Assembly: GCA_041745875.1 (NCBI GenBank)
Contig: JBGTIB010000306.1
Location: 298-64,297 of the forward strand
Origin: Flavobacteriales bacterium
Lineage (GTDB): Bacteria > Bacteroidota > Bacteroidia > Flavobacteriales_F > PHOS-HE28
Direction of reading: 5' to 3'
DNA: 64,000 nucleotides
Part shown: piece after piece, positions 1 to 64,000 of the stretch
Position numbering within the stretch: position 1 is the stretch's first letter
How the letters are laid out: the number at the start of each line of letters is the position of its first letter
Translations under genes and position numbers: made by a program
The notes under the pieces: generated by a model
Seen by the model: the letters and a program-made list of their open reading frames with translations, nothing else
Told to the model about the DNA's origin: nothing
Database searches by the model: none

Positions 1-139
1 CGGACCGCTCCAGCAGCCTGCGGCGCAGTGCAGCGTGGTTCAACTTCTGGCGGAAGGGGTGAGGGCTCTCGCCCATGCGTAAGGTCTCCGGGCGGGCAAC
101 GGGCAAGGGAACGTTTACAGCAAAGACCACCACAGCATC

Positions 140-601
140 ATGGAAGAACCCATCACCATCATCCCCGAAGCGAACCACGCCCTGCGCGAGGATCTTTTCC
201 GCTTCGCGCAGCAGCAGGAAGTGCAGTTGGCCGAGCGCATCTTGTGGGCGCTGCGGAACAGTCCGGTGGAGTTGTTCATGCACGTAACACGCCAGGTGGG
301 TGCGGAGGGCGAACCACCGATCACCGCCGAGGACCTTGCACTGATGGAACTGGAAGATGGCCGGCCGATACGCATGATCACGGCCAGTACCAAGATCACC
401 ACGGACAACATTTCCGTGGAACTGGAGGAGAGCGGTGTCTACTGCAGGCCATTGCACGCGAAGCAGCTGCTGGACCTGTGCCTGGAACGCGGCATTCTAG
501 GCATCGAATTGGATGGCGGCTTATCGACGGCGGTCCTGATCGGTCCCATTGCCAGGGATAAGCCATTGGGGGTCCATGCGCATCCCGAACCTTCGGCTTG
601 A
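140..601 (+). CDS. hypothetical protein (153 aa)
   Basis: ATG-initiated ORF with GC3-rich codon usage like neighbouring genes; no motif recognised. Confidence 0.4.
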   Translation: MEEPITIIPEANHALREDLFRFAQQQEVQLAERILWALRNSPVELFMHVTRQVGAEGEPPITAEDLALMELEDGRPIRMITASTKITTDNISVELEESGVYCRPLHAKQLLDLCLERGILGIELDGGLSTAVLIGPIARDKPLGVHAHPEPSA

Positions 602-933
602 GGGAAAGGTGGATGATCGTTGTCGGTTGTCCGTCACCGCGAGCGGAGCGAAGCAGGTCGGTTGTCGGTGAGTCGAGGTGGTCCGGTGGTTCGGAGCAAG
701 CCTTAAGTGGCCGGAGGCCAAAAGGCTTTTTGAGGCCAAGGGATCGTCCTATGACGTTTGACGGCTGACCGTTGCTTTGGTCTTGGTGAGCTGATGGTCC
801 GGGCCAAGGGTCTATGGTGGCCGTTGCTTGGTGCCTTGGAATAAGCGGCCTAACAGCCCAGGACCTTTTCGCTCCGCGACCTTGGACCTGTGCCTACAAC
901 CATCACTTTTACCTGGACCAAAGGTGGCCGTTT

Positions 934-1023
934 GAACCTCCGCAGGGTCTCTCGACGCAGGAGGGGACCCAGCGGGACTTGCAAGCGCAGGGTCCCTTGC
1001 AGGAGACCCTGCGCAGGTCTGAA
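934..1023. repeat. REP/MITE-like nested palindrome, long form (diverged copy)
   Basis: gaacctccgcagggtctc...gagaccctgcgcaggtc; same architecture as the copies at 6131, 8168 and 11566; intergenic. Confidence 0.7.
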
Positions 1024-1156
1024 TGCTCCCCATCTGGCCGTAGCGTGGCGCAATACTGAGCGTAGCCTCATGCCTTCACTAAAGCTATGGCAGAGGAACT
1101 GTGACTACCCCCAACTCCCGCGAGACAGTGACTCGTGGTCCCCATATCTGATCGTT

Positions 1157-1194
1157 TAAAACCTCCGCCGGCTCCATTCTTCGGGCCTCTCCGG
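1157..1194. repeat. REP-like element, short form
   Basis: aaaacctccgccggctcc-attcttc-gggcctctccgg resembles the outer arms of the long form. Confidence 0.45.
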
Positions 1195-1206
1195 TATGCG
1201 TGTCCC

Positions 1207-2106
1207 TCAGGTGTCCAAGATCAAGCGATACCCCACCCCGCGGATGTTGGCGATGCGCACGTTGGGGTCGGCCTCCAGCTTCTTGCGCAGTTTGGAGACG
1301 AAGACATCGAGGGTGCGGCCCACGTAGTCGCTGCTGTTGCCCCACACTTCCTTCAGCATCTGCTCGCGCGCCACGGTCTCGTTCACGTTACCGTGCAGCA
1401 GGTGCAGCAGGTCGGCTTCCTTGGCGCTCAGTTCCGTCCGCTGGTCCTGGAAGCTCAGTTCCAGTTTGGCCCTATCGAACAGGAACGCGCCGATGGGCAC
1501 GGCTGTGCCCTTGGGGGCTTCCTCCGGTGGTGCCTTCCGGCGGAACAGCACGAAGGCGATGAGCGCAAGGAGAAGGAGCAGGGCGCCCGCCAAGATCCAC
1601 CCATTGGGTGCTTGGCTGTCCGGGGGCACACTACCCGGAAGTCCTGCCAGCTGTTCCTCGGGTGCCGGGGCATGCAACAGCGTTACCCGCAAGGTGTAGC
1701 ACGCACTGGGCACCGCACGCGAGATGCAGGGCATCATGGTGAGGTTGTCGGCAGCGCGGTGCTCGTAGCTGTGCACCACTTCGCGCGTTCCACAGCGCTC
1801 CACTTCCACCACGTAGTCCGCCGCGAGGCGTGTGGCCGCCATCACACTATCCACCGTGGCGGCCAAGCGCTCTGGGACGAAGCCGAACTCGGTGTCGAAG
1901 GAGATGAGGTAGCTGTCCGCCTCGCGTTGCACCGGTAGCACCAAGGAGCTGCTGTCCCCAAGGGCCAACAGCACCGCGTGGCCCACCATGCGCATGCCCA
2001 CATGCTCGTGCGGCGAAAGTGTTCCGGCCTGTTGCGCACGCAGGGGTGCCAGCAGCGCAACGAGACCGAGAGCCAGCACAAGGTGCCGTGGAAGGGTCGC
2101 GGTCAT
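1207..2106 (-). CDS. membrane-anchored transcriptional regulator with C-terminal OmpR/PhoB-type winged-helix domain
   Basis: Signal-like N-terminus MTATLPRHLVLALGLVALLAPLRAQQ, ~170-aa outer domain, TM segment WILAGALLLLLALIAFVLF. C-terminus LSAKEADLLHLLHGNVNETVAREQMLKEVWG...GRTLDVFVSKLRKKLE...IANIRGVGYRLI matches Trans_reg_C. Start moved to Met13 of the ORF-track ORF (2106). Confidence 0.75.
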   Translation of the reverse strand: MTATLPRHLVLALGLVALLAPLRAQQAGTLSPHEHVGMRMVGHAVLLALGDSSSLVLPVQREADSYLISFDTEFGFVPERLAATVDSVMAATRLAADYVVEVERCGTREVVHSYEHRAADNLTMMPCISRAVPSACYTLRVTLLHAPAPEEQLAGLPGSVPPDSQAPNGWILAGALLLLLALIAFVLFRRKAPPEEAPKGTAVPIGAFLFDRAKLELSFQDQRTELSAKEADLLHLLHGNVNETVAREQMLKEVWGNSSDYVGRTLDVFVSKLRKKLEADPNVRIANIRGVGYRLILDT

Positions 2107-2233
2107 GGCCCGAAGGTACCGGGCTAAGTGCTTGATCCACACTGTTTCACGTTCGGTTTACAGTATTTTACACTACGTAGCACTCCTTGGTGCACGACCG
2201 CCCCACCTTTAGCGTACCAACGCAAAAGCACCC

Positions 2234-2794
2234 ATGATAAGCACCTTGGAAGCCCCCGCACTTGCACTTGTTCTTGCCACCGCATTCCTCTCTGTGGAAT
2301 GCGCTGTGATCGATGCCCCCGCACCCTCAACAGGTCTTCAGGGACCGGTGAGGACCTTCGACCCGCTGAGCCTGCCGAAGGACAGCACGGCACGCGAACC
2401 CTTCCTGGACCCCACAGCCTTGTTCTCCGACCAGGTCTATCTGGTGCGTCCGCTGCACCAGGAGGCCGAAGGTAGCGAGCACAACGCCCGCCACGGCAGG
2501 CAGGCCCGCTTCGTGGGCGGCGAGCAGGCCATGGTGAGCTACTTAAAGACGCAGGTGCTGCAACACATTGCACCGGGCATTGGCTGGTTGAAACCACCGG
2601 TGGTGCATTTCCAAGTGGATGCCATGGGTGCGCCCACCCAGGTGGAATTGGTGATTACCTCGGGCAATGCGGACCTGGATGTGGCGCTGGTGCGGATCTT
2701 CAAGGAGATGCCGCGCTGGGAACCGGCCACCGATGCGGGGGGCCAAGCGGTGGCACAAGCCTTCCAATTCGTTGTTGGTCCGGGCGGATGTTGA
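2234..2794 (+). CDS. TonB C-terminal-domain-like secreted protein
   Basis: C-terminal GNADLDVALVRIFKEMPRWEPATDAGGQAVAQAFQFVV resembles TonB_C; hydrophobic N-terminus; ends in GGC. Confidence 0.6.
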   Translation: MISTLEAPALALVLATAFLSVECAVIDAPAPSTGLQGPVRTFDPLSLPKDSTAREPFLDPTALFSDQVYLVRPLHQEAEGSEHNARHGRQARFVGGEQAMVSYLKTQVLQHIAPGIGWLKPPVVHFQVDAMGAPTQVELVITSGNADLDVALVRIFKEMPRWEPATDAGGQAVAQAFQFVVGPGGC

Positions 2795-2818
2795 ATAGAA
2801 CCTGCTAACACGAACACC

Positions 2819-3628
2819 ATGAGAACGACCATGAACAGCACGACACCGGTTTTAGTGGCACTGCTATCCATCGCCATTGGATGCCAGGGGCAGCCGGGTC
2901 CCGGGCCAGTGGGTGGTAAACCCATGGCCAGCGCGGCCACCGTTCCATTGCACCTGGACCTGAGCACCTACCTGTATGGAACGTACACGGAGATCGCGTA
3001 CGACCTGGACTCCCGCTTCCTGCTAACGGTGACCAAGGAACAGCTGCGCGCGGCGCGGACGATCCACGACATTGTTCCGGGCCATCTGAAGCAGGAGCTG
3101 GTCTCCTATTCCGCGGTGAGTATCCGGACCCTTGAAAACGAGGACCAGACCGACATGGTCGCGGTGGGCAGCGACCACGTGCTGAGTGCGGCGCAACTTG
3201 AGCTCCTGCGGTCCCTGGACTATTCCAGCAATTTCGTGATCCACGCGGAATACACAGAGACGAACCCAGCGAACGGATCGATCGGTCGGTACCTGGCCAC
3301 GCCACACCTTACGATCGTGCCTGAGCAGGAAGCAGTGAACAGCACCGGCAACATGGCGATGATCGCACACGTGAAGAACGGCACCTCGGCGTTCGCTTAC
3401 TCGGTGGATGCCGGTACCCTCCGGCCAGGAAAGATCACCTTCACCGTGAACCAGGAAGGCACGGTCTCGGATGTCCGCATATCGGTAAGCTCCGGCTATC
3501 CCGCGCTGGACCAACGGGTGATCGAACTGGTGCACACCTTGCCCGGGACCTGGAAACCCGCCACCAACGCAGCGGGCGACGCGGTGGAACAGGAATTCGT
3601 GTTCTCTTTCGGCACGGTGGGTTGCTGA
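2819..3628 (+). CDS. TonB C-terminal-domain-like lipoprotein (paralog-like C-terminus)
   Basis: Lipobox-like LLSIAIGC; C-terminal GYPALDQRVIELVHTLPGTWKPATNAAGDAVEQEFVFSF resembles TonB_C; ends in VGC. Confidence 0.6.
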   Translation: MRTTMNSTTPVLVALLSIAIGCQGQPGPGPVGGKPMASAATVPLHLDLSTYLYGTYTEIAYDLDSRFLLTVTKEQLRAARTIHDIVPGHLKQELVSYSAVSIRTLENEDQTDMVAVGSDHVLSAAQLELLRSLDYSSNFVIHAEYTETNPANGSIGRYLATPHLTIVPEQEAVNSTGNMAMIAHVKNGTSAFAYSVDAGTLRPGKITFTVNQEGTVSDVRISVSSGYPALDQRVIELVHTLPGTWKPATNAAGDAVEQEFVFSFGTVGC

Positions 3629-3677
3629 GCGGGAGCAAGGCGGCTTTGCTTGATGGCTCAATACTTCCGCCGGGTCT

Positions 3678-3714
3678 AAACCTCCGCCGGGTCTCCGTCT
3701 TCGGGACCCTGCGG
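3678..3714. repeat. REP-like element, short form
   Basis: aaacctccgccgggtctcc-gtcttc-gggaccctgcgg hairpin, intergenic. Confidence 0.5.
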
Positions 3715-4027
3715 CCAAATCCCCGATTCCAGAGTATCTTACTCTAGTGTCCCCCCCAACGCACCAGCCCCAGCCGCCTCCCCCGTTCTCTGGGGGATTT
3801 GGCCGGGGCTGATCTGCCTGGTGTGTGGGCGTGCTTCGCTTAGGCGGCGGCCATGGCGCGGCAGGGCTCGCTCTTGCTGTAGTTTGTTGTCGGTTGTCAG
3901 GGGGCGTTGGAGGTGCCTTAGATCCATGTTGCGGATGAGCACCCAATTGCATCCTCGCTGCACCGATGGCGCTCACAGCGAACCATTAGAACTTGCCCGG
4001 CTGCAGGCTGTCGGCATTGAAGCGGCT

Positions 4028-4072
4028 CCCAAACCGACGCAGGGGGCCCTTTCAGGAGACCCTGGGAGTTTA
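4028..4072. repeat. REP-like element, short form
   Basis: cccaaaccgacgcagggggcc-ctttca-ggagaccctgggagttt; outer arms of the family without the inner hairpin. Confidence 0.5.
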
Positions 4073-4150
4073 ACTTCGTCCAGGAACAGGATCACGACAG
4101 GCGGCCTGCGGCAAGCGCAGGCCCGTGATACACACTGAACCCACCTCGCG

Positions 4151-4834
4151 ATGGTAAAGAACATACTCCGCAGCCTTACGCCACCCCTGATCTGGAAGGC
4201 GGTGGCAAAGCTTCGGCGCGCTAAGCTTGGTGGCCGTGTTGCCAAGTGGGAACATGGGGTGGAGCAGCCACCGGAGTACTACGACTGGTCGTTCGAGCGG
4301 GGTGGGCATTGGCGTTCGCATTACACGGAGTCCCACTACTATCCGCTTTGGACGGTCGTGGCGGATAGGGTGCTGCGCGCTGGGGCCGAGCGCATACTGG
4401 ACATCGGGTGTGGTCCCGGCCAAGTGGCAAGCCTCCTTTTCGATAAGGGTATCCCCCGGTACTTGGGCTTGGACTTCAGTCCGGCCCGCGTGCAGCAGGC
4501 GCGTACGGTTTGTCCGGGATACCGATTCGAGGTTGCTGACGTTTTCGAGACCGATCTGCTGGACGAATGGGATCACGATTGCGTCCTGGTCATGGAGTTT
4601 CTGGAACACGTGGAGCGCGACCTTGACTTTCTAAGGCGGATCAAGCCTGGCACGAGAGTGATAGCAACGGTCCCTAATTTCTCAAGTACCGGCCATGTCA
4701 GGTACTTCGATAGCGTGGAAAGTGTGAAGGAAAGGTATGCAGCGTGCTTTGCGTCGCTGGATGTGAAAGTCCACTTGGGCAACGCAAAAGGCACAAAATA
4801 TTACCTGATGGAGGGCCTTGTGGGTACGCACTAG
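4151..4834 (+). CDS. class I SAM-dependent methyltransferase
   Basis: Motif I ILDIGCGPGQVASLL, later VLVMEFLEHV (post-II/III region). Confidence 0.75.
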   Translation: MVKNILRSLTPPLIWKAVAKLRRAKLGGRVAKWEHGVEQPPEYYDWSFERGGHWRSHYTESHYYPLWTVVADRVLRAGAERILDIGCGPGQVASLLFDKGIPRYLGLDFSPARVQQARTVCPGYRFEVADVFETDLLDEWDHDCVLVMEFLEHVERDLDFLRRIKPGTRVIATVPNFSSTGHVRYFDSVESVKERYAACFASLDVKVHLGNAKGTKYYLMEGLVGTH

Positions 4835-5106
4835 AGATCCCCACTCCCGCGGATCTACGATCCGTGGTCACTCCCACCCAGCCCCCTAATTTCACCACCC
4901 GCCCCAAGCTTAGCGCGACCCCATGCCCCGCTTCCGATCCCCATCCCCAACACCTACCTGAACCATCACGATAGCACCCACCTGGCCCGTATCGCATCCC
5001 TGGTGGTTCGGTAAGGCACGGACCTTCGCCCCCACCCGACCAGGCAAGGGCGCCAGCGGGTGGGCTACTGACCAGGACCTTCGGCAAACAAGCCGGTGGC
5101 ACGTAG

Positions 5107-5661
5107 TTGAAATACATGGAACAGCTGGAACACATCCTGGGCAATGACCCGGGCGCCAGAACGAAGCACTATCCGAAAGGTGCCGTCATCCAGCATCCCG
5201 GCAGTTCCAATGCACAGAGGTACTATGTGCGAAAAGGCATCCTGAGAAGCTACATCATAGACAGCAAGGGGAAGGAGCACATTTTCAGCTTCGCCTGTGA
5301 AGGTTGGATCATTGCCGATGTGGAAGCGCTGGAGTTCGGCAAACCCGCGGAATTGTACATCGACTGTATCGAGGACGCGGAGGTGATCCTGTTCGACAAG
5401 GAGATCGGCGCATTCCAAAAGCTCACCAAGGAAGAGGTGGTGGACTATACCCACCTGCTCTACCGCCGAATGGGCATTCTGCAGCGGCGGGTATTGATGC
5501 TGCTGAGCGCCCCGGCAGCGGATCGGTACGACTACTTCCTGAAGACCTACCCCGAACTGCCCGACCGCATCCCCCAGCGCATGATCGCGGCATTCCTGGG
5601 TATCACGCCACAAGCCCTCAGCACCATCCGGTCTAAGCGCTTCGCCACGCCACGGAAGTGA
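5107..5661 (+). CDS. Crp/Fnr family transcriptional regulator
   Basis: cNMP-binding-like N-terminus (YYVRKGILRSYIIDSKGKEHIFSFACEGWII) and C-terminal HTH (IPQRMIAAFLGITPQALSTIR). Confidence 0.75.
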   Translation: MKYMEQLEHILGNDPGARTKHYPKGAVIQHPGSSNAQRYYVRKGILRSYIIDSKGKEHIFSFACEGWIIADVEALEFGKPAELYIDCIEDAEVILFDKEIGAFQKLTKEEVVDYTHLLYRRMGILQRRVLMLLSAPAADRYDYFLKTYPELPDRIPQRMIAAFLGITPQALSTIRSKRFATPRK

Positions 5662-5672
5662 TCTGTTCATCT

Positions 5673-6085
5673 GCCATTGGTGTCCGGGGAAATGTGGTAC
5701 AACACCGGCTGCGACCCCTCCGGGGTCGAAACTCTGTCATCACATCCCATTCAACATGCTGTGACCCCTCCGGGGTCAGTCCGGTATCAACGTGGGTTAT
5801 GACCCCGAAGGGGTTACAGCATATAGCTCCGTCATCCATCCCATTCAACAAGCTGTGACCCCTCCGGGGTCAGTCCAGTATCAACGTGGGTTATGACCCC
5901 GAAGGGGTCACAGCATATAGCCCGAAGGGCGTTGACGGCGATCGTGCATTTTCGACCCCGGCGGGGTCGCAGCCGGTATTCACGTCGGCATATCAGAAGC
6001 AAGCCCCCTGGTAGATGATCCCTTCAATTTGCGCTGACGGACGGGCCGTTCCGGCTATCTCCAAATTTTCCCCGGACACCAATGG
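5673..6085. mobile_element. non-autonomous MITE-like element (about 412 bp)
   Basis: Perfect 19-bp terminal inverted repeats ccattggtgtccggggaaa (5674-5692) / tttccccggacaccaatgg (6067-6085). Flanking direct repeat TTCATCT (5666-5672 and 6086-6092). An uninterrupted TTCATCT site lies in the paralogous sequence at 6291-6297. No ORF; the interior is a hairpin array. Confidence 0.75.
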
Positions 6086-6130
6086 TTCATCTACATGAAT
6101 GCATGGCAAAACGCATGTGCTGAACTTCCA

Positions 6131-6234
6131 CCCAAACCTGCGCAGGGTCTCCCGACGCAGGAGGGGACCCTGCGGTACGATCGGCTTACCGCAGGGTCCT
6201 CTGCGAGAGACCCTGCGGAGGTTTGGAGGTTTGG
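6131..6234. repeat. REP/MITE-like nested palindrome, long form
   Basis: cccaaacctgcgcagggtctcccgacgcaggaggggaccctgcggtacg...accgcagggtcctctgcgagagaccctgcggaggtttgg. Confidence 0.8.
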
Positions 6235-6354
6235 ACGCCACAAGCCCTCAGCACCATCCGGTCCAAACGCCTCGCCACGGAAGTGAAGCGTTCATCTACA
6301 TGAATGCATGGCAACAGGCAAGTGCTGAGCTTTGACCTCTTGATCCCAGCACCC

Positions 6355-6573
6355 ATGAAGAAGGACTATACCAACGGCGAGATCACCATTACATGGCAAC
6401 CCGAGCTTTGCCAGCACGCAGGGGTTTGTGTAAGGACCCTTCCACAGGTGTACAAGCCCGGGTCCTCCCCCTGGATAAGCATGGAAAATGCTTCCACGGA
6501 AGAGTTGAAGGAGCAGGTCAATAGGTGCCCGTCGGGGGCTTTGCGTTTTACAGAGACCCTACAGGACCAATGA
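6355..6573 (+). CDS. small (4Fe-4S)-binding-like protein (divergent mono-cluster type)
   Basis: MKKDYTNGEITITWQPELCQHAGVCV...RCPSGALRF; start moved to the internal ATG at 6355; stop overlaps the next start (ATGA at 6570-6573). Confidence 0.6.
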   Translation: MKKDYTNGEITITWQPELCQHAGVCVRTLPQVYKPGSSPWISMENASTEELKEQVNRCPSGALRFTETLQDQ

Positions 6574-8081
6574 GCACGCCGAGAATAGCCGACAGGAAGC
6601 CCATGAAGGTGGCCTTGGAAAAAGGCGAAGAGCGCTTCTGGTGCGCCTGCGGAACAAGCAAGACCCAGCCATTCTGCGATGGCTCCCATAGGACCACGGA
6701 CATCACCCCCAAGGCTTTTGTGGCCGAGGAGTCCGGCGATGCCTACCTGTGCATGTGCAAGCACAGCAAAAATGCCCCGTACTGCGATGGCACGCATGCC
6801 AAGCTGGGGCAGGCCCAGGAAAGCGGCGAAGCACCAGCGCCATCAGGCAACGGCAGCACCAAGGAGGAGCCCACGCTGGCGTACATCAAGGCATTGGCCA
6901 GGGATGGCCTGTCGAAGACGGGGCATCACGGGGAAATGGGTGCCATGGGCGTGCCCGGTCCGGAGCTTCCCCAGTGGAAGGACATACAGATCCTGACCGC
7001 TCAGTTGGCCAGCAAACCCCTGATGGAGGATGTGCCCGTGGGTACGGGCTTGATCATCGGCCCCAATGCCAGAAAGCCCTTGGAACTGAAGATCCCCTTG
7101 TTCGTGTCCGATATGAGTTTCGGGGCGCTGTCCGAGGAGGCCAAGATCGCCTTGGCCAAGGGAGCTGAAATGGCAGGCACCGGAATTTGTTCGGGTGAAG
7201 GGGGCATGCTGGACGAAGAGCAACAGGCCAATACCAAGTACTTCTACGAATACGCTTCAGCCAAATTCGGATTCGATTGGGACAAGTTGAAGCGGGTGCA
7301 AGCCTTTCATTTCAAAGGAGGACAAGGTGCCAAGACGGGCACTGGTGGCCACCTCTCCGGAAGCAAGGTGACCGGCAAGATCGCCCAGGTGCGCAACCTG
7401 CCCGAAGGCACCCCCGCCGTTTCGCCACCCACCTTCGACGACCTGCATACAGCGAACGACTTCAAGGCCTTTGCCGACAAGGTCAGGGAGATCACCGGGG
7501 GCATACCCATCGGGTTCAAGCTATCCGCCAATCACATTGAACAGGACATCCTGTTCGCCTTGGATGCCAGTGCGGATTACATCATCCTGGATGGCCGGGG
7601 TGGTGGTACAGGTGCGGCGCCGCTCATTTTCCGGAACAACATCTCCGTGCCTACCATCCCTGCATTGGCCAGGGCAAGACAGTATTTGGATAAGGTGGGA
7701 AGAAAGGATGTGACCCTCATCATCACGGGTGGCATCCGTGTGCCGGACGATTTCATCAAAGCCATGGCACTGGGTGCGGATGGCATTGCCCTTTCGAACT
7801 CGGCATTGCAGTCCATTGGTTGTGTGGCCGCCAGAATGTGCAACACGAACAACTGCCCGGCCGGCATTGCGACCCAGAAGCCTGCCTTGCGGAAGTTGTT
7901 GAACGTCGATCGTTCTGCGCAGCAGCTGTTCAATTTCTTTTCGGCCTCCACCACGTTGATGAGCGTGATGGCACGTGCCTGCGGGCACGAACACCTGGAC
8001 CAGTTCAATACCCACGACCTGACCACTTGGAAGAAGGACATGGCGGAACTTACCGGGATCAGGTTCGCGGGGGTGCATTGA
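6570..8081 (+). CDS. CDGSH iron-sulfur domain fused to glutamate-synthase-like FMN-binding domain protein
   Basis: Two CDGSH motifs (CACGTSKTQPFCDGSH; CMCKHSKNAPYCDGTH). These are followed by a GltS domain-2-like region (FVSDMSFGALS, GEGG, FKGGQGAKTGTGGHL, ILDGRGGGTGAAP, GGIR..DD..KA.ALGAD, CNTNNCPAGIATQ). Confidence 0.8.
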   Translation: MSTPRIADRKPMKVALEKGEERFWCACGTSKTQPFCDGSHRTTDITPKAFVAEESGDAYLCMCKHSKNAPYCDGTHAKLGQAQESGEAPAPSGNGSTKEEPTLAYIKALARDGLSKTGHHGEMGAMGVPGPELPQWKDIQILTAQLASKPLMEDVPVGTGLIIGPNARKPLELKIPLFVSDMSFGALSEEAKIALAKGAEMAGTGICSGEGGMLDEEQQANTKYFYEYASAKFGFDWDKLKRVQAFHFKGGQGAKTGTGGHLSGSKVTGKIAQVRNLPEGTPAVSPPTFDDLHTANDFKAFADKVREITGGIPIGFKLSANHIEQDILFALDASADYIILDGRGGGTGAAPLIFRNNISVPTIPALARARQYLDKVGRKDVTLIITGGIRVPDDFIKAMALGADGIALSNSALQSIGCVAARMCNTNNCPAGIATQKPALRKLLNVDRSAQQLFNFFSASTTLMSVMARACGHEHLDQFNTHDLTTWKKDMAELTGIRFAGVH

Positions 8082-8167
8082 ACGTACCGGCCGGTTCTTG
8101 AACCTGCGCAGGTTGCGATGGCCTTACAACCCCACGAAGCGCTCCACACGCAGTGCCAGGGCTTGCG

Positions 8168-8267
8168 CCCCAAACCTCCGCAGGGTCTCCCGACGCAGGA
8201 GGGGACCCTGCGGTACGATCGCGCATACCGCAGGGTCCTCTGCGAGAGACCCTGCGGAGGTTTGGGG
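8168..8267. repeat. REP/MITE-like nested palindrome, long form
   Basis: Near-identical to the 6131 and 11566 copies. Confidence 0.8.
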
Positions 8268-8270
8268 AAG

Positions 8271-8411
8271 TGCACTGGTCCAGTTGCCGGTGCCGCAACT
8301 CACATCCAGCACATGCGCGTCCTTGGATAACGCCGGCAATGCTTCCAGCCAATCGCAGAGGTATGGATCGACGCTGCGGGTCGTGTTGTAGTGGTTCCGA
8401 TGCGGTGGTAA
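8271..8411 (-). pseudogene. SAM-dependent methyltransferase fragment (N-terminal ~45 aa) abutting a REP-like element
   Basis: Minus-strand reading gives ...HYNTTRSVDPYLCDWLEALPALSKDAHVLDVSCGTGNWTSAL (motif I) and then runs directly into element sequence. No plausible start codon and no methyltransferase core. Confidence 0.5.
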
Positions 8412-8430
8412 GTTGTCGTTGGCAGAAGGG

Positions 8431-9078
8431 TCAAGGCGCGGGATGATCCGGGATATTCAACCCAAGAATCACATCCTTTTCAGCGACTTGCAGCTCTTCC
8501 TCGAACCGGATGCGAAGGATGCCACTCCCGGCGCGTTCCTCAAGACCTTCCCGCTTGAGCAATGGGTCATCATCGAACACAAGATCATCGATGTAATATT
8601 CATTGATGTCCGGTTCCTTCACCACCACATGGATGTGCGCCGGCAGACCGCCTTCGGGATAGGGTGCGGGCCGTAGGGTGTGGATCATGTAGCGGCCCTG
8701 GGCATCGCTCTTCACCCAACCCCGCAAGCTGCCATGTTCCCTCGGATCCTGTGCATGCCGTTGAGCGTAGATCCCCTGTGCGTCGGTATGCCAATAGTAC
8801 AGGATCACATCAGGCACAGGTGTATTTCCATCCATTCTCAGAACCCGTCCGGCGACCTTTAGTTTCTGCGCATCCTCATACCAACCTTCCGTAGTGTCGC
8901 TGGAGTGGATGGAAGAAGGCATTCCCTCGTACATCAGTTCGCATCCGTCGCAACCACCGCCGACCTTGACCTGCGAGCGTTGTACACGCTCATTACCGTC
9001 TCCGGATCCTTCGTTCGTTGCACAGCTCAGAAGACCTGTGGCGATGCAGACGGAGCTGAGCAAAAGGTGAGTTGCCAT
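8431..9078 (-). CDS. intradiol ring-cleavage dioxygenase-like lipoprotein
   Basis: Lipobox LLSC; VILYYWHTDAQGIY...GSLRGWVKSDAQGRYMIHTLRPAPYP....PAHIHVVV resembles the dioxygenase_C fold. Confidence 0.65.
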   Translation of the reverse strand: MATHLLLSSVCIATGLLSCATNEGSGDGNERVQRSQVKVGGGCDGCELMYEGMPSSIHSSDTTEGWYEDAQKLKVAGRVLRMDGNTPVPDVILYYWHTDAQGIYAQRHAQDPREHGSLRGWVKSDAQGRYMIHTLRPAPYPEGGLPAHIHVVVKEPDINEYYIDDLVFDDDPLLKREGLEERAGSGILRIRFEEELQVAEKDVILGLNIPDHPAP

Positions 9079-9152
9079 GGATGGTATCCGTGAAAGTTAA
9101 TGATCTTATTTCAGCTTAGTGCGCCACCGGACCTTCCCCGAACCATAGAATG

Positions 9153-10127
9153 TTATTCCGGCATGTATTGCTCCACAAAGAATTTCCTTCGCAGATACTG
9201 TTCTCTCCATTCCGGCGCCAGGCGATCCAGCAACAGGCCTTCCGCAAGACCCACTTCATAGAAGCACGCCCGCTGCGTGACCGCCAGATCGCAACTTTCG
9301 ATCCCGGCCGCCGAAGCGATCAGCTCATCACGGACATCGGTATAGGTGGTCCCATCGTCCGGCAGGTCCTGCGGCAACGAACGGTCACTTACCAGGTCCG
9401 CGAAGCGGTACTCGGTGTAACGCGCCAAGCCCTCCTGCCACAGTTGAAAGGAGAAATAGCGATAGTCCTTCTCGTCCAACGCTGACTTGAAGCGTTCACG
9501 CGCCTCTTTGTACCCGGACAATAACGCAGTACCCCGATCCTTGACGGCCGCTGCAAGTGCGGCCATGTAGTTCGCGTAGTGCGACAACACCCGCTCATCC
9601 TGGTAAGGGAACGGGTAGTTCAGCATCCACATCCCGGTCCGGTCCCCACCGGACAGGTCGAGCGAATCCACCATCCGGTAATGATCCGGTGCAGCGCTCT
9701 GATATTGGTGGAAATGCTCGTGCAGTACGGTGAGTATCCATTCCGCGGAACGTTTGCCGGTGTTCTCCGGTGTACCCACCACGATGGTGCTCTGGCCTTC
9801 GACGGCCGGGAAAGTGGCGAGCAACTGCGGCGGGAAAACCCGGGCACGGTGGAACACTTCGGCACCCAGCATCGGATCGACCCCAAGTGAAATGAAGTCT
9901 ACCGATGGCGACGGATGATGGATGAGGTACTCGATGCTGTCCATGACCAGCAGCAGTGTAAAGGGCACCTCATTGAACCCGGCCCAGAGATCGTCGCCAT
10001 ATGCTTCAGCGATGTCCATGGCCTCCTTGATGCGCAGCTTATCCTCCAAGCGCATCCGCGGCTGGTCCTGTGCCAGGCTGAATGATCCCAGGAAGCCGAA
10101 CAACATGATCGAGATCAAGTGGCGCAT
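9153..10127 (-). CDS. secreted hypothetical protein with HExxH motif (possible zinc metallopeptidase-like)
   Basis: Signal peptide MRHLISIMLFGFLGSFSLAQ; VLHEHFHQYQ motif. Confidence 0.55.
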   Translation of the reverse strand: MRHLISIMLFGFLGSFSLAQDQPRMRLEDKLRIKEAMDIAEAYGDDLWAGFNEVPFTLLLVMDSIEYLIHHPSPSVDFISLGVDPMLGAEVFHRARVFPPQLLATFPAVEGQSTIVVGTPENTGKRSAEWILTVLHEHFHQYQSAAPDHYRMVDSLDLSGGDRTGMWMLNYPFPYQDERVLSHYANYMAALAAAVKDRGTALLSGYKEARERFKSALDEKDYRYFSFQLWQEGLARYTEYRFADLVSDRSLPQDLPDDGTTYTDVRDELIASAAGIESCDLAVTQRACFYEVGLAEGLLLDRLAPEWREQYLRRKFFVEQYMPE

Positions 10128-10280
10128 GTATCGAAAGTAGAAGGCACGAACGCCACAAGCATAGGGTTCTTACCGACGGTTGTGAAAGTGATGGAAGGTG
10201 GTCTGTCAACCGTGTCCGTATGATCATAGAGGCATGGAATACCAAGGGGCCACGAAGCTTGTGGATGCGGTGAGCAAGCG

Positions 10281-11330
10281 CTAGCGTTGCCCTCCTGTAG
10301 TTCCTTCCAACGCCCTCTCGAGTGCCTTTTGGAATTCGTCGGGTTTGTCCATCCAAATGCTGTGGCCTGCGTCGTCCACTATTTCCAGTTGGGCATCCGG
10401 AAGCCTGGGCACCACATGCGGCCATAGTGCCGGACCCAGATCCACGTAGTCGCAGGTCCCCATGATCACATGCACCGGACCTTTGAACGCTTGTAAGGCG
10501 GGCCAGAATTCCTTCACCCGTTCTTCATACTGCGGATCGCTGAGCAGCGCATTCGCAGCCTTTTGGGAATAAAAGGCCATTCCACCCTGCATGCTGCGCC
10601 AGTTCTTATTGTTGCACGTATTGACGGTGGTGAACGAGATACGCCAGGCCTGGGTCCAGGCACGGTCCTTCAACACTCCGAGCAGGTTCAATTCCTGTGG
10701 TGGAACATGCATCAATGTGTCGGGGACAAGTCCTTCAGCGCGCATGGTGGCCACCGTACGTTGGTTAATGTCCTCGATGAACGCATTGGTGCGTTCCACC
10801 ATCTCTACGGAATCCGCCTGGGGCCACACTTCCCTTACGAACGCCATGTTCGGGCCCATGGAGAAAGGCGCAGGGTGTACCGCACCGATGAGCACAAGGC
10901 CTCTTACCCGCGCAGGGTGTCTGGCCAGGTATGCGTAGCTGAGTGCGGTGCCCATGGAGTGTGCTACGAGCGTCAGCTGATCCAGCCGCAATGAGCGGCG
11001 CAACTCCTCCAGGTCCTGTACCATGCGGTCCAGCGTAATGGTGCTGTCCGGTACTGGTGACCTCAGGGAGCCACGCTGGTCGTAGAACACACATCGATAG
11101 TTAGTACCCTGCCGTCCCACTGGATCGAGCAGATAGGAATGTTCAGCGCCCCAACCACCGTGCAACACGATCACCGTATCACCAGTGGCCGAGGCCTTTC
11201 CTGTCTCGTGGACATACAATAGATGACCATCGCTGGTATGCAAATACCATTGCTCACTTTGGGCTTGTGCGGTGCTGATCGGACCCGCGCACAGGATAAC
11301 GAGCAGATGAAGTTTGAACGTCTTGAACAT
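10281..11330 (-). CDS. secreted alpha/beta hydrolase
   Basis: Signal peptide; VIVLHGGWG oxyanion-region motif; nucleophile elbow AHSMGT; C-terminal DDAGHS. Confidence 0.75.
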   Translation of the reverse strand: MFKTFKLHLLVILCAGPISTAQAQSEQWYLHTSDGHLLYVHETGKASATGDTVIVLHGGWGAEHSYLLDPVGRQGTNYRCVFYDQRGSLRSPVPDSTITLDRMVQDLEELRRSLRLDQLTLVAHSMGTALSYAYLARHPARVRGLVLIGAVHPAPFSMGPNMAFVREVWPQADSVEMVERTNAFIEDINQRTVATMRAEGLVPDTLMHVPPQELNLLGVLKDRAWTQAWRISFTTVNTCNNKNWRSMQGGMAFYSQKAANALLSDPQYEERVKEFWPALQAFKGPVHVIMGTCDYVDLGPALWPHVVPRLPDAQLEIVDDAGHSIWMDKPDEFQKALERALEGTTGGQR

Positions 11331-11405
11331 GTGGACAAATTAGTAAAGCCATGCTGGATCTCGTCCAAGACGGCTGGGCGAGCAATGCCGGGCCTTTCAG
11401 CACGC

Positions 11406-11483
11406 CTTTGGACCTTCGCGGGGTCTGCTGCAAGGGATCCCTGCAAGACGTGGGTAGCTTCAGACGAGCCTGCGGAGGTCTGG
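11406..11483. repeat. REP-like element, degenerate copy
   Basis: ctttggaccttcgcggggtctgc...gcctgcggaggtctggg. Confidence 0.4.
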
Positions 11484-11565
11484 GACATCGTGCGGATCGG
11501 AAACCGGCCTCGCTCATGCGCCCAATGGAGGGCGACAGATCGGCCCATGCCTTCACACACCGTGT

Positions 11566-11663
11566 CCCAAACCTCCGCAGGGTCTCCCGACGCAGGAGGG
11601 TACCCTGCGGTACGAACGCGCAAACCGCAGGGTCCTCTGCGAGAGACCCTGCAGAGGTTTGGG
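11566..11663. repeat. REP/MITE-like nested palindrome, long form
   Basis: cccaaacctccgcagggtctcccgacgcaggagggtaccctgcggtacg...accgcagggtcctctgcgagagaccctgcagaggtttggg. Confidence 0.8.
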
Positions 11664-11877
11664 AAGTTCCTGGGAGGTCATTGAAGCAAGGAGCGTTAGG
11701 TACAAAGATGGTGTCTGAGGCCGCACCCGCAGCGGCGTCTTGTGCGGTACTTCGTTGCTGCGGTCAGTATGCAAGCGCAGACTCGCCGACCGGCAGGTGG
11801 CGCCGTTCAACGCCGACGCAACCGAACAGCCCTGTGGTCGTCTTCCCTGCGGAACCGATCCCGCCGACCCGCACACC

Positions 11878-13419
11878 ATGAGGACAACCCTGCTCACCGT
11901 TGCACTGCTGCTCATCCTGGACACCACCGCACAACAACCCTTCGCCCGTTATTTCGGCGATACGGCGAGCCTGTCGTTCCGGCGCATCGTGGCGGCCGGC
12001 GATGGCAACTACGTCGTGGCCGGCGTCACGTACAGTTGGGTGCCGGGCAGCTACGACGCCTTCCTGGCCAAGGTCGATCCCGCCGGCGAGTTGATCTGGC
12101 AGAAGCAGTACCAGGGCATGCACGACCAGCAATTCCGCGCTATCGCGGCCACCAGCGACCAGGGCCTCATCACCATCGGTTCCACCAACAGCAATGGCGA
12201 CGTGCAGCACGACGTGCTCATCCTGAAAATGAACAACGACGGTGAAACCCAGTGGGGGCGCACCATCGGCAACCTGGGGATGAACGAGAACGGGGTATCG
12301 GTACAGGAGATCGCGGGCGGTGGGTTCCGGATCGCGGCCTCCGGTGGCTGGACGGGTGCGCTGCTGGCACAACTCAATGCCACGGGCGATGCCGTATGGG
12401 CACATCGCTATGCGGTGCCCTTTTCTTCGCCCACCGTGCCGGTCGATGTGCGCAACACCGCCGATGGCGGGGCCATCCTGCTGTGCCGGCGTTTCACAGC
12501 GCTGTCCACCCACGACCTGGTGGTCTTCAAGACCGATGCGGTCGGATCCGTTCAGTGGGTCCGCGCGATCGGTGGCACAGGGAACGAAACGCCGCAGCAC
12601 ATCGAACAAAGCCCCGATGGCGGATACTTCATTTCCGCGAACAGCAACAGCTTTTTCCCCCATACGCAGCTTCTCATCAAGCTCTCTTCCGCAGGTACCC
12701 TGGAGTGGTGCCGTGGTTTCACCGAGGGAGGGGCCGGGGGTGCCTTCGTCGTGATGCCCGATGGGGGTGTCTGCCTCGCCAGCAATTCCAGCTCTTGGTT
12801 CGTGCTGATCCGCGTGGATGCGCAGGGCGAACTGCTCTGGGCCACACGCCAGCGCAATGGTCCACCAAGCAATTACCTGCAGGCCAACTCCATCTGCCGC
12901 ACCGACGATGGCTTCCTGATCTCGGGCGACACCCGGCCGATGGTCGGCGCCGACCTGCAGGGGCTGATCCTGAAGACCGACCTGTTGGGCAACTCCTGCT
13001 TCAGTTCAGACCAGGTCGTGGACCCTCTGCTCCTGACACCCGAACAGAACACCGACTTCACCGATGGCGTGGAGCAGATCCTCACCGTACCGTACATGCT
13101 AAGCGAGGCCCCCACGAACATGCTACGGATCGACCCCTGTGCACCAAGCTGGGTCGATGCGCTGCCTGGCCTTGTTGCTTCCGTCCATCCGAACCCCTTC
13201 ACCGGCAGACTGGTGATCACCACCTCGTCCCCTGGAGCCATGGACATCGCGCTGTACGATGCGCTCGGCCGCGCGGTCCATGTGCAGCAGGGGCAAAGCG
13301 CTGCCGATGGCGAAGTGATCATCGAGGGCCAGGTACTGCAGCAGCTGGCCAGGGGCATCTACCTGTTGCGCATCGAACAGGGAGGCGGGCAGGTGTTTCG
13401 GAAGTTGCTGAAGGAATAG
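11878..13419 (+). CDS. T9SS C-terminal-sorting-domain protein with beta-propeller-like repeats
   Basis: Signal peptide MRTTLLTVALLLILDTTAQQ at the internal ATG. Repeats of type G..I.G.T.S...D..L.K.D..G...W. C-terminal VHPNPFTGRLVI...GIYLLRIEQGGGQVFRKLLK is a T9SS CTD. Confidence 0.75.
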   Translation: MRTTLLTVALLLILDTTAQQPFARYFGDTASLSFRRIVAAGDGNYVVAGVTYSWVPGSYDAFLAKVDPAGELIWQKQYQGMHDQQFRAIAATSDQGLITIGSTNSNGDVQHDVLILKMNNDGETQWGRTIGNLGMNENGVSVQEIAGGGFRIAASGGWTGALLAQLNATGDAVWAHRYAVPFSSPTVPVDVRNTADGGAILLCRRFTALSTHDLVVFKTDAVGSVQWVRAIGGTGNETPQHIEQSPDGGYFISANSNSFFPHTQLLIKLSSAGTLEWCRGFTEGGAGGAFVVMPDGGVCLASNSSSWFVLIRVDAQGELLWATRQRNGPPSNYLQANSICRTDDGFLISGDTRPMVGADLQGLILKTDLLGNSCFSSDQVVDPLLLTPEQNTDFTDGVEQILTVPYMLSEAPTNMLRIDPCAPSWVDALPGLVASVHPNPFTGRLVITTSSPGAMDIALYDALGRAVHVQQGQSAADGEVIIEGQVLQQLARGIYLLRIEQGGGQVFRKLLKE

Positions 13420-13486
13420 GGTGGGCTGTAGTTGGGTGCGATCAGCACCGGGAGCGATGCACCACCTGGGACGCTGTTCCATGCCG

Positions 13487-13534
13487 TACGGGATCCGCAG
13501 GGTCTTCTGCGAGAGATCCTCCGGAGGTTGGAGG
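13487..13534. repeat. REP-like element, right half only
   Basis: gtacgggatccgcagggtcttctgcgagagatcctccggaggttggagg. Confidence 0.55.
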
Positions 13535-13686
13535 CTCGCACTGACATGTCGCGGATGACGCAGATGATGCAAGCTCACGGGACCTTGTGTTCGTGCTACA
13601 GCACCCGTCCCTAACTTTACACTGCAAGCGGATACCATGGACATCGCGCACATGAAGTCGCATCTGGTCGGACCCTATACGCTACA

Positions 13687-15177
13687 ATGATGCAACATCG
13701 GGGATCGGCGGCTTGTCCAAGTTTCTGGCGGATCGGTGTGCTGGCCACCTTGCTCATCGCTTGTCCTGCGATCGCCCAGAACAGTTTTATACGCACGTAC
13801 GGTTCCGATACGGTGAGCGATCAAGGATACTGCGTGATCCAAACCGCGGATGGTGGTTATTATCTCGCTGGTCTCGATGTCGTTGAAGATAGTGTGCTGA
13901 CTTACACGGGCCATGGTGTGATCCTGCGCGTGAATGCCGACGGTGATGAACTTTGGCGCAGGGCATATGGCGAGCCCGGCATGGCCAGCATGGGTTTCGA
14001 GCATATGATCCAAACTTCCGATGGCCACCTGTTGGTGACCGGTTTCCTCGATCATGGATGGACCGGAAATGCATCCGGTAAGGATACGTACATCGCGAAA
14101 CTTGATACGGCAGGCAACTTGATCTGGACCCATGTTGGCGGACAGGCACTTGCCCAGTGGGCATTCCGGTCAAGGGAAACACCGGATGGTGGTTCCATTT
14201 CGGCCGGCAGCGATCAGTTCATGAGTTCCGGTCAACATTATGCCAGCCACCTCGTGCGCCTGAACGATCTCGGTGACACGCTATGGACGCGTAGCTATCA
14301 CAACCCGAACCCCAATTGGTACCAGAACGCCTATTGCGTGGAGATCATGCCGGATTCCGGTTACGTATTGGCCGGCAAGCAGCGCTACTGGAGCCTGGCC
14401 TATGTGCATGTGATCCGTACCAACTCCTTGGGCGACACGCTCTGGACAAAGCGCTTGGAGGACCTTGGTTCAGGCGAAGCACGCGATGTGGTGGTGTCGA
14501 ACACCGGCAATATCCTGATCACCGGTTATGGCACAGCCAGCGGATACTCCAACCCTTTCCTTACCGAACTCGACCCTGATGGCAATGTGCTCTGGAGCCG
14601 GATCTACGATCATGCGGTCTCAGGCTGGTCCTATTCGCTATGCAAGACCCAGGAGGGTTATGCCCTGTTCGGCTTGACCTACGAGTACAAGCTCCACTTG
14701 ATCCATGTGGACCTGGCGGGCGATACCCTTTGGTCCAAACAATTTGAGATCGGATCGATCAATTACGGACATAGCGTGATCCAAACCACCGATGGAGGCT
14801 TCGCTATGACCGGCATAACTGGTACCACAGGCGTGGCAGGCAGCCCTGACATGTTCCTCATCAAGACCGATGCTTCCGGCAACGTACTTACTTCAACACA
14901 CGATGTTGCTTCGGATCCATCCGTTCCGGTCGTGCTGTTCCCCAATCCCACCCACAACGAAGCCACCGTACAATTCACAACACCCGACGCGCGCAGGTTT
15001 TCGCTACAGCTACGCGATGTCCATGGGCGGGTGATCAAGAACATCCTTGTGAACGAGCATCGTGGTCCTGGACAATACCGGGAGACTTTCGATCTGACGG
15101 GACTGGCACCAGGGAGCTATTATGTTGTGCTCAGTGATGCAGGTCGTGCGGTGACGGTAAAAGTGTTGAAGCTCTGA
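13687..15177 (+). CDS. T9SS C-terminal-sorting-domain protein with beta-propeller-like repeats (paralog type of 11878)
   Basis: Six or more repeats such as GNILITGYGTASGYSNPFLTELDPDGNVLWSRIY; C-terminal LFPNPTHNEATVQF...GSYYVVLSDAGRAVTVKVLKL. Confidence 0.75.
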   Translation: MMQHRGSAACPSFWRIGVLATLLIACPAIAQNSFIRTYGSDTVSDQGYCVIQTADGGYYLAGLDVVEDSVLTYTGHGVILRVNADGDELWRRAYGEPGMASMGFEHMIQTSDGHLLVTGFLDHGWTGNASGKDTYIAKLDTAGNLIWTHVGGQALAQWAFRSRETPDGGSISAGSDQFMSSGQHYASHLVRLNDLGDTLWTRSYHNPNPNWYQNAYCVEIMPDSGYVLAGKQRYWSLAYVHVIRTNSLGDTLWTKRLEDLGSGEARDVVVSNTGNILITGYGTASGYSNPFLTELDPDGNVLWSRIYDHAVSGWSYSLCKTQEGYALFGLTYEYKLHLIHVDLAGDTLWSKQFEIGSINYGHSVIQTTDGGFAMTGITGTTGVAGSPDMFLIKTDASGNVLTSTHDVASDPSVPVVLFPNPTHNEATVQFTTPDARRFSLQLRDVHGRVIKNILVNEHRGPGQYRETFDLTGLAPGSYYVVLSDAGRAVTVKVLKL

Positions 15178-15179
15178 GT

Positions 15180-15210
15180 GGCATGACGCGCGGGTCGCGT
15201 GCCCACTTTT
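15180..15210 (+). terminator. possible intrinsic terminator
   Basis: Imperfect GC-rich hairpin ggcatgacgcg-cgggt-cgcgtgcc followed by cacTTTT, 3 nt after the stop. Confidence 0.35.
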
Positions 15211-15321
15211 GACCGTCGTGCGAGAACCTTCGACCTTGAGCCTCGTTGCCGACTGATACTATGGTCCCGGTGAAGAGATGATCGGAGCTCGCTACCGTAC
15301 TTTGCCATAAAGCACCGCGCC

Positions 15322-15948
15322 ATGGACAACTTCGATCCGAAGCAGCACTGGGAGAACATCTATGCGAGGAAGGCGGCCACCGATGTGAGCTGGTATCAGG
15401 CCATGCCCCAGGTCTCGCTCGACCTTTTTGCGGAGTACCGGGTTCCGCTCGATGCACGAGTGATCGATGTGGGCGGCGGCGACAGCCTGCTGGTGGATCA
15501 TTTGCTGGAGCGCGGCCACACGGCCGTATCGGTGCTGGATATCAGCGGGGCCGCACTGGCGAAAGCCAGGGAACGGCTGGGCCCCAAGGCGGCACAGGTG
15601 GAATGGATCGAGGCGGATGCGACCGTGTTCGAGGTGGCGGAAGGATTCGATGTGTGGCACGACCGTGCCGTGTTCCACTTCCTCACCGACGATGCTGCCG
15701 TGGAGCGCTACCTGGAACGCCTCGCGAAATACCTGAAGCCGGGTGGACTGCTGATCCTGGCCACCTTCAGCGAGGATGGTCCGCAGAAATGCAGTGGCAT
15801 TGATGTGCATCGCTACAGCGAGGCGGAAATGACCGCGCGCCTACAGCGCCTGTGCGACCGCATCCGCTGTTTCAAGGTGGACCATGTGACGCCATCCGAT
15901 ACGGTGCAGAACTTTCTCTTTTGTGCATTCCGTAGGGCGGCTTTTTGA
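15322..15948 (+). CDS. class I SAM-dependent methyltransferase
   Basis: Motif I VIDVGGGDSLLVDHLLERG; VWHDRAVFHFL. Confidence 0.75.
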   Translation: MDNFDPKQHWENIYARKAATDVSWYQAMPQVSLDLFAEYRVPLDARVIDVGGGDSLLVDHLLERGHTAVSVLDISGAALAKARERLGPKAAQVEWIEADATVFEVAEGFDVWHDRAVFHFLTDDAAVERYLERLAKYLKPGGLLILATFSEDGPQKCSGIDVHRYSEAEMTARLQRLCDRIRCFKVDHVTPSDTVQNFLFCAFRRAAF

Positions 15949-16026
15949 GCGGAGGGAGGGAAGGGCCTACGACGACACTGCGCGCGTGGTGCGGCAGACG
16001 ACCGACGGATGCATGGTTTCGATGAG

Positions 16027-16103
16027 CCCCCAAACCTGCTCAGGTTTGACTGACCCAGGAGAGGTCCGATGCCTACCGGACCTGCTGAGGTTTTGAGGGT
16101 CAG
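16027..16103. repeat. palindromic intergenic element, diverged relative of the REP family
   Basis: cccccaaacctgctcaggtttg...ggacctgctgaggttttgagggtcag. Confidence 0.4.
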
Positions 16104-16164
16104 CCGCCCGACCGACCGTGAAATTGCAATGCTTCGGCTTGTTGCGGTCCGGTAGTTTCGCCGC

Positions 16165-16623
16165 ATGGATCTGCACGCACGTCTCCAGGCACTCGGCCAC
16201 ATCCTGCCTGCAGCAAGCACACCGGGTGGCAACTACGTGTCGGTGAACTTACGCGGACACACCGCCTTCGTGGCCATTCAGTTCCCCATCCGCGATGGCG
16301 CATTCCTGTACCAAGGCCTTCTGGGCGATACGCTCACCACCGCCGATGGCCGCGCCGCCATGGAACTCTGCGCCCTCAACGTACTGGCACAGATCGATGC
16401 GAAGGTCGGCTTCGACCGTGTGGAAGGGCTTGATCACATCGACGCCATGTACCGCGCTGCACCGGGCTGGGACGATGCCCCCATGGTGGTGGACGGCGCA
16501 TCGGACCTTTTCGTGGAAGTGCTCGGGGACAAGGGCCTCCACAGTCGCGCCATCTTCGGTGCGGCGGATCTGCCGCGGGGTTTCTGTGTGGGGCTGACGT
16601 GCCGCTTCACACTGAAAGGGTGA
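16165..16623 (+). CDS. RidA/YjgF family protein
   Basis: Typical N-terminus LP.....GNYV......G...F..GQ.P and overall size; recognised by eye only. Confidence 0.6.
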   Translation: MDLHARLQALGHILPAASTPGGNYVSVNLRGHTAFVAIQFPIRDGAFLYQGLLGDTLTTADGRAAMELCALNVLAQIDAKVGFDRVEGLDHIDAMYRAAPGWDDAPMVVDGASDLFVEVLGDKGLHSRAIFGAADLPRGFCVGLTCRFTLKG

Positions 16624-17161
16624 TCGAACGATCGTCCTCAACCTCGCCCTGCTTTCCCGACGCCCACGCGGCATACGGCGTATGTGCCGCGGCCATCTCC
16701 CGGTACAACCACGCCATGCGGTCCAGGAACCAGAGCTTGCCGGCATAGACCAGTGCGGCACCGAGGAGTGTTGCCCACAGGTGGTATTGCACCACACCGT
16801 AGATCACGAACAACGAACCGATCGCGGCCACCCCGCTGAGCACAAGCGGAGCCGTGCGATGGTGTTCCGGCACGGGCACCTCCTTGCGCGCCATCCACAC
16901 ACGTTCGCCCAGCACGGCGTGCGAAGCCCAGTTTCGCATGTGCTTCGGCTGTGGGAAGAGCAGGGGGTTCGCCCAGTTCCATACAAGCACCAAGGCGACA
17001 GGCACGAGGCACCACCAGCCCAGCCAGAGACGGCTCCACACGGCAAGGATCAACAGTGGCATCACCGTGTTGCGGGTCCATACGCTCCACGGGTTGGCAT
17101 GGCGCAGCCAGGTACGCTCGTCGAGCGCAAAGATCTTGGCCATGCGCTGTTCGATGTTCAT
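16607..17161 (-). CDS. integral membrane protein of unknown function
   Basis: Four hydrophobic segments; its start lies 4 nt inside the end of the RND gene (overlap 17158-17161), so it is probably co-transcribed. Confidence 0.6.
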   Translation of the reverse strand: MNIEQRMAKIFALDERTWLRHANPWSVWTRNTVMPLLILAVWSRLWLGWWCLVPVALVLVWNWANPLLFPQPKHMRNWASHAVLGERVWMARKEVPVPEHHRTAPLVLSGVAAIGSLFVIYGVVQYHLWATLLGAALVYAGKLWFLDRMAWLYREMAAAHTPYAAWASGKQGEVEDDRSITLSV

Positions 17162-20100
17162 GCCTCAGCCCCGATCGGTTTCACTGACCCGTGTCCATCA
17201 GCACCGTGCAGCACTGGTTGCGGTTTCTTCAGGTCCACCACGGGCACGAAGCGGTACAGCACCTTTACCAGCAACAGGAACATCACCGGCACGATCACCA
17301 GGGTGAGGAAGGTGGCGAAGATGAGCCCGAAGATGACCGTCCAGCTCATGGGTCCCCAGAACACCACGTTGTCGCCGCCGATGAAGACCTGCGGATCGAG
17401 GTGGGTGAAGAGCGTGAAGAAGTTGATGTTGAGCCCGATCGCCAGGGGCATCAGGCCCAGTACGGTGGTGATGGCCGTGAGCAGCACAGGGCGCAGGCGA
17501 CGCGTACCGGCCTCTTCGATCGCACGCAGTACCTCGTGCATCGGCAGGCGTTGCTCGTCGCGAAGTCCCAGTTCGGCCTTCCGGCGGTTCTGCATCAACA
17601 TCATGAAGTCGATGAGCACGATGCTGTTGTTCACCACGATGCCCGCCAGGGAGATGATGCCCACCATGGTCATCATGATCACGAACTCCATGCGGAAGAT
17701 CACGAGTCCCATGAATACGCCGATCAAACTGAAGACCACCGAGCTGACGATGATCGCGGGGATGGCCGCGCTGTTGAACTGCGCCACGATGATCATGAAC
17801 ACCAGGAACACAGCGATCATCAATGCGGTGCTGAGGAAAGCCATCTGCTTTTCCTGCTCCTTCATTTCACCGGTGAACTCATAGGTGTACGCGGGATCCT
17901 TCTGGTAATCCTGCATGGCGTGCTGCACCTTGCCCACCACTTCGGCAGGGTTGAAGTCGCCGAGCACGTTGCTCTGCACCTGCACCATGCGGTCCAGGTT
18001 CTTGCGCTTCACCGCGCTGTAAGTACTGGTGTATCGCGTGGTGGCCAATGCGCTGATGGGCACCTGGCGGATCTTGCCATCGGCCTGGTCGCGGAAGGTG
18101 ATGCGCATGCTGGTGAGCACTTCCGGGTCGTAGCGGTACTGGTCCATCAGCCGCAGGTTCACAGGGTAGTCGTCCTCGCCTTCCTTGTAGGTGCTCACCT
18201 CGCGGCCGTAGAGCGCGGTGCGGATGGCATCGCCGATGGCATAGGTGCTCACGTTGTAGCGGCGCGCCTTGCTGCGGTCGATCTCCACGGGCATCTCGGG
18301 CTTGCCCAGTTCGATGTCGAGCTTCAACTCCTCCACACCGGCGATGTGCTGACCGATCAAGAACTGGCGCAGACGTTCGCCCTCGGCGATCAAGCCGTTC
18401 ACATCCTCACCCTTGATCTCGATGTTGATCGGCTTGCCCACCGGCGGACCGGCGGCATCCTTATCCACTACCATGGTCACGCCGGGCACGCCGCGCACGG
18501 CTTCGCGGATGGCCTCCATCACTTCCAATGTGTTGATGCCACGTCGCTCCGAGGACTTCACGAAGCTGACCTGCACGCGGGCCTTGTGCGGTGTGGCATC
18601 GAAGCTGGGCCCTGCCATGGGGTCGCTGGTGCCTTCGCCCACCTGCGCGATCAGCGAGCTGACCATGAAGTTGTGCAGGCCTTTCTGCACGGTGCCATCG
18701 GGCAGCGTATCGCTGATCTCCTCGTTGTATCGGGGGTCGCTCAGCACCTTGAAGATCCGCTCCTCCACCACGCGCGTGGTGAGGTCCGTTTCGCCGATGT
18801 CGGTGCCGATCGGTTTTTCGATGAACACGTTCACGTAGAGCGGTTCGTTCACCGGGAAGAAGAGCGTCTTGGGCGGGAACACTCCAACGAGCATGAAGGA
18901 GAAGAACAGCAGGCCGATGGTGCCCAGGAACATCCAGCGGGGCCGCGTGCCTTGCAGGGCCCACGCCAGGAAGCTGCGGTACTTGTCCTCCAGCCGCGGC
19001 ATGGTCACCGTCTGGAAACGCACCGAGGCCGGGTAAAGGAAATAGTGGTTGAGGAAACCGAAGAGCCCGAAGGCCAGCATCAGGTTGCCCAAAGTGAAGA
19101 GGGATCGTATCTCACCGAAGTATCCCAGCAGGCTGAAGACAAGACCGAGACCGGTCATCCAAGGGCCCACGGTGAAGGTGAGGAAACGTGTGGGCCCGTC
19201 CTGCGCCACCCGCATGTAGCGCGAGGCGAGCATGGGGTTGACGATAAGTCCCACGAACAGCGATGAGCCGAGCACCACCATCAGTGTGATGGGCAGGTAC
19301 TTCATGAACTCGCCCATGATGCCGGGCCAGAAGATCAGCGGAATGAACACCGCGACGGTGGTGGCCGTGCTGGCGATGATGGGCATGGCCACTTCGCCGA
19401 TGCCGTTCTTGGCGGCACGCAGGGGCGATTGCCCTTCGCTCATCAGGCGGTGGGTGTTCTCGATCACCACGATGCCATTGTCCACCAACATGCCCAATGC
19501 GAGCACGAGGCTGAAGAGCACCATCATATTGAGGGTGTAGCCCATGGAGCTGAGTACGATGAAGCTCAGCAGCATGCTCATGGGGATCGCAATGCCGACG
19601 AACAGGGCGTTGCGCAGACCCAGGAAGAACATGAGCACGCCCACCACCAGCAGGATCCCGAAGATGATGCTGTTCTCCAGTTCGTCCACCTGGGTGCGGG
19701 TCTGATCGCTCATGTCCCCCGTAAGTGTCACGTGCAGGTCCGCGGGGAACACGCTGCGCTCAAAGCGGCCGATGAGCGCCTTGATGCTGTCGGCGGCCAC
19801 CAGCAGGTTGCGTCCACTGCGCTTCATCACATCGATCATCACCACCGGTTGTCCATATTCCCGGGCGAAACTGGTGGGCTCCACATAGGTGAAGGCCACC
19901 TCGGCGATCTCGCCCAGGCGCACAATGTCCAGGTTCTCCTGTTTCACGATGATGGAACGCACCTGGTCCATGTCGGTGAACTCGCCGTTCACGCTCACGG
20001 TGCGGCGCAGTCCGTCCACCAGCACCTCACCCCCGCTGATGCTCACGTTCTCGCTCTGCACCGCCGAGGCCACATCGCCAAAGGAGATCTCACGTGCCTC

Positions 20101-20724
20101 CATCTTACGCAGGTCGAGGCTGATGCGCACCTCCTTTTTGGGCACGCCACGCAGTTCCACCTTGCTCACCTCCGGCAGGTCCTCGATCTTGTCCTCCAGC
20201 ATTTCGGCCCACTTGTTCAATTGGTCGATGCTGTAGTCGCCACTAAGGTTGATGTTGAGGATGGGCATGATCTCCGAGAAGTTCATCTCGAAGACATTGG
20301 GTTCGGCTGGCAGATCGGTCGGGAAATCGGGGTCGGCCTTGGCCTTGTCCACGGCATCCTTCACCTTGCGCAAGGCCTCGGAAGGCGTCACGTTGAAATC
20401 GAACTTCACGTGGATGGTGCTGAAGCCCTGCACACTGGTGCTGAGGACCTCATCGATGCCGGTGATGGTCTTGATCTCCTTCTCCAGAGGTCGGGTGATG
20501 AGCTTCTCCATGTCGTCCGGTGCGTTGCCGGGGTAGATGGTGCTCACGTAGATCTCCGGTGTCACCACCTCGGGGAATGCCTCGCGCGGCATGGTGTTGT
20601 AGGCGCTGAAACCGATGATGGCGATGAGGATGGACAGCACCATCACGGTGGCGCGGTTGTCAACGGCCCACGAGCTGATCGCGAAGCGTTTGTCCTGTAT
20701 GCTGTTGCCGTTGTCTTGTGACAT
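17158..20724 (-). CDS. efflux RND transporter permease subunit (AcrB/CzcA superfamily)
   Basis: 1188 aa; FAISSWAVDNRATVMVLSILIAIIG N-terminal TM; 12-TM / two-large-loop layout; LVDNGIVVIEN-type motifs. Confidence 0.9.
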   Translation of the reverse strand: MSQDNGNSIQDKRFAISSWAVDNRATVMVLSILIAIIGFSAYNTMPREAFPEVVTPEIYVSTIYPGNAPDDMEKLITRPLEKEIKTITGIDEVLSTSVQGFSTIHVKFDFNVTPSEALRKVKDAVDKAKADPDFPTDLPAEPNVFEMNFSEIMPILNINLSGDYSIDQLNKWAEMLEDKIEDLPEVSKVELRGVPKKEVRISLDLRKMEAREISFGDVASAVQSENVSISGGEVLVDGLRRTVSVNGEFTDMDQVRSIIVKQENLDIVRLGEIAEVAFTYVEPTSFAREYGQPVVMIDVMKRSGRNLLVAADSIKALIGRFERSVFPADLHVTLTGDMSDQTRTQVDELENSIIFGILLVVGVLMFFLGLRNALFVGIAIPMSMLLSFIVLSSMGYTLNMMVLFSLVLALGMLVDNGIVVIENTHRLMSEGQSPLRAAKNGIGEVAMPIIASTATTVAVFIPLIFWPGIMGEFMKYLPITLMVVLGSSLFVGLIVNPMLASRYMRVAQDGPTRFLTFTVGPWMTGLGLVFSLLGYFGEIRSLFTLGNLMLAFGLFGFLNHYFLYPASVRFQTVTMPRLEDKYRSFLAWALQGTRPRWMFLGTIGLLFFSFMLVGVFPPKTLFFPVNEPLYVNVFIEKPIGTDIGETDLTTRVVEERIFKVLSDPRYNEEISDTLPDGTVQKGLHNFMVSSLIAQVGEGTSDPMAGPSFDATPHKARVQVSFVKSSERRGINTLEVMEAIREAVRGVPGVTMVVDKDAAGPPVGKPINIEIKGEDVNGLIAEGERLRQFLIGQHIAGVEELKLDIELGKPEMPVEIDRSKARRYNVSTYAIGDAIRTALYGREVSTYKEGEDDYPVNLRLMDQYRYDPEVLTSMRITFRDQADGKIRQVPISALATTRYTSTYSAVKRKNLDRMVQVQSNVLGDFNPAEVVGKVQHAMQDYQKDPAYTYEFTGEMKEQEKQMAFLSTALMIAVFLVFMIIVAQFNSAAIPAIIVSSVVFSLIGVFMGLVIFRMEFVIMMTMVGIISLAGIVVNNSIVLIDFMMLMQNRRKAELGLRDEQRLPMHEVLRAIEEAGTRRLRPVLLTAITTVLGLMPLAIGLNINFFTLFTHLDPQVFIGGDNVVFWGPMSWTVIFGLIFATFLTLVIVPVMFLLLVKVLYRFVPVVDLKKPQPVLHGADGHGSVKPIGAEA

Positions 20725-20775
20725 GGTGTGCGTTCGTTGTAGCGTCAGCGCTTGTCTTCCGGTCCTTCAGTGGTC

Positions 20776-20995
20776 GTAGGTCGACCCGGTGGGTCGACGG
20801 TACAGGTGGTGTTGGTAATATGCTTCTGGCCAGTTGTCGTTGCGCACAGCACTGTAGGTCGACCCACTGGGTCGACGGTACAGTTGCCATGGGGAACGTT
20901 TTGCAGGCCAGCTGTCGTTGCGCACAGCACTGTAGGTCGACCCGGTGGGTCGACGCTACGGGTGCCATGGGAAACGTATTGCAGGCCTGCTGACA
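20776..20995. repeat. three tandem 78-bp repeats, each with a GTCGACCCnnTGGGTCGAC hairpin
   Basis: Units start at 20776, 20854 and 20932; they share gtaggtcgaccc..tgggtcgacg.tac and gtcgttgcgcacagcact; located between the adaptor stop and the pump start. Confidence 0.85.
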
Positions 20996-22150
20996 TCATG
21001 CACCCCTTAACACCTGTACCTCCTGTTTATCAACCACCAGACGTGATCCCTGATCGATCAGCGTATCGCCGCTTTTCAGCGCAGTGCCTTCGCTGTCCAG
21101 CAGCAGTTCGCCACCCTGGTTGCTGAGCACCTTCACTTGCACCTTCCGGCTGCGCATGGTGCCATCCTTCTCCTCCAGTATATACACGTAGCTCTCGCCT
21201 GTGCTGTTCTCCATCACCAGGCGGCTGGGCACCACCAGGGCATCGGACACGTCCATGTCGCGGATACGCACGTTGGCCAGCTGGTTGGGGCGCAATTTGG
21301 TGCCGTTCTCCATGCGAAGGTTCACTTTGAAGCTGCGGTTGTTGGGGTTGATGTACTGACCGATCTGGTCGATGGTGGCGGCGATCGTATCGTTGGTCTC
21401 GGGAATGATCACCTGCACGGGATCGCCCATCGTCACCTTGGTCAGCAGGTCCTCGGCGAGGTCCACCTCGATGCTCGCCTTGCCTAGTGCAACCACACGG
21501 GCCACGGGTTGCATGGGGTTGGCCATGTCGCCCAGGTTGGGGAAGATCTCGTCCACCACGCCATCGAATGGCGCGATGATCTGGGCGCTGTGGAGTTGAT
21601 CCTTCAGTGCCGAGAGCTGTGCTTCGCCTGCTTCCTTACGGCTCTTCGCTTCAAGGAACTGCACCTCGCTCCCGACCTTCTGATCCCACAATTTCGCTTG
21701 GCGCTCGAAAACGGTACGGGCCAACTCCACATTCACCTCCGCCTGCTGGATGTTCTGGCGCAGGGCATCGGTGTTGATGTCCACGATCGCCTGTCCCCTG
21801 CGCACGGACTGCCCTTGTTGCACCAGGATCCGGCGTACCTCACCACCGGTGGAACTGTAGATCAGCGCGTTCTGGTCGGCACGCACGCTGCCATGCGCTT
21901 CGGTCCAGTGCGCGAACTCGCGCGGTTGCAGAACATAGGTCGTCACCATGGGCAGGGTGCGCTGTTGCTCGGGGTCGTTCTTCGCCAGCCAGGCCTCCAC
22001 CTTGGCGATGTCGGCATTGAGCGCTTCGCGCGCGGTCTTCAGTGAGTCACGCTCGCTGCGTTTGGCGACCACTTCTGCGTCGATGTCGCTACTGCCGCCG
22101 CAACCGGCCAGCACGGCGATGATCAGGAAGGGGAGGAGGATGGTTCTCAT
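20996..22150 (-). CDS. efflux RND periplasmic adaptor (MFP) lipoprotein
   Basis: Start moved to MRTILLPFLIIAVLAGCGG (lipobox LAGC); coiled-coil, lipoyl and beta-barrel pattern (IIAPFDGVV, VQVIIPE). Confidence 0.85.
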   Translation of the reverse strand: MRTILLPFLIIAVLAGCGGSSDIDAEVVAKRSERDSLKTAREALNADIAKVEAWLAKNDPEQQRTLPMVTTYVLQPREFAHWTEAHGSVRADQNALIYSSTGGEVRRILVQQGQSVRRGQAIVDINTDALRQNIQQAEVNVELARTVFERQAKLWDQKVGSEVQFLEAKSRKEAGEAQLSALKDQLHSAQIIAPFDGVVDEIFPNLGDMANPMQPVARVVALGKASIEVDLAEDLLTKVTMGDPVQVIIPETNDTIAATIDQIGQYINPNNRSFKVNLRMENGTKLRPNQLANVRIRDMDVSDALVVPSRLVMENSTGESYVYILEEKDGTMRSRKVQVKVLSNQGGELLLDSEGTALKSGDTLIDQGSRLVVDKQEVQVLRGA

Positions 22151-22170
22151 GAGGGTCGTGGAGTGCGTGT

Positions 22171-23505
22171 TCAGAAACGATCGAGTGCTTTGCGTAGTTC
22201 GGCGCGGGCGTTCACCAGGTCCACCAGTCGTTGGATGTAGCTCTGCTGGGTGGTGATGTACTGGTTCTGCTCCTGGGTCAGTTCGAAGCTGGAGGCCACC
22301 CCTTCGGTGAACTTCAGACTGGTACGGTCGAAGACGCGGCGCGAGAGTTCCATGCGTTCCTTCTCGTTGCGGTAGAGGTTCTGCGCGGTGATCACGTCGG
22401 AACGACGCTGGGCATGTTCCAGCTCCAGTCGCTGGGTGGTGAGTTCCAGGTTCACCTCGGCCTGTTGCTGTCCGAGCTTCATCTGCGCCACCTTGCTGGC
22501 ACGCATGCCACTGCTGAAGATGGGGACGTTGAGCTGCAGGCCCCAGAGCGTGGCCGGGAACCAGGGGATGGGCCCATCGATGGGTTCGAAGGTGTTGGCA
22601 TTCCATTGCTGCTGATGGCTGAAGTAACCGCTGAGACTGGGCATGTAGGCGGCCCGGGCGTTCTTCAACTCCAGCGCGCTGGCGCGGATGTAGGTGTTGG
22701 CGATGCGCTGGTCGATATGCCGTTCGCGGTCCATGGGTTCCTCGGCCAGGGCCATTTCCGCCGGGTCGTTGATCAGCTTCTCCAGGTCGTCGGTCAGTTC
22801 GATCGGAGCGCTCAGGGGCATGCCCAGCATGAAGCGCAGGTAGTTCCGGGCCAGTTCAGCCTGGCGCTCGAACACCATTTGCTGGTCGCGCGCACTGGCC
22901 ACCTCGATGCGCAGGCGGTCCACGTCGGTCTCCTCCATGAAACCGTTCTCGTACATGATCTCGCTGTCGCTGAGGCTGCGCTCCAGTACGGGCAGCACCT
23001 CGCCCAGAAGCCGGCTGCCCTCGTCGGCCGCGAGCACACCGTAGTAGGCCTTTGCGGCCTGCACGCGGGTGTCCTTCACGTTGCGCTCCAGTTCCTCGTC
23101 GGCCATCTTGCGGCCTTCCTTGGCGGCCTGCAGCCCCACCAGATAGCTGCCATCGAAGATCAACTGATCGAGGCGCACACCACCGTTGGCGCTCCAGGGC
23201 AGCCCGAACTGTGCTTCGATGAACTCGGGTCCGCTGCCGAAGAAGTTGGGGATCACCTGCGTGGGCACGTCCAGGTAGTTCAACACCGACCCCGAGGCGC
23301 TTACCTGCGGCAGACCGATGGCGATCACCTCTTTGATGCGCGCCCGTGCCTTGTCGGCCTCCAGCTCGCTGTTCTGCACCTGGTAGCTCTGTTTGGCTGC
23401 CAGGTCCACGGCCTGTTGCAGGCTGAGCTGCACGGGGCCCTGGGCAAGGACGGGGAGGGCGATCAAGGCCCAAAGACCGGAGAGTAGGATCGTGCGCATG
23501 TTCAT
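22171..23505 (-). CDS. TolC family outer membrane efflux protein
   Basis: Signal peptide; LSLQQAVDLA start and two repeat halves typical of OEP/TolC. Confidence 0.85.
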   Translation of the reverse strand: MNMRTILLSGLWALIALPVLAQGPVQLSLQQAVDLAAKQSYQVQNSELEADKARARIKEVIAIGLPQVSASGSVLNYLDVPTQVIPNFFGSGPEFIEAQFGLPWSANGGVRLDQLIFDGSYLVGLQAAKEGRKMADEELERNVKDTRVQAAKAYYGVLAADEGSRLLGEVLPVLERSLSDSEIMYENGFMEETDVDRLRIEVASARDQQMVFERQAELARNYLRFMLGMPLSAPIELTDDLEKLINDPAEMALAEEPMDRERHIDQRIANTYIRASALELKNARAAYMPSLSGYFSHQQQWNANTFEPIDGPIPWFPATLWGLQLNVPIFSSGMRASKVAQMKLGQQQAEVNLELTTQRLELEHAQRRSDVITAQNLYRNEKERMELSRRVFDRTSLKFTEGVASSFELTQEQNQYITTQQSYIQRLVDLVNARAELRKALDRF

Positions 23506-24146
23506 TTGCGGGTCGCCGTGGTGACCGGCGTGACGTTTCGTTCCTTCAGCACCTTCTTCATCAGGTACTTCCGCCCCTTGTCGCTGGCGATGCCGCGGAT
23601 GTGGTAGCGGAACAGTTCCCAGATCACATCCTCGAAGCGGTATTTGTCCGACGGGAAAAGCTCCCCATCGAAGGTGACATCGAAGCGTGAGATGTAGATG
23701 CGTGCGATGATGTCGATGTCGAGGTCATCGCGGTAGAGGCCTTCTGCGATGCCCTTCTTAAGATTCCCGGAAATGCACCGGTAGATATCCGCACGCTCGG
23801 TGCTCTCCAGCAGGTCCCAGGCCTCGGGGTGGTACTTCTGGAGGTCGAAGTGTACGGAAGGGTGCACCTGGCCGACCTGCCCGGCCACCCAGCGGGCGAT
23901 CTCGAAGCTCTCGTCGATGGCATTATGGCCCTTGGCGCAGATGCCCATGATGCACGTATTGTGGTGTTCGGCGATCTGTTTCACCGTGCGTTGCACCAGT
24001 TCGTTCTTATCCTTCACGAACTGGTACAAGGTCTTCTTGCTGATGCGCAGATGCTGGGCGATGTCGTCCATGTTCACGCTTCGGATGCCGAGGCGCATGA
24101 AGATCTTGCCGGCTTCGGCGATGATGTGCTGTTCGCGTTCTTCCAT
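23502..24146 (-). CDS. TetR/AcrR family transcriptional regulator
   Basis: HTH IRSVNMDDIAQHLRISKKTLYQFVKDKNELV; start placed at MEEREQHII (Met27 of the ORF-track ORF); stop overlaps the TolC start (ATGA). Confidence 0.8.
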   Translation of the reverse strand: MEEREQHIIAEAGKIFMRLGIRSVNMDDIAQHLRISKKTLYQFVKDKNELVQRTVKQIAEHHNTCIMGICAKGHNAIDESFEIARWVAGQVGQVHPSVHFDLQKYHPEAWDLLESTERADIYRCISGNLKKGIAEGLYRDDLDIDIIARIYISRFDVTFDGELFPSDKYRFEDVIWELFRYHIRGIASDKGRKYLMKKVLKERNVTPVTTATRK

Positions 24147-24183
24147 TTCGACGGGTGGCAAAAGTAGGGTGCCCGGATACGAT

Positions 24184-24212
24184 GGAAACATTCCGCTCAT
24201 GTAAATGTTTCC
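24184..24212. promoter_or_regulatory. candidate TetR operator (inverted repeat)
   Basis: ggaaacat-N13-atgtttcc, 38-66 nt upstream of the proposed TetR start. Confidence 0.3.
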
Positions 24213-24460
24213 GCCGTTTATCACAATTCCCGGAAGTGCCCGATCTCAGGTGGGCTGAAAAGACCTGGGACCTCATGTAACAACAGCTGACCGCTTACTA
24301 CTTGTGTAGTATTCCGCCGATCATCATCGTGCTGGACCTTCGTGACCTCAGTATGTAGCATGGTCGAACAGGAACAAGGGGCGACCTTGAGGCCTTCAGG
24401 GAAGGGCGCATTGTACTTCCAATGAGATCCATCACCTTCACTTCGCCATCGGAACATATC

Positions 24461-26557
24461 ATGGAACGGAGCACGCGGTACTTCCTTTTAGGATCACTGA
24501 TGCTCCTTATGCTGCCAGCAGCCGCACAGGACCTGGACAGTTTGCGTCGGGTATGGTCGGATGGCACCAGACCTGACAGTGTACGCTTCCTGGCTTGCTA
24601 TGACCTTGTCTGGGACGGTTACCTCTTCAGTGATCCGGACAGCGCGTTGCTCCTTTCCGAGGACCTTCAGCGCCAGGCAAGAAGCAGGGGCTCCATCAAA
24701 TTCGACGCACTCGCCTTCGACCTGATGGCCGTTGCCTGGTACGTAAAGGGCGATATGCGGAAAGCACTTTCCATCTATGCCATATCGCTGCCAATGCATG
24801 AGGGCATCAACAACACCGAAAGCGTGGCCGACGTGATCGGGAACATGGCGACCATGCATTCCTTCCTGGGCGAGCATCAACAAGCATTGGAACTCTACGA
24901 CCGTGCCCTACGGATGCATACCAGCCAGGCCGATACATTGGGCATGGCCAACGATATCAATGCCATGGGGCGGGTGCATATGGTGCGTGGCGATCATGCG
25001 CGCGCCATGGAACACTATATCCGCAGCCTCCAAATGCTTCATGAATTGGGTAACGACCGCGGCATCGCCACTGGTCTTGCCAACCTCGGCACCGTATACC
25101 TTCTGCAAGGGGACTATGCCGCAGCATTGCCCAGGTTCAGCGAGGCTCTTGTAATAGCTGAGCGCCTTGGTGATCTGGACCAGGTCGCCGAGGACCTGGC
25201 CCAATTGGGCATCTGTCATAGTGAATTGGGCGATACGGCCAACGCCATGCGCTGCTATAACAGGGCGCTGAGGGTCAATGAGGAATTAGGCGACCAACGC
25301 GGGGTGGTGATGGTCATCAACAAGCTTGCTGATATGCGCCAGCAACAGCAGAACCAATCCGAAGCACTTGCGCTCTATCGAAGGTCGGCGGAGATCGCCG
25401 CTAGGAACGAACTGCCCTTCGGCCATGCCACCGCCCTGGTGGGGGCCGCCACCACCCTTCTGCAGCAAGGCCACGCGCGCGAAGCACTCTCCACCGCCCG
25501 CAAGGCCGATGAGGTGGCCCGTAATGCGGAGGACATCTCTCTGGAGCGCGATGCTGCCGAATTGCTCTATCGCACACACCGCACCCTTGGGAACATGGCC
25601 GAGGCCCTTGTCCACCACGAACGCTACCTCGTGCTACGTGACAGCATGATGCGCGAAGAGAACCAGCGAGAGACCCTTCGGAACCAGTTCGCATATGACC
25701 AGGAACGGAAGAGCCTGGCCGACAGCCTGGCCCTTCGTACTGAACGACTTCTACACGCAGCAGCAATGGCGACACAACGGTCGCGCAACCAGTTGCTTGT
25801 CGGCGTTCTCGTGATGATGGTGCTGCTCGCCATCGGCATCTGGTACCGCATGCGTTTCATGGCCAGGGCCAACCGCACCATCATGGCCGCACAGCAACAA
25901 GTTTTGGCCCTGGAACGGCAACGTGAAGCTGAAACGGTGCGCACCCGGATCGCCCGCGACATACACGATGACATGGGCGGGGCGATCACCAAGATCGGCA
26001 TGCTCAGTACCGAAGCACGCCGCCTGATCGAAGCCGATACCGCATCAGCCAGCGAAACCCTTGCGCGCATCAGTTCGGTCTCCCGCGACCTGGCCATCTC
26101 CTTGCAGGACGTGGTCTCAACAGTGGATCCGCGATCCGATGATGTTGCAGCGGTCGTGGCACAGGCGCGTACCATGGCCATCCGCCTGTTGGAAGGTAGC
26201 CCCTTGGAGGCGGAGCTGTATTTCACCCACGAAGGAGGAGCACGTTCACTGGATCCCGAGCGCAAGCGAAGCCTGCTGTTACTGCTGAAGGAGGCCATCA
26301 CCAATGTGCTCAAACATGCCGGGGCCACGATCGTACGGATCACACTCGCCACGGACGATGAGCGTTTCGAGCTGATCGTCTCGGACAACGGCAAGGGCTT
26401 CGATCCGGAAGGGACTTCCAGTGGAAATGGCATGCGCAATATGCGCGCACGGGCAAGCTCGCTAGGGGCCGAACTGGAATTAAGGACCGCAACGGGACAA
26501 GGATGCACCGTGCAAGTACGCGGACCATTGCACGCATCACCTCTACTACCGAAGTAG
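24461..26557 (+). CDS. TPR-repeat sensor histidine kinase (HisKA_3 + HATPase_c)
   Basis: Signal peptide MERSTRYFLLGSLMLLMLPAAAQ; multiple TPR-like units (A..Y..AL.......D); TM LLVGVLVMMVLLAIGIWY; RIARDIHDDMGGAITKI (H-box); GNGMRNMRARA..LG. Confidence 0.85.
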   Translation: MERSTRYFLLGSLMLLMLPAAAQDLDSLRRVWSDGTRPDSVRFLACYDLVWDGYLFSDPDSALLLSEDLQRQARSRGSIKFDALAFDLMAVAWYVKGDMRKALSIYAISLPMHEGINNTESVADVIGNMATMHSFLGEHQQALELYDRALRMHTSQADTLGMANDINAMGRVHMVRGDHARAMEHYIRSLQMLHELGNDRGIATGLANLGTVYLLQGDYAAALPRFSEALVIAERLGDLDQVAEDLAQLGICHSELGDTANAMRCYNRALRVNEELGDQRGVVMVINKLADMRQQQQNQSEALALYRRSAEIAARNELPFGHATALVGAATTLLQQGHAREALSTARKADEVARNAEDISLERDAAELLYRTHRTLGNMAEALVHHERYLVLRDSMMREENQRETLRNQFAYDQERKSLADSLALRTERLLHAAAMATQRSRNQLLVGVLVMMVLLAIGIWYRMRFMARANRTIMAAQQQVLALERQREAETVRTRIARDIHDDMGGAITKIGMLSTEARRLIEADTASASETLARISSVSRDLAISLQDVVSTVDPRSDDVAAVVAQARTMAIRLLEGSPLEAELYFTHEGGARSLDPERKRSLLLLLKEAITNVLKHAGATIVRITLATDDERFELIVSDNGKGFDPEGTSSGNGMRNMRARASSLGAELELRTATGQGCTVQVRGPLHASPLLPK

Positions 26558-26598
26558 TATTCCAGAAGCCTTTACCACCATACAACTTTGCCAACCTC

Positions 26599-28452
26599 AT
26601 GAGGTGCCCCAATACCATTTGCCTCGCCTTGCTCATGACCAGCAATGCATGGTCACAGTCCGCGGATAGTACCGGCATTCCCATGTGGGATAGCCCGGCA
26701 ACACGCACGTTGGCGGATACGACAAGGATCATCACCCTGCTTGACAGTGCCCGGGCATGGGTGGGCCAGGGCGAGACGGAGCGACCCGTGCATGTTACAG
26801 CCGCTGCCTTGGAACTGATATCGGGCATCCCCTTGCCGAACTCCGCCGAGGACTGGTTGGGCATCCGGACCATGCAGGCCAACAAGCTGCAGGGTATCGC
26901 CCACCACTATGCGGGTCGTTATGCGAAGGCACTGGACAGCTTCCAACACATGGAAGTGGCAGCACACGCCCAGGGTCGCGATAAGGATGTTGCCGCCGCA
27001 CTCAACTACCAGGGTTACCAGTATCGCTCCATGGTCGAGTTGGAACGCGCACGCGCCATTACACTGCGCGCGTTGCGGATCCTGCAAGGTCTGCCCGAGG
27101 ATGGCAACCTGGCCAATACGTATTCCGGCCTGGGCGCGATCTATTTCGACCTGGCCCGCATGGACAGTGCCTTGATCCTGCAACAAAATGCGGTGGAACT
27201 AAATGAACGCCTGGGCTATGACTATTACGCTGCCTTGTGCAGGATGGCTGTCGCAGAGATCCACAATCACAATTCCCATTTCCAGGACGCCGCCGAGGAG
27301 ATCCGACTGGCACGACCTGCCGTGATGGAGGAGGGTAGCCCACCCGACCAGGTCATCTTCCTGTATCATGAGGCACGCGCGTTCATGGGCACCCAACGCA
27401 TCAAGGACGCCGAGGCCAGTGCGCGACAGGCCATGGACCTGGCCACCGAGGTCGGGAACGACGAGTATGTTTTCCGCAGCCTGGAATTATTGGCCTTGGT
27501 GGCCAGTGCCCAGGAACAGTTCGGGCTCGCCATGGAACTACAGGATTCGGCGAGAATGGCGCTGGTACGCACCCTTGATCTGGCCAAGGCACAGGAACTG
27601 ACCGAAGTGCGCCTGACCGCCGAGCATGAACGCGAAGCCGCCCAAGCACAACTGCTCCTGAACGAGGAGAAGCGTCAGAAGAAGTACATGATGATCGGCG
27701 GTGGGCTGGTGGCGTTGATCGCGGCACTGCTCCTTTGGTCCCTGCTGGCAGCGCGACGGAACGCAGCGTTGTTGCGATCGAAGAACGAGGAGATACTGCG
27801 CGCTCAAAGCAGGGTGGTCGAAGTGGAAAAGCAGCGCGAGAACGAAGCGGTGCGCACACGCATCGCGCGGGATATCCACGACGACATCGGCAGCGGGCTT
27901 ACCAAGATCACCATGCTCGGCAACGATGCCAAGCGCCGCATGAGCGATGCCTCTGAAGAGCTTCAATCGTCGCTGGACCGCATCATAGGCCACAGCCGCG
28001 AGGTTTCCGCAGCATTGAGCGATATCGTCTGGACCGTGGACCCCTTGCATGACACCAGTGCTGAACTCGTCTCCCATGCCCGCATGGTGACCCAGCGCTT
28101 GTTGGAGGACACGGACCTGCAGGCTGAATTGCGGTTCACACACAATGATCCATCGCACCCAGTATCGCCCAATACCAAACACCACGTGATGATGGTGTTG
28201 AAGGAGGCCCTGAACAACGCCATGAAATATGCGGGCAAAAGCAACGTGGTGGTGGAGTTCAAGGCAGGGGCGCACCGCGTGGACTTGCGCGTCTCAGATG
28301 ATGGACCAGGATTTGGCCCAGTGCTAACAGGACGTGAAGGGAATGGGCTACGCAACATGCGGAAGCGTGCGGAGGCCATCGGCGCAACGCTTACGATAAA
28401 CGCTTCTCCAGGTAAGGGTTGTACCGTATCGCTACAAGGAGCACTTGATTGA
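26599..28452 (+). CDS. TPR-repeat sensor histidine kinase (paralog)
   Basis: Same architecture: RIARDIHDDIGSGLTKI, GNGLRNMRKRAEAIG; start moved to MRCPNTICLALLMTSNAWSQ. Confidence 0.85.
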   Translation: MRCPNTICLALLMTSNAWSQSADSTGIPMWDSPATRTLADTTRIITLLDSARAWVGQGETERPVHVTAAALELISGIPLPNSAEDWLGIRTMQANKLQGIAHHYAGRYAKALDSFQHMEVAAHAQGRDKDVAAALNYQGYQYRSMVELERARAITLRALRILQGLPEDGNLANTYSGLGAIYFDLARMDSALILQQNAVELNERLGYDYYAALCRMAVAEIHNHNSHFQDAAEEIRLARPAVMEEGSPPDQVIFLYHEARAFMGTQRIKDAEASARQAMDLATEVGNDEYVFRSLELLALVASAQEQFGLAMELQDSARMALVRTLDLAKAQELTEVRLTAEHEREAAQAQLLLNEEKRQKKYMMIGGGLVALIAALLLWSLLAARRNAALLRSKNEEILRAQSRVVEVEKQRENEAVRTRIARDIHDDIGSGLTKITMLGNDAKRRMSDASEELQSSLDRIIGHSREVSAALSDIVWTVDPLHDTSAELVSHARMVTQRLLEDTDLQAELRFTHNDPSHPVSPNTKHHVMMVLKEALNNAMKYAGKSNVVVEFKAGAHRVDLRVSDDGPGFGPVLTGREGNGLRNMRKRAEAIGATLTINASPGKGCTVSLQGALD

Positions 28453-28481
28453 TCTTTTTTCCCGCCTATCTTGGCGGGGCC

Positions 28482-29123
28482 ATGTCCAATGTTCCAATTC
28501 GTGTCGCTGTGGTTGAGGATGATCGTGAGATCAGGGGTCTCCTACGCGGCATACTTGAGCGGGCCGAAGGGTTGCAAGTGGTTGGCACCTTCCCCGATGC
28601 GGAGGATTATTTGTCCGATCTGGAACGTATCGCGGCCGATGTGGTGCTGATGGACATCGGTTTACCGGGTATCAACGGGATCGAATGCGTTCGGCAGGCC
28701 AAGCCCATGAGACCCGCCACACAATACCTGATGAGCACGGTGTTCGAAAGTCCCGCGTACATACACCAGGCCTTGTGCGCCGGCGCCACGGGATATCTGG
28801 TGAAGAACGCCGAGCCCGAGGAGATCATCGCGGCCGTGCGCGACATTCACGCAGGTGGCTCACCCATGTCGCCGCCGATCGCGCGTCTGGTGGTGGCTTC
28901 CTTCCAACAGCAGGTGCAGCAAAGCATACAGGACCATTTGCTCACCGAGCGGGAACGGTCCGTGCTGGACCAACTGGCCAACGGGCTCATGTACAAGGAG
29001 ATCGCGGCCAAGGCGGGCATCAGCACGGAGACGGTGCGCAAGCACGTACGCAACATCTACGAGAAGTTGCAGGTGGGCTCGCGCATGGAGGCGGTTCGCA
29101 AGGCGTACCCGAACGGGCGGTGA
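28482..29123 (+). CDS. response regulator, NarL/LuxR family
   Basis: REC (RVAVVEDD...VVLMDIGLPGINGIE) + LuxR HTH (LTERERSVLDQLANGLMYKEIAAKAGISTETVRKHVRNIYEKL). Confidence 0.9.
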   Translation: MSNVPIRVAVVEDDREIRGLLRGILERAEGLQVVGTFPDAEDYLSDLERIAADVVLMDIGLPGINGIECVRQAKPMRPATQYLMSTVFESPAYIHQALCAGATGYLVKNAEPEEIIAAVRDIHAGGSPMSPPIARLVVASFQQQVQQSIQDHLLTERERSVLDQLANGLMYKEIAAKAGISTETVRKHVRNIYEKLQVGSRMEAVRKAYPNGR

Positions 29124-29153
29124 CACACGGCGCATACCACTAAGGTGTTATTG

Positions 29154-29180
29154 CCGGGTACCAAGCAGCCCGGTTCTTTT
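29154..29180 (+). terminator. possible intrinsic terminator after the response regulator
   Basis: ccggg-taccaagcag-cccgg followed by ttcTTTT. Confidence 0.35.
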
Positions 29181-29242
29181 GGATGGTCGCTCCAATTACG
29201 GAGCGAATGTCCATGGCACGCTACCGGGAAATTATCCGAAAC

Positions 29243-30937
29243 ATGCGCATCTCCGTGAGATCGGCGAAGGCATGCGCGGTCTTGGTCGCATTCCCTATGG
29301 GACTGCAGGCACAGGACCTGGGGCAGGTCGGCAGTAAAAAACCTTTCGGGCTGAATGGCAGCATCAGCCTGCAAGGTGGGCCGTACTTCTACAGTGGTGA
29401 CGGCGCCCCCCGCAACCAGCCGTTCTTCTGGAACAGTACGGGCACGTTGAACCTCTCCGTCTACGGGTGGCAGGCACCCTTCAGCTACTCGGTGGGTTCG
29501 CAGGAGCGCAGCTGGACCCAGCCCTTCAACCGCTACGGTGTAAGCCCGTACTACAAGTGGATCAGGTTGCACGTCGGCTATCGCAGCATGCGCTTCAACC
29601 CATACACGTTCGCAGGGCTCCAATTTCTGGGCGGGGGTGTGGAGCTTGAACCGAAGGGCTTCCGTTTCGCTGCATTCTATGGTCGGTTCAACAAGCCGAT
29701 CGCACAGGATACGCTTGGCACCATCGTTCCCATACCAGCCTATCGACGCATGGGTATGGGTGTCAAGGTCGGAGTAGGCAATCGGAGGAGCTATGCGGAC
29801 ATTATGCTGGTCCGGGCCCAGGATGACACGAACTCCATACCCGAAGTTCGATCGGGCACACGCATGGCCCCGATGGAGAACCTGGTCCTGGGCTTGAGCG
29901 GTCGTGTGGCGCTGGGGCCAAAGGTCACCTGGGAATTCGACCTGGGTGCCAGCGCGATGAACGAGGATGTGCGTGCACCGCGCGTGGACCCGAGCGACCT
30001 CCCTCGCTTCGCCGATGGCCTCTTCGTGCAACGCTACGGTAGCAAAGCGCTCTTTGCCGGGCACACGGCTCTGCGGTGGAACGCCCGGCGATTCACGATG
30101 CGTGTGCAGTACAAGGAAGTAGAACCGGGATATCGCTCCCTGGCCGCATTCTATCAGCAGACCGACCTGCGTGCCATCACCATGGAACCCAGCTTTCGTC
30201 TGGCAAAAGGAAAGTTGCGGGTCGGTGGCAGCTATGGCTTGCAACAGGACAACATCCGCAACACCAAAATGGCGGGGTCGCAGCGCCGCATCGGCTCGGC
30301 GAACGTGAGCTGGAACCCTTCGCAGAAGTACGGTCTCGATGCAAGTTTCTCCAATTATGGCATTGCTCAGCAGAGCGGACTTCAAGCGCTGAACGACACT
30401 TTCCGTGTGGCCCAGAACAACCGCAACATCGCGCTTTCCCAGCGCATGATGTTCACCAACAAGGTACGCACCTGGAATCTGATGCTATCCACCGGTCATC
30501 AGCAATTGCAAGACTTGAATCCCTTCGGCACCTATGCCACCACGGAGAACGAAGTGCTGTACGCGAACCTCTTCCTGTCTCGGGTGCGCATGCGCGACAA
30601 CCTGATGGTGAACGGCGGATTGAACGCGAACAGCAACGCCACCGCCACCGGCCGGTTCCTGCTCATTGGCCCCTCCTTGGGCTGTTCTCGTCCGTTCGCG
30701 GAACAGAGGCTCACCCTTTCCCTGAGCGCAAGCTTCAACAAGGCGTTCCTCAACGGACAGGATGCGGGCAGCACACTCAATGCAAGCCATATGATGAACT
30801 ACCGAATAGGCAAAATGCACCGCCTCCAATTATCCATCACGGCCCTGCTGAACAAGACCTCTTTCGTGGCTGCACGCGAATTCACCGAAGTGCGTTTCAT
30901 GGGCGGCTATGTATTGACCTTCCAAACCAAGTCCTGA
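29243..30937 (+). CDS. outer-membrane beta-barrel protein of unknown family
   Basis: Signal peptide MRISVRSAKACAVLVAFPMGLQAQ; alternating-hydrophobic strands with aromatic girdle residues throughout (LSVYGWQAPFSYSVG, VGYRSMRFNPYTFAG, FRFAAFYGRF). Confidence 0.65.
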   Translation: MRISVRSAKACAVLVAFPMGLQAQDLGQVGSKKPFGLNGSISLQGGPYFYSGDGAPRNQPFFWNSTGTLNLSVYGWQAPFSYSVGSQERSWTQPFNRYGVSPYYKWIRLHVGYRSMRFNPYTFAGLQFLGGGVELEPKGFRFAAFYGRFNKPIAQDTLGTIVPIPAYRRMGMGVKVGVGNRRSYADIMLVRAQDDTNSIPEVRSGTRMAPMENLVLGLSGRVALGPKVTWEFDLGASAMNEDVRAPRVDPSDLPRFADGLFVQRYGSKALFAGHTALRWNARRFTMRVQYKEVEPGYRSLAAFYQQTDLRAITMEPSFRLAKGKLRVGGSYGLQQDNIRNTKMAGSQRRIGSANVSWNPSQKYGLDASFSNYGIAQQSGLQALNDTFRVAQNNRNIALSQRMMFTNKVRTWNLMLSTGHQQLQDLNPFGTYATTENEVLYANLFLSRVRMRDNLMVNGGLNANSNATATGRFLLIGPSLGCSRPFAEQRLTLSLSASFNKAFLNGQDAGSTLNASHMMNYRIGKMHRLQLSITALLNKTSFVAAREFTEVRFMGGYVLTFQTKS

Positions 30938-30940
30938 GCC

Positions 30941-33900
30941 ATGGACCGATCGATTTCCCTGCCATTGGGCTTTGCCGCAACGCTATTGCTACAAGTGAAC
31001 ATGACGCATGCGCAAGACCCCTACCCGATCCAGATCACCATTGCGGTGCTGCCGCCCTATTCGGCGAGCATGCAATACTATTTCACCGATGCGGCCAACA
31101 TGGCCTTCTTCATCACGAACAACACCGACGAAGAAAGATACATCTACCTGGCCGGATCCATTGCCACCGTCGATGGCAGCATTTCCGCAGTGGTGGATGG
31201 TAGTATGCCTTGGAACGCACAGGCGCTCGTGATCCCTCCGAATGTGGTCAGTATGGAGTTCAGGGGAGGTACTCTGGAACCAATTCTGCAGGCCATAGGC
31301 AGCAATCCCGCTTCGCTCGATGGCATTTCCGAAGAGCAGCTTCGGCTGGGTATCCTGCCCGAGGGTAATTACAGGATCTGTCTCCAAGCCTTCGACTATT
31401 CCAACCCCGGCCTGGAGCTTTCGCGAGAGGGTGCATGTTCCAACATCATCTCGATCCGCGAAGGAGAACCTCCCGAACCACTGAACCCCACATGCGGAGC
31501 GGACGGTAACGGTGAGATGTTGACGCCCCAGACCCCGCAGCTCATCAACTTCATGTGGGTGTTGCCCGGAGGGCCGCCACCCGGGGCCCTTGTAAGCTAT
31601 GAGTTCCGGCTCGTTCGCATCGACAGCCCCTCCAATGCGCAGGCCGCCCTGGAGACCAGTACCGATGTGGTGCACGAGCAGGAGGTGATGACCACCATCC
31701 TGAACTATACGCAGATGATGCCAGCGTTGGAGGAAGGGCGCATGTATGCATGGTGGGTGCGCGCCATCCCGTTCCCACAAGATGCCGTGGTGTTCCGCAA
31801 CAACGGCTATATGCGGCCCTGTACATTCACCTATGCGGAACATGCAGATTCGGAATTCTCGTTGACCTATCCCGCGCAACATGACACCCTGCCCTGGGAT
31901 CTGCTGCCGATAATGGCCCGTTTCGAACCGCACGCCGGACCCTATGACATGCCCACCACGGGCCGCTTTTATAGCCGCCTGGTCACCACCGAGAACAGCG
32001 CAACGCTCAACACCATCCATCGCCAGGGTGAGAACGATGACATCCGCTGGGAGCAAGGCTACTTCCGCGCGCAATACGAATTGCTTGGCAGGCCGGCCGA
32101 CTTCACCGAAGAGCAGGCCCGGCACATCAACATCTACACCAATACACCTGCGATCCAGGACCGCTTCAAACGGGGAAGGCGATATGTACTGGAAGGGGAC
32201 ATCCGCACAAAGGATACCGACAACAGTGACGTCCGATATGGAGATGTGAGCGGCCTCTTCGTATCGGGCATGGGCAAGCCTCGGCCCCTGACCCCGGAGC
32301 ACAACGCGACCCTGCCCAAGAACGGGGGAGATACGACCACGACCGGTTTTTCGCCGGTCGTCCTTCGCTTTCAAACCGCCGAGACGCCCTTCGCACTGCG
32401 CCCTCCATTCCCCATACGCATCCTATACGGCAGCAATGCGCCCACCACCACCCAAGGCACGGCACACGAACGCTGGCTTCTGGAGGTCTCGCGCAGCCCC
32501 ACCATGAGCAACCCCATCCTGAGCAGCAGCGTGGAACTCGGGCCAACACTGTTGGTGGACCCCGCATGTGATGAGGAGTGCATGAGGAGCACCTTTTACT
32601 ACGTCGACTCCGTGCACTTCACTCCATCGGATACCGGAACCTTCTATTGGCGTGTCGCATGGATGCTTGACCCCACATCCGCCATGGGCGAGACCTACCA
32701 CGATGGCCCCGTACGCCAGTTCCGGATCACCGCCAATGATACCGTCCCACCACCGGCCGAACAGGAGGAGGAGCGGCCGCGTGAATGCGTGAGCATTTGC
32801 CGCGCGGAGCCCACACCCATTGCACAACGGATACCTGTGATGGACGTCGGTGTGAACGATACTGTCTCCGTGGGCCTGTTCAACATGCTCATCTCATCGA
32901 TCACCTGGACGGGTGGTAGTGCGAACGGGGAAGGCTTCATCCCCGTGCCCTTCATGAACTGCCCCATGAAGGTGAGCTTCACCAATGCACAGATCAATGA
33001 ACACAAGGTGCTGTACACTGGCGAAGTGCTGGGCCAATACGATAATGAAGCCATTGTACCGGCGGCATGGCGCACAGGTGCAGGGCTGGCCGCAGGATTC
33101 AGCCCGGGTGCGGTGCAGGCGATCGATGACTACCTCAATGCCACTGGACGGCTTACCACGCAAATGACCGGCAACATCCCCATGGGGCTCCCCATCGGGA
33201 TCGCCACCGATGTGCCAGGCGGTCGCTTTACGGTGGGCATCGTGGGGATGCAGTTCACCGATAGCGTCGCAAAGCTCAATGCGATGATGAGCGTACCGGT
33301 GCCTGAACTGGGCTTCAACTACGGGCTTGGGGTCAGCGATCAAGTGTTCCAACCCGATGGTGTTGGTTGCCCCGACCAGGATGCACTGCTCTACCTGGTG
33401 GATGATGTGCGCGTAGGCGTTGGTGGTGATACACTGGTGGTGCGCAGTACGCGGTTCGAGCCGGGCAACTACATCAATGTGGTGGACTCGGGCACCTTCG
33501 CGGCATGGGATTGCCGAGGCTTCCGCGCGCTGCAGCTCGATGCGGAATGGCGCTTCAGCCGCGACCACCTGCGCGAGGACAGGACCGATGGCACCTCCGG
33601 CCCGGACAAGATCATAGCCTCGCTGAAGACCCGCACCGGGCGCGGAGGTTTCATGGGACGTGTGGACTTCAATAAACCCTTCCACGTCGACGGTGCCGAG
33701 GGCTGGGGGATCGCCGTGCAGGAAGCCTGGTTGGACCTGGCCAGCTACACGAACCCGCCCGACATGAGCCTTTCTCCGGAGGTGGCCCAGCGGGTGGGCC
33801 TGATGGACGCCAATGGCGTTGCAGACCCCACGTGGCGTGGCTTCTACCTGAAACGCGCAATGCTCCGATTGCCCGATGGCGTGAAACGCTTTGGCAATAC

Positions 33901-36900
33901 CGAGCGCGTAACGGCCTTGATCGATGACATGGTGGTACACAACGGCCAGCTCACAGCGAGCTTCAAACTGGCCAGCTTGATCGGTGTGAACGAAGGCGAC
34001 CTGGCCGGTTGGGCGATCTCAGTTGATACGTTGCAAATGGACATCATCGCCAACAGTTTCAGCCAGGCCGTCATGAAAGGCCGCATGCGGACCGCAGTGA
34101 GCTCCACCCTTCTGGACTACACCGCATTGTGGCGGCAAAACCCGATCACATCCGACCATTGGATCGAATTCCTGATCGAACCCCAGGAGGATGTCCTGAT
34201 CCCGGTCCCCTTCCTTTCCGCCAACCTGCTGCTCGAAGAGACCAGTACGGTGGTGGGCACGCTCGGGCATGAACAAACTGGGAACTATGCGAAGGCCACC
34301 CTCAACGGATCGCTCACCCTGGCCAGTCCACCCTCGGCAGCCGTGGCGATGAACATCAGTGGTGTCGCCTTCGAGAACCTCTGGTTCAGTACACAAGAGC
34401 CCTACACCAACATTGACAGCACGGCGCTTTTCTCACACGCCAGTCCGCAGAAGTACATGGGTGGAGAACCTTTGGATGACGCCGGAGCGCCACCGACGTC
34501 GGGGGGCAGTACCGGCGGATTCCCCATCAGCATCACGCGCGTCACCGGTGAGCGCACCACCATCGATGGCAAGCCTGCTGCCGGTCTCGCCTACGACATC
34601 AACCTGAACCTGACGGGCACCTCGAACATCTTCGTCGCCACCACGCGCGTGGCCACGCTGGGCGTGCTCAACACGACCGAGATCCACCAGTGGGGCGATC
34701 ATGAGATGCGGCTGGATTCCATCGGCGTTGACGGAGAGATCGGATCCGTGAAAGTGAATGGTGGGTTGAAGTGGTACCGCGACAGCCCGACCTATGGTAA
34801 TGGCATCAAGGGGAGCCTACGCGCAGAGTTCATGAACCGCAAGGTGCAGGTGGAAGCTGCCGCGCAATTCGGGTCGGTGAACGGCTACAAGTACTGGTAT
34901 GTGGATGCCATGGTGGCCAAGAAACCCGGCTGGAACTGGCCCTCTCCGATCACGATCTACGGTTTCGGGGGTGCTGCATGGTATCACATGAAGAAGCATG
35001 GCGCCCTGCCCCAGGCAGCCATGCTTACCGTCGATCAGCTACTCGCCGATGTGGATCCTTCCATGGAACCGGGGTATACCTACAGCGGCCTTGCCTTCAC
35101 GCCGGACCAAGGTGTTGGTTTCGGCTTGGAGGCAACACTGGTCTTCAGTGATCCGGGCACCACCAGTACCTACAACGGCAACGTCTCCCTGGGAGCGCAA
35201 TTCAATAACACCACAGGGGGCTTGCTGGAACTGTACCTGGATGGCGACCTCTATGTGATGAAGGAAGTGAACAGTGTCGGGCACGTGCCCATATATGGCA
35301 ACGGCCGGATCAGCTATGACTTCCCCAACGATGTATTCGCGGCCGGGTTCGAGATGTTCGTGAATGTAGGACCGGGCAAGGTTTACGGTTTGGGACCGCA
35401 GAACCGCGCAGGGCGACTCGATCTATTCGTGAATTCCGACTCGTGGCACTTGCACGTCGGCAACCCGGATGATCGCGTGCAGTTGACGATCGCCGGGCTC
35501 ACCACGGGAGGCTTCTATTTCATGGTAGGCGATGACCTTCCCCAGGTACCCATGCCCCCGCCTGAGGTGGCGAACCTCGTTCCTGCTGGTTACCTGGTAC
35601 GCGACGATCTGAGTGATGCTGGTGGGGTGGCGTTCGGTGCGAACGTGTACTTCGCGCATGCCGACACCGTGCTGATCTTCTACTACAAGCTGAACGGGCA
35701 GTTCGGGTTCGACATCACTTTCCGCGATGCTGGCGAACTGGTCTGCATGGGCGAGACAGATCCTGGTATCGGCCCCTTCTATGCGCGGGGCCAACTGTAT
35801 GCGCATATGGGCGCTGCCGTCGGCATCATCCTGGACGCCGGTTTCTTTTCGGGAAGCTATCACCTGTTCGATGTGGGCCTGGCCGGCTTGTTCCAATGCG
35901 GCTTCGCCAACCCCTCCTGGCTGAAGGGCTTTGTATACGGCGAGTACAGCATCCTGCATGGCATGGTGCGTGGCTCGATCAACCTGCCATTCCAGGCCGG
36001 AGACCAATGCGAGCCGCCGAACAGTGGCCTCCTCGACGGCTTGAACCCCATCGGCGACCTCAGCCCTGAAGATTTCAGTGGCCTGCCGCCGCTCTGCACG
36101 GATGCGAAAGTGTGCGGTGTGGATTGCGGCACCATGCCCGAAGCCATATTCAATATGAAGGTCGATCATGCATTCACCATGCACGAAATGCGCTCGAACG
36201 GTACCTGGCTGCCACGCACCTTCAAGCTGGAGGTCGAGCACTTCGAACTGCGCAAGAAGAGCACCAATGCCCTCGTCGCAGGCACCATCAGCATGGCCAC
36301 GAACAAGGAGATGGCTACGCTGGGCCCCAACGCCTACCTGGAGCCCAACACCGAGTTCACGGTATCCATAAAAGTCCGTGCCCAGGAACTGAAGAACGGC
36401 ATCTGGGAGGTGGTGAAGAGGGACAATGTGCCCGTGATATGGATGAAGAAGCACAGCTTCAAGACCAATACGGGGATCGAAGAATTGCGCCCGCAGGACG
36501 TGGCTTGGAGCTACCCCTTCCTACGCCAGCGATTCCTGCTGCAGGACGAATGCCGCAACGGGATCATCGACTGCAAAAGCAGCTTGGCCGACCAGCCGGT
36601 GTTCAAAGCTCCACCAGGAAGGCGGCGTGAGTACCGCGTGGTCTTCGTACCCGTCACAGGTGGGGCCATGGTGGAGCGCGATGTCGAACTGAACCTTACG
36701 GATAGCACGACCGCATTGTCCTTCGCGATACCACCCTTACAGAACAGCAAGACCTACACCTTGAAGGTGGTGGCGCGCGACGTGATCGATGCATCCACCA
36801 TGGGCATTACCGAGGAAGGTCCTGCTTCTTCCGGCGGCTTCAACCCGCAGGAACATATGCAGGGGCTGTTGAATACCCAGGTACAGAACACCGGGATCGC

Positions 36901-37933
36901 TGTTGTCGGTGGTTCGTCCACCGCGTTGCACGGAGGCATGGTGAACGTTTTCCGGAGATCGCTGGAGGGCTACACCTTGCGGGAGGATGAGAAACTCATC
37001 TATGAGTATTCATTCCGAACCTCGCAGCACAATACCCTTTCCGCAAAGGCTGCCGCGCTGGCGAACAGTGGTACCAACTACCTGGCCAGCACACATGTGC
37101 CAGCCCGCGAAACTTTGGAGCCCGCCTTCATAGGCGAAGGCTTCGACACTTTCGATGCGAATGGGTTCAACAGCACACGCAACACGGGCCCCTTTACCAT
37201 TCACCCCATGGTGTTCCTGTATGCCACCAACACGGACAACTGGATGAGCAACTGGGCCAAGCCCGTGCTCTATGACTACTACGCCATCATCAAGGACGCA
37301 GGTTGCAGCGACATGCAGCTGGCACGTTCCACGATCACATTTGGTGGCGAAATGTTCGGCACCACCATTATCCGCGACACGCCCGATACCATCGGGATGC
37401 CACCATACAACACCGTACGCTTCCACCCCAACACGCTCATCTGGTCCGCGCTTTCCGACAGCGAGGCGGTACCCAGCATCGGTTCGGGCTTGCCCGGAGC
37501 TGCTGGCGGCATCAACAGCATGGGCGATGGCTCTTCGGGGAACCAGACCATCCTGCAAATAACCACAGGGGCTTGGACCAGGAACGATTACATCCGGCTG
37601 AAGACCATCACCAACGATGTGATCGTCAACTGCGGACCGCTGATCCCTGTGATCGACGGAGCAGGAGAGCCATGGGGCGGATTTGCGGAACCGTTGCGCA
37701 GCAAAGTGCTTGCATTCCTGAACGGATACCGCCGCATGTACAACGGCAGCTACCGCACCACCTTACGCTTTATTCCGCCGCCCAGTTGCCCTTGGAACTA
37801 CATCGAACAAGGTGATGAGCTCCTTGCACCAGGCACATCCGGGGAGGCCGTGTACAGCCATCCGCTCGGTGCCGCGCCACCCATGCCCGGGGCAGGTCCA
37901 TTGCCAGGGGGAGGTGGCATCATCCAGAACTAA
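30941..37933 (+). CDS. giant secreted protein (2330 aa), function unknown
   Basis: Uninterrupted ORF; signal peptide MDRSISLPLGFAATLLLQVNMTHAQ; starts 3 nt after the OMP stop; no T9SS CTD or S74 domain recognised. Confidence 0.85.
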   Translation: MDRSISLPLGFAATLLLQVNMTHAQDPYPIQITIAVLPPYSASMQYYFTDAANMAFFITNNTDEERYIYLAGSIATVDGSISAVVDGSMPWNAQALVIPPNVVSMEFRGGTLEPILQAIGSNPASLDGISEEQLRLGILPEGNYRICLQAFDYSNPGLELSREGACSNIISIREGEPPEPLNPTCGADGNGEMLTPQTPQLINFMWVLPGGPPPGALVSYEFRLVRIDSPSNAQAALETSTDVVHEQEVMTTILNYTQMMPALEEGRMYAWWVRAIPFPQDAVVFRNNGYMRPCTFTYAEHADSEFSLTYPAQHDTLPWDLLPIMARFEPHAGPYDMPTTGRFYSRLVTTENSATLNTIHRQGENDDIRWEQGYFRAQYELLGRPADFTEEQARHINIYTNTPAIQDRFKRGRRYVLEGDIRTKDTDNSDVRYGDVSGLFVSGMGKPRPLTPEHNATLPKNGGDTTTTGFSPVVLRFQTAETPFALRPPFPIRILYGSNAPTTTQGTAHERWLLEVSRSPTMSNPILSSSVELGPTLLVDPACDEECMRSTFYYVDSVHFTPSDTGTFYWRVAWMLDPTSAMGETYHDGPVRQFRITANDTVPPPAEQEEERPRECVSICRAEPTPIAQRIPVMDVGVNDTVSVGLFNMLISSITWTGGSANGEGFIPVPFMNCPMKVSFTNAQINEHKVLYTGEVLGQYDNEAIVPAAWRTGAGLAAGFSPGAVQAIDDYLNATGRLTTQMTGNIPMGLPIGIATDVPGGRFTVGIVGMQFTDSVAKLNAMMSVPVPELGFNYGLGVSDQVFQPDGVGCPDQDALLYLVDDVRVGVGGDTLVVRSTRFEPGNYINVVDSGTFAAWDCRGFRALQLDAEWRFSRDHLREDRTDGTSGPDKIIASLKTRTGRGGFMGRVDFNKPFHVDGAEGWGIAVQEAWLDLASYTNPPDMSLSPEVAQRVGLMDANGVADPTWRGFYLKRAMLRLPDGVKRFGNTERVTALIDDMVVHNGQLTASFKLASLIGVNEGDLAGWAISVDTLQMDIIANSFSQAVMKGRMRTAVSSTLLDYTALWRQNPITSDHWIEFLIEPQEDVLIPVPFLSANLLLEETSTVVGTLGHEQTGNYAKATLNGSLTLASPPSAAVAMNISGVAFENLWFSTQEPYTNIDSTALFSHASPQKYMGGEPLDDAGAPPTSGGSTGGFPISITRVTGERTTIDGKPAAGLAYDINLNLTGTSNIFVATTRVATLGVLNTTEIHQWGDHEMRLDSIGVDGEIGSVKVNGGLKWYRDSPTYGNGIKGSLRAEFMNRKVQVEAAAQFGSVNGYKYWYVDAMVAKKPGWNWPSPITIYGFGGAAWYHMKKHGALPQAAMLTVDQLLADVDPSMEPGYTYSGLAFTPDQGVGFGLEATLVFSDPGTTSTYNGNVSLGAQFNNTTGGLLELYLDGDLYVMKEVNSVGHVPIYGNGRISYDFPNDVFAAGFEMFVNVGPGKVYGLGPQNRAGRLDLFVNSDSWHLHVGNPDDRVQLTIAGLTTGGFYFMVGDDLPQVPMPPPEVANLVPAGYLVRDDLSDAGGVAFGANVYFAHADTVLIFYYKLNGQFGFDITFRDAGELVCMGETDPGIGPFYARGQLYAHMGAAVGIILDAGFFSGSYHLFDVGLAGLFQCGFANPSWLKGFVYGEYSILHGMVRGSINLPFQAGDQCEPPNSGLLDGLNPIGDLSPEDFSGLPPLCTDAKVCGVDCGTMPEAIFNMKVDHAFTMHEMRSNGTWLPRTFKLEVEHFELRKKSTNALVAGTISMATNKEMATLGPNAYLEPNTEFTVSIKVRAQELKNGIWEVVKRDNVPVIWMKKHSFKTNTGIEELRPQDVAWSYPFLRQRFLLQDECRNGIIDCKSSLADQPVFKAPPGRRREYRVVFVPVTGGAMVERDVELNLTDSTTALSFAIPPLQNSKTYTLKVVARDVIDASTMGITEEGPASSGGFNPQEHMQGLLNTQVQNTGIAVVGGSSTALHGGMVNVFRRSLEGYTLREDEKLIYEYSFRTSQHNTLSAKAAALANSGTNYLASTHVPARETLEPAFIGEGFDTFDANGFNSTRNTGPFTIHPMVFLYATNTDNWMSNWAKPVLYDYYAIIKDAGCSDMQLARSTITFGGEMFGTTIIRDTPDTIGMPPYNTVRFHPNTLIWSALSDSEAVPSIGSGLPGAAGGINSMGDGSSGNQTILQITTGAWTRNDYIRLKTITNDVIVNCGPLIPVIDGAGEPWGGFAEPLRSKVLAFLNGYRRMYNGSYRTTLRFIPPPSCPWNYIEQGDELLAPGTSGEAVYSHPLGAAPPMPGAGPLPGGGGIIQN

Positions 37934-37938
37934 TAGCC

Positions 37939-40002
37939 ATGCGCAACACGATCATCCAACTGCTCCTGCTTGTTGCCATCGCGCATCAGGCCAAAGGCCA
38001 GACCATACACGCCATCGCACGCAATCATGCCGATTCGGTAGTGCTGCGCTGGGCACCGGTGAGCGCCACTGCTTGGGCGCGCTACGCACAACACGGCTAT
38101 CGCGTGGAACGCATCGCGATCACCCATACCACTTCGCGCCGCGATGCCTTCACGCGTGTGGGACCGGACAGCATCCTGCCCTTCACGGTGGATGAACTGG
38201 TGGCGCGCTTCCCGGCCGACCACGCCGGTGCGGCCGCACTCGCACAACTAATGCACACGCCCCCCAAGTCGCCCACCCCGGAACCCGGGGACATGATGGC
38301 GGCGAAAGCTTCAGCGGACGAACTGACCATGCGCTGGTCCACCTGCCTGATGATCGCGGACCTCGATGCGTCCATCGCGCAAGCGCAGGGATTGCGCCTG
38401 GTGGACCGCGATACGAAGCCGAACACGAGCTACCTCTACCGGGTGATCGTGCTGGACCCGGAATACCCGGATACGACCCTCGTGAGCGTGGACCGCTCCC
38501 TAGGGCCCGAAGTGCAGCCCCGCGGACCAGAGCTGTATGCAGAGGAGAACGAGCGCCGCGTGACATTGCGCTGGGAACGGGAAGTTGCCAATACGGACTT
38601 CTCCGGCTTCTGGGTGGAACGTTCGCGCGATGGCAACACCTGGTCGCGACTTTCGACAGCGCCTTTCATCTCCACGGATGGTGATCCCGACAAACCCAAC
38701 CCATTCCACTACTTCACGGACACCACGCTCACACGCAACTACGAACCACATCACTACCGGGTGCTCGGCATCACACCCTTCGGAGAGTTGAGCACGGATG
38801 CCCCAGCGATCATCGCCATGGGACGCGACCGCACACCGCCGCCACAACCGGTGATAACAGAGGTCAAGGATGAGAACGGTCGCTTGGTGGTGCATTGGGA
38901 TCAAGCCGAAAGTGCACCGGACCTGCGCGGGTACCGCGTGGAGAAAGCACCCACCGCCAAGGGAGGACATTATCCTTTGCATAGCGGCATGCTAACCACA
39001 AGTACCCGCCAGTTCACGGACACCAGTACCTTCCTGATCGGCGAGAACCACTACCGCGTGGTGGCGATCGATACAGCAGGGAACGAATCGCGCTCGCCCG
39101 GAGGCTACGGCTTCCTGCGCGACTCCATTCCACCCGCTCCGCCTACTGGACTGGAGGGCGTCATCGACACCAGCGGTGTGGTCACCCTGCGGTGGAACCT
39201 GGGTCCGGAAATGGACATCAAGGGCTACCGTGTCTTCTTTGCGAACGCCGCCGATCACGAATTCAACAACCTCACCCCCGAGCCTTTCGCGGACACCGTC
39301 TTCGTGGACACGCTGCAGATGAACACGCTCACCAAGCGCATCCACTACCGCGTGGTGGCCGTGGACCGCAACTTCAACCACAGCGCGATGAGCGCAGTGC
39401 TCACGCTTACCCGGCCCGATCTGATCGCACCCGTGCCACCGGTCTTCAAACACTATGTGGTGAGCGACACGGCCGTGGTGATCCACTTCATCCCCAGCAG
39501 CAGCAAGGATGTCATGCGGCATCAACTGTTGCGCAGGGAGCACAACGATACCACATGGAAGGAGGTGTTGGTGCTGCCGAGCAGTGACAAGCGGCGTGAG
39601 TGGACCGACCGCAACGTGAGCGGACCGGCGTACTACAGCTACACCATGTTCGCGGTGGACAGCGCAGGCAATCGATCGGTCCGCGCAATGCCCTTGGATG
39701 TGCGTGTACACGCAAGGCTGAAACATGCTTCCGTCGGACAAGTGAAAGCCACGCGCATCGATGCCCGCACCGTGCAAGTGGGTTGGGCCCCTGCCACTGG
39801 CGCCGTGAAACACTACCTCGTCCTGCGCTCCAAGGACGACGGTGCTCCTGTGGCCGTGGGTTCGGTACCGGGTGATGCCCACACCTTCACGGATATTCGC
39901 CTGGCGGGCAAAGGCAGCTACAGCTACCTGGTGCAGGCGGTGTTCGAGGATGGCGGTTCCTCGCCCCTGGCGCGCACCCATGCGGCGCTCGATATGCGCT
40001 GA
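37939..40002 (+). CDS. secreted protein with multiple fibronectin type III-like domains
   Basis: Signal peptide; recurring Fn3-type signatures (VVLRWAP...GYRVERI; TLRWERE...GFWVERS; VVHWDQA...GYRVEKA; TLRWNLG...GYRVFFA; VQVGWAP...HYLVLRS); starts 5 nt after the giant ORF. Confidence 0.75.
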   Translation: MRNTIIQLLLLVAIAHQAKGQTIHAIARNHADSVVLRWAPVSATAWARYAQHGYRVERIAITHTTSRRDAFTRVGPDSILPFTVDELVARFPADHAGAAALAQLMHTPPKSPTPEPGDMMAAKASADELTMRWSTCLMIADLDASIAQAQGLRLVDRDTKPNTSYLYRVIVLDPEYPDTTLVSVDRSLGPEVQPRGPELYAEENERRVTLRWEREVANTDFSGFWVERSRDGNTWSRLSTAPFISTDGDPDKPNPFHYFTDTTLTRNYEPHHYRVLGITPFGELSTDAPAIIAMGRDRTPPPQPVITEVKDENGRLVVHWDQAESAPDLRGYRVEKAPTAKGGHYPLHSGMLTTSTRQFTDTSTFLIGENHYRVVAIDTAGNESRSPGGYGFLRDSIPPAPPTGLEGVIDTSGVVTLRWNLGPEMDIKGYRVFFANAADHEFNNLTPEPFADTVFVDTLQMNTLTKRIHYRVVAVDRNFNHSAMSAVLTLTRPDLIAPVPPVFKHYVVSDTAVVIHFIPSSSKDVMRHQLLRREHNDTTWKEVLVLPSSDKRREWTDRNVSGPAYYSYTMFAVDSAGNRSVRAMPLDVRVHARLKHASVGQVKATRIDARTVQVGWAPATGAVKHYLVLRSKDDGAPVAVGSVPGDAHTFTDIRLAGKGSYSYLVQAVFEDGGSSPLARTHAALDMR

Positions 40003-40088
40003 GTTTCATCTACTACTCACGTGGTATTGATGGTGCTCTACCGCACCCAGTACTTCGTCAACGCATTCACCGCGCAACCGCGATAAAG

Positions 40089-40574
40089 ATGACCAACGCC
40101 ATGCATCGAACATTGCTACTCCTTCCAATCATCCTCGCGTTGCCATCAGCCGCCCAGGAGGTGGTGGGCAGTGGCGGCGGCTATCACAGCGATACCGGTG
40201 TGGCGATCTCCTACACCATCGGCGAGGCCATGATCTCCACTGTGAGCACAGGCGGCACCACCCTCACGCAGGGCTTCCAACAGCCGTGGGCAGCGATCAC
40301 GACATATAATGACGAACCTGCACCGCAGGAGGGTGCGATCACTGTCTACCCCAACCCGGTGCGCCACGTGTTGCATGTCGCCATGGAAGGCATGCCCGAT
40401 GGACATCGCTATGTGCTACATGATGCTGCTGGCCGACAGATCACGGACGGCAACATCGCATCCACCATCACCGACATCAACATGGAGACCTACGCCAGCG
40501 GCGGGTACATCCTGCGCATCCTCGGACCCAAGAACAACACTGCCCGTTCCTTCAAGATCAACGTCACCCACTAA
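40089..40574 (+). CDS. small T9SS C-terminal-sorting-domain protein (161 aa)
   Basis: Signal peptide; ~60-aa mature region ending LTQGFQQP; CTD ITVYPNPVRHVLHV...GGYILRILGPKNNTARSFKINV. Confidence 0.75.
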   Translation: MTNAMHRTLLLLPIILALPSAAQEVVGSGGGYHSDTGVAISYTIGEAMISTVSTGGTTLTQGFQQPWAAITTYNDEPAPQEGAITVYPNPVRHVLHVAMEGMPDGHRYVLHDAAGRQITDGNIASTITDINMETYASGGYILRILGPKNNTARSFKINVTH

Positions 40575-40577
40575 GCC

Positions 40578-43550
40578 ATGAAAAAGACCCTCCTCCTTCT
40601 CACGGTCCTTGCGCTCTCCCTGGGTGCATGGGCGCAAGCGCCGCAGCGCATCAGCTACCAGGCCATCCTGCGCGATGCCGGTGGTGCCATACAACCGAAC
40701 ACCAGCGCCACGCTCGGCCTCGCCGTGCTACAGGGCAGTGCCGGTGGACCTGTGGTGTACAACGAGAACCACGCGGTGACCACCAATGCTTTTGGACTGG
40801 CGAACGTTGCGCTTGGCGGAGGCACCGTGGTCACGGGCACATTCGCCCAGATCGATTGGAGCGATGGACCATATTTCGTGCGCACCAGTGTGAACGGCAC
40901 GCCCATCGGCACAAGTCAGTTGCTTAGCGTGCCTTATGCCCTCTTCGCGGAAACGAGCAACACGCCCGGGCAACAAGGGGAACAGGGCGAACAAGGCATA
41001 CCGGGTGAGCAGGGAATACAAGGCATTCAAGGGCCACAAGGTGACCCGGGACCACAAGGTGAACAGGGCGTACAAGGGCCTCCAGGGGCTGATGGCACGG
41101 GAGTGTCCATCCTGGGCTCACTTCCTGACGAGAACGATCTGCCTGCCACCGGGACAAATGGCGATGCTTACTTGGTGGATGGCGACCTCTATGTATGGAG
41201 TGCCAACACCAGTACATGGGAGAATGTTGGAAATATTCAAGGTCCACAGGGGATCCAGGGCATTCAAGGAATACAAGGAATACAAGGAATACCCGGCACG
41301 GCTGGCACCAATGGCACAAATGGCACGAACGGTATCGACGGAAGAACAGTCCTAAACGGTAACATCAACCCAGCTGCGGGTACTGGAGCCAACGGCGATT
41401 TCTACATCAACACATCTGCGAACATGCTCTTCGGTCCCAAGACAGCAGGTGTTTGGGGAACAGGTGTCTCCTTGGTTGGACCGGCCGGACTTCCAGGTGT
41501 ACCCGGAACCAACGGGACCAATGGTGTTGATGGCGCTCCCGGTACCAATGGTACAAATGGTATAAATGGCGTTGACGGAAGAACAGTGCTTAACGGGAAC
41601 ACCAACCCGGCCCCAGGAACGGGAGCGAACGGTGACTTCTACATCAACACATCTGCGAATACGCTATTCGGCCCCAAGACCGCTGGTGCTTGGGGAACAG
41701 GTGTTTCCTTGGTTGGACCTGCGGGAACGCCAGGCACACCCGGAACCAACGGGACCAATGGAACCGATGGGGCGCCAGGTTCCAATGGGACCAACGGCAC
41801 CAACGGCAAGACCGTGCTGAACGGTGCTGCGGACCCCACTGGCGGGATCGGCACCGATGGCGATTTCTACATCAACACCAGCACGAACTTCATCTTCGGG
41901 CCGAAGACCGGGGGCGCGTGGGGTGCGGGCACTTCGCTGGTGGGACCTGAAGGCCCAGGAGGTGGCGGTAGTGGTTGGGCGCTCACGGGGAATGCAGGAA
42001 CTGTTCCCGCGACGAATTTTGTCGGAACCACGGACGCTCAAGCACTTGCTTTTCGCGTCGAGAACGTTCCTGCTGGAACGATCGCGACGGACTCCGTGAA
42101 CGGAACGACAAGTTTTGGCAAGATGGCCCTGCGTGCCAATACCACCGGCACATTGAACACAGCCATCGGCTTCCAATCACTCCGCCTCAATACGGACGGA
42201 TACTGGAATACATCCGTAGGCTATCAGACGATGTATGGCAATACCAGCGGTTATGGCAACACGGCAACAGGTACCGGGGCTATGCAGAACAACACCGCAG
42301 GCCATAGCAATTCGGCTTACGGGTACCGCGCGCTATACTTCAATACAACAGGCCTCCGTAACGTCGCAATAGGCAGTACCGCCCTATATACCAACAATGC
42401 GGGCTCGAACAATGTGGCCGTCGGATGGAACGCACTTCGTATGAACACCACAGGTTCCTCAAACGTCGCCATCGGTATCCGTGCGCTACAAGAGAATTCG
42501 AACCGCAGCAACCTTGTCGCAATTGGAGATAGCGCCCTATTCAACAATGGTATCGGAGCGGCGCCGATCAATGATATCGACTCACCGAACGAAGCCGCCG
42601 GCAACGTGGCCGTGGGCAGTAAAGCATTGTTCGCAAATACCATAGGCAAGTTCAATACTGCAACGGGTTCCGGGGCATTGGATGCCAATATCAGTGGTGA
42701 TCGAAATACGGGCATGGGCAATGGTGCGTTGAGCGGAAGCGCATTTGCGGACGAATGCACGGCGATCGGTGCCAGCGCACAAGGCAATACCTCGGGTTCC
42801 TTCAACACGTCGGTCGGATATAGGGCCATCCCTGGGGGAACAGGAACTTACAACACTGCTGTGGGCCATAACGCCGGCCAACTGTTCACGACTACGACAT
42901 ACTCGGCCGCACTCGGGCATCTCGCCTTGGGTAACGTGACCTCCGGAGGTTCGAATACCGGGGTTGGCAGCTTTGCTGGGCCATCCTCCGCCACATCGAG
43001 CAACTCCACTTCCTTGGGCTACCAAGCCACTTGCACAGCAGGCAACATGGCCCGTGTGGGCAACACCGCCGTGTCGAGTATCGGGGGATACGCGGGCTGG
43101 ACCACCCTACCCAGTGATGGCCGATTCAAACTAAACGTGGCCACTGACGTGAAGGGATTGGACTTCGTGATGCGGCTGCGACCGGTAACCTACAATGTGG
43201 ACGTGAACAAGATCGCGGCCCATTTGGGAGAGGATACCTACCTGGACGAGAATGGTGTTCGCACACCATTGCCCTTGAACTCCGACATCACTGCGGCGCG
43301 CGATGAGAAATCCGCCATACGATATACCGGTTTTATCGCCCAGGAAGTTGATGCTGCCGCTCAGGCGGTCGGCTTCGATTTCAGTGGAGTGGATAAGTCA
43401 CGCGATGGAGATGACATGCTCGGCCTTCGCTACGCTGAATTCGTTGTCCCCCTTGTAAAAGCCGTGCAAGAACAACAATCCATGATCGAGGCACAACAAA
43501 AGGAGATCGACGAACTGAAAGCACTGGTGCATCAACTACTCAAGCGCTGA
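40578..43550 (+). CDS. collagen-like repeat / tail-fibre-domain protein with C-terminal S74 intramolecular chaperone domain
   Basis: GXY tracts (GQQGEQGEQGIPGEQGIQGIQGPQGDPGPQGEQGVQGPPGADG; GPQGIQGIQGIQGIQGIPGTAGTNGTNGTNGIDG). C-terminal SDGRFKLNV...LRPVTYNVD...GFIAQEVDAAA...GLRYAEFVVPLVKAVQEQQ + coiled coil. Confidence 0.85.
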   Translation: MKKTLLLLTVLALSLGAWAQAPQRISYQAILRDAGGAIQPNTSATLGLAVLQGSAGGPVVYNENHAVTTNAFGLANVALGGGTVVTGTFAQIDWSDGPYFVRTSVNGTPIGTSQLLSVPYALFAETSNTPGQQGEQGEQGIPGEQGIQGIQGPQGDPGPQGEQGVQGPPGADGTGVSILGSLPDENDLPATGTNGDAYLVDGDLYVWSANTSTWENVGNIQGPQGIQGIQGIQGIQGIPGTAGTNGTNGTNGIDGRTVLNGNINPAAGTGANGDFYINTSANMLFGPKTAGVWGTGVSLVGPAGLPGVPGTNGTNGVDGAPGTNGTNGINGVDGRTVLNGNTNPAPGTGANGDFYINTSANTLFGPKTAGAWGTGVSLVGPAGTPGTPGTNGTNGTDGAPGSNGTNGTNGKTVLNGAADPTGGIGTDGDFYINTSTNFIFGPKTGGAWGAGTSLVGPEGPGGGGSGWALTGNAGTVPATNFVGTTDAQALAFRVENVPAGTIATDSVNGTTSFGKMALRANTTGTLNTAIGFQSLRLNTDGYWNTSVGYQTMYGNTSGYGNTATGTGAMQNNTAGHSNSAYGYRALYFNTTGLRNVAIGSTALYTNNAGSNNVAVGWNALRMNTTGSSNVAIGIRALQENSNRSNLVAIGDSALFNNGIGAAPINDIDSPNEAAGNVAVGSKALFANTIGKFNTATGSGALDANISGDRNTGMGNGALSGSAFADECTAIGASAQGNTSGSFNTSVGYRAIPGGTGTYNTAVGHNAGQLFTTTTYSAALGHLALGNVTSGGSNTGVGSFAGPSSATSSNSTSLGYQATCTAGNMARVGNTAVSSIGGYAGWTTLPSDGRFKLNVATDVKGLDFVMRLRPVTYNVDVNKIAAHLGEDTYLDENGVRTPLPLNSDITAARDEKSAIRYTGFIAQEVDAAAQAVGFDFSGVDKSRDGDDMLGLRYAEFVVPLVKAVQEQQSMIEAQQKEIDELKALVHQLLKR

Positions 43551-43844
43551 TCGACATCCGGACCGAACGGGCATCGAAGGTGGATCCTCCTCCTCCGGTG
43601 CCCGTTCATCATTTACACACCGTGCGACCGCAGCACTCCTTCTGTTCCATGGGCTGGGTTGAATTCCGGTACTCATGGATGGGGTCACCCCCCAGCCAGC
43701 TGTACCACCTATGTAGTATTTCAGAAACCCTATCATCATTGGATCTTCGTTGCACTGAACAGCGACCATGCCGCTGAGCAATGAAGATGACGCCTTCTCA
43801 TCAATATGACACACAAGCGTCCTCCATCTCGGAGGAACAGGGCA

Positions 43845-43890
43845 TGTCGGGTTCTTACTTGAACCCGTCCTGGCAGCTGTATTTGCTTCG
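43845..43890 (+). promoter_or_regulatory. conserved bipartite motif copy 1 (TGTCGGGTTyTTACTTG-N20/21-TTGCTTCG)
   Basis: One of five copies; ends 7 nt before the ATG at 43898. Confidence 0.55.
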
Positions 43891-43897
43891 TCGATCC

Positions 43898-45628
43898 ATG
43901 TCGCGGTCCATCCTATTCATTGCGTTCATTGTTGTCTCTCTTCACGTGGAAGCCCAGAGCGTGGGCATCAGCGCGGATGGGGCAGCACCACACGCATCGG
44001 CCCTGCTCGATGTGAACGTGGCCGCATTGGCGGCGAACAACAAGAAGGGCCTGCTTGTGCCGCGCATGAATACCAGCGAACGGGAAGCCATCGCTGATCC
44101 CGCCCAAGGATTGTTGGTATTCGACATCACGCTGAACGAATTCTGGTTCCACGATGGGACCGCCTGGATGGCTGTAGCGGCAACGAGCACGATCTGGTCC
44201 GTTACCGGGAACGCAGGCACCGGGGCCACCGACTTCATCGGCACGAACGCCGGTAGTACAACGCTCGAATTCCGTGCGAACAACGAGCGTGTCGGCTACA
44301 CGGCAGACGGGGTGTCCCGGGTCTCCTTCGGTCATCTGGCCATGCCTCTTGCGACAGGTGTGAACAATACTGCCTTTGGTAAGAACGCTTTACAGAACCT
44401 TGGCACGGGAACGAACAACACGGCGATAGGAACCAATGCATTGAACGCCTTGACCACAGGTGTGTCGAACACCGCCGTGGGCTATCATGCCTTGCGATAT
44501 GCGACCGGATCGCGGAACACCGCGCTGGGCTACAATGCGATGGAGCAGAATACCACCGGTTCGGACAACACGGCGATCGGGCTGAGCGCGTCCCGTTACA
44601 ATCTCATTGGCAGCCGGAACACCGCCGTGGGCAGTGGAGCGCTGGAGAACAACACCAGTTCGGACAATACCGCCGTAGGCTACCAGGCATTGCAAAGCAA
44701 CACCACGGGCGAGTCGAACTCGGCGATGGGCTCGCGGTGCATGGCGAACCAGACAGTGGGGTCGCGGAACACAGCGATGGGCTATCTGGCCATGGAGCTG
44801 AATGTGAGCGGTATTCGCAACTGCGCCATCGGAGCGAGTGCGAGCCGGAACAATCTCACCGGTTCCTACAATGTGGCTTTCGGAAAGGACGCACTACGAT
44901 CGAATCTCAGCTCCTACAATACCGCAAGCGGCATGACCAGTGCCTTCAGTGTCACCACCGGCAGCTACAATACGGCCCTCGGCTATTTCACGTTGATCGC
45001 GGTGACCACAGGCAATTACAATACGGGGATCGGGCCGTTCGCAGGACCCGAGGGGAACTACACCAACACCACGGCCATCGGCAATGCCGCGACGCCAACC
45101 GCCAACAACCGCATCACCATCGGCAGCGTGGCCAACAACAACCTCACCGGTGGCCACGGTACCTGGCAGAATTTCTCCGATGCGCGCTTCAAGAAGAATG
45201 TTCGTTCCGATGTGCCCGGGCTGGACCTCATTCTGCGCCTTCGCCCGGTCACCTACCTCCTTGATGCCGAAGCGATCGAGAAGCGCACGGGTTCCTGGCA
45301 GCGCATGGATACAATGACCACCGGTGACCTTCGGGCCACGTACATGCAAAGGCTCGCCGAGGTTACAAGCGATCGCCAGACCGGATTCATCGCGCAGGAA
45401 GTGGAGGCGGCCGTCGAAGCCATCGGCTATCCGTTCGATGGGGTACATCACCCTGCGGATGACGCCGATCACTATACGCTCGGCTACGAGCAGTTCACCC
45501 TGCCTTTGATCAATGCGGTGAAGGAGCAACAAATGCAGATCGAAGAAATGGAGGCCTTGAACGCCAGGCTACACCAGCGTGTGCAGGAGCTTATCGAGTT
45601 ACGCGCCGAACGAACAGCGAAGCCATGA
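43898..45628 (+). CDS. tail-fibre-domain protein (S74 C-terminal chaperone domain)
   Basis: Signal peptide MSRSILFIAFIVVSLHVEAQ; N-terminal module GISADGAAPHASALLDV...GLLVPRMNTSEREAI..PAQGLLVFD...FWFHDGTAW; NTA.G..AL..NT.G repeats; SDARFKKNV...LRPVTYLLD. Confidence 0.85.
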   Translation: MSRSILFIAFIVVSLHVEAQSVGISADGAAPHASALLDVNVAALAANNKKGLLVPRMNTSEREAIADPAQGLLVFDITLNEFWFHDGTAWMAVAATSTIWSVTGNAGTGATDFIGTNAGSTTLEFRANNERVGYTADGVSRVSFGHLAMPLATGVNNTAFGKNALQNLGTGTNNTAIGTNALNALTTGVSNTAVGYHALRYATGSRNTALGYNAMEQNTTGSDNTAIGLSASRYNLIGSRNTAVGSGALENNTSSDNTAVGYQALQSNTTGESNSAMGSRCMANQTVGSRNTAMGYLAMELNVSGIRNCAIGASASRNNLTGSYNVAFGKDALRSNLSSYNTASGMTSAFSVTTGSYNTALGYFTLIAVTTGNYNTGIGPFAGPEGNYTNTTAIGNAATPTANNRITIGSVANNNLTGGHGTWQNFSDARFKKNVRSDVPGLDLILRLRPVTYLLDAEAIEKRTGSWQRMDTMTTGDLRATYMQRLAEVTSDRQTGFIAQEVEAAVEAIGYPFDGVHHPADDADHYTLGYEQFTLPLINAVKEQQMQIEEMEALNARLHQRVQELIELRAERTAKP

Positions 45629-47373
45629 TGCGCACCTGTTCAGCACTACCGACGCGCTTCGTGCTCGCACTGTTATGGTGCGTGCCGTTCGGCATGAGCG
45701 CTCAAAATGTCGGCATCAGCTTGGATGGGGCCGTCCCGCATGCAAGTGCCCTGCTCGACGTGGATGTGAGCGGATCGCCCGCCAATGGCAAACGCGGTAT
45801 GCTGATACCACGCATGACCACGGCCGAACGCGTGGCCATGCCCGCACCGGCTACCAGCACGCTGGTCTATGACACCACCGCGAACGGCTTCTGGTACTTC
45901 AACGGTATGGCATGGGTCCCCTGGGCACTGGTGGACAATGGATGGCGTACGACCGGCAATGCGGGGCTCACACAAGGGACGCATTTCATCGGCACGACGG
46001 ATGATGCCAACGTACGATTGCGGGTGAACAATGTGCAGGCGGGCCACCTCGCCGATGGCATTACCAGTTTCGGAGCCAATGCGGGCGCCACCACGGGAAC
46101 GGACCACACGGCCTTCGGCTACCAAGCGGCAGCGGGTTTGGATGCATTGAACGAGGTACGGAACACAGCGGTGGGATACCGTGCTGCGCTGAGCGTGACC
46201 GGTACGGCGAATAACACTGTGATAGGCAGCGAAGCTTTGTTGGCGGCAAGCGTGCTGTCATTTGTCAACACGGTGATCGGCCATCGGGCGCTGGCCTCTA
46301 CGGAATATGCCACAGCATGTGTAGCGGTAGGTCACCGTGCATCGGAACTCGCTATCAATATCAGTTCTTCCGCAGTGGTAGGGGCCCAGGCCGGGGCCAA
46401 TGGTACGGTCGATGGGAGCGTAGCCGTCGGCTATCAAGCAGGAATGGCAGGGCTCGACTATGGTCACGCGGTTTTCGGTAGCCGAGCTGCTGGCGCCAGG
46501 GCTTTCGGTGCGAACGCTTCACTTGCGCTCAATACGAATGTCGTAGCGAATGCCTTCGGTTACAGCGCGCTCGCCAGCACCACTACCGGGGACAGGAATG
46601 TCGCGGTAGGGTATACCGCCCTAGTAGCCAACACCACCGGTTCGTACAACACGGCCATCGGCGCACGTGCCATGATAAGTTCCACAGGCAGTTTCAATTC
46701 GGCCACAGGTTACCTGGCGCTGGGTAACCTGATCAGTGGTACGAACAACACAGCGCTGGGTGCGCTCGCAGGTCCGACCAACACAGCGTTGAGCTTCACC
46801 AGTGCCATCGGGTACAACAGTGTGCCGACCGCCAACGGAAGGATGGTATTCGGTACCACCTTGAGCACCAACCTCACCGGAGGATATGGCGCCTGGCAGA
46901 ACCCATCCGATGCACGCTTCAAGCGCGATGTGCGTACCGATGTGCCGGGCATCGAGTTCATCAGGCTGCTCAGGCCGGTGACATACAACCTGGATGCACC
47001 GGCGATCGAGCATTTCACAGGCGCGGAAGCGCGACTGGCCAGCTTGGAGGACCCCGTTCCGTTACAAGAGCATCGACAAGGATGGCACGCGGTCGCCAAT
47101 GCACGGTGCACAGGTCTGCTTGCACAGGAAGTAGCAGCGGCATTGGACAGTTTGGGGGCTGAACTGGACATCGTTCACCGGCCTGCGAACGAACAAGATC
47201 ACTACACGCTTTCCTATGCGGCGCTTGTGGTACCGCTGGTGCGAACCGTACAACAGCAGCAGGAACGGATAGCAGCGCTGCGCACATCCAACCGCGCCTT
47301 GATCGAGCAGCTCGAAGCCCTTGAACGGCATGAGGTGGAGACGCACTGGTCAGCACAGCGCAGGGAACAGTAG
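45625..47373 (+). CDS. tail-fibre-domain protein (S74 C-terminal chaperone domain)
   Basis: ATGA overlap with the upstream gene; same N-terminal module (GISLDGAVPHASALLDV...GMLIPRMTTAERVAM); SDARFKRDV...LRPVTYNLD. Confidence 0.85.
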   Translation: MMRTCSALPTRFVLALLWCVPFGMSAQNVGISLDGAVPHASALLDVDVSGSPANGKRGMLIPRMTTAERVAMPAPATSTLVYDTTANGFWYFNGMAWVPWALVDNGWRTTGNAGLTQGTHFIGTTDDANVRLRVNNVQAGHLADGITSFGANAGATTGTDHTAFGYQAAAGLDALNEVRNTAVGYRAALSVTGTANNTVIGSEALLAASVLSFVNTVIGHRALASTEYATACVAVGHRASELAINISSSAVVGAQAGANGTVDGSVAVGYQAGMAGLDYGHAVFGSRAAGARAFGANASLALNTNVVANAFGYSALASTTTGDRNVAVGYTALVANTTGSYNTAIGARAMISSTGSFNSATGYLALGNLISGTNNTALGALAGPTNTALSFTSAIGYNSVPTANGRMVFGTTLSTNLTGGYGAWQNPSDARFKRDVRTDVPGIEFIRLLRPVTYNLDAPAIEHFTGAEARLASLEDPVPLQEHRQGWHAVANARCTGLLAQEVAAALDSLGAELDIVHRPANEQDHYTLSYAALVVPLVRTVQQQQERIAALRTSNRALIEQLEALERHEVETHWSAQRREQ

Positions 47374-47374
47374 C

Positions 47375-49153
47375 ATGCAACGTAAGACCTTCAACCTGGT
47401 ATTGGCGATCGGCGTAAGCTGCTTGACCGGCGTTACGACCAATGCGCAGGTCGGCATCAACACCAATGGGGGCGCACCCGCTGCCTCCGCCATGCTCGAT
47501 GTGGATGCAAGCGCGTTGCCCGCCAATGGGAAGCGGGGCTTGCTACTGCCGCGGATGACCGCCGGAGAGCGTGAAGCGATCCCAGCTCCGGCAACCGGAC
47601 TTCTCGTGTATGAGACGACCACCAATGCCTATTGGTACTTCAATGGAACGCTCTGGATGCAATTATTCGGATCGTACACGGACTGGCAGTTCCCAGGCAA
47701 CACGGGCATCGTGCCGGGCACGCATTTCCTGGGCACCAACACTGCCGTACCGCTGGAATTCCGGCGCAACAATATGCGCAGCGCCTGGGTCTCGTCCGCA
47801 GGAACGAATACCGCATGGGGTTACCTGGCGCTGGCAGTGAACTCAGGCACGAACAATACGGCGCTCGGATCCAGGGCGCTGGCTGCCAGCACGACCGGTT
47901 CGAGGAACACGGCCGTGGGTTCGAATGCCCTGGCCAACAGTGGTAGCTCGAACAGTGTGGCTGTTGGCGCGAACGCCCTACGTGTTGGAACATCCGTGAT
48001 CGCCCAGACCGCAGTAGGGGCCCGCGCCATGGAGAACTATACAAGCGGTGCGGGCAATACGGCCGTTGGGTCGAACGCACTCTTGGTGGCAACCCCCACG
48101 AATTGCACTGCGGTTGGGCAGATCGCACTGCAATATTCGACGGGTGCGAACAACACAGTATTCGGCAATCAAACGATGATCGCCAATACGAATGGCTCGG
48201 GGAATACCGCGTTCGGATCTTTGGCCTTATCCAGCCTTGCGTCCGGCTCCAACAATACGCTCATAGGCCGTATGAATTATTTCACTTCTGGTAGCGACAA
48301 CACCAGCGTCGGGGCCTTTTACTATTTGACAAGTGGTACCGGGAATTGTGGTATTGGAGGGGGTGGGGGAGACAATACCGGCAACTACAACACGCTAATG
48401 GGTTCCGGGTCACACCTGGACAATGATGATGGCGCTTACGGTACGGCGTTGGGTGCAGGAACGCTGGGGTATATGCCGAACACCCCCTCATCAACGGACT
48501 TTTGCACGGCCGCAGGTTATGTTGCCTTTACCGGCATCACGGCAAACAATATGACGGCCATCGGATACAACGCCATGGCACCTGGCGGTAACGTGATCCG
48601 CTTCGGTAACGCGGCCAACAACACCGGCCTTATTGGCGGCTTCGGGGCGTGGCAGAACCTTAGCGATGCGCGATACAAGAAGAACGTGCGAGAGAACGTG
48701 CCTGGACTGGACTTCATCCTCCGGCTGCGCCCGGTCACCTATCGCTTTGATGTGAACGCTTACGACACGTTCACTGGTCTCGCCGATCACATGACCCCCG
48801 AACGGAGTTCTGAAGAGCTTGCCACTTACACTACCCACGCAAATGCCTCGTCTGACATCCGCCGCATCGGCTTCATCGCACAGGAAGTGGAAAGCGCCGC
48901 CGAATCACTGGGCTTCGAGTTCTCCGGGGTGCATCGACCCATGGACGACAAGGACCACTACACCATCGGCTACGAACAGTTCGTGGTGCCCCTGGTGAAA
49001 GCGGTACAGGAGCAGCAGGAGCAGCTTGACACCATGCTCGTTGAGTTGAACGCAGCGATGCTCCGTGTGGAACTACTAAGCGCCGACATACGCGAGGGCG
49101 TTACACTTCCCGCAATGCCGCCGCGCACTTCGGCAAACTCCCAACGGCCATGA
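47375..49153 (+). CDS. tail-fibre-domain protein (S74 C-terminal chaperone domain)
   Basis: Start at MQRKTFNLVLAIGVSCLTGVTTNAQ, 1 nt after the previous stop; same N-terminal module; SDARYKKNV...LRPVTYRFD. Confidence 0.85.
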   Translation: MQRKTFNLVLAIGVSCLTGVTTNAQVGINTNGGAPAASAMLDVDASALPANGKRGLLLPRMTAGEREAIPAPATGLLVYETTTNAYWYFNGTLWMQLFGSYTDWQFPGNTGIVPGTHFLGTNTAVPLEFRRNNMRSAWVSSAGTNTAWGYLALAVNSGTNNTALGSRALAASTTGSRNTAVGSNALANSGSSNSVAVGANALRVGTSVIAQTAVGARAMENYTSGAGNTAVGSNALLVATPTNCTAVGQIALQYSTGANNTVFGNQTMIANTNGSGNTAFGSLALSSLASGSNNTLIGRMNYFTSGSDNTSVGAFYYLTSGTGNCGIGGGGGDNTGNYNTLMGSGSHLDNDDGAYGTALGAGTLGYMPNTPSSTDFCTAAGYVAFTGITANNMTAIGYNAMAPGGNVIRFGNAANNTGLIGGFGAWQNLSDARYKKNVRENVPGLDFILRLRPVTYRFDVNAYDTFTGLADHMTPERSSEELATYTTHANASSDIRRIGFIAQEVESAAESLGFEFSGVHRPMDDKDHYTIGYEQFVVPLVKAVQEQQEQLDTMLVELNAAMLRVELLSADIREGVTLPAMPPRTSANSQRP

Positions 49154-50670
49154 AATTCCCGGGACTACTCTCTGCCTTGTTATGTGCTCCGGCAGCATTC
49201 GGGCAACTGTGTTCGGCAGAGGGTGTTGTGATCTCCATTGCCACAGGTACCGTGCTCACCGTGGAAGGTGACATCCTGCTGAACACCAGCGCCACCTGTG
49301 CCAATCAGGGCGAGTTGCGCGTGGCCGGCGATTGGACCAATGCCAGCGGTGGTTCCGTGATGACCGCCGCCAGTGCCGGTGTGGTCCACTTGTACGATGG
49401 CCCCCAAACGATCGATGGTACTTCCGTCACCGACTTCCGCAACCTGCGCATCAGTGGCGGGGACAAAACCCTTGAACAGGATGCAGTGGTCGGTCTGCCT
49501 GGTTCAGCCACTGGAACACTGGACCTCGATGGGGCCACGCTGCTGCTGAACGGACGCACGTTCTCCGTGTTCAATGCCGCCGCGACCGCTGTGGTCGACA
49601 ATGGGGGCAGCGTACGCAGCGAGAGCGTCGATCTGGCAAGCCGCTTCCAGTGGGCACTTGGCGCGGATGTGGGCGAGCATCGCATCCCTTTCAGCACGGC
49701 GGCGGGTACTGCTTTGCCATTCGCCTTTACGCCAGTAGCGCCCTACGCCGCCAACACTTTGTTGAGCGTTGCCACCTATCCCACAGCACCGGACAACACA
49801 CCCTACGCGGTGACCCCGAACCAGCAGGTGTTGCACATCATGGGCTTCGAGGTGGTGGACAACAGCCCCAATACCGTGGACCGTTTCTGGCTGGTGGACC
49901 TGCCCAACGGAAACTTCACTGGCGAGTTGCTCCTGAGCTACACGCCGCCGGAGGATGCGACCATGGGCCCCGGCCCTGTGCGCGCCCAGCGCTGGCTTGA
50001 GAGTGCAGGTACCTGGCAACCGCCACTGCCCGGGCAAAGCAACCCCGGCTTGCGCGAAGCCTTGGTACCAGCAGTGCTGTTCAGCGAAAGCGTGAACCCC
50101 GTGAATGAGCACATCTGGGCAATGGCCTACGCCAATTTGCCCCTGCCTATTGAACTGATCGCCTTCGACGCCATCGCCGTGGACAACGCCCATGTCCATT
50201 GCCTGTGGACCACCGCCAGCGAACGTGACAACGACCACTTTACCGTGGAGCGCAGCCGCGATGCGGTGCTGTTCGAGGAGGTGGGACAGGTACCAGGTGC
50301 CGGTCATTCCAATACCCCCTTGCATTACACCTTCAACGACATGAGGCCCTATCCGGGCGTGAGCTACTACCGCCTGCGCCAGACGGACTTCGATGGTACC
50401 GCGACGTGGTCACAGGCAGTCCCCGTTCACTTTACGACAACAGTTGGCGTAAGCGTGTACCCCAACCCGAACAATGGCGCGTTCACCATACATCGGCAGC
50501 AGGCGGACCTTCCGCTGTCCTTGCAACTGACCGACGGCCTGGGCAGGCTTGTACACAGTTGGAACATGCCCCAGGGAGTGGACCGGCAGTCCGTACAGTT
50601 CGACCTGGCCAGCGGTGCTTACACCCTCCGTTGGGACAACGAGCAACTGAAGCTGGTCATCAGCCGGTGA
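49150..50670 (+). CDS. T9SS C-terminal-sorting-domain protein
   Basis: ATGA overlap with the upstream fibre gene; signal peptide; LPIELIAFDA...VERSRDAVLFEEVG...SYYRLRQTDFDG module; CTD VSVYPNPNNGAFTI. Confidence 0.8.
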   Translation: MKFPGLLSALLCAPAAFGQLCSAEGVVISIATGTVLTVEGDILLNTSATCANQGELRVAGDWTNASGGSVMTAASAGVVHLYDGPQTIDGTSVTDFRNLRISGGDKTLEQDAVVGLPGSATGTLDLDGATLLLNGRTFSVFNAAATAVVDNGGSVRSESVDLASRFQWALGADVGEHRIPFSTAAGTALPFAFTPVAPYAANTLLSVATYPTAPDNTPYAVTPNQQVLHIMGFEVVDNSPNTVDRFWLVDLPNGNFTGELLLSYTPPEDATMGPGPVRAQRWLESAGTWQPPLPGQSNPGLREALVPAVLFSESVNPVNEHIWAMAYANLPLPIELIAFDAIAVDNAHVHCLWTTASERDNDHFTVERSRDAVLFEEVGQVPGAGHSNTPLHYTFNDMRPYPGVSYYRLRQTDFDGTATWSQAVPVHFTTTVGVSVYPNPNNGAFTIHRQQADLPLSLQLTDGLGRLVHSWNMPQGVDRQSVQFDLASGAYTLRWDNEQLKLVISR

Positions 50671-50725
50671 GGAGCTGTTGACCCCGCCGCCTTCTCAAGG
50701 ACCCGCACGCCAGTGCGCCACTTCA

Positions 50726-50770
50726 TGTCGGGTTTTTACTTGCCGAACGCCCTCGCATCTTCTTGCTTCG
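50726..50770 (+). promoter_or_regulatory. conserved bipartite motif copy 2
   Basis: tgtcgggtttttacttg-N20-ttgcttcg, 44 nt upstream of the AraC ATG. Confidence 0.55.
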
Positions 50771-50814
50771 GAGATCTCTTCAGACCCCCGCCTAACCCGA
50801 ACGTGGTATTTCAA

Positions 50815-51738
50815 ATGCCGCCGCAGCCCCCAACCTTCGGTGTACCGAACGGTAGCCCCATGGATGCCTGGTCCGAAGCGATGCCCAAATCCGAAAGCCA
50901 ACTTCAAGCGCCACCCCTGTTCGCCGACTACGGTGAGTACATCCCCGTTGCGAACGATCCCTTGTTCGGCGTGGTGCAGCGTATGGCGCATATGCATTTC
51001 CTGGCTCCGCTGCCACCGGAGCAGCTGGCACCGGACAGCTACATCAAGTTGGCATTGATCCTGGATGGTGAGCCACACTACTTCGATGGCCAAGGCGAAC
51101 CCCTGGACTGGCACGATGGCTTTGCCGGTCATGTCCCCCCTCGCAAAGGCATTGTGACAAAAAGTGATGGACCTGTCCGCTGCCTGATGGCAAACTTCTA
51201 TCCGAGTGCCTTCTTCCAACTGTTCGGAGGCCCGGTAGATCGGTTCAATGGTCTCATGATACCACCCGAACAACTGCTGGGCGATGGTGCTGCGACGCTC
51301 TATGCGGGAGTGCGCGCCACCCATGACCCACGGATAGCACTCGATGTGGTGAAGTGTTTCCTGCGCGAACTGATCACAGAACAGGCACCCGCGCAACCGT
51401 CACCCATCGCGCGACTCGAACATTACATCCGCGAACGCAAAGGCATGGTGCTGGTGAACGAGCTCGCCGAGCTGGCAGGTCTTTCCGAACGCCAGCTTCA
51501 GCGCCGCTTCAAGGAGGAGGTGGGTCTTTCGCCCAAAGCCTTCTGTTCGGTGGTGCGCTTCAACCACGTGTACAGCGAAATGAAACGCACTGGAAAACTG
51601 GACCTTGATGTAGCCCTGGCCTGTGGCTACTTCGATGAGAGCCACATGATGAAGGATCTCTCCTACTTTCTGGGTAAGGCGCCAAAACGTTTCGTATCGC
51701 TCATTCGCCCCATGGTGGACCTGAACCTGGGGCACTGA
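50815..51738 (+). CDS. AraC/XylS family transcriptional regulator (copy A)
   Basis: C-terminal dual HTH (VNELAELAGLSERQLQRRFKEEVGLSPKAFCSVVRFNHVY...ACGYFDESHMMKDLSYFLGKAP). Start set at MPPQPP because the paralog's upstream extension is in a different frame. Confidence 0.8.
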   Translation: MPPQPPTFGVPNGSPMDAWSEAMPKSESQLQAPPLFADYGEYIPVANDPLFGVVQRMAHMHFLAPLPPEQLAPDSYIKLALILDGEPHYFDGQGEPLDWHDGFAGHVPPRKGIVTKSDGPVRCLMANFYPSAFFQLFGGPVDRFNGLMIPPEQLLGDGAATLYAGVRATHDPRIALDVVKCFLRELITEQAPAQPSPIARLEHYIRERKGMVLVNELAELAGLSERQLQRRFKEEVGLSPKAFCSVVRFNHVYSEMKRTGKLDLDVALACGYFDESHMMKDLSYFLGKAPKRFVSLIRPMVDLNLGH

Positions 51739-51759
51739 TAACAAATGCTTCATACGCCG

Positions 51760-51804
51760 TGTCGGGTTCTTACTTGAACGGGGCGGTCGCCTGCTATTGC
51801 TTCG
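51760..51804 (+). promoter_or_regulatory. conserved bipartite motif copy 3
   Basis: tgtcgggttcttacttg-N20-ttgcttcg, begins 21 nt after the AraC stop and ends 105 nt upstream of the 51910 ATG. Confidence 0.55.
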
Positions 51805-51909
51805 AGGTCCGAACCGATAAGACCGTCATACCACACGCATATCACTGAGCACGCGGCACCATAATTCAAATTCCCCTTGTAGCAAGGTCATTGATCCGCG
51901 TTGCACTCC

Positions 51910-54831
51910 ATGAAGCGCTTCCTTCTCCTTCCATTGTTGATGGTCCTTTCATTCGGGGGATACACCCAAGGAGTAGGGATCAACAACCCCACCCCGGATC
52001 CTTCCGCCTTGCTTGACGTGAACAGCACAACCAAGGGCGTGCTCCTTTCACGGATGACCTCTGTGCAACGCGTGGCCATTCCTGCACCTGCCACTGGACT
52101 ACTTGTGTTCGATAGCACACTGAACGAGTTCTGGTACTTCGACGGCACCGCATGGGTGCCTTTACTATCGGCCACGAAAGGATGGGCCTTGAACGGCAAT
52201 GCCGGAACGGTTGATGGCACGCACTTCCTGGGCACTACGGATAACATTCCCCTGAGCTTTCGGGTGAATGGGGTGCAAGCCGGTCGCATTGACCACTTGA
52301 TATCAAATAGCTACTACGGCTTTAATGCCGGAGCAGGAACTACGACAGGGTACGGCAATACCGCGAACGGGCAAGCCGCATTACAAAGCAACACGACCGG
52401 ATATCGGAACGTTGCCATCGGCAACTATGCGCTCAGTGCCAACACGACGGGTTTCTGGAACACTGCGACCGGAGTGAGTGCTTTGGCATCCAATACAACA
52501 GGTAGGGACAATGTAGCCTATGGTGGTGGTGGCCTCTTCAACAATACGAACGGCAACTTCAACACCGCCGTTGGAGGGGTGGCCCTTCGTCAAAACACGG
52601 AAGGTTCCAGCAACACGGCGATCGGCCTCAGCGCACTCTACAACAATGTCGCAGGGTCCAAGGCTACCGCCATTGGAGAATTCGCCATGTTCAATTCCAA
52701 CAATACGACCACCGCTTTCATCAATCAGAATGTGGCCATCGGAGCTTACGCATTATATGGGTCGACCACCATAGCTAATAATACCGGAAACAACAATACG
52801 GCCGTTGGGTATGAGACCCTTCGGAACAATTCCTCCGGCAGGGGAAATACGGCTATGGGTACCGTAGCATTACGTGCGAACACCATCGGCAATTGGAATA
52901 CCGCGGTGGGCGATAGCGCGTTGTTCGCCAACACTTCCGGGATCAACAACACTGCCAATGGGGCGTTCGCGCTCAGGACCAATTCAACAGGCGCCCAGAA
53001 CACAGCGGTCGGAAGGGATGCTTTGCTTGTCAATACGACTGGTTCTTTGAACGAAGCCTTTGGGTACCGTGCCCTCTACAGCAACACCACCGGCAATAGG
53101 AACGCGGCAATGGGAGACAGTGCCTTGTTCTACAATACGACCGGATCCGACAACGCGGCTTTCGGTTCCAAGACGTTGCTTTCCAACACCACAGGCCGGT
53201 TCAACACAGCCAGTGGTAGGGAAGCAATGAGGTCCAACACTACCGGCAGCTCCAATGCAGCTCTTGGCTACCGGGCCATGTACAGCAATACCAGCGGCTC
53301 AGATAACGTGGCCGTGGGAGATAGCGCCCTCCTCGCCAACACGATCGCAAGCTACAATACCGCCATTGGCAAACATGCATTGCGGTCGAACTCTGCAAAC
53401 TACAACACCGGGGTGGGCTACCAGGCTTTGTTCGCGAACACCTTCGGTTATATGAATAGTGCTTTCGGAGGCCAGGCGCTGCGGAACAACATTTCCGGGG
53501 TCTTCAATACGGCAGTGGGTTACAGCTCTCTGAACCAGAACACCCTGGGCGGTGATAACACGGCGATCGGATACTCCAGCATGGGTCAGAATACAACTGG
53601 AAACCGGAACGCCGCGACCGGTTATTGGGCTTTGACCAAGAACACCACCGGTGCATACAACACGGCCACTGGAGCGGAGGCCATGCGGGAAAATACTTCC
53701 GGAGAGGACAACGTCGCTCAGGGTTACCAGGCCTTATGGTCCAATAGCACGGGAAGCAATAACACCGCAGCCGGTAGACGCGCATTGGCAACTAATCGCA
53801 CCGGATCTTCGGCGACCGCTATAGGTTACGGTGCGATGGAGAACAGTAATTCCAGTACGACACCATTCACCAATTACAGCGTGGCTATTGGTTTCGAGGC
53901 CCTGAGGGGGTCGGCTTTAGCAGCCTCCAATACGGGCAACTATAATTCCGCTGTTGGCTATCAGGCCCTGTATTCCAATTCCATGGGCTACGACAACGTG
54001 GCCATGGGAGTGGAGGCCATGTATGCCAATACCACCGGAAATCGAAATAGTGCCATTGGCCGAAGTGCGCTGTACAGCAATACCACTGGCTACGGTAATA
54101 GCGCCATGGGATTTGCTGCACTCACTTTCAACACGACGGGATATGGGAATACCGCTTCAGGTCGCGGGGCATTGTACGCGAACACGACGGGCGTTTCCAA
54201 TACGGCCGTTGGGCTTACTGCACTCTACACCAACACCACGGGCAATTACAACACCGCGATCGGCAACGCGGTGGATGTGGACGCCACCAACCGGGAGAAT
54301 ACGGTGACCATTGGTGGCACCGGCAATCTGGCACTGGGCGGAAGCAACCGCGTGCGTATCGGCAACAATGCCATGACCTCCATCGGTGGCCAGGTAGGTT
54401 TCGCTGCGATCTCTGACGAACGCACCAAGACCAATGTGTTGGAGAATGTTCCGGGGCTTGCGTTCATTACACGCCTCAAGCCGGTCACATACAAATTCAG
54501 TATCGCACAAAGCAATGCGGTGCAGGGGAAAATGGATACGGTCAGTTGGGCGGGTAAGTATGACATCGAGCAGATCCGTTTCACCGGCTTCCTTGCGCAG
54601 CAGGTGGAGCAAGCTGCCATGGACTCAGGGTACGACTTCAGTGGTGTGGACAAACCAGAGGACGGGCAAGGGCTTTGGGGCTTACGCTACGGGGAGTTCA
54701 CAGTACCCCTGGTAAAAGCGGTACAGGAAATGAACGACACCGTGCAGACGCAACAGATCCTGATCGTGCAATTGCAGGAAGAGTTGAAGGCCCTGCGCCA
54801 AGAACTGCAACAACTCCAGAACGGCCGGTGA
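51910..54831 (+). CDS. tail-fibre-domain protein with long 17-residue repeat shaft and S74 C-terminal chaperone domain
   Basis: Signal peptide MKRFLLLPLLMVLSFGGYTQ; N-terminal module GINNPTPDPSALLDV..GVLLSRMTSVQRVAIPAPATGLLVFD...FWYFDGTAW; dozens of NTA.G..AL..NTTG.. units; SDERTKTNV...LKPVTYKFS...VPLVKAVQE. Confidence 0.85.
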   Translation: MKRFLLLPLLMVLSFGGYTQGVGINNPTPDPSALLDVNSTTKGVLLSRMTSVQRVAIPAPATGLLVFDSTLNEFWYFDGTAWVPLLSATKGWALNGNAGTVDGTHFLGTTDNIPLSFRVNGVQAGRIDHLISNSYYGFNAGAGTTTGYGNTANGQAALQSNTTGYRNVAIGNYALSANTTGFWNTATGVSALASNTTGRDNVAYGGGGLFNNTNGNFNTAVGGVALRQNTEGSSNTAIGLSALYNNVAGSKATAIGEFAMFNSNNTTTAFINQNVAIGAYALYGSTTIANNTGNNNTAVGYETLRNNSSGRGNTAMGTVALRANTIGNWNTAVGDSALFANTSGINNTANGAFALRTNSTGAQNTAVGRDALLVNTTGSLNEAFGYRALYSNTTGNRNAAMGDSALFYNTTGSDNAAFGSKTLLSNTTGRFNTASGREAMRSNTTGSSNAALGYRAMYSNTSGSDNVAVGDSALLANTIASYNTAIGKHALRSNSANYNTGVGYQALFANTFGYMNSAFGGQALRNNISGVFNTAVGYSSLNQNTLGGDNTAIGYSSMGQNTTGNRNAATGYWALTKNTTGAYNTATGAEAMRENTSGEDNVAQGYQALWSNSTGSNNTAAGRRALATNRTGSSATAIGYGAMENSNSSTTPFTNYSVAIGFEALRGSALAASNTGNYNSAVGYQALYSNSMGYDNVAMGVEAMYANTTGNRNSAIGRSALYSNTTGYGNSAMGFAALTFNTTGYGNTASGRGALYANTTGVSNTAVGLTALYTNTTGNYNTAIGNAVDVDATNRENTVTIGGTGNLALGGSNRVRIGNNAMTSIGGQVGFAAISDERTKTNVLENVPGLAFITRLKPVTYKFSIAQSNAVQGKMDTVSWAGKYDIEQIRFTGFLAQQVEQAAMDSGYDFSGVDKPEDGQGLWGLRYGEFTVPLVKAVQEMNDTVQTQQILIVQLQEELKALRQELQQLQNGR

Positions 54832-55031
54832 GGTGGTTCACCAGCATGGCCTTCGGTGTATACAGGCAATAGGTCGACGGTCGATCGTGAACCATATATT
54901 GCTGAATTGCCCCGATCTGGAAATGATCTTATTGCGTAGATCCGCCATCCATGGCCTACTTCCTACGTGGCATTTTGAGCCTCGCGGACCGACCCGATCT
55001 TCGCCATTTAGTGCGCAGCGTTGAATGACCA

Positions 55032-55076
55032 TGTCGGGTTTTTACTTGCGCCATGTTCTCGCATTTTCTTGGTTCG
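55032..55076 (+). promoter_or_regulatory. conserved bipartite motif copy 4
   Basis: tgtcgggtttttacttg-N20-ttggttcg, 43 nt upstream of the AraC ATG. Confidence 0.5.
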
Positions 55077-55119
55077 AAGATCTCTTCGACCTGCGCCTAA
55101 CCCGAACGTGGTATTTCAA

Positions 55120-56043
55120 ATGCCGCCGCACCTCCCAACCTTCGGTGTTCCGAACGGCAGCCCCAAGGATGCCCGTCCCGAAGCGATGTCCGAGACCGAT
55201 CACGAACTTCAAGCGCCCCCGATCTTCGCCGACTACGGTGAGTATATCCCCACTGCGAACGAGCCCTTGTTCGGCATCGTGCAGCGCATGGCACAAATGC
55301 ACTTCCTGGCGCCGCTGCCACCCGAGCAATTGGCACCGGACAGCTACATCAAGCTGGCATTGATCCCGGAAGGGGAGCCACACTACTTCGATGGCCAGGG
55401 CGAACCCATGGATTGGCACGATGGGGTCGCAGGCCATGTACCGCCACGCAAAGGCATTGTTGCTACGAGCAATGGACCAGTACGCTGCCTGATGGTCAAC
55501 TTCTATCCAAGCGCATTCCACCGGCTTTTCGGTGGTCCGGTGGATCGGTTCAATGGGAGGATGGTACCACCAGAACAGGTGCTGGGCACTGCTGCAGCCA
55601 CGCTCTATGAGAATGTTCGCGCGACGATCCATGCACAGTCGACGATCGATGTCGTTAAGAATTTCCTGATCGACCTGGTCGCCAGGAAGGCCCCCGCTCC
55701 ACCATCATCCATTGCGCGTCTGGAGCATTACATCCGCGAACGAAAGGGCAAGGTGCTGGTGAATGAGCTCTCTGAACTTGCCGGACTTTCCGAGCGCCAA
55801 CTCCAGCGGCGCTTCAAGGAGGAGATCGGCCTTTCGCCCAAAGCCTTCTGTTCGGTGGTGCGCTTCAACCACGTGTACAGCGAAATGAAACGCATTGGAA
55901 AATTGGACCTGGACGTGGCCATTTCCTGTGGCTATTTTGACGAGAGCCACATGATGAAGGATCTCTCCTACTTTCTGGGTAAGGCACCAAAACGTTTCGT
56001 ATCGCTGATCCGCCCCATGGTGGACCTGAACCTGGGGCATTGA
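55120..56043 (+). CDS. AraC/XylS family transcriptional regulator (copy B, close paralog of 50815)
   Basis: Collinear and highly similar to copy A from MPP(Q/H)(P/L)PTFGVPNGSP to the identical C-terminus FVSLIRPMVDLNLGH. Confidence 0.8.
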   Translation: MPPHLPTFGVPNGSPKDARPEAMSETDHELQAPPIFADYGEYIPTANEPLFGIVQRMAQMHFLAPLPPEQLAPDSYIKLALIPEGEPHYFDGQGEPMDWHDGVAGHVPPRKGIVATSNGPVRCLMVNFYPSAFHRLFGGPVDRFNGRMVPPEQVLGTAAATLYENVRATIHAQSTIDVVKNFLIDLVARKAPAPPSSIARLEHYIRERKGKVLVNELSELAGLSERQLQRRFKEEIGLSPKAFCSVVRFNHVYSEMKRIGKLDLDVAISCGYFDESHMMKDLSYFLGKAPKRFVSLIRPMVDLNLGH

Positions 56044-56064
56044 TAACAAATGCTTCACACGCCA

Positions 56065-56110
56065 TGTCGGGTTCTTACTTGGACCAACCGCGCCGTCATT
56101 GTTGCTTGCG
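56065..56110 (+). promoter_or_regulatory. conserved bipartite motif copy 5
   Basis: tgtcgggttcttacttg-N20-ttgcttgcg, begins 21 nt after the AraC stop and lies upstream of the FGE-like array. Confidence 0.5.
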
Positions 56111-56296
56111 CCAGCCAGGCACGTTACTACCAACGTGGTATTGTATCCGGCATCCTCGTGTAGTCCTTTTGAAAGGTGGTCCTTCAACACGGAGATGACC
56201 GTTCACCATTCAACGAATATCAACACCAGCAGCGGATCGCATCAATAACACGATGGCCCGGCGGGCGCGCGCATATGCTCCACCACACACTACACC

Positions 56297-57859
56297 ATGC
56301 AAATGGAGACCCACGCACTCACACTCCTGTTCGCAGGCACGCTGGCGACCGCCCTCCACGCCAACAACATCCAGGTCACCAACACCACCCTCGTTGACAA
56401 TACCGGCAGCACCGTGAAGGTGCAGTTCGATGTGACCTGGGAGAACAGCTGGCGGGGTGAGGGGGTGAACAACTGGGATGCAGCATGGGTGTTCGTGAAG
56501 TACAAGCTTTTTGGCGATGACGCTTGCGACCATGTGGACCTTCAGCACACCGGTCATGTGGCCCCGAGCGGTTGCTTGATCGACAATGGCCTGCTCGCAC
56601 CGGGCGCGGCGTATGATGCGGCAAGCAACCCAGTGGTGGGTGTGTTCATCCGCCGCGATGTGGAGGGCACCGGCACGTTCGTGGCCACTGGCGTGCAATT
56701 GCTCTGGGACTATTCCACCCTGGGCGTATTCTTTGGTGACATCAGCGAAGTGCGCGTGTATGCCATTGAGATGGTGTACATCAATGAAGGTGCGTTCCAC
56801 CTGGGCAGTGGCGGTACGGAAACGAGCGCCTTCAAGACGGGCAATACCACACAACCCTACCACATCACTTCGGAGGATCCCATTCAGGTCTCTTTGAACC
56901 AGCAAGCACTCTGGGCGACCGGGGACATCGTGACCGGACCCCTTGCCGCCAACTTCCCCAAGGGCTTTGCGGCCAGCTACATGATGAAGTACGAGATCAG
57001 CCAGCAGCAGTATGTGGACTTCTTGAACAGCCTGACGCGCCAACAGCAGGACACACGGACCGGAACGGACCTGTCCATGGGCATCTCGGCCGTCACAGAT
57101 ACCTACGTAATGAGCGCCACGTCCTCCATTATTGCGCGCAACGCCATTCGATGCGATTCCAACATCGATCCCAACGGGACGATCACATTCTATTGCGATG
57201 CCAATGGGAACGGTACAGGTGGCGAAGCGGATGACGGCCTCTGGGTGGCGTGCGGCTTCCTGCATGGTGGCGACATGGCGGCCTACCTGGATTGGAGCGG
57301 CCTAAGGCCCATGACCGAACTGGAATTCGAGAAGGCTTGCCGGGGCGCGCTTCCGCCCTTGGTGAACGAGTTCCCATGGCGCAGTGCGAGCATATGCCTT
57401 CAAGCCTATGCGCTCGCCAGCAGTGGTGCCGCCGATGAAGCCATCTCATCGAACTACAGTACAACGGTGGGCAATGCGAACTATTCAAGCACCGGCTTGC
57501 TTGCTCCGGCGCGTGTGGGCATCTACGCCGCGCATCCCTCCAATGCCGGTCGTACCACGGCGGGGGCTGGCTATTACGGAACCATGGAGCTCGCCGGGAA
57601 CCTGTGGGAGTTCGCCGTTTCTCTCGCCACTACAGCAGGGCAGGCCTTTCCCGGCACCCATGGCGACGGGCGCCTTTCTGTGACCGGGCAGGGGGATCAA
57701 GCAGCATGGCCGACCCAGGCGTCCGGCTACGGCACAAGAGGTGGCACCTTCTCGTCCAATTCGGAGAACCTGCGCGTCTCCGACCGCGAGTTCGCCGGAG
57801 CTATCGTCCCGGTAAGAGCGAATAACCTAGGCGGCCGTGGAGTCCGCACAGCACCGTGA
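56297..57859 (+). CDS. secreted FGE-sulfatase (SUMF1/EgtB/PvdO-like, C-type-lectin fold) domain protein, paralog 1
   Basis: Signal peptide ..ATALHA/NNIQV; YMMKYEISQQQYVDFLNSL; DWSGLRPMTELEFEKACRG; EFPW; YYGTMELAGNLWEF; RGGTF; terminal GGRGVRTAP. Confidence 0.75.
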   Translation: MQMETHALTLLFAGTLATALHANNIQVTNTTLVDNTGSTVKVQFDVTWENSWRGEGVNNWDAAWVFVKYKLFGDDACDHVDLQHTGHVAPSGCLIDNGLLAPGAAYDAASNPVVGVFIRRDVEGTGTFVATGVQLLWDYSTLGVFFGDISEVRVYAIEMVYINEGAFHLGSGGTETSAFKTGNTTQPYHITSEDPIQVSLNQQALWATGDIVTGPLAANFPKGFAASYMMKYEISQQQYVDFLNSLTRQQQDTRTGTDLSMGISAVTDTYVMSATSSIIARNAIRCDSNIDPNGTITFYCDANGNGTGGEADDGLWVACGFLHGGDMAAYLDWSGLRPMTELEFEKACRGALPPLVNEFPWRSASICLQAYALASSGAADEAISSNYSTTVGNANYSSTGLLAPARVGIYAAHPSNAGRTTAGAGYYGTMELAGNLWEFAVSLATTAGQAFPGTHGDGRLSVTGQGDQAAWPTQASGYGTRGGTFSSNSENLRVSDREFAGAIVPVRANNLGGRGVRTAP

Positions 57860-57901
57860 ACCATGCTGCTCCACCAGAACCACACGAACACTACTGTACC
57901 A

Positions 57902-59401
57902 ATGCGATCGATCACTTTCCTCCCCCTCCTTTTGCTGCTGGCAGGCACCACCCTCCACGCCAACAACATCCAGGTCACCAACACCACCTTGGTGGACAAC
58001 ACCGGAAGCACCGTAAAGGTGCAATTCGATATCAGTTGGGAGAACAGCTGGCGCGGCGGCGGTGTGGCCAACTGGGATGCCGCATGGGTCTTTGTGAAGT
58101 ACCAACTGAGCAATGGTGCCTGGGGACATGCGCGCTTGGGCAATACCGGGCACACTGTGCCAACGGGCAGTTTGATGGAGATGGGCCTGCTCACCCCGGG
58201 CAGCTCATATGACGCCACCACGAACCCGGTGATCGGCACCTTTCTGCGGCGCGATGCCGATGGCACCGGCACCTTCAGCGCTTCCGGCGTGCAACTGTTC
58301 TGGGACCATGCGGCGCAGGGGATCCTCGCCAGCAACGATCTCACAGCGGTCCAAGTTTTCGCGGTGGAGATGGTGTACGTGAACGAAGGGCCGTTCATGC
58401 TCGGTGGCCCAGGCCTTTTGGAGCACAACAAGTTCCAGACAGCTATGAGCCAAGCTCCTTTTCAAGTTACTTCTGAAGCACCATTGGTGATCTCCTCTAC
58501 CGGGTTTTGGGCAATGGGGCATATCGTTGCTGGCACGTTGGGCGCCGCATTCCCAAAAGGCTATGCGGCGAGCTATGTGATGAAGTATGAGATCAGCCAG
58601 AAACAACTTGTGGACTTCCTGAATACGCTCCTCCGTGTCCAGCAAGATCTCTGTGTCTTGAACATGGAAGCCGAATGGGTACTGAATGGACAGAACACGA
58701 ACGATCCCATCTACCGTCAGGGTGTGGGAGCAAGTGGAGCGAACAACATAGGAGCGCCAGTCCACTTCCACACCTATTTCCCATTTGTTGCCAGCAATTA
58801 TCTGGATCGATCCCTGCTATACCGATACTTGGACTGGTCAGGATTGCGGCCCATGAGTGAAATGGAGTACGAGAAGGCATGCCGTGGGCCATTACCACCC
58901 ACCGGCAACGAGTATGCATGGGGCACTGAAGTCCTGGCGATCACAGCGAATGCCTATACATTGACCGATCCCGGATATGCAGGGGAGTCCATACTCACTG
59001 GTTTTGATAACTCCGGGAACGCGAATTTCACCGCTGCAGGAGGTGATGCATTCATTGTTGGCCCTTTCCGTGTCGGCATATTCGCCGCCCATCCCAACAA
59101 TAATGGACGCGCGGGTTCGGGTGCGAGCTATTATGGCATAATGGAACTCACGGGTAACGTGGGGGAACAGGTGGTGGGTGTGTCAACACTGACAGGGCAG
59201 AGTTACACGGGTATCCATGGCAACGGCACGTTGGACACGTGGGGTCTTGCCGACGTGCCTGGCTGGCCGATCGACCTCATGGTCAGGGGCGGATCGTTCT
59301 TCAGTGGATCGTTCCAGGGCTATGTTTCCTATCGGCAAGCCAGCAGTACTTCTGGTGGAGGTCCACCAAACGGTGGCCGCGGGGTGCGCACCGCACCTTG
59401 A
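57902..59401 (+). CDS. secreted FGE-sulfatase-domain protein, paralog 2
   Basis: MRSITFLPLLLLLAGTTLHA/NNIQV; YVMKYEISQKQLVDFLNTL; DWSGLRPMSEMEYEKACRG; EYAWG; YYGIMELTGNVGEQ; RGGSF; GGRGVRTAP. Confidence 0.75.
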   Translation: MRSITFLPLLLLLAGTTLHANNIQVTNTTLVDNTGSTVKVQFDISWENSWRGGGVANWDAAWVFVKYQLSNGAWGHARLGNTGHTVPTGSLMEMGLLTPGSSYDATTNPVIGTFLRRDADGTGTFSASGVQLFWDHAAQGILASNDLTAVQVFAVEMVYVNEGPFMLGGPGLLEHNKFQTAMSQAPFQVTSEAPLVISSTGFWAMGHIVAGTLGAAFPKGYAASYVMKYEISQKQLVDFLNTLLRVQQDLCVLNMEAEWVLNGQNTNDPIYRQGVGASGANNIGAPVHFHTYFPFVASNYLDRSLLYRYLDWSGLRPMSEMEYEKACRGPLPPTGNEYAWGTEVLAITANAYTLTDPGYAGESILTGFDNSGNANFTAAGGDAFIVGPFRVGIFAAHPNNNGRAGSGASYYGIMELTGNVGEQVVGVSTLTGQSYTGIHGNGTLDTWGLADVPGWPIDLMVRGGSFFSGSFQGYVSYRQASSTSGGGPPNGGRGVRTAP

Positions 59402-59436
59402 TCACTTCCCTTAATACGATCTCAGACCCTACACCC

Positions 59437-60981
59437 ATGCAAGCGTTCCACTTCCTTCCCCTCCTTGGCCTGCTGGCAGGCACCACCCTCCACGCCAACA
59501 ACATCCAGGTCACCAACACCACCCTGGTGGACAACACCGGCAGCACCGTGAAGGTGCAGTTCGACATCAGTTGGGAGAACAGCTGGCGCGGCGGCGGCGT
59601 GAACAACTGGGACGCGGCCTGGGTGTTCGTGAAGTACCGGCAGGGGCAGGGCAACTGGCAACATGTTTACGTGAACCTCTCGGGGCATACCGCGCCTGCG
59701 GGCAGCCTTATTGAACCAGGGCTGGTGGATCCGGGTGCAACCCACAATGCGACAAGTAATCCTGTTGTGGGCCTCTTCCTGCACCGCGATGCAGATGGCA
59801 ACGGCACCTTCACCGCCAACGGTGTGCAGTTGCTGTGGGACTACAGTGTGTTTGGTATCGCATTCAATGACATCAGCCAAGTGCAGGTGTTCGCCATTGA
59901 AATGGTGTATGTGAACCAAGGGGCGTTCGCGGCAGGCGGCGGTGGCACGGAAGTCTATGCCTTCACCCTTACCACCATCAGCACCGGCACGGCCAACACG
60001 GCACCCAGCGGCACCGGCAGCTTAGGCGGTCAGGCAGGAGGTTTCCCCACTGGGCAAACGGCACCCACTAGTGCCACCTGGCCCAACGGCTTCAACGCCT
60101 TCTACTGCATGAAGTACGAGGTAACGCAGCAGGGCTACGTGGACTTCCTGAACACCCTGACCTATACCCAGCAAGCAACGCGCACGGCCACGGCCCCCAC
60201 CAGCGCCGCAGGCACCGGGGCCTTGATCAGCACCAATGCCAACCGCAACGGCATTGACATCCAGATACCGGGCGTGAGCCCCAGCACCCCAGCGCAATAT
60301 GCCTGCAACCTGAACGGCAACGGCGTGTATGGCGAAGCCACGGACGGCATGGACGTCGCCTGCAACTATATGAGTTGGGGCGACCTGACGGCCTACTTGG
60401 ATTGGTGCGGCTTGAGGCCCATGACGGAATTGGAGTTCGAAAAGGCCTGCCGCGGACCCCTGTTGCCGGTGGCCAATGAATATCCATGGGGTACCACAAG
60501 CATCGCAGGCAGTGCCTACACACTGGCCAATCCCGGGGCAGCCAACGAGGGCATCGCCACCAACTACAGCAGCACTTTCGGGAATGCGAGCACTACCATC
60601 ACCGATGGCGCCATCGATGGCCCCCTGCGCGTGGGGATCTTTGCGGCCAATGTCAGCAATAGTGGCCGCGTAACGGCCGGTGCCAGCTACTACGGCATCA
60701 TGGAATTGGGCGGTAACCTGTGGGAGCGGCCGGTTACCATCGGCAATCCGAGCGGCCGGGCATTTACCGGCACGCATGGTAACGGGGTTTTGGCCGTAGG
60801 CGGCGATTCGGATGGGGTCACGTGGCCCACGCCTGGCACAGCGGACGGCGCTGGCTCTCGTGGCGGCCACTGGAACGGCGGTCAGCCGAACGCGTACGTT
60901 GCCACCCGCGGCATTGCCACCTTCGCCGTCAGCAGTCGCGACGATGACAATGGTGGCCGAGGTTGTCGCTTGGTGCCATAG
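59437..60981 (+). CDS. secreted FGE-sulfatase-domain protein, paralog 3
   Basis: MQAFHFLPLLGLLAGTTLHA/NNIQV; YCMKYEVTQQGYVDFLNTL; DWCGLRPMTELEFEKACRG; EYPWG; YYGIMELGGNLWER; RGGHW; GGRGCRLVP. Confidence 0.75.
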   Translation: MQAFHFLPLLGLLAGTTLHANNIQVTNTTLVDNTGSTVKVQFDISWENSWRGGGVNNWDAAWVFVKYRQGQGNWQHVYVNLSGHTAPAGSLIEPGLVDPGATHNATSNPVVGLFLHRDADGNGTFTANGVQLLWDYSVFGIAFNDISQVQVFAIEMVYVNQGAFAAGGGGTEVYAFTLTTISTGTANTAPSGTGSLGGQAGGFPTGQTAPTSATWPNGFNAFYCMKYEVTQQGYVDFLNTLTYTQQATRTATAPTSAAGTGALISTNANRNGIDIQIPGVSPSTPAQYACNLNGNGVYGEATDGMDVACNYMSWGDLTAYLDWCGLRPMTELEFEKACRGPLLPVANEYPWGTTSIAGSAYTLANPGAANEGIATNYSSTFGNASTTITDGAIDGPLRVGIFAANVSNSGRVTAGASYYGIMELGGNLWERPVTIGNPSGRAFTGTHGNGVLAVGGDSDGVTWPTPGTADGAGSRGGHWNGGQPNAYVATRGIATFAVSSRDDDNGGRGCRLVP

Positions 60982-61117
60982 CCGGGGTTTTCAAGCCCTA
61001 ACACAGGGGTATGGGGCCTAGCCCCATAGAAGATTAAGAAGACCAGTTAGCACCGAGATCACCACTCTGGCAACTGATCGCACCGGAACAGCAGCCCAGC
61101 AACACAAGAATAGACCG

Positions 61118-62698
61118 ATGAGCCCGAACAACGAACAAACCCCCTGCATCCTCCTTGCCGTGGTCCTGCTTTTGGTGGCGCAGAGCACGCGGGCCAACAA
61201 CATCCAGGTCACCAACATCACCCTGCAGGACAACACCGGCAGCTCCGTGATGCTGCACTTCGACCTGAGCTGGGAGAATAGCTGGCGAGGTGGTCCGGTA
61301 GCGAATTGGGATGCGGCATGGCTCTTCGCAAAGGTGAAGTTGAGCAGCGGCGAGTGGCAGCACATCCAGCTGGCGAACAGTGGGCCCGAAGCGCCCGCCG
61401 GCACGCAGATCGAATTGGGGCTGGTGCTTCCAGCAAGTGTTTACAACAGCAGCAGCAATCCGGTGGTGGGTGTGTTCCTGTACCGCAACACCAATGGCTA
61501 CGGGAACCTCGATGCCACCGATGTGCAACTTCTTTGGAACTACCAGGACCAGGGCATTGCGGTTCCGGTACAGGTGGCCGAAGTGCGCGTGTACGCCATC
61601 GAAATGGTGTACGTGAACGAAGGCGCGTTCATGGCAGGTGGTGGTGGTTTGGGCAGCGTGTACACCTACCCCACCACAAGCGTTCCTTATTCCGTGACGA
61701 GCGAGGCCGCGATCAACGTGGGCACCACGGCGGGCCAGCTGTACTACGCGGAAGGCTCCGGACAATCGGGCGATCGTGGTGGTCCCATTCCGGCCAACTA
61801 CCCCAAGGGCTTCAAGGCCTTCTATGCCATGAAGTACGAAGTGAGCCAGCAGGGTTATGCTGACTTTCTGAACACCTTGACCTTTGCCCAACAGCTCACA
61901 CGCACCGCCACCGCACCCAGCTCAGTGGCGGGCACCGGTGCGCTCTCCAGCAGCAATGCCGATCGCAACGGCATCGACATCAGCACGCCCGGCGTGGATC
62001 CCGGAACAGCGGCCGTGTATGCCTGCAACCTGAATGGCAACAGCGTGTACGGCGAAGCCGATGACGGCAAGGACATCGCGTGCAACCACCTGAGCATTTC
62101 GGACCTGTGGGCCTACCTGGACTGGAGCGGTTTGCGGCCCATGAGCGAACTGGAATTCGAGAAGGCCTGTCGCGGACCGAGCACTCCTGTGGCGAACGAG
62201 TACCCCTGGGGTGCCGGCATCGCACTGACGGGCTACACGCTCGCGGATGCAGGCACCACCAACGAAGGCATCGCCACGGCATACAGCCCCATCAACGGCA
62301 ATGCGGTCTGGCAGAACACCTCGGTGAACTTCGATGGGCCTGTGCGTGTGGGTGCCTTCGCCGCGAATGCGGGGAATACCGGCCGTGCATCGTCCGGTGC
62401 CAGCTATTACGGCATCATGGAACTGGGTGGCAATGTCAACGAGCGGGCGATCACACTAGGGCATCCCGGCGGTCGCAGTTACAGCGGGAACGGCCATGGC
62501 GACGGCATGTTGGCGGTCGATGGCACCGCCGATCCCGACACCTGGACCACCGCGATCACGGCCACCGGTTTCCGGGGTGGCGGCTGGAACGACTTCGCCG
62601 CCGGTCGCTTACAAACTTCCGACCGTGGCCTCGTGAACTGGGTCCGCCTGGATCGCTATGTCGACAGCGGCGGACGTGGCGTACGCACCGCACCTTGA
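61118..62698 (+). CDS. secreted FGE-sulfatase-domain protein, paralog 4
   Basis: Signal peptide ..VAQSTRA/NNIQV; YAMKYEVSQQGYADFLNTL; DWSGLRPMSELEFEKACRG; EYPWG; YYGIMELGGNVNER; RGGGW; GGRGVRTAP. Confidence 0.75.
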   Translation: MSPNNEQTPCILLAVVLLLVAQSTRANNIQVTNITLQDNTGSSVMLHFDLSWENSWRGGPVANWDAAWLFAKVKLSSGEWQHIQLANSGPEAPAGTQIELGLVLPASVYNSSSNPVVGVFLYRNTNGYGNLDATDVQLLWNYQDQGIAVPVQVAEVRVYAIEMVYVNEGAFMAGGGGLGSVYTYPTTSVPYSVTSEAAINVGTTAGQLYYAEGSGQSGDRGGPIPANYPKGFKAFYAMKYEVSQQGYADFLNTLTFAQQLTRTATAPSSVAGTGALSSSNADRNGIDISTPGVDPGTAAVYACNLNGNSVYGEADDGKDIACNHLSISDLWAYLDWSGLRPMSELEFEKACRGPSTPVANEYPWGAGIALTGYTLADAGTTNEGIATAYSPINGNAVWQNTSVNFDGPVRVGAFAANAGNTGRASSGASYYGIMELGGNVNERAITLGHPGGRSYSGNGHGDGMLAVDGTADPDTWTTAITATGFRGGGWNDFAAGRLQTSDRGLVNWVRLDRYVDSGGRGVRTAP

Positions 62699-62711
62699 TC
62701 CCTGCAGAGCC

Positions 62712-64000
62712 ATGAGCTACACAACACAGCGCGGTGCTCGCCTCATGAAGGCCCCACACTCCATCATCTGGTTGTTGCTGACCGTCCTTGCTACGGCGAA
62801 TGCGATGGCGCAGACGAACCCGACACCACAGAACATTCCCTACACGCAGGACTTCAGTGCCCTGGCACATAACAGCACTACGCTACCTGCGGGTTGGCAA
62901 GGGTGGCGCATCGGCGCTGCTGCTTCCACCAGCTACCAGGTGGTGCCCGCCACGGCCGACCTTCCGTTGATCGCATCGAGTACAGCGGCCACCACAACGG
63001 GCGGCATCCACAACTACGCCGGGAAGATCGGCTTCCTCAATTCAGGAACGGTGAACGCCGCAGTGGTTCTGGCGCTGAATACGCGTGCACGTACCAACAT
63101 CGAGGTCGCATTCGAACTGATGACCATCAGGAACCCTTATTCGGCCTTTCCTCCGAACCTGGGGTTCAGTGAAGCGGTGATGCAATACCGCATCGGCACA
63201 AGCGGCAATTTCACCACCCTGCCCGACACGGAATATCAGAGCAATTCCACCAACCAGACCGCTCCGGTCACCACGCCGCAGAACAGCCAGTCCTACAGCA
63301 TCACACTTCCTGCGGCATGCGAAGATCAGCCCGTAGTGCAACTCCGCTGGGTGGCGCGCGATGTGATAGCGGCCAGTTCCAGACCGAGCTTCGCTGTGGA
63401 CAACATCAGCGTCACCGGTACGTGCATTCCGGCCAGCGCAGAGATCAGTTATGCTGGCTCACCCTACTGCAGCGATGTCGGGATCGCGGATCCAACACTG
63501 ATCGGGACAAGTGGCGGGGTCTACACCGCAAGTGGAATGACCATCGATGCAGCCACCGGTACGATCACTTTGAACGGTAGCAGTTCCGGGAACGTGACCT
63601 ACACCATTGTTGCGGAGAACGGGTGCACGGGTGCTGAAGCCACTGCAGATGTGGTCATCAGTCAGGCCGCTTCGGCGGATGCCGGTGGAGCCTATACCTC
63701 GGTGGAGGCCGCGACAACTGCGATCTCCGCCATCGCCAACGGACCGGGCAGTTGGAGCGGCGGCCAGGGCACCTTCGCAGATGCGGGTACCCCCAGCACC
63801 ACTTACACGCCGATCCCGGCGGAATTGGGCTACACCGTGGTGCTCACCTGGACCACCGACGATCCCGATGGCGCCGGGCCGTGTTCCGCAGCGAGCGATG
63901 ATGCGTTGATGCACGTGGATTTCCTCGTCTACACACCCATGTTCTCCGGAGGAATTGGTCGGGGCGATGCCAGCACGGCCTACGAAGCACCACCGATCAC
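62712..64000 (+). CDS. secreted surface protein, 5' partial view (runs off the window end; not in the ORF track)
   Basis: My manual translation of this frame from the ATG at 62712 (alternative ATG at 62745, MKAPHSIIWLLLTVLATANAMAQ signal peptide) shows no stop to 64000. The N-terminal domain ends ...VQLRWVARDVIAASSRPSFAVDNISVTG. Confidence 0.65.
   Translation, partial: MSYTTQRGARLMKAPHSIIWLLLTVLATANAMAQTNPTPQNIPYTQDFSALAHNSTTLPAGWQGWRIGAAASTSYQVVPATADLPLIASSTAATTTGGIHNYAGKIGFLNSGTVNAAVVLALNTRARTNIEVAFELMTIRNPYSAFPPNLGFSEAVMQYRIGTSGNFTTLPDTEYQSNSTNQTAPVTTPQNSQSYSITLPAACEDQPVVQLRWVARDVIAASSRPSFAVDNISVTGTCIPASAEISYAGSPYCSDVGIADPTLIGTSGGVYTASGMTIDAATGTITLNGSSSGNVTYTIVAENGCTGAEATADVVISQAASADAGGAYTSVEAATTAISAIANGPGSWSGGQGTFADAGTPSTTYTPIPAELGYTVVLTWTTDDPDGAGPCSAASDDALMHVDFLVYTPMFSGGIGRGDASTAYEAPPI

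Follow-up and report, generated by a model that had tools for sequence, protein, structure and literature searches.

A conserved Bacteroidota envelope cassette encoding a predicted outer-membrane barrel, a TANFOR-headed giant protein and a multi-Fn3 protein

Three adjacent genes, here termed A, B and C, located in a 64,000-nucleotide stretch of Flavobacteriales DNA (hereafter, the window), form, judged from their recurrent gene order, the central part of an envelope cassette that is conserved in Bacteroidota and neighbouring FCB lineages. Based on sequence comparisons and structural models, we propose, with a probability of about 0.5, that the barrel protein encoded by A is a dedicated outer-membrane translocator or anchor for the giant protein encoded by B, in an arrangement similar to two-partner secretion built from unrelated parts. 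The trio may be the export or anchoring route that is missing for TANFOR proteins.

The three genes lie on the plus strand and are separated by spacers of 3 and 5 nt (Table 1), as described in the first-pass annotation of this DNA, with the A/B junction reading TGA-gcc-ATG and the B/C junction TAA-tagcc-ATG. The listed start of A is the ATG favoured by the alignment of homologues. In the RefSeq annotation of many orthologous loci A and B overlap by 17 nt, which, like the 3-nt gap found here, speaks for coupling of the two genes. As read from the sequence, each of the three proteins opens with a hydrophobic signal-like stretch ending in ...AQ or HA-Q. A terminator-like hairpin between the regulator gene and A, detected by consensus scan only, weakly suggests that the trio may have its own promoter. 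Downstream, 86 nt separate C from the next gene, and no convincing terminator was found 3' of C, where just a 6-bp hairpin lacking a T-run is present (39983-40001), in agreement with what had been noted for this gap.

Table 1. Coordinates of the trio, of the segments of B and of the flanking features in the window.
Feature	Position	Strand	Remarks
Sensor kinase 1	24422..26557	+	TPR repeats, HisKA_3 and HATPase_c (Pfam)
Sensor kinase 2	26503..28452	+	TPR, HisKA_3 and HATPase_c (Pfam); 55-nt overlap between its longest ORF and kinase 1
Response regulator	28449..29123	+	Receiver and LuxR/GerE HTH (Pfam)
Terminator-like hairpin, then TCTTTTGG	29153..29174	+	7-bp stem, with T-run
A	29243..30937	+	564 aa; longest ORF is 29183..30937
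B	30941..37933	+	2330 aa
B signal peptide (MDRSISLPLGFAATLLLQVNMTHA then QD)	30941..31009	+	Read from translation; position kept in homologues
B head, aa 24-300	31010..31840	+	TANFOR-like domain (aa 30-154) and Fn3-like domain
B aa 301-610	31841..32770	+	Lineage-specific, missing from distant relatives (BLAST and HMM mapping)
B core, aa 611-1800	32771..36340	+	All-beta body (AF2 model)
B tail, aa 1801-2330	36341..37933	+	Shows conservation in orthologues, but neither a toxin nor a sorting domain could be recognised
C	37939..40002	+	687 aa
D	40089..40574	+	161 aa; T9SS C-terminal sorting domain (Pfam Por_Secre_tail)
E	40578..43550	+	Collagen-like fibre protein with S74 intramolecular-chaperone domain (Pfam Collagen and Peptidase_S74)

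The product of A models as a large outer-membrane barrel of about 24-26 strands, with a signal peptide and without a periplasmic domain, representing an undescribed family. Its AF2 model (pLDDT 79.4) is all-beta, comprises about 26 strands between residues 35 and 560, lacks an N-terminal soluble domain and alternates short turns with long loops. Foldseek matches were exclusively outer-membrane barrels, many with a probability of 1.0, and the best TMq (0.46) was obtained for the FimD usher (24 strands) and MtrB (26 strands); the earlier reading of A as an outer-membrane barrel devoid of POTRA domains is supported by these results. Generic features of outer-membrane beta-barrels were all displayed by A, namely the signal peptide, the up-down meander, the turn/loop pattern and a C-terminal aromatic beta-signal: distant members terminate in Phe (...SF, ...AF or ...TF), and the clade studied here adds QTKS after this residue. 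Neither A nor 28 family members gave a Pfam, NCBIfam or PDB sequence match, ShlB, POTRA and Bac_surface_Ag of Pfam included, and an identity as TpsB/TamA or usher was rejected by sequence. The family includes 3233 clusters at 50% identity (among 1.84 billion representatives), with a nearly constant length of 527-616 aa and strongly conserved motifs in the first third, which suggests a functional site rather than a scaffold alone. By size, A falls in the class of barrels that enclose or pass protein.

Directly after its signal peptide, B carries a head in which the TANFOR model TIGR02542 matches residues 30-154 (E 6.3e-10, 39.1 bits). This match lies within the limits applied in the study that described TANFOR (E<=1e-7 over an alignment of 90 aa or more; PMC7073777), but below the 67-bit cut-off of NCBIfam, as do the TIGR02542 matches of all ten heads taken from other taxa. 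A custom head HMM recognised every A-adjacent giant (E 1e-18 to 1e-126), and conserved PPYS, LPEGxYxxC and GCS motifs were observed in the alignment. The head is the only part of B common to all giants encoded beside A; every one of them carries it directly after the signal peptide, followed by bodies of at least three unrelated classes. Constancy of the head beside variability of the body is what characterises domains for targeting or docking.

TANFOR was presented as the 'trafficking domain' of a proposed class of Bacteroidetes polymorphic toxins (Jana, Salomon and Bosis 2020, PMC7073777), for which export via T9SS was proposed, the route itself being unknown. By its head sequence B does belong to this described class, which is defined by the domain only. 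Orthologous loci of Runella, Spirosoma, Larkinella, Siphonobacter, Arsenicibacter and Dyadobacter are included in Supplemental Data 1 of that article, whose main text contains neither 'barrel' nor 'porin' and uses 'outer membrane' three times, always regarding T9SS; no discussion of the trio was found in that text, although the trio is present in the supplementary table. The first-pass annotation had described B as devoid of known signatures, which holds for T9SS CTD, S74, TPS and autotransporter models (Pfam, NCBIfam), none of which matched, but the sub-threshold TANFOR domain had been missed. It had also named membership of the giant in a characterised family, such as SprA/Sov or TamB, as evidence against its reading; this turned out to be half the case because of the TANFOR-like head, but B is neither SprA/Sov nor TamB, the class rests on the domain only, and the toxin features are absent here.

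It is highly improbable that B is a T9SS-exported polymorphic toxin with A and C as unrelated envelope proteins or helpers. Its head matches TANFOR, validated C-terminal toxins are among the members of the published class, which is also enriched in nearby T9SS cargo genes (PMC7073777), and two T9SS-CTD genes, encoding proteins of 161 and 506 aa, lie just downstream of the trio in the window; however, searches of B (Pfam, NCBIfam) and of the final 500 residues of ten related giants found no toxin domain, the 687-aa C starts 5 nt after B in the place of a small immunity-like gene, and B has neither a type A nor a type B CTD. Conservation is even along B, its C-terminus being as conserved as the rest rather than variable, and, unlike toxin islands, the locus has TetR and RND efflux genes as constant chromosomal neighbours in genomes where B is just 39-57% identical. 

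Two observations on other TANFOR proteins bear on the A-B pairing. Against it, the toxin-type TANFOR proteins of marine Flavobacteriaceae in the published table are preceded mostly by a SprB-like T9SS substrate or by a lipoprotein with PKD, not by an A-sized gene; the A-B pairing may hold for a subclass only. In its favour, the Tannerella forsythia TANFOR protein WP_052449025.1 was found in a table of vesicle proteomes that covers OMVs and EVs of infected macrophages. Its upstream gene (548 aa, at -17) and the signal-peptide protein of 665 aa encoded downstream resemble A and C in size only.

Searched whole or in four pieces, B gave no Pfam match at E<=10 other than a weak Big_5 at residues 1772-1817. 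In the AF2 model of the core (pLDDT 74.7, pTM 0.43), residues 1196-1686 form a series of tight hairpins made of long strands, about 24 in all; neither a viral match nor a PDB profile match was found for the core. Foldseek matches of the core reached E 2e-6 (LptD, SlpA, FimD, ApoB100 belt), yet with TM-scores of just 0.1-0.2, and the barrel- or belt-like character of such matches (LptD, SlpA) suggests that B might be membrane-associated instead of a passenger. A reading in which B together with A would form an envelope-biogenesis or lipid machine of the LptD or TamB/AsmA kind, with a beta groove or barrel spanning the periplasm and outer membrane, appears very unlikely to us. The low TM-scores, the lack of LptD, TamB/DUF490, AsmA or Omp85 sequence signals, the cleavable leader of B in place of an inner-membrane anchor, and hairpins that are uniformly tight, as opposed to the alternating short turns and long loops of A, weigh more than the long beta-meander of the core and its top matches to LptD (probability 0.97) and the ApoB100 beta-belt. 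Moreover, the trio has a patchy distribution, with two copies in some genomes, and the core is present in about half of the A-linked giants and missing from the other half, which is not housekeeping-like.

The product of C has a signal peptide and is built of six Fn3-like domains, close to the number first suggested: five clear repeats cover residues 190-687 (pairwise hhalign probability 98-99%), and internal repeat analysis revealed a split N-terminal Fn3-like unit at residues 22-195. Only the last repeat exceeds the Pfam fn3 threshold, and C matches multi-Fn3 proteins in PDB. No T9SS CTD was found in C (Pfam, NCBIfam), and an identity of B and C as T9SS cargo was rejected, with no match to type A (Por_Secre_tail) or type B sorting domains. 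Bearing Sec-type leaders without a T9SS CTD, both proteins would need a non-T9SS route.

Conservation of the triad, proposed at the outset as a check, was found across several Bacteroidota orders and other FCB lineages: hundreds of Bacteroidota-type species have the trio, and this gene order recurs in more than 150 independent loci, far beyond chance. The linkage is reciprocal. Starting from A, a TANFOR-headed giant was adjacent in 158 of 171 unique loci by script, or about 163 of 171 once 5 of the 13 misses were recognised as script artefacts; starting from the head, A was located within 4 kb on the same strand in 52 of 60 loci. An ORF of the C family follows the giant in 99/102 loci, two of the three misses being script artefacts. 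The linkage persists where the order changes to B-C-A, as it does in Chitinophagales and Saprospiraceae. Exceptions comprise TANFOR-headed giants with no A within 10 kb (L111, L127 and L138, the last in Glaciecola) and A genes followed by something else (L051, L056, L175, L178 and L186).

The signalling unit upstream, anticipated as two kinases and one regulator, consists of TPR-HisKA_3 kinases and a LuxR-type regulator; a kinase 1 homologue lies upstream of A in approximately half of the related loci, Cytophagales included, and a response-regulator homologue in many loci of several orders, and it is probable that this regulator controls the module. Downstream, where fibre genes had been reported, D is kept after C only in the Flavobacteriales clade (synteny), and E, whose translation displays three GDFYIN..FGPK units and a signal peptide but no T9SS CTD, encodes a collagen/S74 protein. 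In three or four lineages, collagen-like fibre proteins that have leaders but no CTD are recurrent neighbours of the trio, which we count in favour of A as the partner of B.

The suggested tie between trio and fibres stands in part: fibre genes are neighbours in several lineages, but they are lineage-specific and outside the conserved core. This bears on the possibility that A, B and C are parts of one appendage holding collagen-like/S74 fibres, with B as the platform and the module exporting the fibres. Proteins with the repeats of E are operon-adjacent downstream of the trio in Flavobacteriales and immediately upstream of A in every Pedobacter/Mucilaginibacter locus, and collagen+S74 proteins flank A in Saprospiraceae; the fibres, moreover, have leaders without a T9SS CTD. 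We consider such an appendage unlikely, given that fibre genes are missing from most loci (within 8-10 kb, collagen runs occur in 35/226 and S74 in 7/226) and that Cytophagales have multi-Fn3 proteins with weak CTDs in their place; it also overlaps with a translocator or anchor role of A and does not exclude it. Uptake or capture, with A as an import channel fed by B and C as surface binders (built of Ig-, Fn3- and CarboxypepD_reg-like domains) in a loosely Sus-like manner without TonB, is quite unlikely. In Bacteroidota, proteins that bind substrates at the surface typically contain CarboxypepD_reg domains and arrays of Ig-like and Fn3 domains, A lacks both a plug and a periplasmic domain, and C is followed by a cellulase (glycoside hydrolase) gene in one locus (L006) and by a Fib_succ_major protein gene in another (L004), but such carbohydrate-active neighbours were seldom seen across the more than 200 loci, and SusC, SusD and TonB-box features were not found. 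Further, B and C lack lipoprotein signals here and would therefore need their own export route, and a constant head with a variable body suits docking better than substrate binding.

Our preferred reading, A as the translocator or anchor of B, can be formulated as follows, and from gene order and models we infer with it a physical A-B interaction, a direction of transport, the final location of B and C, and a mode of regulation. A, B and C would each reach the periplasm by Sec, and A would insert in the outer membrane as a wide barrel of 24-26 strands, recognise the N-terminal TANFOR-plus-Fn3 head of B, and then deliver the remainder of B to the cell surface, hold B there by the head, or both. 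The six-Fn3 string of C would be an obligatory accessory, acting as a periplasmic escort or a co-assembled stalk, and the upstream TPR-kinase/LuxR pair would probably control expression. The outcome would be a structure on the cell surface that is subject to regulation and, in several lineages, encoded with collagen-like fibres. Passage of a folded beta body of 1200 residues through a 26-strand barrel would be hard unless B is exported unfolded or domain by domain. Since T9SS cargo genes are often near the trio, cooperation with T9SS is possible. Regarding the original proposal that the module is the export part of a surface system, the conserved envelope module is real, and the export function is one that we infer.

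Several known systems resemble the trio in part. SprF/SprB, PorP-like proteins and SprA belong to the same phylum and share a barrel gene beside a giant surface protein with T9SS cargo genes nearby; nevertheless, B has no CTD, and the 564-aa A matches no Pfam model, those of PorP/SprF type included, whose barrels are smaller (about 300 aa). Identity of B with SprA/Sov was rejected, as no Pfam or NCBIfam SprA match was found and the similarity is in length only (SprA, about 2400 aa). The barrels of FimD/PapC ushers, MtrB and LptD are of the size class of A, and usher partners also contain Ig-like domains; however, sequence identity is about 10%, no Pfam Usher or LptD signal was detected, A lacks the plug and the N- and C-terminal periplasmic domains of ushers, and neither the cytochromes of MtrB nor an LptE-like partner is present. 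Membership in the chaperone-usher pathway was likewise rejected (no Usher or PapD Pfam match), only the barrel superposing on FimD. For TamA/TamB, no DUF490/AsmA or Omp85 Pfam match was found, and the leader of B is cleavable instead of an N-terminal membrane anchor; in sequence, as noted from the start, A and B resemble neither this pair nor two-partner secretion proteins. With the TANFOR class, B shares a Sec leader followed at once by the TANFOR-like and Fn3-like domains, giant size, restriction to the Bacteroidota/FCB group, and nearby Fn3 and T9SS-CTD genes, and it differs in having no C-terminal toxin, immunity gene or C-terminal polymorphism. From two-partner secretion (type Vb: FhaC/FHA, CdiB/CdiA) the trio differs in that A has about 24-26 strands instead of 16 and no POTRA or Omp85/ShlB signature, B has neither beta-helix repeats nor a TPS domain (no Haemagg_act Pfam match in residues 1-610 at E<=10), and a third, obligatory Fn3 gene is present. 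It resembles two-partner secretion in that a barrel gene adjoins, and is translationally coupled to, the gene of a giant Sec-dependent exoprotein, in which a conserved N-terminal module straight after the leader is followed by a variable body that, in relatives of the TANFOR class, ends in a C-terminal toxin.

The plus-strand genes A, B and C encode a predicted barrel, a giant protein with a TANFOR-type head and a six-Fn3 protein, respectively. The ORF list, the translations and the junction reads (TGA-gcc-ATG for A/B and TAA-tagcc-ATG for B/C) agree with the first-pass annotation, which had described three tightly packed genes. The start chosen for A aligns with those of 27 homologues and yields the signal peptide MRISVRSAKACAVLVAFPMGLQA, followed by QD. 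Upstream of A, Pfam detects two TPR-HisKA_3 kinases and a LuxR-type response regulator, the two-kinase, one-regulator unit already proposed, preceded on the opposite strand by a TetR/RND efflux operon. A terminator-like hairpin with a T-run lies between the regulator gene and A, and nothing convincing as a terminator was found 3' of C in the transcription-signal scan, as the earlier reading of the 86-nt gap between C and the next gene had it; the promoter scan did not cover Bacteroidota-type promoters. Downstream of C follow a 161-aa protein with a T9SS C-terminal sorting domain (CTD), the collagen-like S74 fibre protein E and three S74 paralogues and, further on, another CTD protein, AraC regulators, a fifth S74 paralogue and three FGE-sulfatase-like paralogues. 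The coordinates are collected in the table, where L numbers denote loci retrieved from other genomes.

Coordinates of the trio, of the segments of protein B and of neighboring features (nt in the window unless a locus or aa is named)
Feature	Position	Strand	Basis or remark
A	longest ORF 29183..30937; ATG 29243, 564 aa	+	ORF list, translation
B	30941..37933, 2330 aa	+	ORF list, translation
C	37939..40002, 687 aa	+	ORF list, translation
B leader	aa 1-23		
B head, TANFOR + Fn3-like domain	aa 24-300		BLAST, local HMMs
B lineage-specific stretch	aa 301-610		BLAST, local HMMs
B core	aa 611-2100		BLAST, local HMMs
B tail	aa 2101-2330		BLAST, local HMMs
TetR + RND efflux operon (OEP, HlyD-type adaptor, AcrB-type pump)	17158-24224	minus	divergent from kinase genes
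TetR/RND operon in two MAGs	L001 1-2212; L003 1-3344		
Overlap of kinase 1 with longest ORF of kinase 2	26503-26557		55 nt
Terminator-like hairpin + T-run	29153-29174		
Collagen-like proteins near trio	window 40578-43550; L041 8126-9949; L001 19535-23200; L155 5420-7279		
S74 fibre-like gene array	40578-54831		five paralogues
T9SS-CTD proteins interspersed in array	40089-40574; 49150-50670		
AraC regulator preceding FGE-sulfatase-like paralogues	55021-56043		
FGE-sulfatase-like paralogues	56297-62698		three in tandem
Domain-less ORF among them	57863-59401		512 aa
TANFOR-headed protein of L138	9920-15097		1726 aa

Some features of the surroundings were also recorded. The longest ORF of kinase 2 overlaps kinase 1, and the gene may really begin further downstream; in locus L003 the kinase genes are 3 nt apart. 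The TetR/RND operon lies at the matching site in two MAGs with a B of only 39-57% identity, which indicates that within this clade the locus keeps its place on the chromosome. The five fibre-like genes all carry the S74 domain (an intramolecular chaperone) and none of their products has a T9SS CTD according to Pfam; both of the array proteins that were translated have signal peptides. CTD proteins and an AraC regulator are interspersed in the array, and the FGE-sulfatase-like paralogues share their fold family with GldJ, GldK and PorK.

Protein A had no match in Pfam, NCBIfam, PHROG or PDB sequence searches, its family profile gave no usable PDB match, and 28 diverse relatives had no match in Pfam. 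Its AlphaFold2 model (28 homologues; pLDDT 79.4, pTM 0.65) is all beta, with about 26 strands between residues 35 and 560, and along most of the chain turns of 2-5 residues alternate with loops of 8-27 residues, which in the model is the usual outer-membrane pattern. The model contains no N-terminal soluble domain, and hence no POTRA, and Foldseek against the PDB returned outer-membrane barrels only; both results uphold the POTRA-less barrel that had been read from the sequence. The model superposed best on the FimD usher and on MtrB, in each case with a TMq of 0.46 and about 10% identity, and 22-strand TonB-dependent receptors came behind them at about 0.3. Distant members of the family end in ...SF, ...AF or ...TF, resembling a beta-signal, and the clade of the window has four additional residues past the terminal Phe. 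Invariant residues are concentrated in the first third of the protein (PF..G.SP.YKW..H.GYR, GGG.E, FR...YGRF, R.G.G.K.G.G), which, judging from the alignment, looks like a functional surface and not a mere scaffold. At E<=1e-3 a profile search of 1.84 billion representatives recovered 3233 clusters, of which 1692 reach E<=1e-30, the best 150 of the 3233 matches all measuring 452-616 aa, and pattern scans with progressively generalised patterns found a relative in 217, 294 and then at least 585 species-representative genomes. A thus belongs to a widespread barrel family not previously described, with neither a Pfam or NCBIfam model nor a solved relative.

The whole of B matched no Pfam family, and four pieces of it gave nothing in Pfam at E<=10; its scans against Pfam, NCBIfam and PHROGs gave just a weak Big_5 match and a sub-threshold TANFOR match (TIGR02542, aa 30-154; E 6e-10, 39 bits against a cut-off of 67). 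PDB sequence and profile searches with B, its head and its core returned nothing usable. This head is found directly after the leader in all giants adjacent to A (E 1e-18 to 1e-126), and ten heads taken from other taxa match TIGR02542 in 10 of 10 cases, each under the cut-off. Only 34 full-length homologues of B were recovered in a word-indexed search, nearly all from uncultured Flavobacteriales, one of them bearing the JGI name "TANFOR domain-containing protein". The first-pass annotation had recognised no family in B; B indeed lacks T9SS, two-partner secretion, TAM, SprA, usher and toxin signatures, but its head matches a described class. An N-terminal module that stays conserved while the body varies is what marks a targeting or docking domain, and B represents a non-toxin subclass within a protein class that has been described and is mechanistically open.

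Among 22 orthologues, conservation of B is even from end to end (0.24-0.67 per 50-residue window), with a minimum at 1951-2000, maxima at 700-1050 and 1200-1350, and no variable C-terminus. The AlphaFold2 model of residues 611-1800 (pLDDT 74.7, pTM 0.43) is nearly all beta, and includes about 24 strands of 10-20 residues joined by tight hairpins from 1196 to 1686; these connections are uniformly short, unlike those of A, and we do not read the modelled meander as a standard membrane barrel. Foldseek of the core against the PDB listed LptD, SlpA, FimD, the ApoB100 belt, MtrB and OprD porins with E down to 2e-6; the TM-scores were merely 0.1-0.2, so that these matches represent local sheet similarity with no global match, and no fold was assigned. 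It is accordingly very improbable that B is a biogenesis or lipid machine, LptD and ApoB100 being among these local matches. The family profile of B gave nothing significant against the PDB (best E 0.1), and the core gave nothing at E<=0.001 against viral models, so a phage-derived origin is not supported.

The bodies of the giants differ, about half of them sharing the core and meander region of B. When a second universal module was sought by iterated HMM searching, the beta-meander turned up in just 56 of 112 A-linked giants, and the head alone is therefore universal. A second large group of bodies (2100-2700 aa) is found in Dyadobacter, Pedobacter, Larkinella and Mucilaginibacter, a third is shorter (1400-1630 aa), and CarboxypepD_reg domains occur in related giants, according to the databases and to the sampled part of the table of Jana, Salomon and Bosis (2020; PMC7073777).

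The earlier estimate of about six Fn3 domains in C resolved into five clear repeats and one split N-terminal unit. Pfam detects a single fn3 (599-674) and a PDB sequence search matched multi-Fn3 ectodomains across 288-554, whereas profile-profile comparison with pieces of a 58-sequence family alignment revealed five Fn3-like repeats from 190 to 687 (probability 98-99%) and a further unit at 22-195, interrupted by an insertion.

The order of the trio was kept in contigs with B homologues, even at 23% identity and without kinases, and likewise in those with distant A homologues. Loci from three A-based genome scans, with the 80 best kept per scan, had their ORFs called and scored with HMMs of A, the B head and C; those of T. 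forsythia and F. psychrophilum fell outside the 80. A TANFOR-headed ORF adjoins A in 158 of 171 non-redundant loci with at least 1.2 kb downstream, or about 163 after artefacts, as five of the 13 misses stem from overlaps in the stop-to-stop calling of ORFs. Reciprocally, a search with the TANFOR head alone gave 71 loci. Sixty of these have 2 kb or more of upstream sequence, and in 52 of the 60 A is encoded on the same strand no more than 4 kb away, most of the other 8 being truncated contigs. Downstream of the complete giant a C-family gene is present in 99 of 102 cases, and of the three exceptions two are artefactual. The linkage survives rearrangement to B-C-A, an order seen in Chitinophagales and Saprospiraceae and also in a few other taxa (L113-L116, L119, L122, L130, L139, L140, L145, L149, L156). 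Kinase/regulator homologues were present upstream in about half of the loci, including those of Spirosoma, Larkinella, Runella and Arsenicibacter. The core therefore consists of A, the TANFOR-headed giant and C, and the module of the first-pass annotation is real, recurs in relatives and is more general than one window could reveal.

Cultured carriers include Pedobacter, Mucilaginibacter, Dyadobacter, Spirosoma, Larkinella, Runella, Flectobacillus, Arsenicibacter, Siphonobacter, Fibrisoma, Filimonas and Leadbetterella, while MAG carriers include Bacteroidales, Lentimicrobium, Ignavibacteria, Kapaibacterium, Chloroherpeton and bins labelled Latescibacterota and WOR-3. Some genomes hold two A paralogues about 35-40% identical to one another (L011/L227 from the same MAG, L015/L232, L260/L266, L031/L269), and in those annotated each A is followed by its own TANFOR-headed giant. 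Outside the FCB group, a protein with a TANFOR-like head and the meander module was found in L138, a record titled Glaciecola amylolytica, which we take to be a gammaproteobacterium; no A-family gene lies within 10 kb, and the record may reflect horizontal transfer or mislabelling. An extra ORF of about 350 aa separates B from C in Runella, Arsenicibacter, Spirosoma terrae, Nibrella and some Dyadobacter (L044, L048, L050, L064, L074, L185, L192, L200, L203, L209); its RefSeq counterparts in the sampled table of Jana et al. (2020) have signal or lipoprotein leaders and no assigned domain.

TANFOR proteins were proposed as a class of polymorphic toxins, with SprB, Fn3, PKD and T9SS-CTD domains enriched near their genes and T9SS export speculated (Jana et al., 2020); T9SS is the sole route so far proposed, and no sorting signal accompanies the proposal. 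The words "barrel" and "porin" are absent from the main text of that article, which uses "outer membrane" three times, always about T9SS. Its enrichment analysis is domain-based, and A carries no domain model. The trio is nonetheless present in Supplemental Data 1, undiscussed in the text consulted: rows sampled between about 185 and 230, from Tannerella, Dyadobacter, Larkinella, Pedobacter, Spirosoma, Siphonobacter, Runella, Arsenicibacter, Mucilaginibacter and some Flavobacterium, show a domain-less signal-peptide protein of 544-574 aa upstream, often with a 17-nt overlap, and an Fn3/COG3401 protein of 640-724 aa downstream, and list no toxin domain; several are the same records as our loci. 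In the row of the type organism, T. forsythia, which is listed with WP_046825218.1, the upstream gene (548 aa, at -17) is A-like by size. A vesicle proteome table spanning OMVs and EVs of infected macrophages records detection of the 3078-aa TANFOR protein of this species.

A T9SS-exported toxin is the reading of B closest to that literature, and we hold it to be highly improbable. No toxin domain was detected by Pfam in the C-termini of ten related giants (0/10) nor in B, which also has no variable C-terminus, and the polymorphic-toxin assignment was rejected for this subclass. Among the rows of Jana et al. (2020) sampled, the toxin-bearing marine Flavobacteriaceae mostly have a PKD lipoprotein or SprB-like T9SS substrate upstream instead. 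Rows 89 and 92, for Chitinophaga sp. BN140078 with WP_149837919.1 and for Flavobacterium psychrophilum with WP_094158145.1, list upstream proteins of A-like size (574 and 562 aa) and, following the TANFOR protein, a small cytoplasmic ORF, a toxin/immunity-like layout that would tie A to toxin-type members, the upstream match being one of size.

The fibre genes had been linked to the trio as parts of one surface system. Collagen-like neighbors do recur in several lineages (35 of 226 loci), but S74 domains lie within 8-10 kb of the trio in just 7 of 226, and S74 fibres were rejected as a core component. The repeat of E, a collagen run plus G(D/N)(F/Y)Y(I/L)...(F/Y)GPK, has two locations relative to the trio: in the Flavobacteriales clade it follows the small CTD protein, and in all Pedobacter/Mucilaginibacter loci fetched it directly precedes A in the same orientation (a gap of about 64 nt in the one read; the one Pedobacter copy read is a lipoprotein without S74). 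Collagen-like S74 proteins directly precede A in three Saprospiraceae loci, and in Spirosoma a protein with 8-9 Fn3 domains follows C instead of a fibre, with a weak CTD match in L067. These low counts and this lineage pattern mark the fibres as a recurrent, lineage-specific accessory. That the trio is a fibre platform or exporter, a reading overlapping our preferred one, consequently seems unlikely. An import or capture system appears quite improbable as well.

The A family may represent a hitherto unrecognised route by which the FCB superphylum exports or anchors proteins at the outer membrane. Such a pathway would not depend on T9SS, would have no kinship with type V, usher or other known systems, and would rely on a POTRA-less barrel of 24-26 strands that handles TANFOR-headed proteins specifically, with an Fn3-array co-factor; we put its probability at roughly one in three. 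The trio fits a two-step process, dependent on a barrel, that exports or displays a giant protein. Building on the gene structure, the barrel model of A, the homology of the heads and the reciprocal linkage, we propose that A would most likely be a dedicated translocator and/or anchor of B, presumably contacting it and acting on its head, a role that presupposes the direction of transport and the final location of B and C; C would act as co-factor and the two-component system would provide the regulation. Such a pathway could be the missing route for non-toxin giants and at least part of the TANFOR toxins.

TANFOR is counted among "trafficking domains" in another study and already serves as such a marker in polymorphic-toxin mining, and our search of the literature on Bacteroidota barrels and secretion found no description of the cassette. 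That TANFOR-headed giants are almost always encoded beside one specific barrel family provides a candidate export route. If A is a translocator or anchor, it would constitute a new secretion or display route in a phylum that matters for gut, oral, soil and aquatic biology, and would explain the surface delivery of CTD-less giant proteins and perhaps of collagen-like fibres; if not, the trio would still be among the larger conserved Bacteroidota cassettes, and its families deserve definitions. Signatures of T9SS, two-partner secretion, TAM, SprA, ushers and toxins are absent, and membership in two-partner secretion, TAM, SprA, ushers, LptD or T9SS cargo was rejected on their defining features. 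In the proposed mechanism A and B would follow the logic of two-partner secretion, realised with unrelated parts.

Follow-up and report, generated by a model that had tools for sequence, protein, structure and literature searches.

The window, i.e., the whole 64,000-nucleotide stretch of DNA that was analysed, contains five open reading frames (ORFs) on the forward strand that encode S74-domain proteins, termed A–E (A, 40578..43550, 990 aa; B, 43898..45628, 576 aa; C, 45625..47373, 582 aa; D, 47375..49153, 592 aa; E, 51910..54831, 973 aa), and the ORFs lie at exactly the positions given in an earlier note on this DNA. The mechanically listed ORFs of B, D and E start further upstream; the downstream ATG starts were adopted because each then places the signal peptide at the N-terminus. 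The spacing described in the earlier note is also correct, with ATGA overlaps at 45625 (B stop and C start) and 49150 (D stop and start of the gene T9_506) and a 1-nt gap at 47374. The five proteins are paralogues, with mutual matches of E 1e-46 to 1e-122, so their likeness is not due to chance. B, C and D are translationally coupled and represent positions 1, 2 and 3 of a conserved orthologous triad of equal length.

Each of the five proteins runs from a signal peptide to a C-terminal S74 domain. In A, a signal peptide (residues 1–20) is followed by an N2 domain (~21–127, placed by alignment) and by collagen Gly-X-Y tracts with interspersed ~80-aa repeats (~128–460), and then by a neck (WALTGNAG..F.GT.D), 17-residue repeats, an S74 domain from Ser846 (codon 43113) and a coiled-coil tail. 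B consists of a signal peptide, a PTL_trimer-type N-domain, a neck, 17-residue repeats and an S74 domain from Ser427 (codon 45176). C and D adopt the same B-like architecture, with more degenerate repeats in C and S74 domains from Ser428 (codon 46906) and Ser430 (codon 48662), respectively. E is likewise composed of a signal peptide, a PTL_trimer-type N-domain and a neck, and carries ~33 of the 17-residue repeats before its S74 domain from Ser835 (codon 54412).

The C-terminal module had been read as the S74 intramolecular chaperone, which is best known from endosialidase tailspikes, and the Pfam scan agrees: all five proteins exceed the gathering score of PF13884 Peptidase_S74 (22 bits), with 30.5 bits for A, 37.7 for B, 25.6 for C, 40.7 for D and 30.3 for E, and E-values from 4.5e-7 (A) to 2.9e-10. 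The motif S-D-x-R-x-K occurs once per protein (SDGRFK at 846 in A, SDARFK at 427 in B, SDARFK at 428 in C, SDARYK at 430 in D and SDERTK at 835 in E), with the Lys five residues after the Ser and the Ser codons where the earlier note had put them. The Ser and Lys residues (S430 and K435) are invariant across a 57-sequence alignment, and the exact motif is found in 120 of 132 cellular relatives. All structure models used here are monomers. Searching the PDB with an AF2 model of D (pLDDT 79.8), Foldseek gave the MyRF ICA domain (7dc3; prob 1.0, TMt 0.62) as best match, followed by the phage chaperones 3gw6 and 3gud (K1F and GA-1); these matches have probabilities of 0.8–1.0, but their whole-protein E-values are weak (≥0.02). 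The same model matches 85 viral predicted structures at E≤1e-3 (best E 2.5e-16, S74 proteins), and profile searches against PDB sequences returned no match. Collectively, the Pfam scores, the dyad motif and the Foldseek matches support the assignment of the C-terminal module of A–E to the S74 chaperone. We infer from these sequence features that A–E trimerise and cleave themselves, and a cut at the Ser is predicted to release C-terminal fragments of 139–163 aa.

MYRF/MrfA, which carries the eukaryotic ICA domain, is likewise a cellular, non-viral use of this self-cleaving, trimerising domain, and MYRF and phage S74 proteins have an auto-proteolytic mechanism in common (PMC3828593). However, MYRF is eukaryotic and of a different topology; its cleavage frees a membrane-bound transcription factor, and it has neither a fibre nor a repeat stalk.

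As the earlier note held, each of A–E begins with a predicted Sec signal peptide, called by eye and with a simple hydrophobic-core test: the n-region is charged, a hydrophobic core follows, and the predicted cleavage site has a small residue with Gln after it. Of 116 N-domains in relatives, 110 begin straight after the hydrophobic core, at A|Q(N/S)(I/V)(G/A)IN. This domain is of the PTL_trimer type in B, C, D and E, whereas A carries the different, unannotated N2 domain. PF26696 PTL_trimer appears in the precomputed annotation of D (P0001), of B (P0024) and of most relatives, and by elimination it probably corresponds to the N-terminal domain, because relatives that lack this domain also lack the annotation. 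The obscurity that the earlier note implied for the five proteins is thus overstated: Pfam already has an entry for what is, by elimination, the PTL_trimer-type N-terminal domain, and the databases hold thousands of family members, under the name "tail fiber domain-containing protein".

Several known classes of fibrous surface proteins resemble A–E in part. Trimeric autotransporter adhesins (type Vc; YadA, Hia and CbpF) are also secreted and have a stalk of short-period Asn/Gly/Ala-rich repeats, and trimerisation of A–E would likewise be driven from the C-terminal end. Many relatives are named "trimeric autotransporter adhesin" by JGI, and Foldseek matches the D model weakly to the head of CbpF. 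A–E were nevertheless rejected as type Vc proteins: Pfam and NCBIfam detect no C-terminal YadA-type β-barrel anchor (nothing at E<0.01 for Pfam YadA), and the C-terminus consists instead of S74 and a coiled coil. The repeat period is 17 in A–E and ~14 in the YadA head. Collagen-like surface proteins (Scl1/Scl2 and Lcl) share long Gly-X-Y tracts with A, whose collagen repeats are confirmed by Pfam (Collagen E 3.8e-18) and which gives partial NCBIfam matches to SclB and Lcl. A was rejected as an Scl/Lcl adhesin, since the SclB match reaches 82 bits against a cut-off of 325 and covers the collagen region only, and A has no LPXTG anchor; in contrast to Scl/Lcl, its trimerisation would come from S74.

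It is also highly unlikely that the five are released soluble proteins, in which S74 would mature depolymerase- or bacteriocin-like proteins acting off the cell, as phage endosialidases do. In favour of this reading, endosialidase tailspikes are the best-known carriers of S74, and part of the T9SS cargo ends up in the medium; yet Pfam, NCBIfam and PHROGs identify an enzymatic domain in none of the five, their passenger is a simple stalk of 17-residue repeats, and left-handed β-helix enzymes are matched by Foldseek only weakly, in a way typical of repeat geometry.

With phage tailspikes and fibres (K1F endosialidase, GA-1 neck appendage and T5 L-shaped fibre), A–E share a repetitive stalk that leads into an S74 domain with S-D-x-R-x-K. 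The 17-residue, Asn/Thr/Gly-rich repeats of this stalk are homologous to the phage fibre repeats phrog_4636, phrog_23837 and phrog_6002, the structures match viral S74 proteins, and the matches of A–E to phrog_4636 (tail spike) have E-values from 1e-46 to 1e-110 (1.4e-62 for A). In contrast to phage fibres, A–E combine a Sec signal peptide with cell-specific N-terminal domains and have no virion-attachment domain, and their genes are chromosomal, lie outside phage context and are found near T9SS cargo genes and transcription regulators. Relatives number >5,600 proteins and at least 553 genome loci, nearly all titled Bacteroidota, and at least 286 loci in IMG/VR encode relatives as well. The 98 relatives found in viral contigs have the repeats and S74 in common with A–E, but our own HMMs detect the N-domain or the neck in none of the 98, and neither a CTD nor a g0 gene (see below) is present in their loci. 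Among the ~40 complete viral N-termini inspected, none starts with a signal-peptide-like sequence.

These likenesses raise the possibility that A–E are prophage, tailocin or extracellular contractile injection system (eCIS) leftovers, i.e., orphan tail-fibre genes from a decayed prophage, or belonging to a contractile injection system located elsewhere, with products that would join a phage-like particle inside the cytoplasm. The strong PHROG matches to tail spike and virion structural families and the structural matches to phage S74 proteins speak for this reading, as does a report of S74-fold eCIS fibres from Bacteroidota, among them Microscilla marina (PMC12923769); moreover, the search for phage genes covered the window, with ~3.6 kb of the contig and the remaining genome lying outside it. 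However, among the ~50 ORFs scanned across the window with Pfam and NCBIfam, none belongs to a capsid, portal, terminase, tape-measure, baseplate, lysis or integrase family, so the earlier statement that the 64 kb hold no phage gene stands, and no eCIS gene is present either. Predicted signal peptides on all five proteins are incompatible with assembly in the cytoplasm, the N-domain is missing from all 98 viral relatives and a signal peptide from the ~40 complete viral N-termini, and no isolated phage carries the full architecture (query coverage ≤33%). In the closest complete genome, CP065018.1, the B–C–D trio of three S74 genes is flanked by housekeeping genes, in the order TetR-RND efflux operon, AraC, trio and tRNA synthetase. 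Furthermore, the annotated immediate neighbours in 79 other loci are mostly T9SS cargo and two-component or AraC regulators (among 130 neighbours, Por_Secre_tail 26, HATPase_c 12 and Response_reg 7), and the common neighbour families include no phage hallmarks. The leftover reading is therefore largely refuted and retains hardly any probability, and the evidence supports A–E as a cellular, regulated fibre family rather than a viral one, in keeping with the earlier view that they are not a prophage remnant.

Two more specific candidates of this kind were rejected. A–E do not qualify as virion tail fibres: there are no structural genes nearby, signal peptides are present and the cellular N-domain occurs in 0/98 viral relatives. 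The eCIS fibres with an S74 fold are also cell-encoded proteins of Bacteroidota that combine a fibre with an S74 chaperone (e.g., Microscilla marina; PMC12923769), yet they have baseplate-attachment (eBAP) N-termini, are encoded in eCIS clusters or close to them and are assembled cytoplasmically, whereas A–E have predicted signal peptides and no sheath, tube or baseplate family is found in the 64 kb.

T9SS cargo proteins, which are secreted or surface proteins of Bacteroidota, carry Sec signal peptides as A–E do. Pfam and NCBIfam scans, including the TIGR04183 check, detect no T9SS C-terminal sorting domain (CTD) of type A or B in A–E, as the earlier note had claimed, and A–E were therefore rejected as T9SS cargo proper; the domain is present instead in two flanking proteins, g0 and T9_506. 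g0 (40089..40574, forward strand, 161 aa) consists of a signal peptide, a ~55-aa N-part with the motif LTQGFQQPW and a type A CTD, and T9_506 (49150..50670, forward strand) is a 506-aa secreted protein with a type A CTD. The earlier description of an array bracketed by T9SS-sorted proteins is thus borne out, with g0 and T9_506 scoring only just above both cut-offs (27.7 and 27.4 bits for PF18962, cut-off 27; 24.1 and 23.7 bits for TIGR04183, cut-off 23).

The association between CTD genes and S74 genes recurs across the family. g0 has ~140 homologues of ~156–165 aa, and in cellular loci all 12 g0-like ORFs adjoin an N2-domain ORF; the pairing is also recovered starting from distant g0 homologues, in Chitinophagales and Crocinitomicaceae contexts. 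Full-length homologues of T9_506 immediately precede type-1 S74 genes in two loci (L009 and L016) and near them in a third (L006). In 28 of 82 loci, a same-strand CTD gene lies no more than 300 nt away, 33 CTD genes are adjacent to S74 genes as against 46 in ~1,130 kb of remaining flank, and a CTD is fused after the S74 tail in five relatives (4 of 132, plus P0051). A T9SS partner is not obligatory, since a CTD gene adjoins the S74 genes in only about one-third of loci and g0 is present for only 12 of the 22 N2 proteins. These genomes are rich in CTD genes in general, and surface-protein genes may be over-represented in the flanks. With its strong neighbourhood link and occasional fusion, the CTD association is a lead, not an answer, as to how A–E cross the outer membrane. 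Periplasmic cleavage by S74, if it occurs, would detach a fused CTD from its fibre ahead of export, which complicates a T9SS route.

Alternatively, Sec export and S74 folding could yield fibres that are retained in the periplasm or at the outer membrane, e.g., as envelope structural elements, with the CTD neighbours merely co-regulated. A–E carry neither a CTD nor another known signal for crossing the outer membrane, two-thirds of the loci have no adjacent CTD gene, and a folded trimeric fibre would be an awkward T9SS substrate. We nonetheless consider retention rather unlikely. The phage-fibre-like repeats and collagen give A–E an adhesin- or receptor-binding-like architecture, and we know of no periplasmic role for proteins of this kind; family members differ greatly in their number of repeats (protein lengths of 454 to >1,400 aa), as expected of exposed, diversifying proteins. 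The CTD fusions in five relatives and the strict pairing of g0 with N2 genes likewise argue against it.

The earlier view that the set is regulated is supported by a repeated sequence element and by the neighbouring genes. The 17-nt box TGTCGGGTTCTTACTTG has five exact copies in the window versus 0.15 expected, all on the forward strand: 37 nt ahead of the start codon of B (43845..43861), upstream of AraC1 (50726..50742), upstream of E (51760..51776), upstream of AraC2 (55032..55048) and upstream of an FGE-sulfatase-like gene cluster (56065..56081). The longer version of the B ORF would contain the copy at 43845. The box is probably a promoter or operator. It is conserved in locus L002, in the interval that separates AraC from the first S74 gene. 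AraC1 (50815..51738, forward strand; HTH_18 and HTH_AraC) is 64% identical to the AraC gene preceding the triad in L002; its mechanical ORF begins at 50713, and start-codon context favours the ATG at 50815. AraC2 (55120..56043, forward strand), also of the AraC family, has a mechanical ORF from 55021 and a likely ATG start at 55120.

Further upstream, Pfam identifies two TPR/HisKA_3 histidine kinases and a LuxR-type response regulator (24422..29123, forward strand). A homologous TPR-kinase/LuxR pair recurs beside S74 genes in other genomes, with LuxR homologues of 50–59% identity in L006, L052, L067, L069, L078 and L081. Between this system and g0 lies a block on the forward strand (29183..40002), tightly spaced with g0–A, that encodes a 584-aa protein, a 2330-aa secreted giant protein with a weak TANFOR domain (E 6.3e-10, below the cut-off) and a 687-aa fn3 protein. 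The 584-aa protein has no family match and may be an outer-membrane β-barrel. The block giant–fn3–g0–A-like is conserved in L052.

From what was observed here, namely which domains and motifs the proteins contain, their homology, the chromosomal setting and the genes they are associated with, we infer, with a probability of roughly 0.7, that A–E are Sec-exported, S74-folded and self-cleaved fibres that reach the surface via T9SS partners and are controlled by AraC regulators and the box, with adhesion or surface recognition as their likeliest role. According to this proposal, each chain would leave the cytoplasm unfolded via Sec, and signal peptidase I would cut before the Gln. Three S74 domains would then associate in the ATP-free periplasm and nucleate folding of the stalk, after which S74 would cut itself off at the Ser of S-D-x-R-x-K by means of its Ser-Lys dyad, freeing the 139–163-aa fragment and leaving a mature fibre of ~400 residues for B–D or ~810–825 residues for A and E. 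Co-encoded T9SS cargo proteins may help the fibres to reach or attach to the cell surface; for A, this partner would be g0, whose small CTD-bearing product would dock to N2. Expression would be controlled by the adjacent AraC regulators via the shared 17-nt promoter/operator box and probably also by the neighbouring TPR-kinase/LuxR system.

A bolder version, which we put forward only tentatively and regard as improbable on present evidence, is that these proteins constitute a class of surface fibres not described before in Bacteroidota, which would fold in the periplasm with an ATP-independent chaperone of phage origin and which, having no sorting domain of their own, would be carried or anchored by the T9SS through small CTD adaptors (the g0 family docking to N2), with the B–C–D triad forming one heterotrimeric fibre. 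To our knowledge, there is no known case of such piggy-back export through the T9SS, nor a precedent for a heterotrimeric fibre among S74-chaperoned proteins. What the analysis adds to the picture of a cellular fibre family in Bacteroidota is the adjacency of its genes to CTD genes and the occasional CTD fusions, the partnership of g0 with N2, the conservation of the B–C–D triad and the 17-nt box in five copies.

The five genes A to E, whose products end in the Peptidase_S74 (S74) self-cleaving chaperone domain, were mapped on the forward strand exactly where the earlier note had placed them, i.e., A at 40578-43550 (990 aa), B at 43898-45628 (576 aa), C at 45625-47373 (582 aa), D at 47375-49153 (592 aa) and E at 51910-54831 (973 aa). 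The S74 domain that the note assigned to all five was recovered by a Pfam scan, in which PF13884 matched every product above the gathering score, with E-values of 4.5e-7, 2.5e-9, 1.5e-5, 2.9e-10 and 5.1e-7 for A to E, respectively. The motif S-D-x-R-x-K occurs once per protein, with Ser codons at the claimed positions of 43113, 45176, 46906, 48662 and 54412, and self-cleavage there would free fragments of 145, 150, 155, 163 and 139 residues. The tight gene spacing likewise holds, with start/stop overlaps at 45625 and 49150 and a 1-nt gap at 47374. In pairwise comparison the paralogues are 34-44% identical (E 1e-46 to 1e-122). B, C, D and E are built alike, each comprising a signal peptide, an N-domain of ~75 aa (Q.VGI...P..SALLDV....KG.L.PRMT...R.AI..PA.GLLV.D....FWYF.G..W), a short neck (W...GN.G....F.GT.D..L.F..NN), a stalk of ~7 to 33 motif copies with a period of 17 residues (NTA.G..AL..NTTG..), the S74 domain and a helical tail. 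The N-terminal end of A differs, in that its signal peptide is followed by an N2 domain of ~105 aa (AQAPQRISYQAILRD...SQLLSVPYALFA) and by collagen tracts (Pfam, E 3.8e-18) with ~80-aa repeats between them, before the neck, repeats and S74 domain seen in B to E. Signal peptides, as the note had also proposed, are predicted from the sequence in all five, each with a hydrophobic core behind a charged n-region and a small residue just before a Gln (AWA-QA, VEA-QS, MSA-QN, TNA-QV and GYT-QG in A to E, the hyphen marking the predicted cut); a Gln directly behind the signal peptidase I cut is reportedly typical of Bacteroidetes, the so-called Q-rule. The five proteins carry the S74-family sequence features that we examined. 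They lack those that define virion tail fibres, trimeric autotransporters, T9SS cargo or eCIS fibres. Nor was a catalytic domain found in any of them, making it very unlikely that they act as secreted enzymes.

An AlphaFold2 monomer model of D, computed from a 57-sequence alignment (mean pLDDT 79.8), has as its best PDB matches, all with weak E-values, the ICA domain of MyRF (7dc3; probability 1.0, TMt 0.62) and the phage chaperones 3gw6 and 3gud, while its repeats resemble, again with weak E-values, the head of the trimeric autotransporter CbpF and left-handed beta-helices. Comparison with predicted viral structures gave 85 matches at E<=1e-3 (best 2.5e-16), often named [quoted passage not shown] and including the tail spike of Bacillus phage Mater. 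In PHROGs, phrog_4636 ("tail spike protein") matches at E 1e-46 to 1e-110 over the repeats plus C-terminus, indicating that the stalk-plus-chaperone module is homologous to that of phage fibres. Among isolated phages the match covers at most a third of D, and sequence searches of the PDB with D, E and the 57-sequence profile returned nothing useful. The N-domain modelled alone (pLDDT 79.7) has no significant Foldseek neighbour (best E 0.21); its weak neighbours are all trimeric, comprising phage and collagen trimerisation modules.

Relatives of D number at least 5,674 at E<=1e-5 in the protein collection, where NCBI entries are named "tail fiber domain-containing protein" and many JGI entries "trimeric autotransporter adhesin". 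Their precomputed Pfam annotation combines PF13884 with PF26696 (PTL_trimer); by elimination, the latter would be the N-terminal domain, and our literature search for PF26696 or PTL_trimer returned no paper mentioning that family. A scan with one genome per species gave at least 553 loci, titled almost exclusively as Bacteroidota (Flavobacteriales, Chitinophagales, Saprospiraceae, Cytophagales and Bacteroidales). The sole other title among 80 listed genome loci is a Bordetella parapertussis MAG (L061), probably a binning error. Loci L041, L040 and L080 come from the culturable relatives Flavobacterium agri, Ginsengibacter hankyongi and Dawidia soli, respectively. Mechanically called ORFs of the fetched cellular loci were scanned with our own HMMs, one each for N-domain, neck, repeats and C-terminal domain, which placed the N-domain in 93 of 132 S74-bearing ORFs; S-D-x-R-x-K is present in 120 of the 132, and in 110 of 116 cases the N-domain starts at A|Q(N/S)(I/V)(G/A)IN directly after a hydrophobic core. 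Family lengths range from ~450 to >1,400 aa. In four longer relatives (P0020, P0022, P0026 and P0068) the N-domain/neck/repeats unit occurs two or three times per chain, so a PTL_trimer-type domain serves as an internal fibre module besides forming the N-terminal cap. Very large arrays were also seen, with as many as 11 family ORFs within 17 kb at L025 (a 17.3-kb locus), six in a row at L010 and another such array at L012, in which full proteins are combined with N-domain-only ORFs.

In agreement with the earlier note, which had seen no phage gene in the window, Pfam and NCBIfam scans of ~50 ORFs found cellular functions only. These include an RND efflux operon with TetR (17158-24224), a glutamate-synthase-like enzyme, methyltransferases, TonB-like proteins, T9SS cargo, two TPR/HisKA_3 kinases with a LuxR regulator, two AraC regulators and FGE-sulfatase-like proteins. 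The organism has a high GC content (~59%) and is related to uncultured Flavobacteriales. In the closest complete genome, a 3.85-Mb Flavobacteriales MAG (CP065018.1), the TetR-RND efflux genes recur and are followed by AraC, three overlapping S74 genes (585, 582 and 583 aa) and a class II tRNA synthetase. A Pfam census of 130 immediate neighbours of S74 genes yielded Por_Secre_tail (26), HATPase_c (12), Response_reg (7), LytTR (4) and CHU_C, AraC-type and GerE (2 each), with no phage hallmark family among the common ones. The predicted signal peptides, the synteny and this census all contradict the reading of these genes as the remnant of a prophage, tailocin or eCIS, which we consider extremely unlikely. 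Viral relatives do exist (at least 286 in IMG/VR), yet neither N-domain nor neck was detected by our HMMs in any of 98 S74 ORFs from 80 fetched viral loci, ~40 complete viral N-termini resemble phage fibre adaptors (MATYVNDLRLKEIATG... and others) rather than signal peptides, and the same 80 loci hold no CTD or g0 gene, i.e., neither a T9SS type A sorting domain (CTD) nor the small CTD protein encoded before A. The cellular proteins are thus, judged by sequence, a branch apart, in which a phage-type stalk and chaperone are joined to a Sec signal and to N-terminal modules specific to cells.

Genes B, C and D form a triad of three orthologous groups whose order is kept in four genomes (the window, L002, L005 and L006), as seen in a tree and an identity matrix, with 50-69% identity within a position versus 30-46% between positions. 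Neighbouring triad genes overlap by 4 nt or lie 1 nt apart, and in the nine members measured the cleavage Ser is 399-408 residues away from the mature N-terminus. This fits three fibres that are required together or, more speculatively, a single fibre that could be heterotrimeric. In L005, a long-read MAG, the position-2 gene (8243-10001) is broken into two ORFs, one of 154 aa with the N-domain and one of 481 aa with the rest, either by a frameshift error or as a pseudogene. Programmed inversion or shufflon-type variation (cf. PMC9881135) was considered and rejected, since the paralogues all share one strand and a recombinase is absent.

The flanking T9SS proteins proposed in the earlier note were found by both Pfam and NCBIfam, with a type A CTD in the 161-aa g0 (40089-40574) and in a 506-aa protein (49150-50670), although both scores barely exceed the cut-off in either database; the same searches bear out that none of A to E carries a CTD. 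Two further type A CTD proteins with SBBP/beta-propeller-like repeats (11740-13419 and 13687-15177, forward strand) are unrelated to the fibre genes and mark the region as rich in T9SS cargo. In 28 of 82 cellular loci an S74 gene has a CTD gene on its own strand no more than 300 nt away, and the two often overlap or are separated by a few nt; altogether, 33 CTD genes adjoin S74 genes versus 46 in the other ~1,130 kb of flanks, a background taken from the local flanks. A CTD is fused behind the coiled-coil S74 tail in four of 132 relatives (L078 9884-11701, L071 1146-2903, L044 8636-12181 and L063 3-2108) and in P0051. Self-cleavage at the S74 Ser would split such a fibre from its sorting signal, which calls the order of cleavage and export into question.

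The g0 family (~156-165 aa) consists of a signal peptide, an N-part of ~55 aa and the CTD. All 12 g0-like genes in the fetched loci adjoin a gene whose product starts with N2, which they immediately precede in 11 cases and immediately follow in one; S74 is missing from two of the N2 proteins concerned, indicating that g0 is paired with N2. Distant g0 homologues occur among housekeeping genes in a Chitinophagales genome (g0, a 153-aa gene and a 912-aa S74 gene) and a Crocinitomicaceae genome (g0, a 521-aa S74 gene and a CHU_C protein); the context of another, P0230, is uninterpretable in a frameshift-ridden assembly. According to passages of PMC8545088 and PMC4804311, type A CTD cargo of Porphyromonas gingivalis is cut after export and joined to anionic LPS. 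Given this anchoring and the g0/N2 gene pairing, we reasonably infer that g0 would be anchored at the surface and serve there as an adaptor for the N2 end of A; by gene association, B to D may be served by further CTD neighbours, among them the 506-aa protein encoded after D. g0 and A also share a reading frame, with just the TAA stop of g0 and a single GCC codon ahead of the ATG of A (40572-40580), and hypothetical read-through of this stop would join a CTD-bearing protein to the fibre precursor. Tightly spaced forward-strand genes at 29183-40002 encode a 584-aa protein that matches no family and may be an outer-membrane beta-barrel, a secreted giant of 2330 aa with a sub-threshold TANFOR match (E 6.3e-10) and a 687-aa fn3 protein. 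In L052, another Flavobacteriales MAG, the whole block of giant protein, fn3 protein, g0 and A-like protein is kept.

A 17-nt box, TGTCGGGTTYTTACTTG, occurs five times in the window versus 0.15 expected, always on the forward strand: 37 nt upstream of the start codon of B and in front of both AraC genes, E and the FGE-sulfatase-like cluster (56065). In alignment, the box is followed by ~21 variable nt and then yTTGsTTCG, and CP065018.1 has one exact copy between AraC and the first S74 gene. An RNA element was rejected, as there is no covariation and only a 5-bp invariant hairpin; no Rfam family matches anywhere in the window. We therefore read the box as DNA, a putative promoter/operator common to one regulon, which the AraC proteins (60-64% identical to that of CP065018.1) probably control. 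A TPR-kinase/LuxR pair like that at 24422-29123 adjoins S74 genes in six other loci. Scans of 39800-56200 for sigma-70 promoters and intrinsic terminators, with models ill-suited to Bacteroidota promoters, gave no more sites than shuffled sequence. A second motif, (A/C)ACGTGGTATT, lies just upstream of g0 (40017-40030), both likely AraC start codons (50803-50815 and 55108-55120) and the FGE-like cluster (56137-56150), and recurs as AAGTGGTATT upstream of the first S74 gene in L002 (about 6390-6403); it may be a piece of a promoter or ribosome-binding region. The FGE-like cluster (56297-62698, forward strand) encodes four tandem secreted paralogues of about 510-530 aa, at least three of which share the segment ANNIQVTNTTL.DNTGS.V...FD.SWENSWRG after the signal peptide; an FGE-sulfatase domain was matched in three, and NCBIfam matches none at E<=0.01. 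With a box copy before it, this cluster may share the regulon of the fibre genes.

Self-cleavage of this kind is established for the K1F endosialidase and for MYRF. Passages of PMC3828593 describe the mechanism as a shared one. For A to E, sequence features suggest that Sec would export the chains unfolded and that signal peptidase I would cleave ahead of Gln, whereupon, from homology and motifs, S74 domains would form trimers in the periplasm that template the stalk, and Ser-Lys self-cleavage would free fragments of ~15 kDa. Gene association and the rare fusions point to T9SS cargo partners that may take over or anchor the mature fibres for adhesin-like display. Retention of the fibres in the periplasm is, in our view, unlikely.

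The S74 chaperone belongs to the textbook knowledge of phages, and MYRF is its one famous eukaryotic co-option. The literature that we searched places S74 solely in phages, giant viruses, polinton-like viruses, eCIS fibres and MYRF; no paper found there connects it with T9SS or Bacteroidetes surface proteins, and searches including "tail fiber domain-containing protein" returned no study of this fibre family. Since databases already list many such genes under generic names, the genes as such are not new, but the biology of the family appears unstudied. The same chaperone device is present in thousands of bacterial chromosomal genes, within Sec-exported proteins, and S74 would be a general answer to folding trimeric fibres outside the cytoplasm without ATP. 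The family is common in Flavobacteriales, Chitinophagales, Saprospiraceae and relatives from sludge, soil and water, where surface structures underlie adhesion, floc formation and predation. The gene neighbourhoods offer entry points, i.e., the small CTD protein paired with N2, the CTD fusions and the AraC regulators with their 17-nt box, and they bear on the open question of whether CTD-less proteins can use the T9SS via partners. Finally, the close kinship with phage fibre repeats prompts one to ask whether genes pass between the surface proteins of hosts and the receptor-binding proteins of phages.

Follow-up and report, generated by a model that had tools for sequence, protein, structure and literature searches.

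Here, we characterized a bipartite motif, designated M1, that occurs five times in a 64-kb stretch of Flavobacteriales DNA (hereafter the window, meaning this whole stretch). The motif is conserved across species, is linked to genes for AraC-family regulators and has the geometry of a Bacteroidota promoter. Judging from its sequence and comparative context, each copy of M1 is probably a composite, activator-dependent promoter, in which a candidate AraC site is combined with a promoter of the Bacteroidota -33/-7 type. The general mechanism, positive feedback through an AraC activator that overlaps the promoter's upstream element, is already textbook knowledge, and a switch of this kind is a conventional one. 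To our knowledge, very few transcription factor sites have been defined for Bacteroidota, and almost none for the uncultured G+C-rich Flavobacteriales represented by wastewater and freshwater MAGs. A literature search on AraC regulators of T9SS cargo in flavobacteria found nothing relevant. M1 thereby offers a sharply defined, cross-species conserved site of 17-19 bp with a named candidate binder, a predicted start and clear targets, namely S74 fibre proteins, FG-GAP T9SS proteins and FGE-fold proteins.

The 17-base box 1 of M1 (TGTCGGGTTYTTACTTG) was found five times in the 64-kb window, always on the plus strand and without any mismatch, at positions 43845, 50726, 51760, 55032 and 56065, compared with only 0.01 matches expected by chance when up to two mismatches are allowed. 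No sixth copy was present in the window within three mismatches, and the next-best sites need four to five, so the motif is sharply bounded. A preliminary description of this DNA had reported a five-fold plus-strand motif and had noticed it nowhere else, which our search bears out (five exact matches, and at least four mismatches in the rest of the window). Its coordinates also stand for copies 1 to 4 and for the start of copy 5, the end of which is corrected from 56110 to 56109. Box 2 follows box 1 after 20 nt, or 21 nt in copy 1, and reads TTGCTTCG in copies 1, 2 and 3, TTGGTTCG in copy 4 and TTGCTTGC in copy 5, the last of which carries TTGC in place of TTCG. The spacer, described before as unconserved, indeed had an information content of about 0 bits over 20 aligned copies. 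All copies lie between real genes with the downstream gene in the same orientation, in agreement with the intergenic location first described, and the open reading frames that cross copies 1, 2 and 4 are mechanical calls.

Copy 1 (43845..43890, plus strand; box 1 at 43845-43861 and box 2 at 43883-43890) is located upstream of a four-gene fibre operon (43898..50670, plus strand), which encodes three Peptidase_S74 fibre proteins and one protein with a T9SS C-terminal sorting domain. The first ATG of this operon, at 43898, is 7 nt past box 2, exactly as had been noted previously; the same distance is found in a related lineage, L067, and in no lineage does a start codon come closer than 7 nt to box 2. 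Copy 1 is an orphan in that no AraC gene is immediately 5' of it; its locus is collinear with that of L067, where the order is M2 (a second motif, see below), AraC, M1 and fibre gene, and the AraC ORF is missing from the locus in the window. Copy 2 (50726..50770) and copy 4 (55032..55076), both on the plus strand and both with T at position 10, are 5' of the genes for AraC-family regulators A (50881..51738, plus strand) and B (55186..56043, plus strand), respectively. Copies 3 (51760..51804) and 5 (56065..56109), also on the plus strand, are each found 22 nt past the stop codon of these same genes, A in the case of copy 3 and B in the case of copy 5. Copy 3 is 5' of a lone Peptidase_S74 fibre gene (51910..54831, plus strand) that most likely starts at ATG 51910 and encodes 973 aa, which we prefer to the 976 aa assigned earlier. 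Copy 5 is 5' of an array of four paralogues with the FGE-sulfatase fold and signal-peptide-like N termini (56297..62698, plus strand). In the two AraC units of the window, the shared homology sets in with box 1 (copies 2 and 4) and breaks off precisely at the final base of box 1 in copies 3 and 5.

Regulators A and B are 82% identical to each other, and their homologues form a narrow family that is restricted to Flavobacteriales MAGs. We collected relatives (45-81% identical) from a further 16 lineages of Flavobacteriales. An M1 box is present 8-103 nt past the AraC stop codon in 15 of these, ahead of a cargo gene for a secreted protein, and the only lineage that lacks the box lacks the cargo gene as well. 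This recurrent location, together with the fixed distance of 20-21 nt to a -7-like 8-mer, provides comparative support for the earlier idea that M1 is a promoter or operator recognized by AraC. Relatives retain the AraC gene together with its TetR-RND and asnS neighbours, with the TetR gene beside AraC in most of them, while the cargo differs by lineage and can be an FG-GAP T9SS protein, S74 fibres or a protein of the FGE-like type. Contigs of one and the same species all have the same cargo.

The consensus of 20 copies is CA-TGTCG-nn-TTyTTACTTG, followed by 20-21 unconserved bases and TTnnTTCG. In the corresponding logo, TGTCG (positions 1-5) and TTyTTACTTG (positions 8-17) are near-invariant and positions 6-7 are free; the blocks TGTCG and TTACTTG are about one helical turn apart and show no dyad symmetry. 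Box 1 and box 2 are separated by 20-21 nt in each of the 21 unique copies. A rule by which position 10 is T upstream and C downstream of AraC fails, as T also occurs downstream of AraC in lineages L071, L077 and L079. When 185,579 representative genomes were scanned, true copies of M1 were found solely beside AraC paralogues. The exact 17-mer gave 60 single matches over all phyla, approximately the number expected by chance, and the sole real one belonged to Flavobacteriales JTS-RE173. A bipartite scan of viral contigs returned one low-G+C chance match and gave no sign of a phage origin of M1.

In Bacteroidota promoters, the -33 element reads TTTG (PMC7366714, PMC2483708) and the -7 box TAnnTTTG spans positions -12 to -5 in Flavobacterium psychrophilum (PMC9723704). 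M1 resembles such primary-sigma promoters: an invariant TTG closes box 1 at 20-21 nt ahead of box 2, and the latter, an 8-mer conserved at positions 1, 2 and 5-8, has the 2+nn+4 pattern of TAnnTTTG. It differs from them in having TTnnTTCG, which agrees with TAnnTTTG at only four of the six specified positions, in having a G+C-rich spacer in place of an A/T-rich one, and in having an additional conserved extension of 14 bases 5' of TTG. The canonical arrangement TTG-N18-21-TAnnTTTG has no match in the window, and we therefore calibrated the -7 element on the housekeeping boxes of the genome itself. Two housekeeping genes in the window have a TAnnTTCG box (TAGTTTCG and TACTTTCG) 4 nt ahead of the ATG, and a conserved TTCCTTTG is found ahead of asnS in relatives. 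TAnnTTTG is almost absent from the window, which has a G+C content of 59%, so the -7 consensus of this lineage rests on few examples. By its form and position, box 2 resembles a -7 element more than a second operator. The boxes had been considered a poor fit to the Bacteroidota consensus, and an alternative sigma factor had been thought plausible; in our analysis the geometry fits in its -33 TTG, spacer length and 8-mer pattern, and no alternative sigma factor is needed because this geometry is accompanied by TAnnTTCG in front of housekeeping genes.

The candidate binders of M1 are assigned to the AraC/XylS family on the basis of a double HTH in their C-terminal ~100 aa. Both copies scored above the Pfam cut-offs (52.9 and 46.5 bits for HTH_18, 43.1 and 39.8 bits for HTH_AraC), and their sequence matches in the PDB are AraC-type DNA-binding domains. 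The longest ATG ORF of regulator A begins at 50815; however, the start codons are probably 50881 and 55186 (M23 of the long ORF) rather than 50815 and 55120, because copy B has AAG at the M16 codon and the closest homologues have a length of 285-286 aa. An AlphaFold model (pLDDT 86.9) has a beta-rich N-terminal domain at residues 21-113, and its best Foldseek matches were ToxT, Rns and CsvR, which align over ~270 columns with E-values of 2e-7 to 1e-5, ahead of isolated cupins. At a sequence identity of 8-12% and TM-scores of 0.37-0.49, this is a likeness in fold and not established descent, and the modelled protein resembles a cupin-like N-terminal domain joined to an AraC DNA-binding domain.

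We propose that the 5' part of box 1 (CA-TGTCG-nn-TTyTTAC) would be an asymmetric site of ~17-19 bp for one AraC DNA-binding domain, and that the last three bases of the box (TTG) would serve as the -33 element for the Bacteroidota primary sigma factor. Box 2 (TTnnTTCG) would be a sub-optimal -7 element, with TT in place of the consensus TA. Such a promoter should be weak alone, and AraC bound beside or overlapping the -33 element may recruit RNA polymerase as in class II activation. If box 2 is a weak -7 element, transcription would start ~5 nt 3' of it. For the fibre operon this places the predicted start at ~43895, just ahead of the ATG at 43898, so its mRNA would be near-leaderless; the remaining M1 units would have leaders of 100-180 nt. 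In the window, the predicted regulon consists of both AraC genes, the two fibre units (the operon and the lone gene) and the FGE-like array; being members of it themselves, the AraC genes would be under positive feedback. The autoregulation proposed before is consistent with the arrangement in the window and in lineages L061 and L064, and with a cascade in L078, but not with that of at least seven other lineages; autoregulation through M1 appears to be lineage-specific.

ToxT and Rns/CfaD/CsvR of Vibrio and enteric bacteria are AraC-family proteins that switch on fimbrial and pilus genes from asymmetric sites (toxboxes and Rns sites) beside the -35 element, and Rns activates its own gene. The proposed M1 system is similar to ToxT and Rns/CfaD/CsvR in that the targets are surface fibres or adhesins, that a single asymmetric site is placed against the upstream promoter element and that some lineages have the site ahead of the regulator's own gene. 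In contrast to these systems, the M1 promoter is of the Bacteroidota -33/-7 type and the regulator gene is upstream of and co-directional with its target; moreover, the toxbox is A/T-rich and degenerate, whereas the M1 site contains G+C and is far better conserved. Class II AraC/XylS sites overlap the -35 element, such as araI2 at pBAD, the proximal XylS site TGCA-N6-GGNTA at Pm and the class II marboxes; sites of this kind are asymmetric and 17-20 bp long. M1 shares with them the asymmetry, two blocks ~10 bp apart (TGTCG and TTACTTG), a fixed orientation and an overlap with the upstream element, which it abuts at a distance to the downstream element that is fixed in 21 copies. On the other hand, the sigma factor and promoter consensus differ, and M1 has no visible second direct repeat. 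The single visible site speaks against a composite promoter to some extent, as many AraC proteins use two direct repeats, and so does the location of copies 1 and 4 3' of a promoter with a second motif, where a bound protein could equally be a roadblock. The agreement of box 2 with TAnnTTTG at only four of six positions, the TTGC of copy 5 and the few examples behind the lineage's own consensus count against it as well.

This second motif, M2 (TACYWC-N4-GTRKYATT), marks nine promoters of the same island, and M1 is only half of the island's wiring. At all nine sites, M2 is followed after 20 nt by an 8-mer ending in TTYG. M2 is unrelated to M1 and yet has equal geometry, which suggests that each motif is the upstream module of a common type of promoter. 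The M2 sites given below with both end coordinates are on the plus strand. The site TACTACTTGTGTAGTATT (24296..24313) is 5' of the gene for a first TPR-HisKA_3 kinase, and others are 5' of the gene for a second kinase (26544..26561), of an operon encoding proteins of 584, 2330 and 687 aa (29135..29152) and of a small T9SS-CTD gene together with a collagen/S74 fibre gene (40011..40028). Further sites are intermingled with M1: one (43703..43720) is 125 nt 5' of M1 copy 1, a degenerate M2 promoter is ~50 nt 3' of copy 2, and M2-like sites at 54957 (54957..54974, 58 nt 5' of the M1 copy) and 55098 flank copy 4. After copy 5, an M2 promoter at 56125 (56125..56142) starts 16 nt past box 2, and lineages L080 and L083 have the same order of M1, M2 and FGE-like gene.

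M2 is possibly bound by the local response regulator of the NarL/FixJ family (28449..29123, plus strand; Pfam Response_reg and GerE), which has NarL-like NCBIfam matches below the curated cut-offs. NarL/FixJ-type sites are 7-2-7 inverted repeats with the half-site TACYYMT. M2 is likewise a 16-bp imperfect palindrome (TACYWC-N4-GTRKYA) whose half-sites begin with TAC, and the island encodes two HisKA_3 kinases besides the NarL-family response regulator, although the M2 half-site departs from TACYYMT. M2 is present also in relatives whose fetched loci show no NarL-type regulator. A strict scan of genomes for M2 gave 44 matches, mostly chance or from unrelated low-G+C Bacteroidota. Together, M1 and M2 provide a testable model of activators docking at a -33/-7 promoter of the Bacteroidota primary sigma factor, and of how surface-fibre genes might switch on together.

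Other explanations of M1 were considered. Box 1 could be an operator at which AraC, or a repressor such as the TetR of the efflux operon, represses or blocks otherwise constitutive promoters, with the box on or 3' of them; this is unlikely, although copies 1 and 4 sit 125 and 58 nt 3' of an M2 promoter site, most relatives have the TetR gene beside AraC and a site that overlaps the -33 element could also act by occlusion. Box 1 is asymmetric, in contrast to the palindromic operators of the TetR type, and it also follows AraC paralogues with no TetR nearby (L078, L108 and the copies in the window). In every copy, box 2 deviates at TA from the -7 form of the lineage, which is the signature of an activator-dependent promoter and not of a strong repressed one, and the structural relatives ToxT and Rns are activators. 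We consider it quite improbable that an ECF-type or other alternative sigma factor reads box 1 as an extended -35 and box 2 as a -10 element, with AraC merely co-located. The bipartite layout with a fixed spacer and the rarity of canonical TAnnTTTG in the window would suit such a factor, and box 2 contains CG, reminiscent of the CGT carried by ECF -10 boxes in F. psychrophilum (PMC9723704). However, CGT occurs in just 4 of 20 copies, and neither the window nor the called and Pfam-scanned genes of the related loci include a sigma or anti-sigma gene, AraC being the sole regulator that always adjoins the box (15 of 16 lineages). The 15-17 constrained positions of box 1 go far beyond a contact of sigma region 4, housekeeping genes of this genome have TAnnTTCG boxes ahead of them, and M2 promoters have the same downstream 8-mer. 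As for specific promoter classes, an ECF promoter was rejected for the lack of an AAC-type -35 element, the scarcity of CGT and the absence of a sigma factor gene from the window and from the genes examined in related loci, and a sigma-54 promoter (TGGCAC-N5-TTGCW, GG-N10-GC) because TGGCAG is found in copy 1 only, 2 nt too far from TTGC.

Readings without transcriptional control by M1, or with M1 inside the transcript, have even less in their favour. An RNA element, either a leader structure or a small RNA, is extremely unlikely: 7-bp hairpins in copy 1 (CGGGTTC...GAACCCG) and in L063 (CGTGTTC...GAACACG) differ by a compensating pair of changes, but this inverted repeat is missing from most copies, RNAalifold found no consensus pairs on 20 copies, the region 23000-64000 has no Rfam match at E<=1, and only 7 nt separate box 2 from the ATG in copy 1 and L067. 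It is very unlikely that the box owes its conservation to recombination instead of transcription, as a site or hot spot at which cargo is swapped behind a conserved AraC gene. The varying cargo next to constant AraC, TetR-RND and asnS genes, and the AraC-unit homology that starts at box 1 in copies 2 and 4 and ends at its last base in copies 3 and 5, would be expected from such a site. On the other hand, there is no recombinase in the window or among the called and Pfam-scanned genes of related loci, relatives have one site per cargo with no second on the asnS side, and the same cargo is found on all contigs of one species; a recombination site would also need neither the 8-mer at a fixed 20-21 nt nor the constant co-orientation of genes. 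An integron-like site-specific recombination site was likewise rejected, as no recombinase domain was found in the window or the examined genes of related loci and no paired sites bound the cargo in relatives.

It is conceivable, though quite improbable, that AraC and its box form a portable expression socket, which captures genes for secreted fibres or adhesins by recombination at a conserved TetR-RND/asnS hot spot. If this is true, the box would be both a promoter and, at the last base of box 1, a crossover point that diversifies the cell surface, and the window would combine three such modules, with five boxes and two AraC genes in all.

The bipartite motif M1 is a real feature of the window. 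Its first box, the 17-mer TGTCGGGTTYTTACTTG, matched without mismatch at five positions of the 64-kb window, all on the plus strand (starting at 43845, 50726, 51760, 55032 and 56065; copies 1 to 5), as the preliminary description had reported; only the end of copy 5 had to be corrected, from 56110 to 56109. Dinucleotide-preserving shuffles gave 0.01 matches with two or fewer mismatches. In a window scan allowing five mismatches, nothing was found between 1 and 4 mismatches, so that the motif is sharply bounded. The second box, an 8-mer (TTGCTTCG in three copies, TTGGTTCG and TTGCTTGC in one each), follows after 20 nt, or 21 nt in copy 1, and the intervening spacers are unrelated among the copies.

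Pfam searches upheld the earlier gene calls. Positions 43898-50670 encode three Peptidase_S74 fibre proteins and one protein with a T9SS sorting domain, followed by an AraC-family regulator (AraC A, ORF from 50815), an S74 fibre protein of 973 aa (51910-54831), a second AraC gene (AraC B, 82% identical to AraC A) and four paralogous FGE-sulfatase-fold proteins (the FGE-like array, 56297-62698). Upstream of the fibre and AraC genes are two TPR-HisKA_3 kinases, a NarL-type response regulator, a 2330-aa protein and a collagen/S74 fibre gene, and farther upstream a TetR-RND efflux operon on the opposite strand. The sequence GTGGTATT had 11 matches in the window versus 1.4 expected (8-fold enrichment), with minus-strand matches at 42138, 44549, 54028 and 54079 within fibre genes, and recurs many times within fibre genes of three related loci (L067, L071 and L084). 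These minus-strand sites were rejected as regulatory; they reflect repetitive fibre coding sequence (NTA/NTT-type repeats).

To place M1 in a wider context, related loci were taken from representative genomes, assemblies and metagenomes. The AraC family is narrow (36 proteins at E<=1e-20), and all relatives with a source name, as well as every fetched locus, came from uncultured Flavobacteriales. Most of the longer loci share a common frame, consisting of the TetR-RND efflux operon, AraC, a variable cargo of genes for secreted proteins and asnS. In L061, L063 and L064 the cargo is an FG-GAP protein of 1,300-1,400 aa that carries a T9SS sorting domain. L071 has three S74 fibre genes, L067 and L084 encode a homologue of the first fibre gene in the window, and L083 encodes an FGE-like protein; L080, with a start region matching the one in L083, probably does so too. 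In 15 of 16 lineages the 17-mer lies 8-103 nt after the AraC stop codon, either exact or with 1-4 changes, at AraC identities down to 45%; in the locus with the 45% identical AraC (L087), the motif reads TGACGATTATTTACTTG-N20-TTGGTTCG. The sole exception (L062/L082) has an asnS remnant directly behind AraC, and neither cargo nor M1. Two scans of 185,579 representative genomes detected real M1 copies only beside AraC paralogues, and the one match in the scanned viral contigs was judged to be due to chance. The proposal that M1 is a promoter or operator tied to the adjacent AraC regulators thus gained comparative support.

Twenty non-identical copies were aligned on box 1. The resulting information profile reads CA-TGTCG-nn-TT-y-TTACTTG-(aa), followed by some 20 positions that carry essentially no information and by T-T-n-n-T-T-C-G, and shows no conservation downstream of box 2; the earlier observation that the boxes and their spacing are conserved and the spacer is not also holds across these copies. 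Box 1 is asymmetric and its two constrained blocks are separated by about one helical turn, and box 2 is constrained at positions 1, 2 and 5-8. The primary sigma factor of Bacteroidota recognizes TAnnTTTG at -12 to -5 and TTTG near -33 (PMC9723704, PMC7366714, PMC2483708). The constrained positions of box 2 are arranged as in this -7 element, four of whose six specified bases are matched, and the invariant TTG that closes box 1, 20-21 nt before box 2, resembles the -33 element. Canonical TAnnTTTG is rare in the window (59% G+C), with a single match in all on the two strands. The YjgF-like housekeeping gene at 16165 (plus strand) has TAGTTTCG 4 nt before its ATG (16153-16167), a second housekeeping gene at 10127 (minus strand) has TACTTTCG at the same distance (10125-10139), and asnS is preceded by a conserved TTCCTTTG in three related lineages and by CATCTTTG in a fourth. 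Judging from these boxes, this G+C-rich Flavobacteriales lineage seems normally to have near-leaderless mRNAs and to use a TTCG form of the -7 box. In its geometry M1 fits a Bacteroidota promoter, contrary to the initial impression. Transcription would begin about 5 nt downstream of box 2, which predicts the finding that cargo start codons are never less than 7 nt from box 2 in any lineage. Box 2 always has TT at the place of TA in the housekeeping boxes, which fits a promoter that would be weak without help.

A second motif, M2 (TACYWC-N4-GTRKYATT), has seven matches in the window versus 0.17 expected, all on the plus strand (24296-24313, 26544-26561, 29135-29152, 40011-40028, 43703-43720, 54957-54974 and 56125-56142). 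It precedes both kinase genes, the operon of the giant protein, a small T9SS-CTD gene, the fibre operon, AraC B and the FGE-like array; degenerate copies lie before the AraC genes (50793-50810 and 55098-55115). The longest ATG ORFs of AraC A and B (from 50815 and 55120) begin within the spacer of this degenerate promoter, and the true starts are likely 50881 and 55186 (M23, 66 nt downstream), giving 285 aa as in the closest homologues. Among relatives, M2 recurs in L063, L067, L071, L077-L080 and L083, before the AraC gene (L067, L077 and L078) and also before cargo genes. All nine M2 sites have a downstream 8-mer that ends in TTCG or TTTG and starts exactly 20 nt after the base following ATT. 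That two unrelated boxes keep the same distance to the same type of 8-mer is hard to explain unless box 1 and M2 both serve as activator modules in promoters of one type. The 16 bp of M2 form an imperfect palindrome whose half-sites start with TAC, recalling the 7-2-7 arrangement of NarL-type sites; as a guess, the NarL-family regulator encoded in the island (28449-29123) is a candidate binder. Behind the FGE-like array, another long ORF with a signal-peptide-like start (62713-64000) continues past the window end; neither M1 nor M2 was found before it, and it may be co-transcribed with the array. Three identical M2-like copies, TACTACATAGGTGGTATTTGG...GGGCTTTG, occur in the 2-Mb genome of Bergeyella cardium (NZ_CP114055.2; L120, L126 and L142) and may represent a repeated promoter, e.g. 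of rRNA operons.

The homology of the two AraC units runs from CATGTCGGG in copies 2 and 4 up to the final base of box 1 in copies 3 and 5 and no farther, the duplicated unit spanning 50724-51776 and 55030-56081 with M1 at both edges. Copy 1 is an orphan copy in surroundings collinear with L067 (M2, AraC, M1, fibre gene), except that the AraC ORF is absent and the M2-M1 gap is only 124 nt; an AraC gene was apparently lost here. The M1-M2-FGE-like order of copy 5 is also present in L080 and L083. Taken together, the window appears to combine three AraC-box-cargo modules, each of which occurs alone elsewhere. Between window positions 43551-43897 and L067 positions 9795-10935, the M2 and M1 sites match those flanking the L067 AraC gene.

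Several other explanations of M1 were considered. An alternative sigma factor, previously regarded as plausible, is unlikely to read it: domain searches over the window revealed no sigma factor gene, box 1 extends too far to be a -35 contact, only 4 of 20 copies contain CGT and the spacing does not fit sigma-54. The location of copies 1 and 4 downstream of M2 promoters would suit a repressor or roadblock site, but box 1 is asymmetric and box 2 consistently weak, which points to activation, and we consider a repressor or roadblock role improbable. Recombination at M1 would account for the sharp break of homology at box 1; however, the same searches found no recombinase gene, no second site closes the far side of the cargo and the conserved box 2 would be left unexplained, which makes this very improbable. 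An RNA element is poorly supported, with no Rfam match at E<=1 in 23000-64000 and no consensus pairing among the 20 copies.

AraC is the only regulator that consistently adjoins M1. A structure model built with 22 family members as input (pLDDT 86.9) had its best solved-structure matches in ToxT, Rns and CsvR, which combine a cupin-like N domain with an AraC DNA-binding domain, followed by isolated cupins. ToxT, Rns and CsvR are activators of pilus or fimbrial genes that act at asymmetric sites next to the -35 element; Rns is also an activator of its own gene. In function they come close to a regulator of fibre genes; in sequence they are distant, with only 8-12% identity to the window AraC. 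Upstream of box 1, the 20-copy profile gave no sign of a second direct repeat, so the simplest reading is one AraC DNA-binding domain per promoter. The comparative data support reading M1 as a site for an AraC-type activator joined to the standard promoter of the Bacteroidota host, with AraC binding, activation and the start positions being predicted. It would be a new example in Bacteroidota of a familiar device rather than a new kind of system, and offers, for an uncultured group, a regulon prediction that is clean and testable. The suggestion of an autoregulated AraC regulon is supported in part: M1 lies ahead of the AraC gene in the window (twice), L061, L064 and L078, and is absent there in at least seven other lineages, which implies that the predicted feedback through M1 is an optional feature.

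A hot spot lies between the TetR-RND operon and asnS, as seen when window regions 17158-24224 and 24422-64000 are compared with L061, L064, L067 and L071. Relatives have AraC and 2-6 kb of cargo there, whereas in the window this interval covers at least 38 kb, with asnS not reached by the window end; it contains the kinases, the NarL regulator, the 2330-aa protein, two AraC genes, four FGE-like genes and seven genes of fibre-like proteins. In the MAG HK-STAS-BACT-58 (L078, 1-2700; L108, JACJZG010000004.1, about 41.9 kb), two tandem AraC paralogues are arranged as AraC-M1-M2-AraC-(degenerate M1), and a third AraC without cargo lies 14 kb off (L062); this arrangement suggests a regulator cascade.
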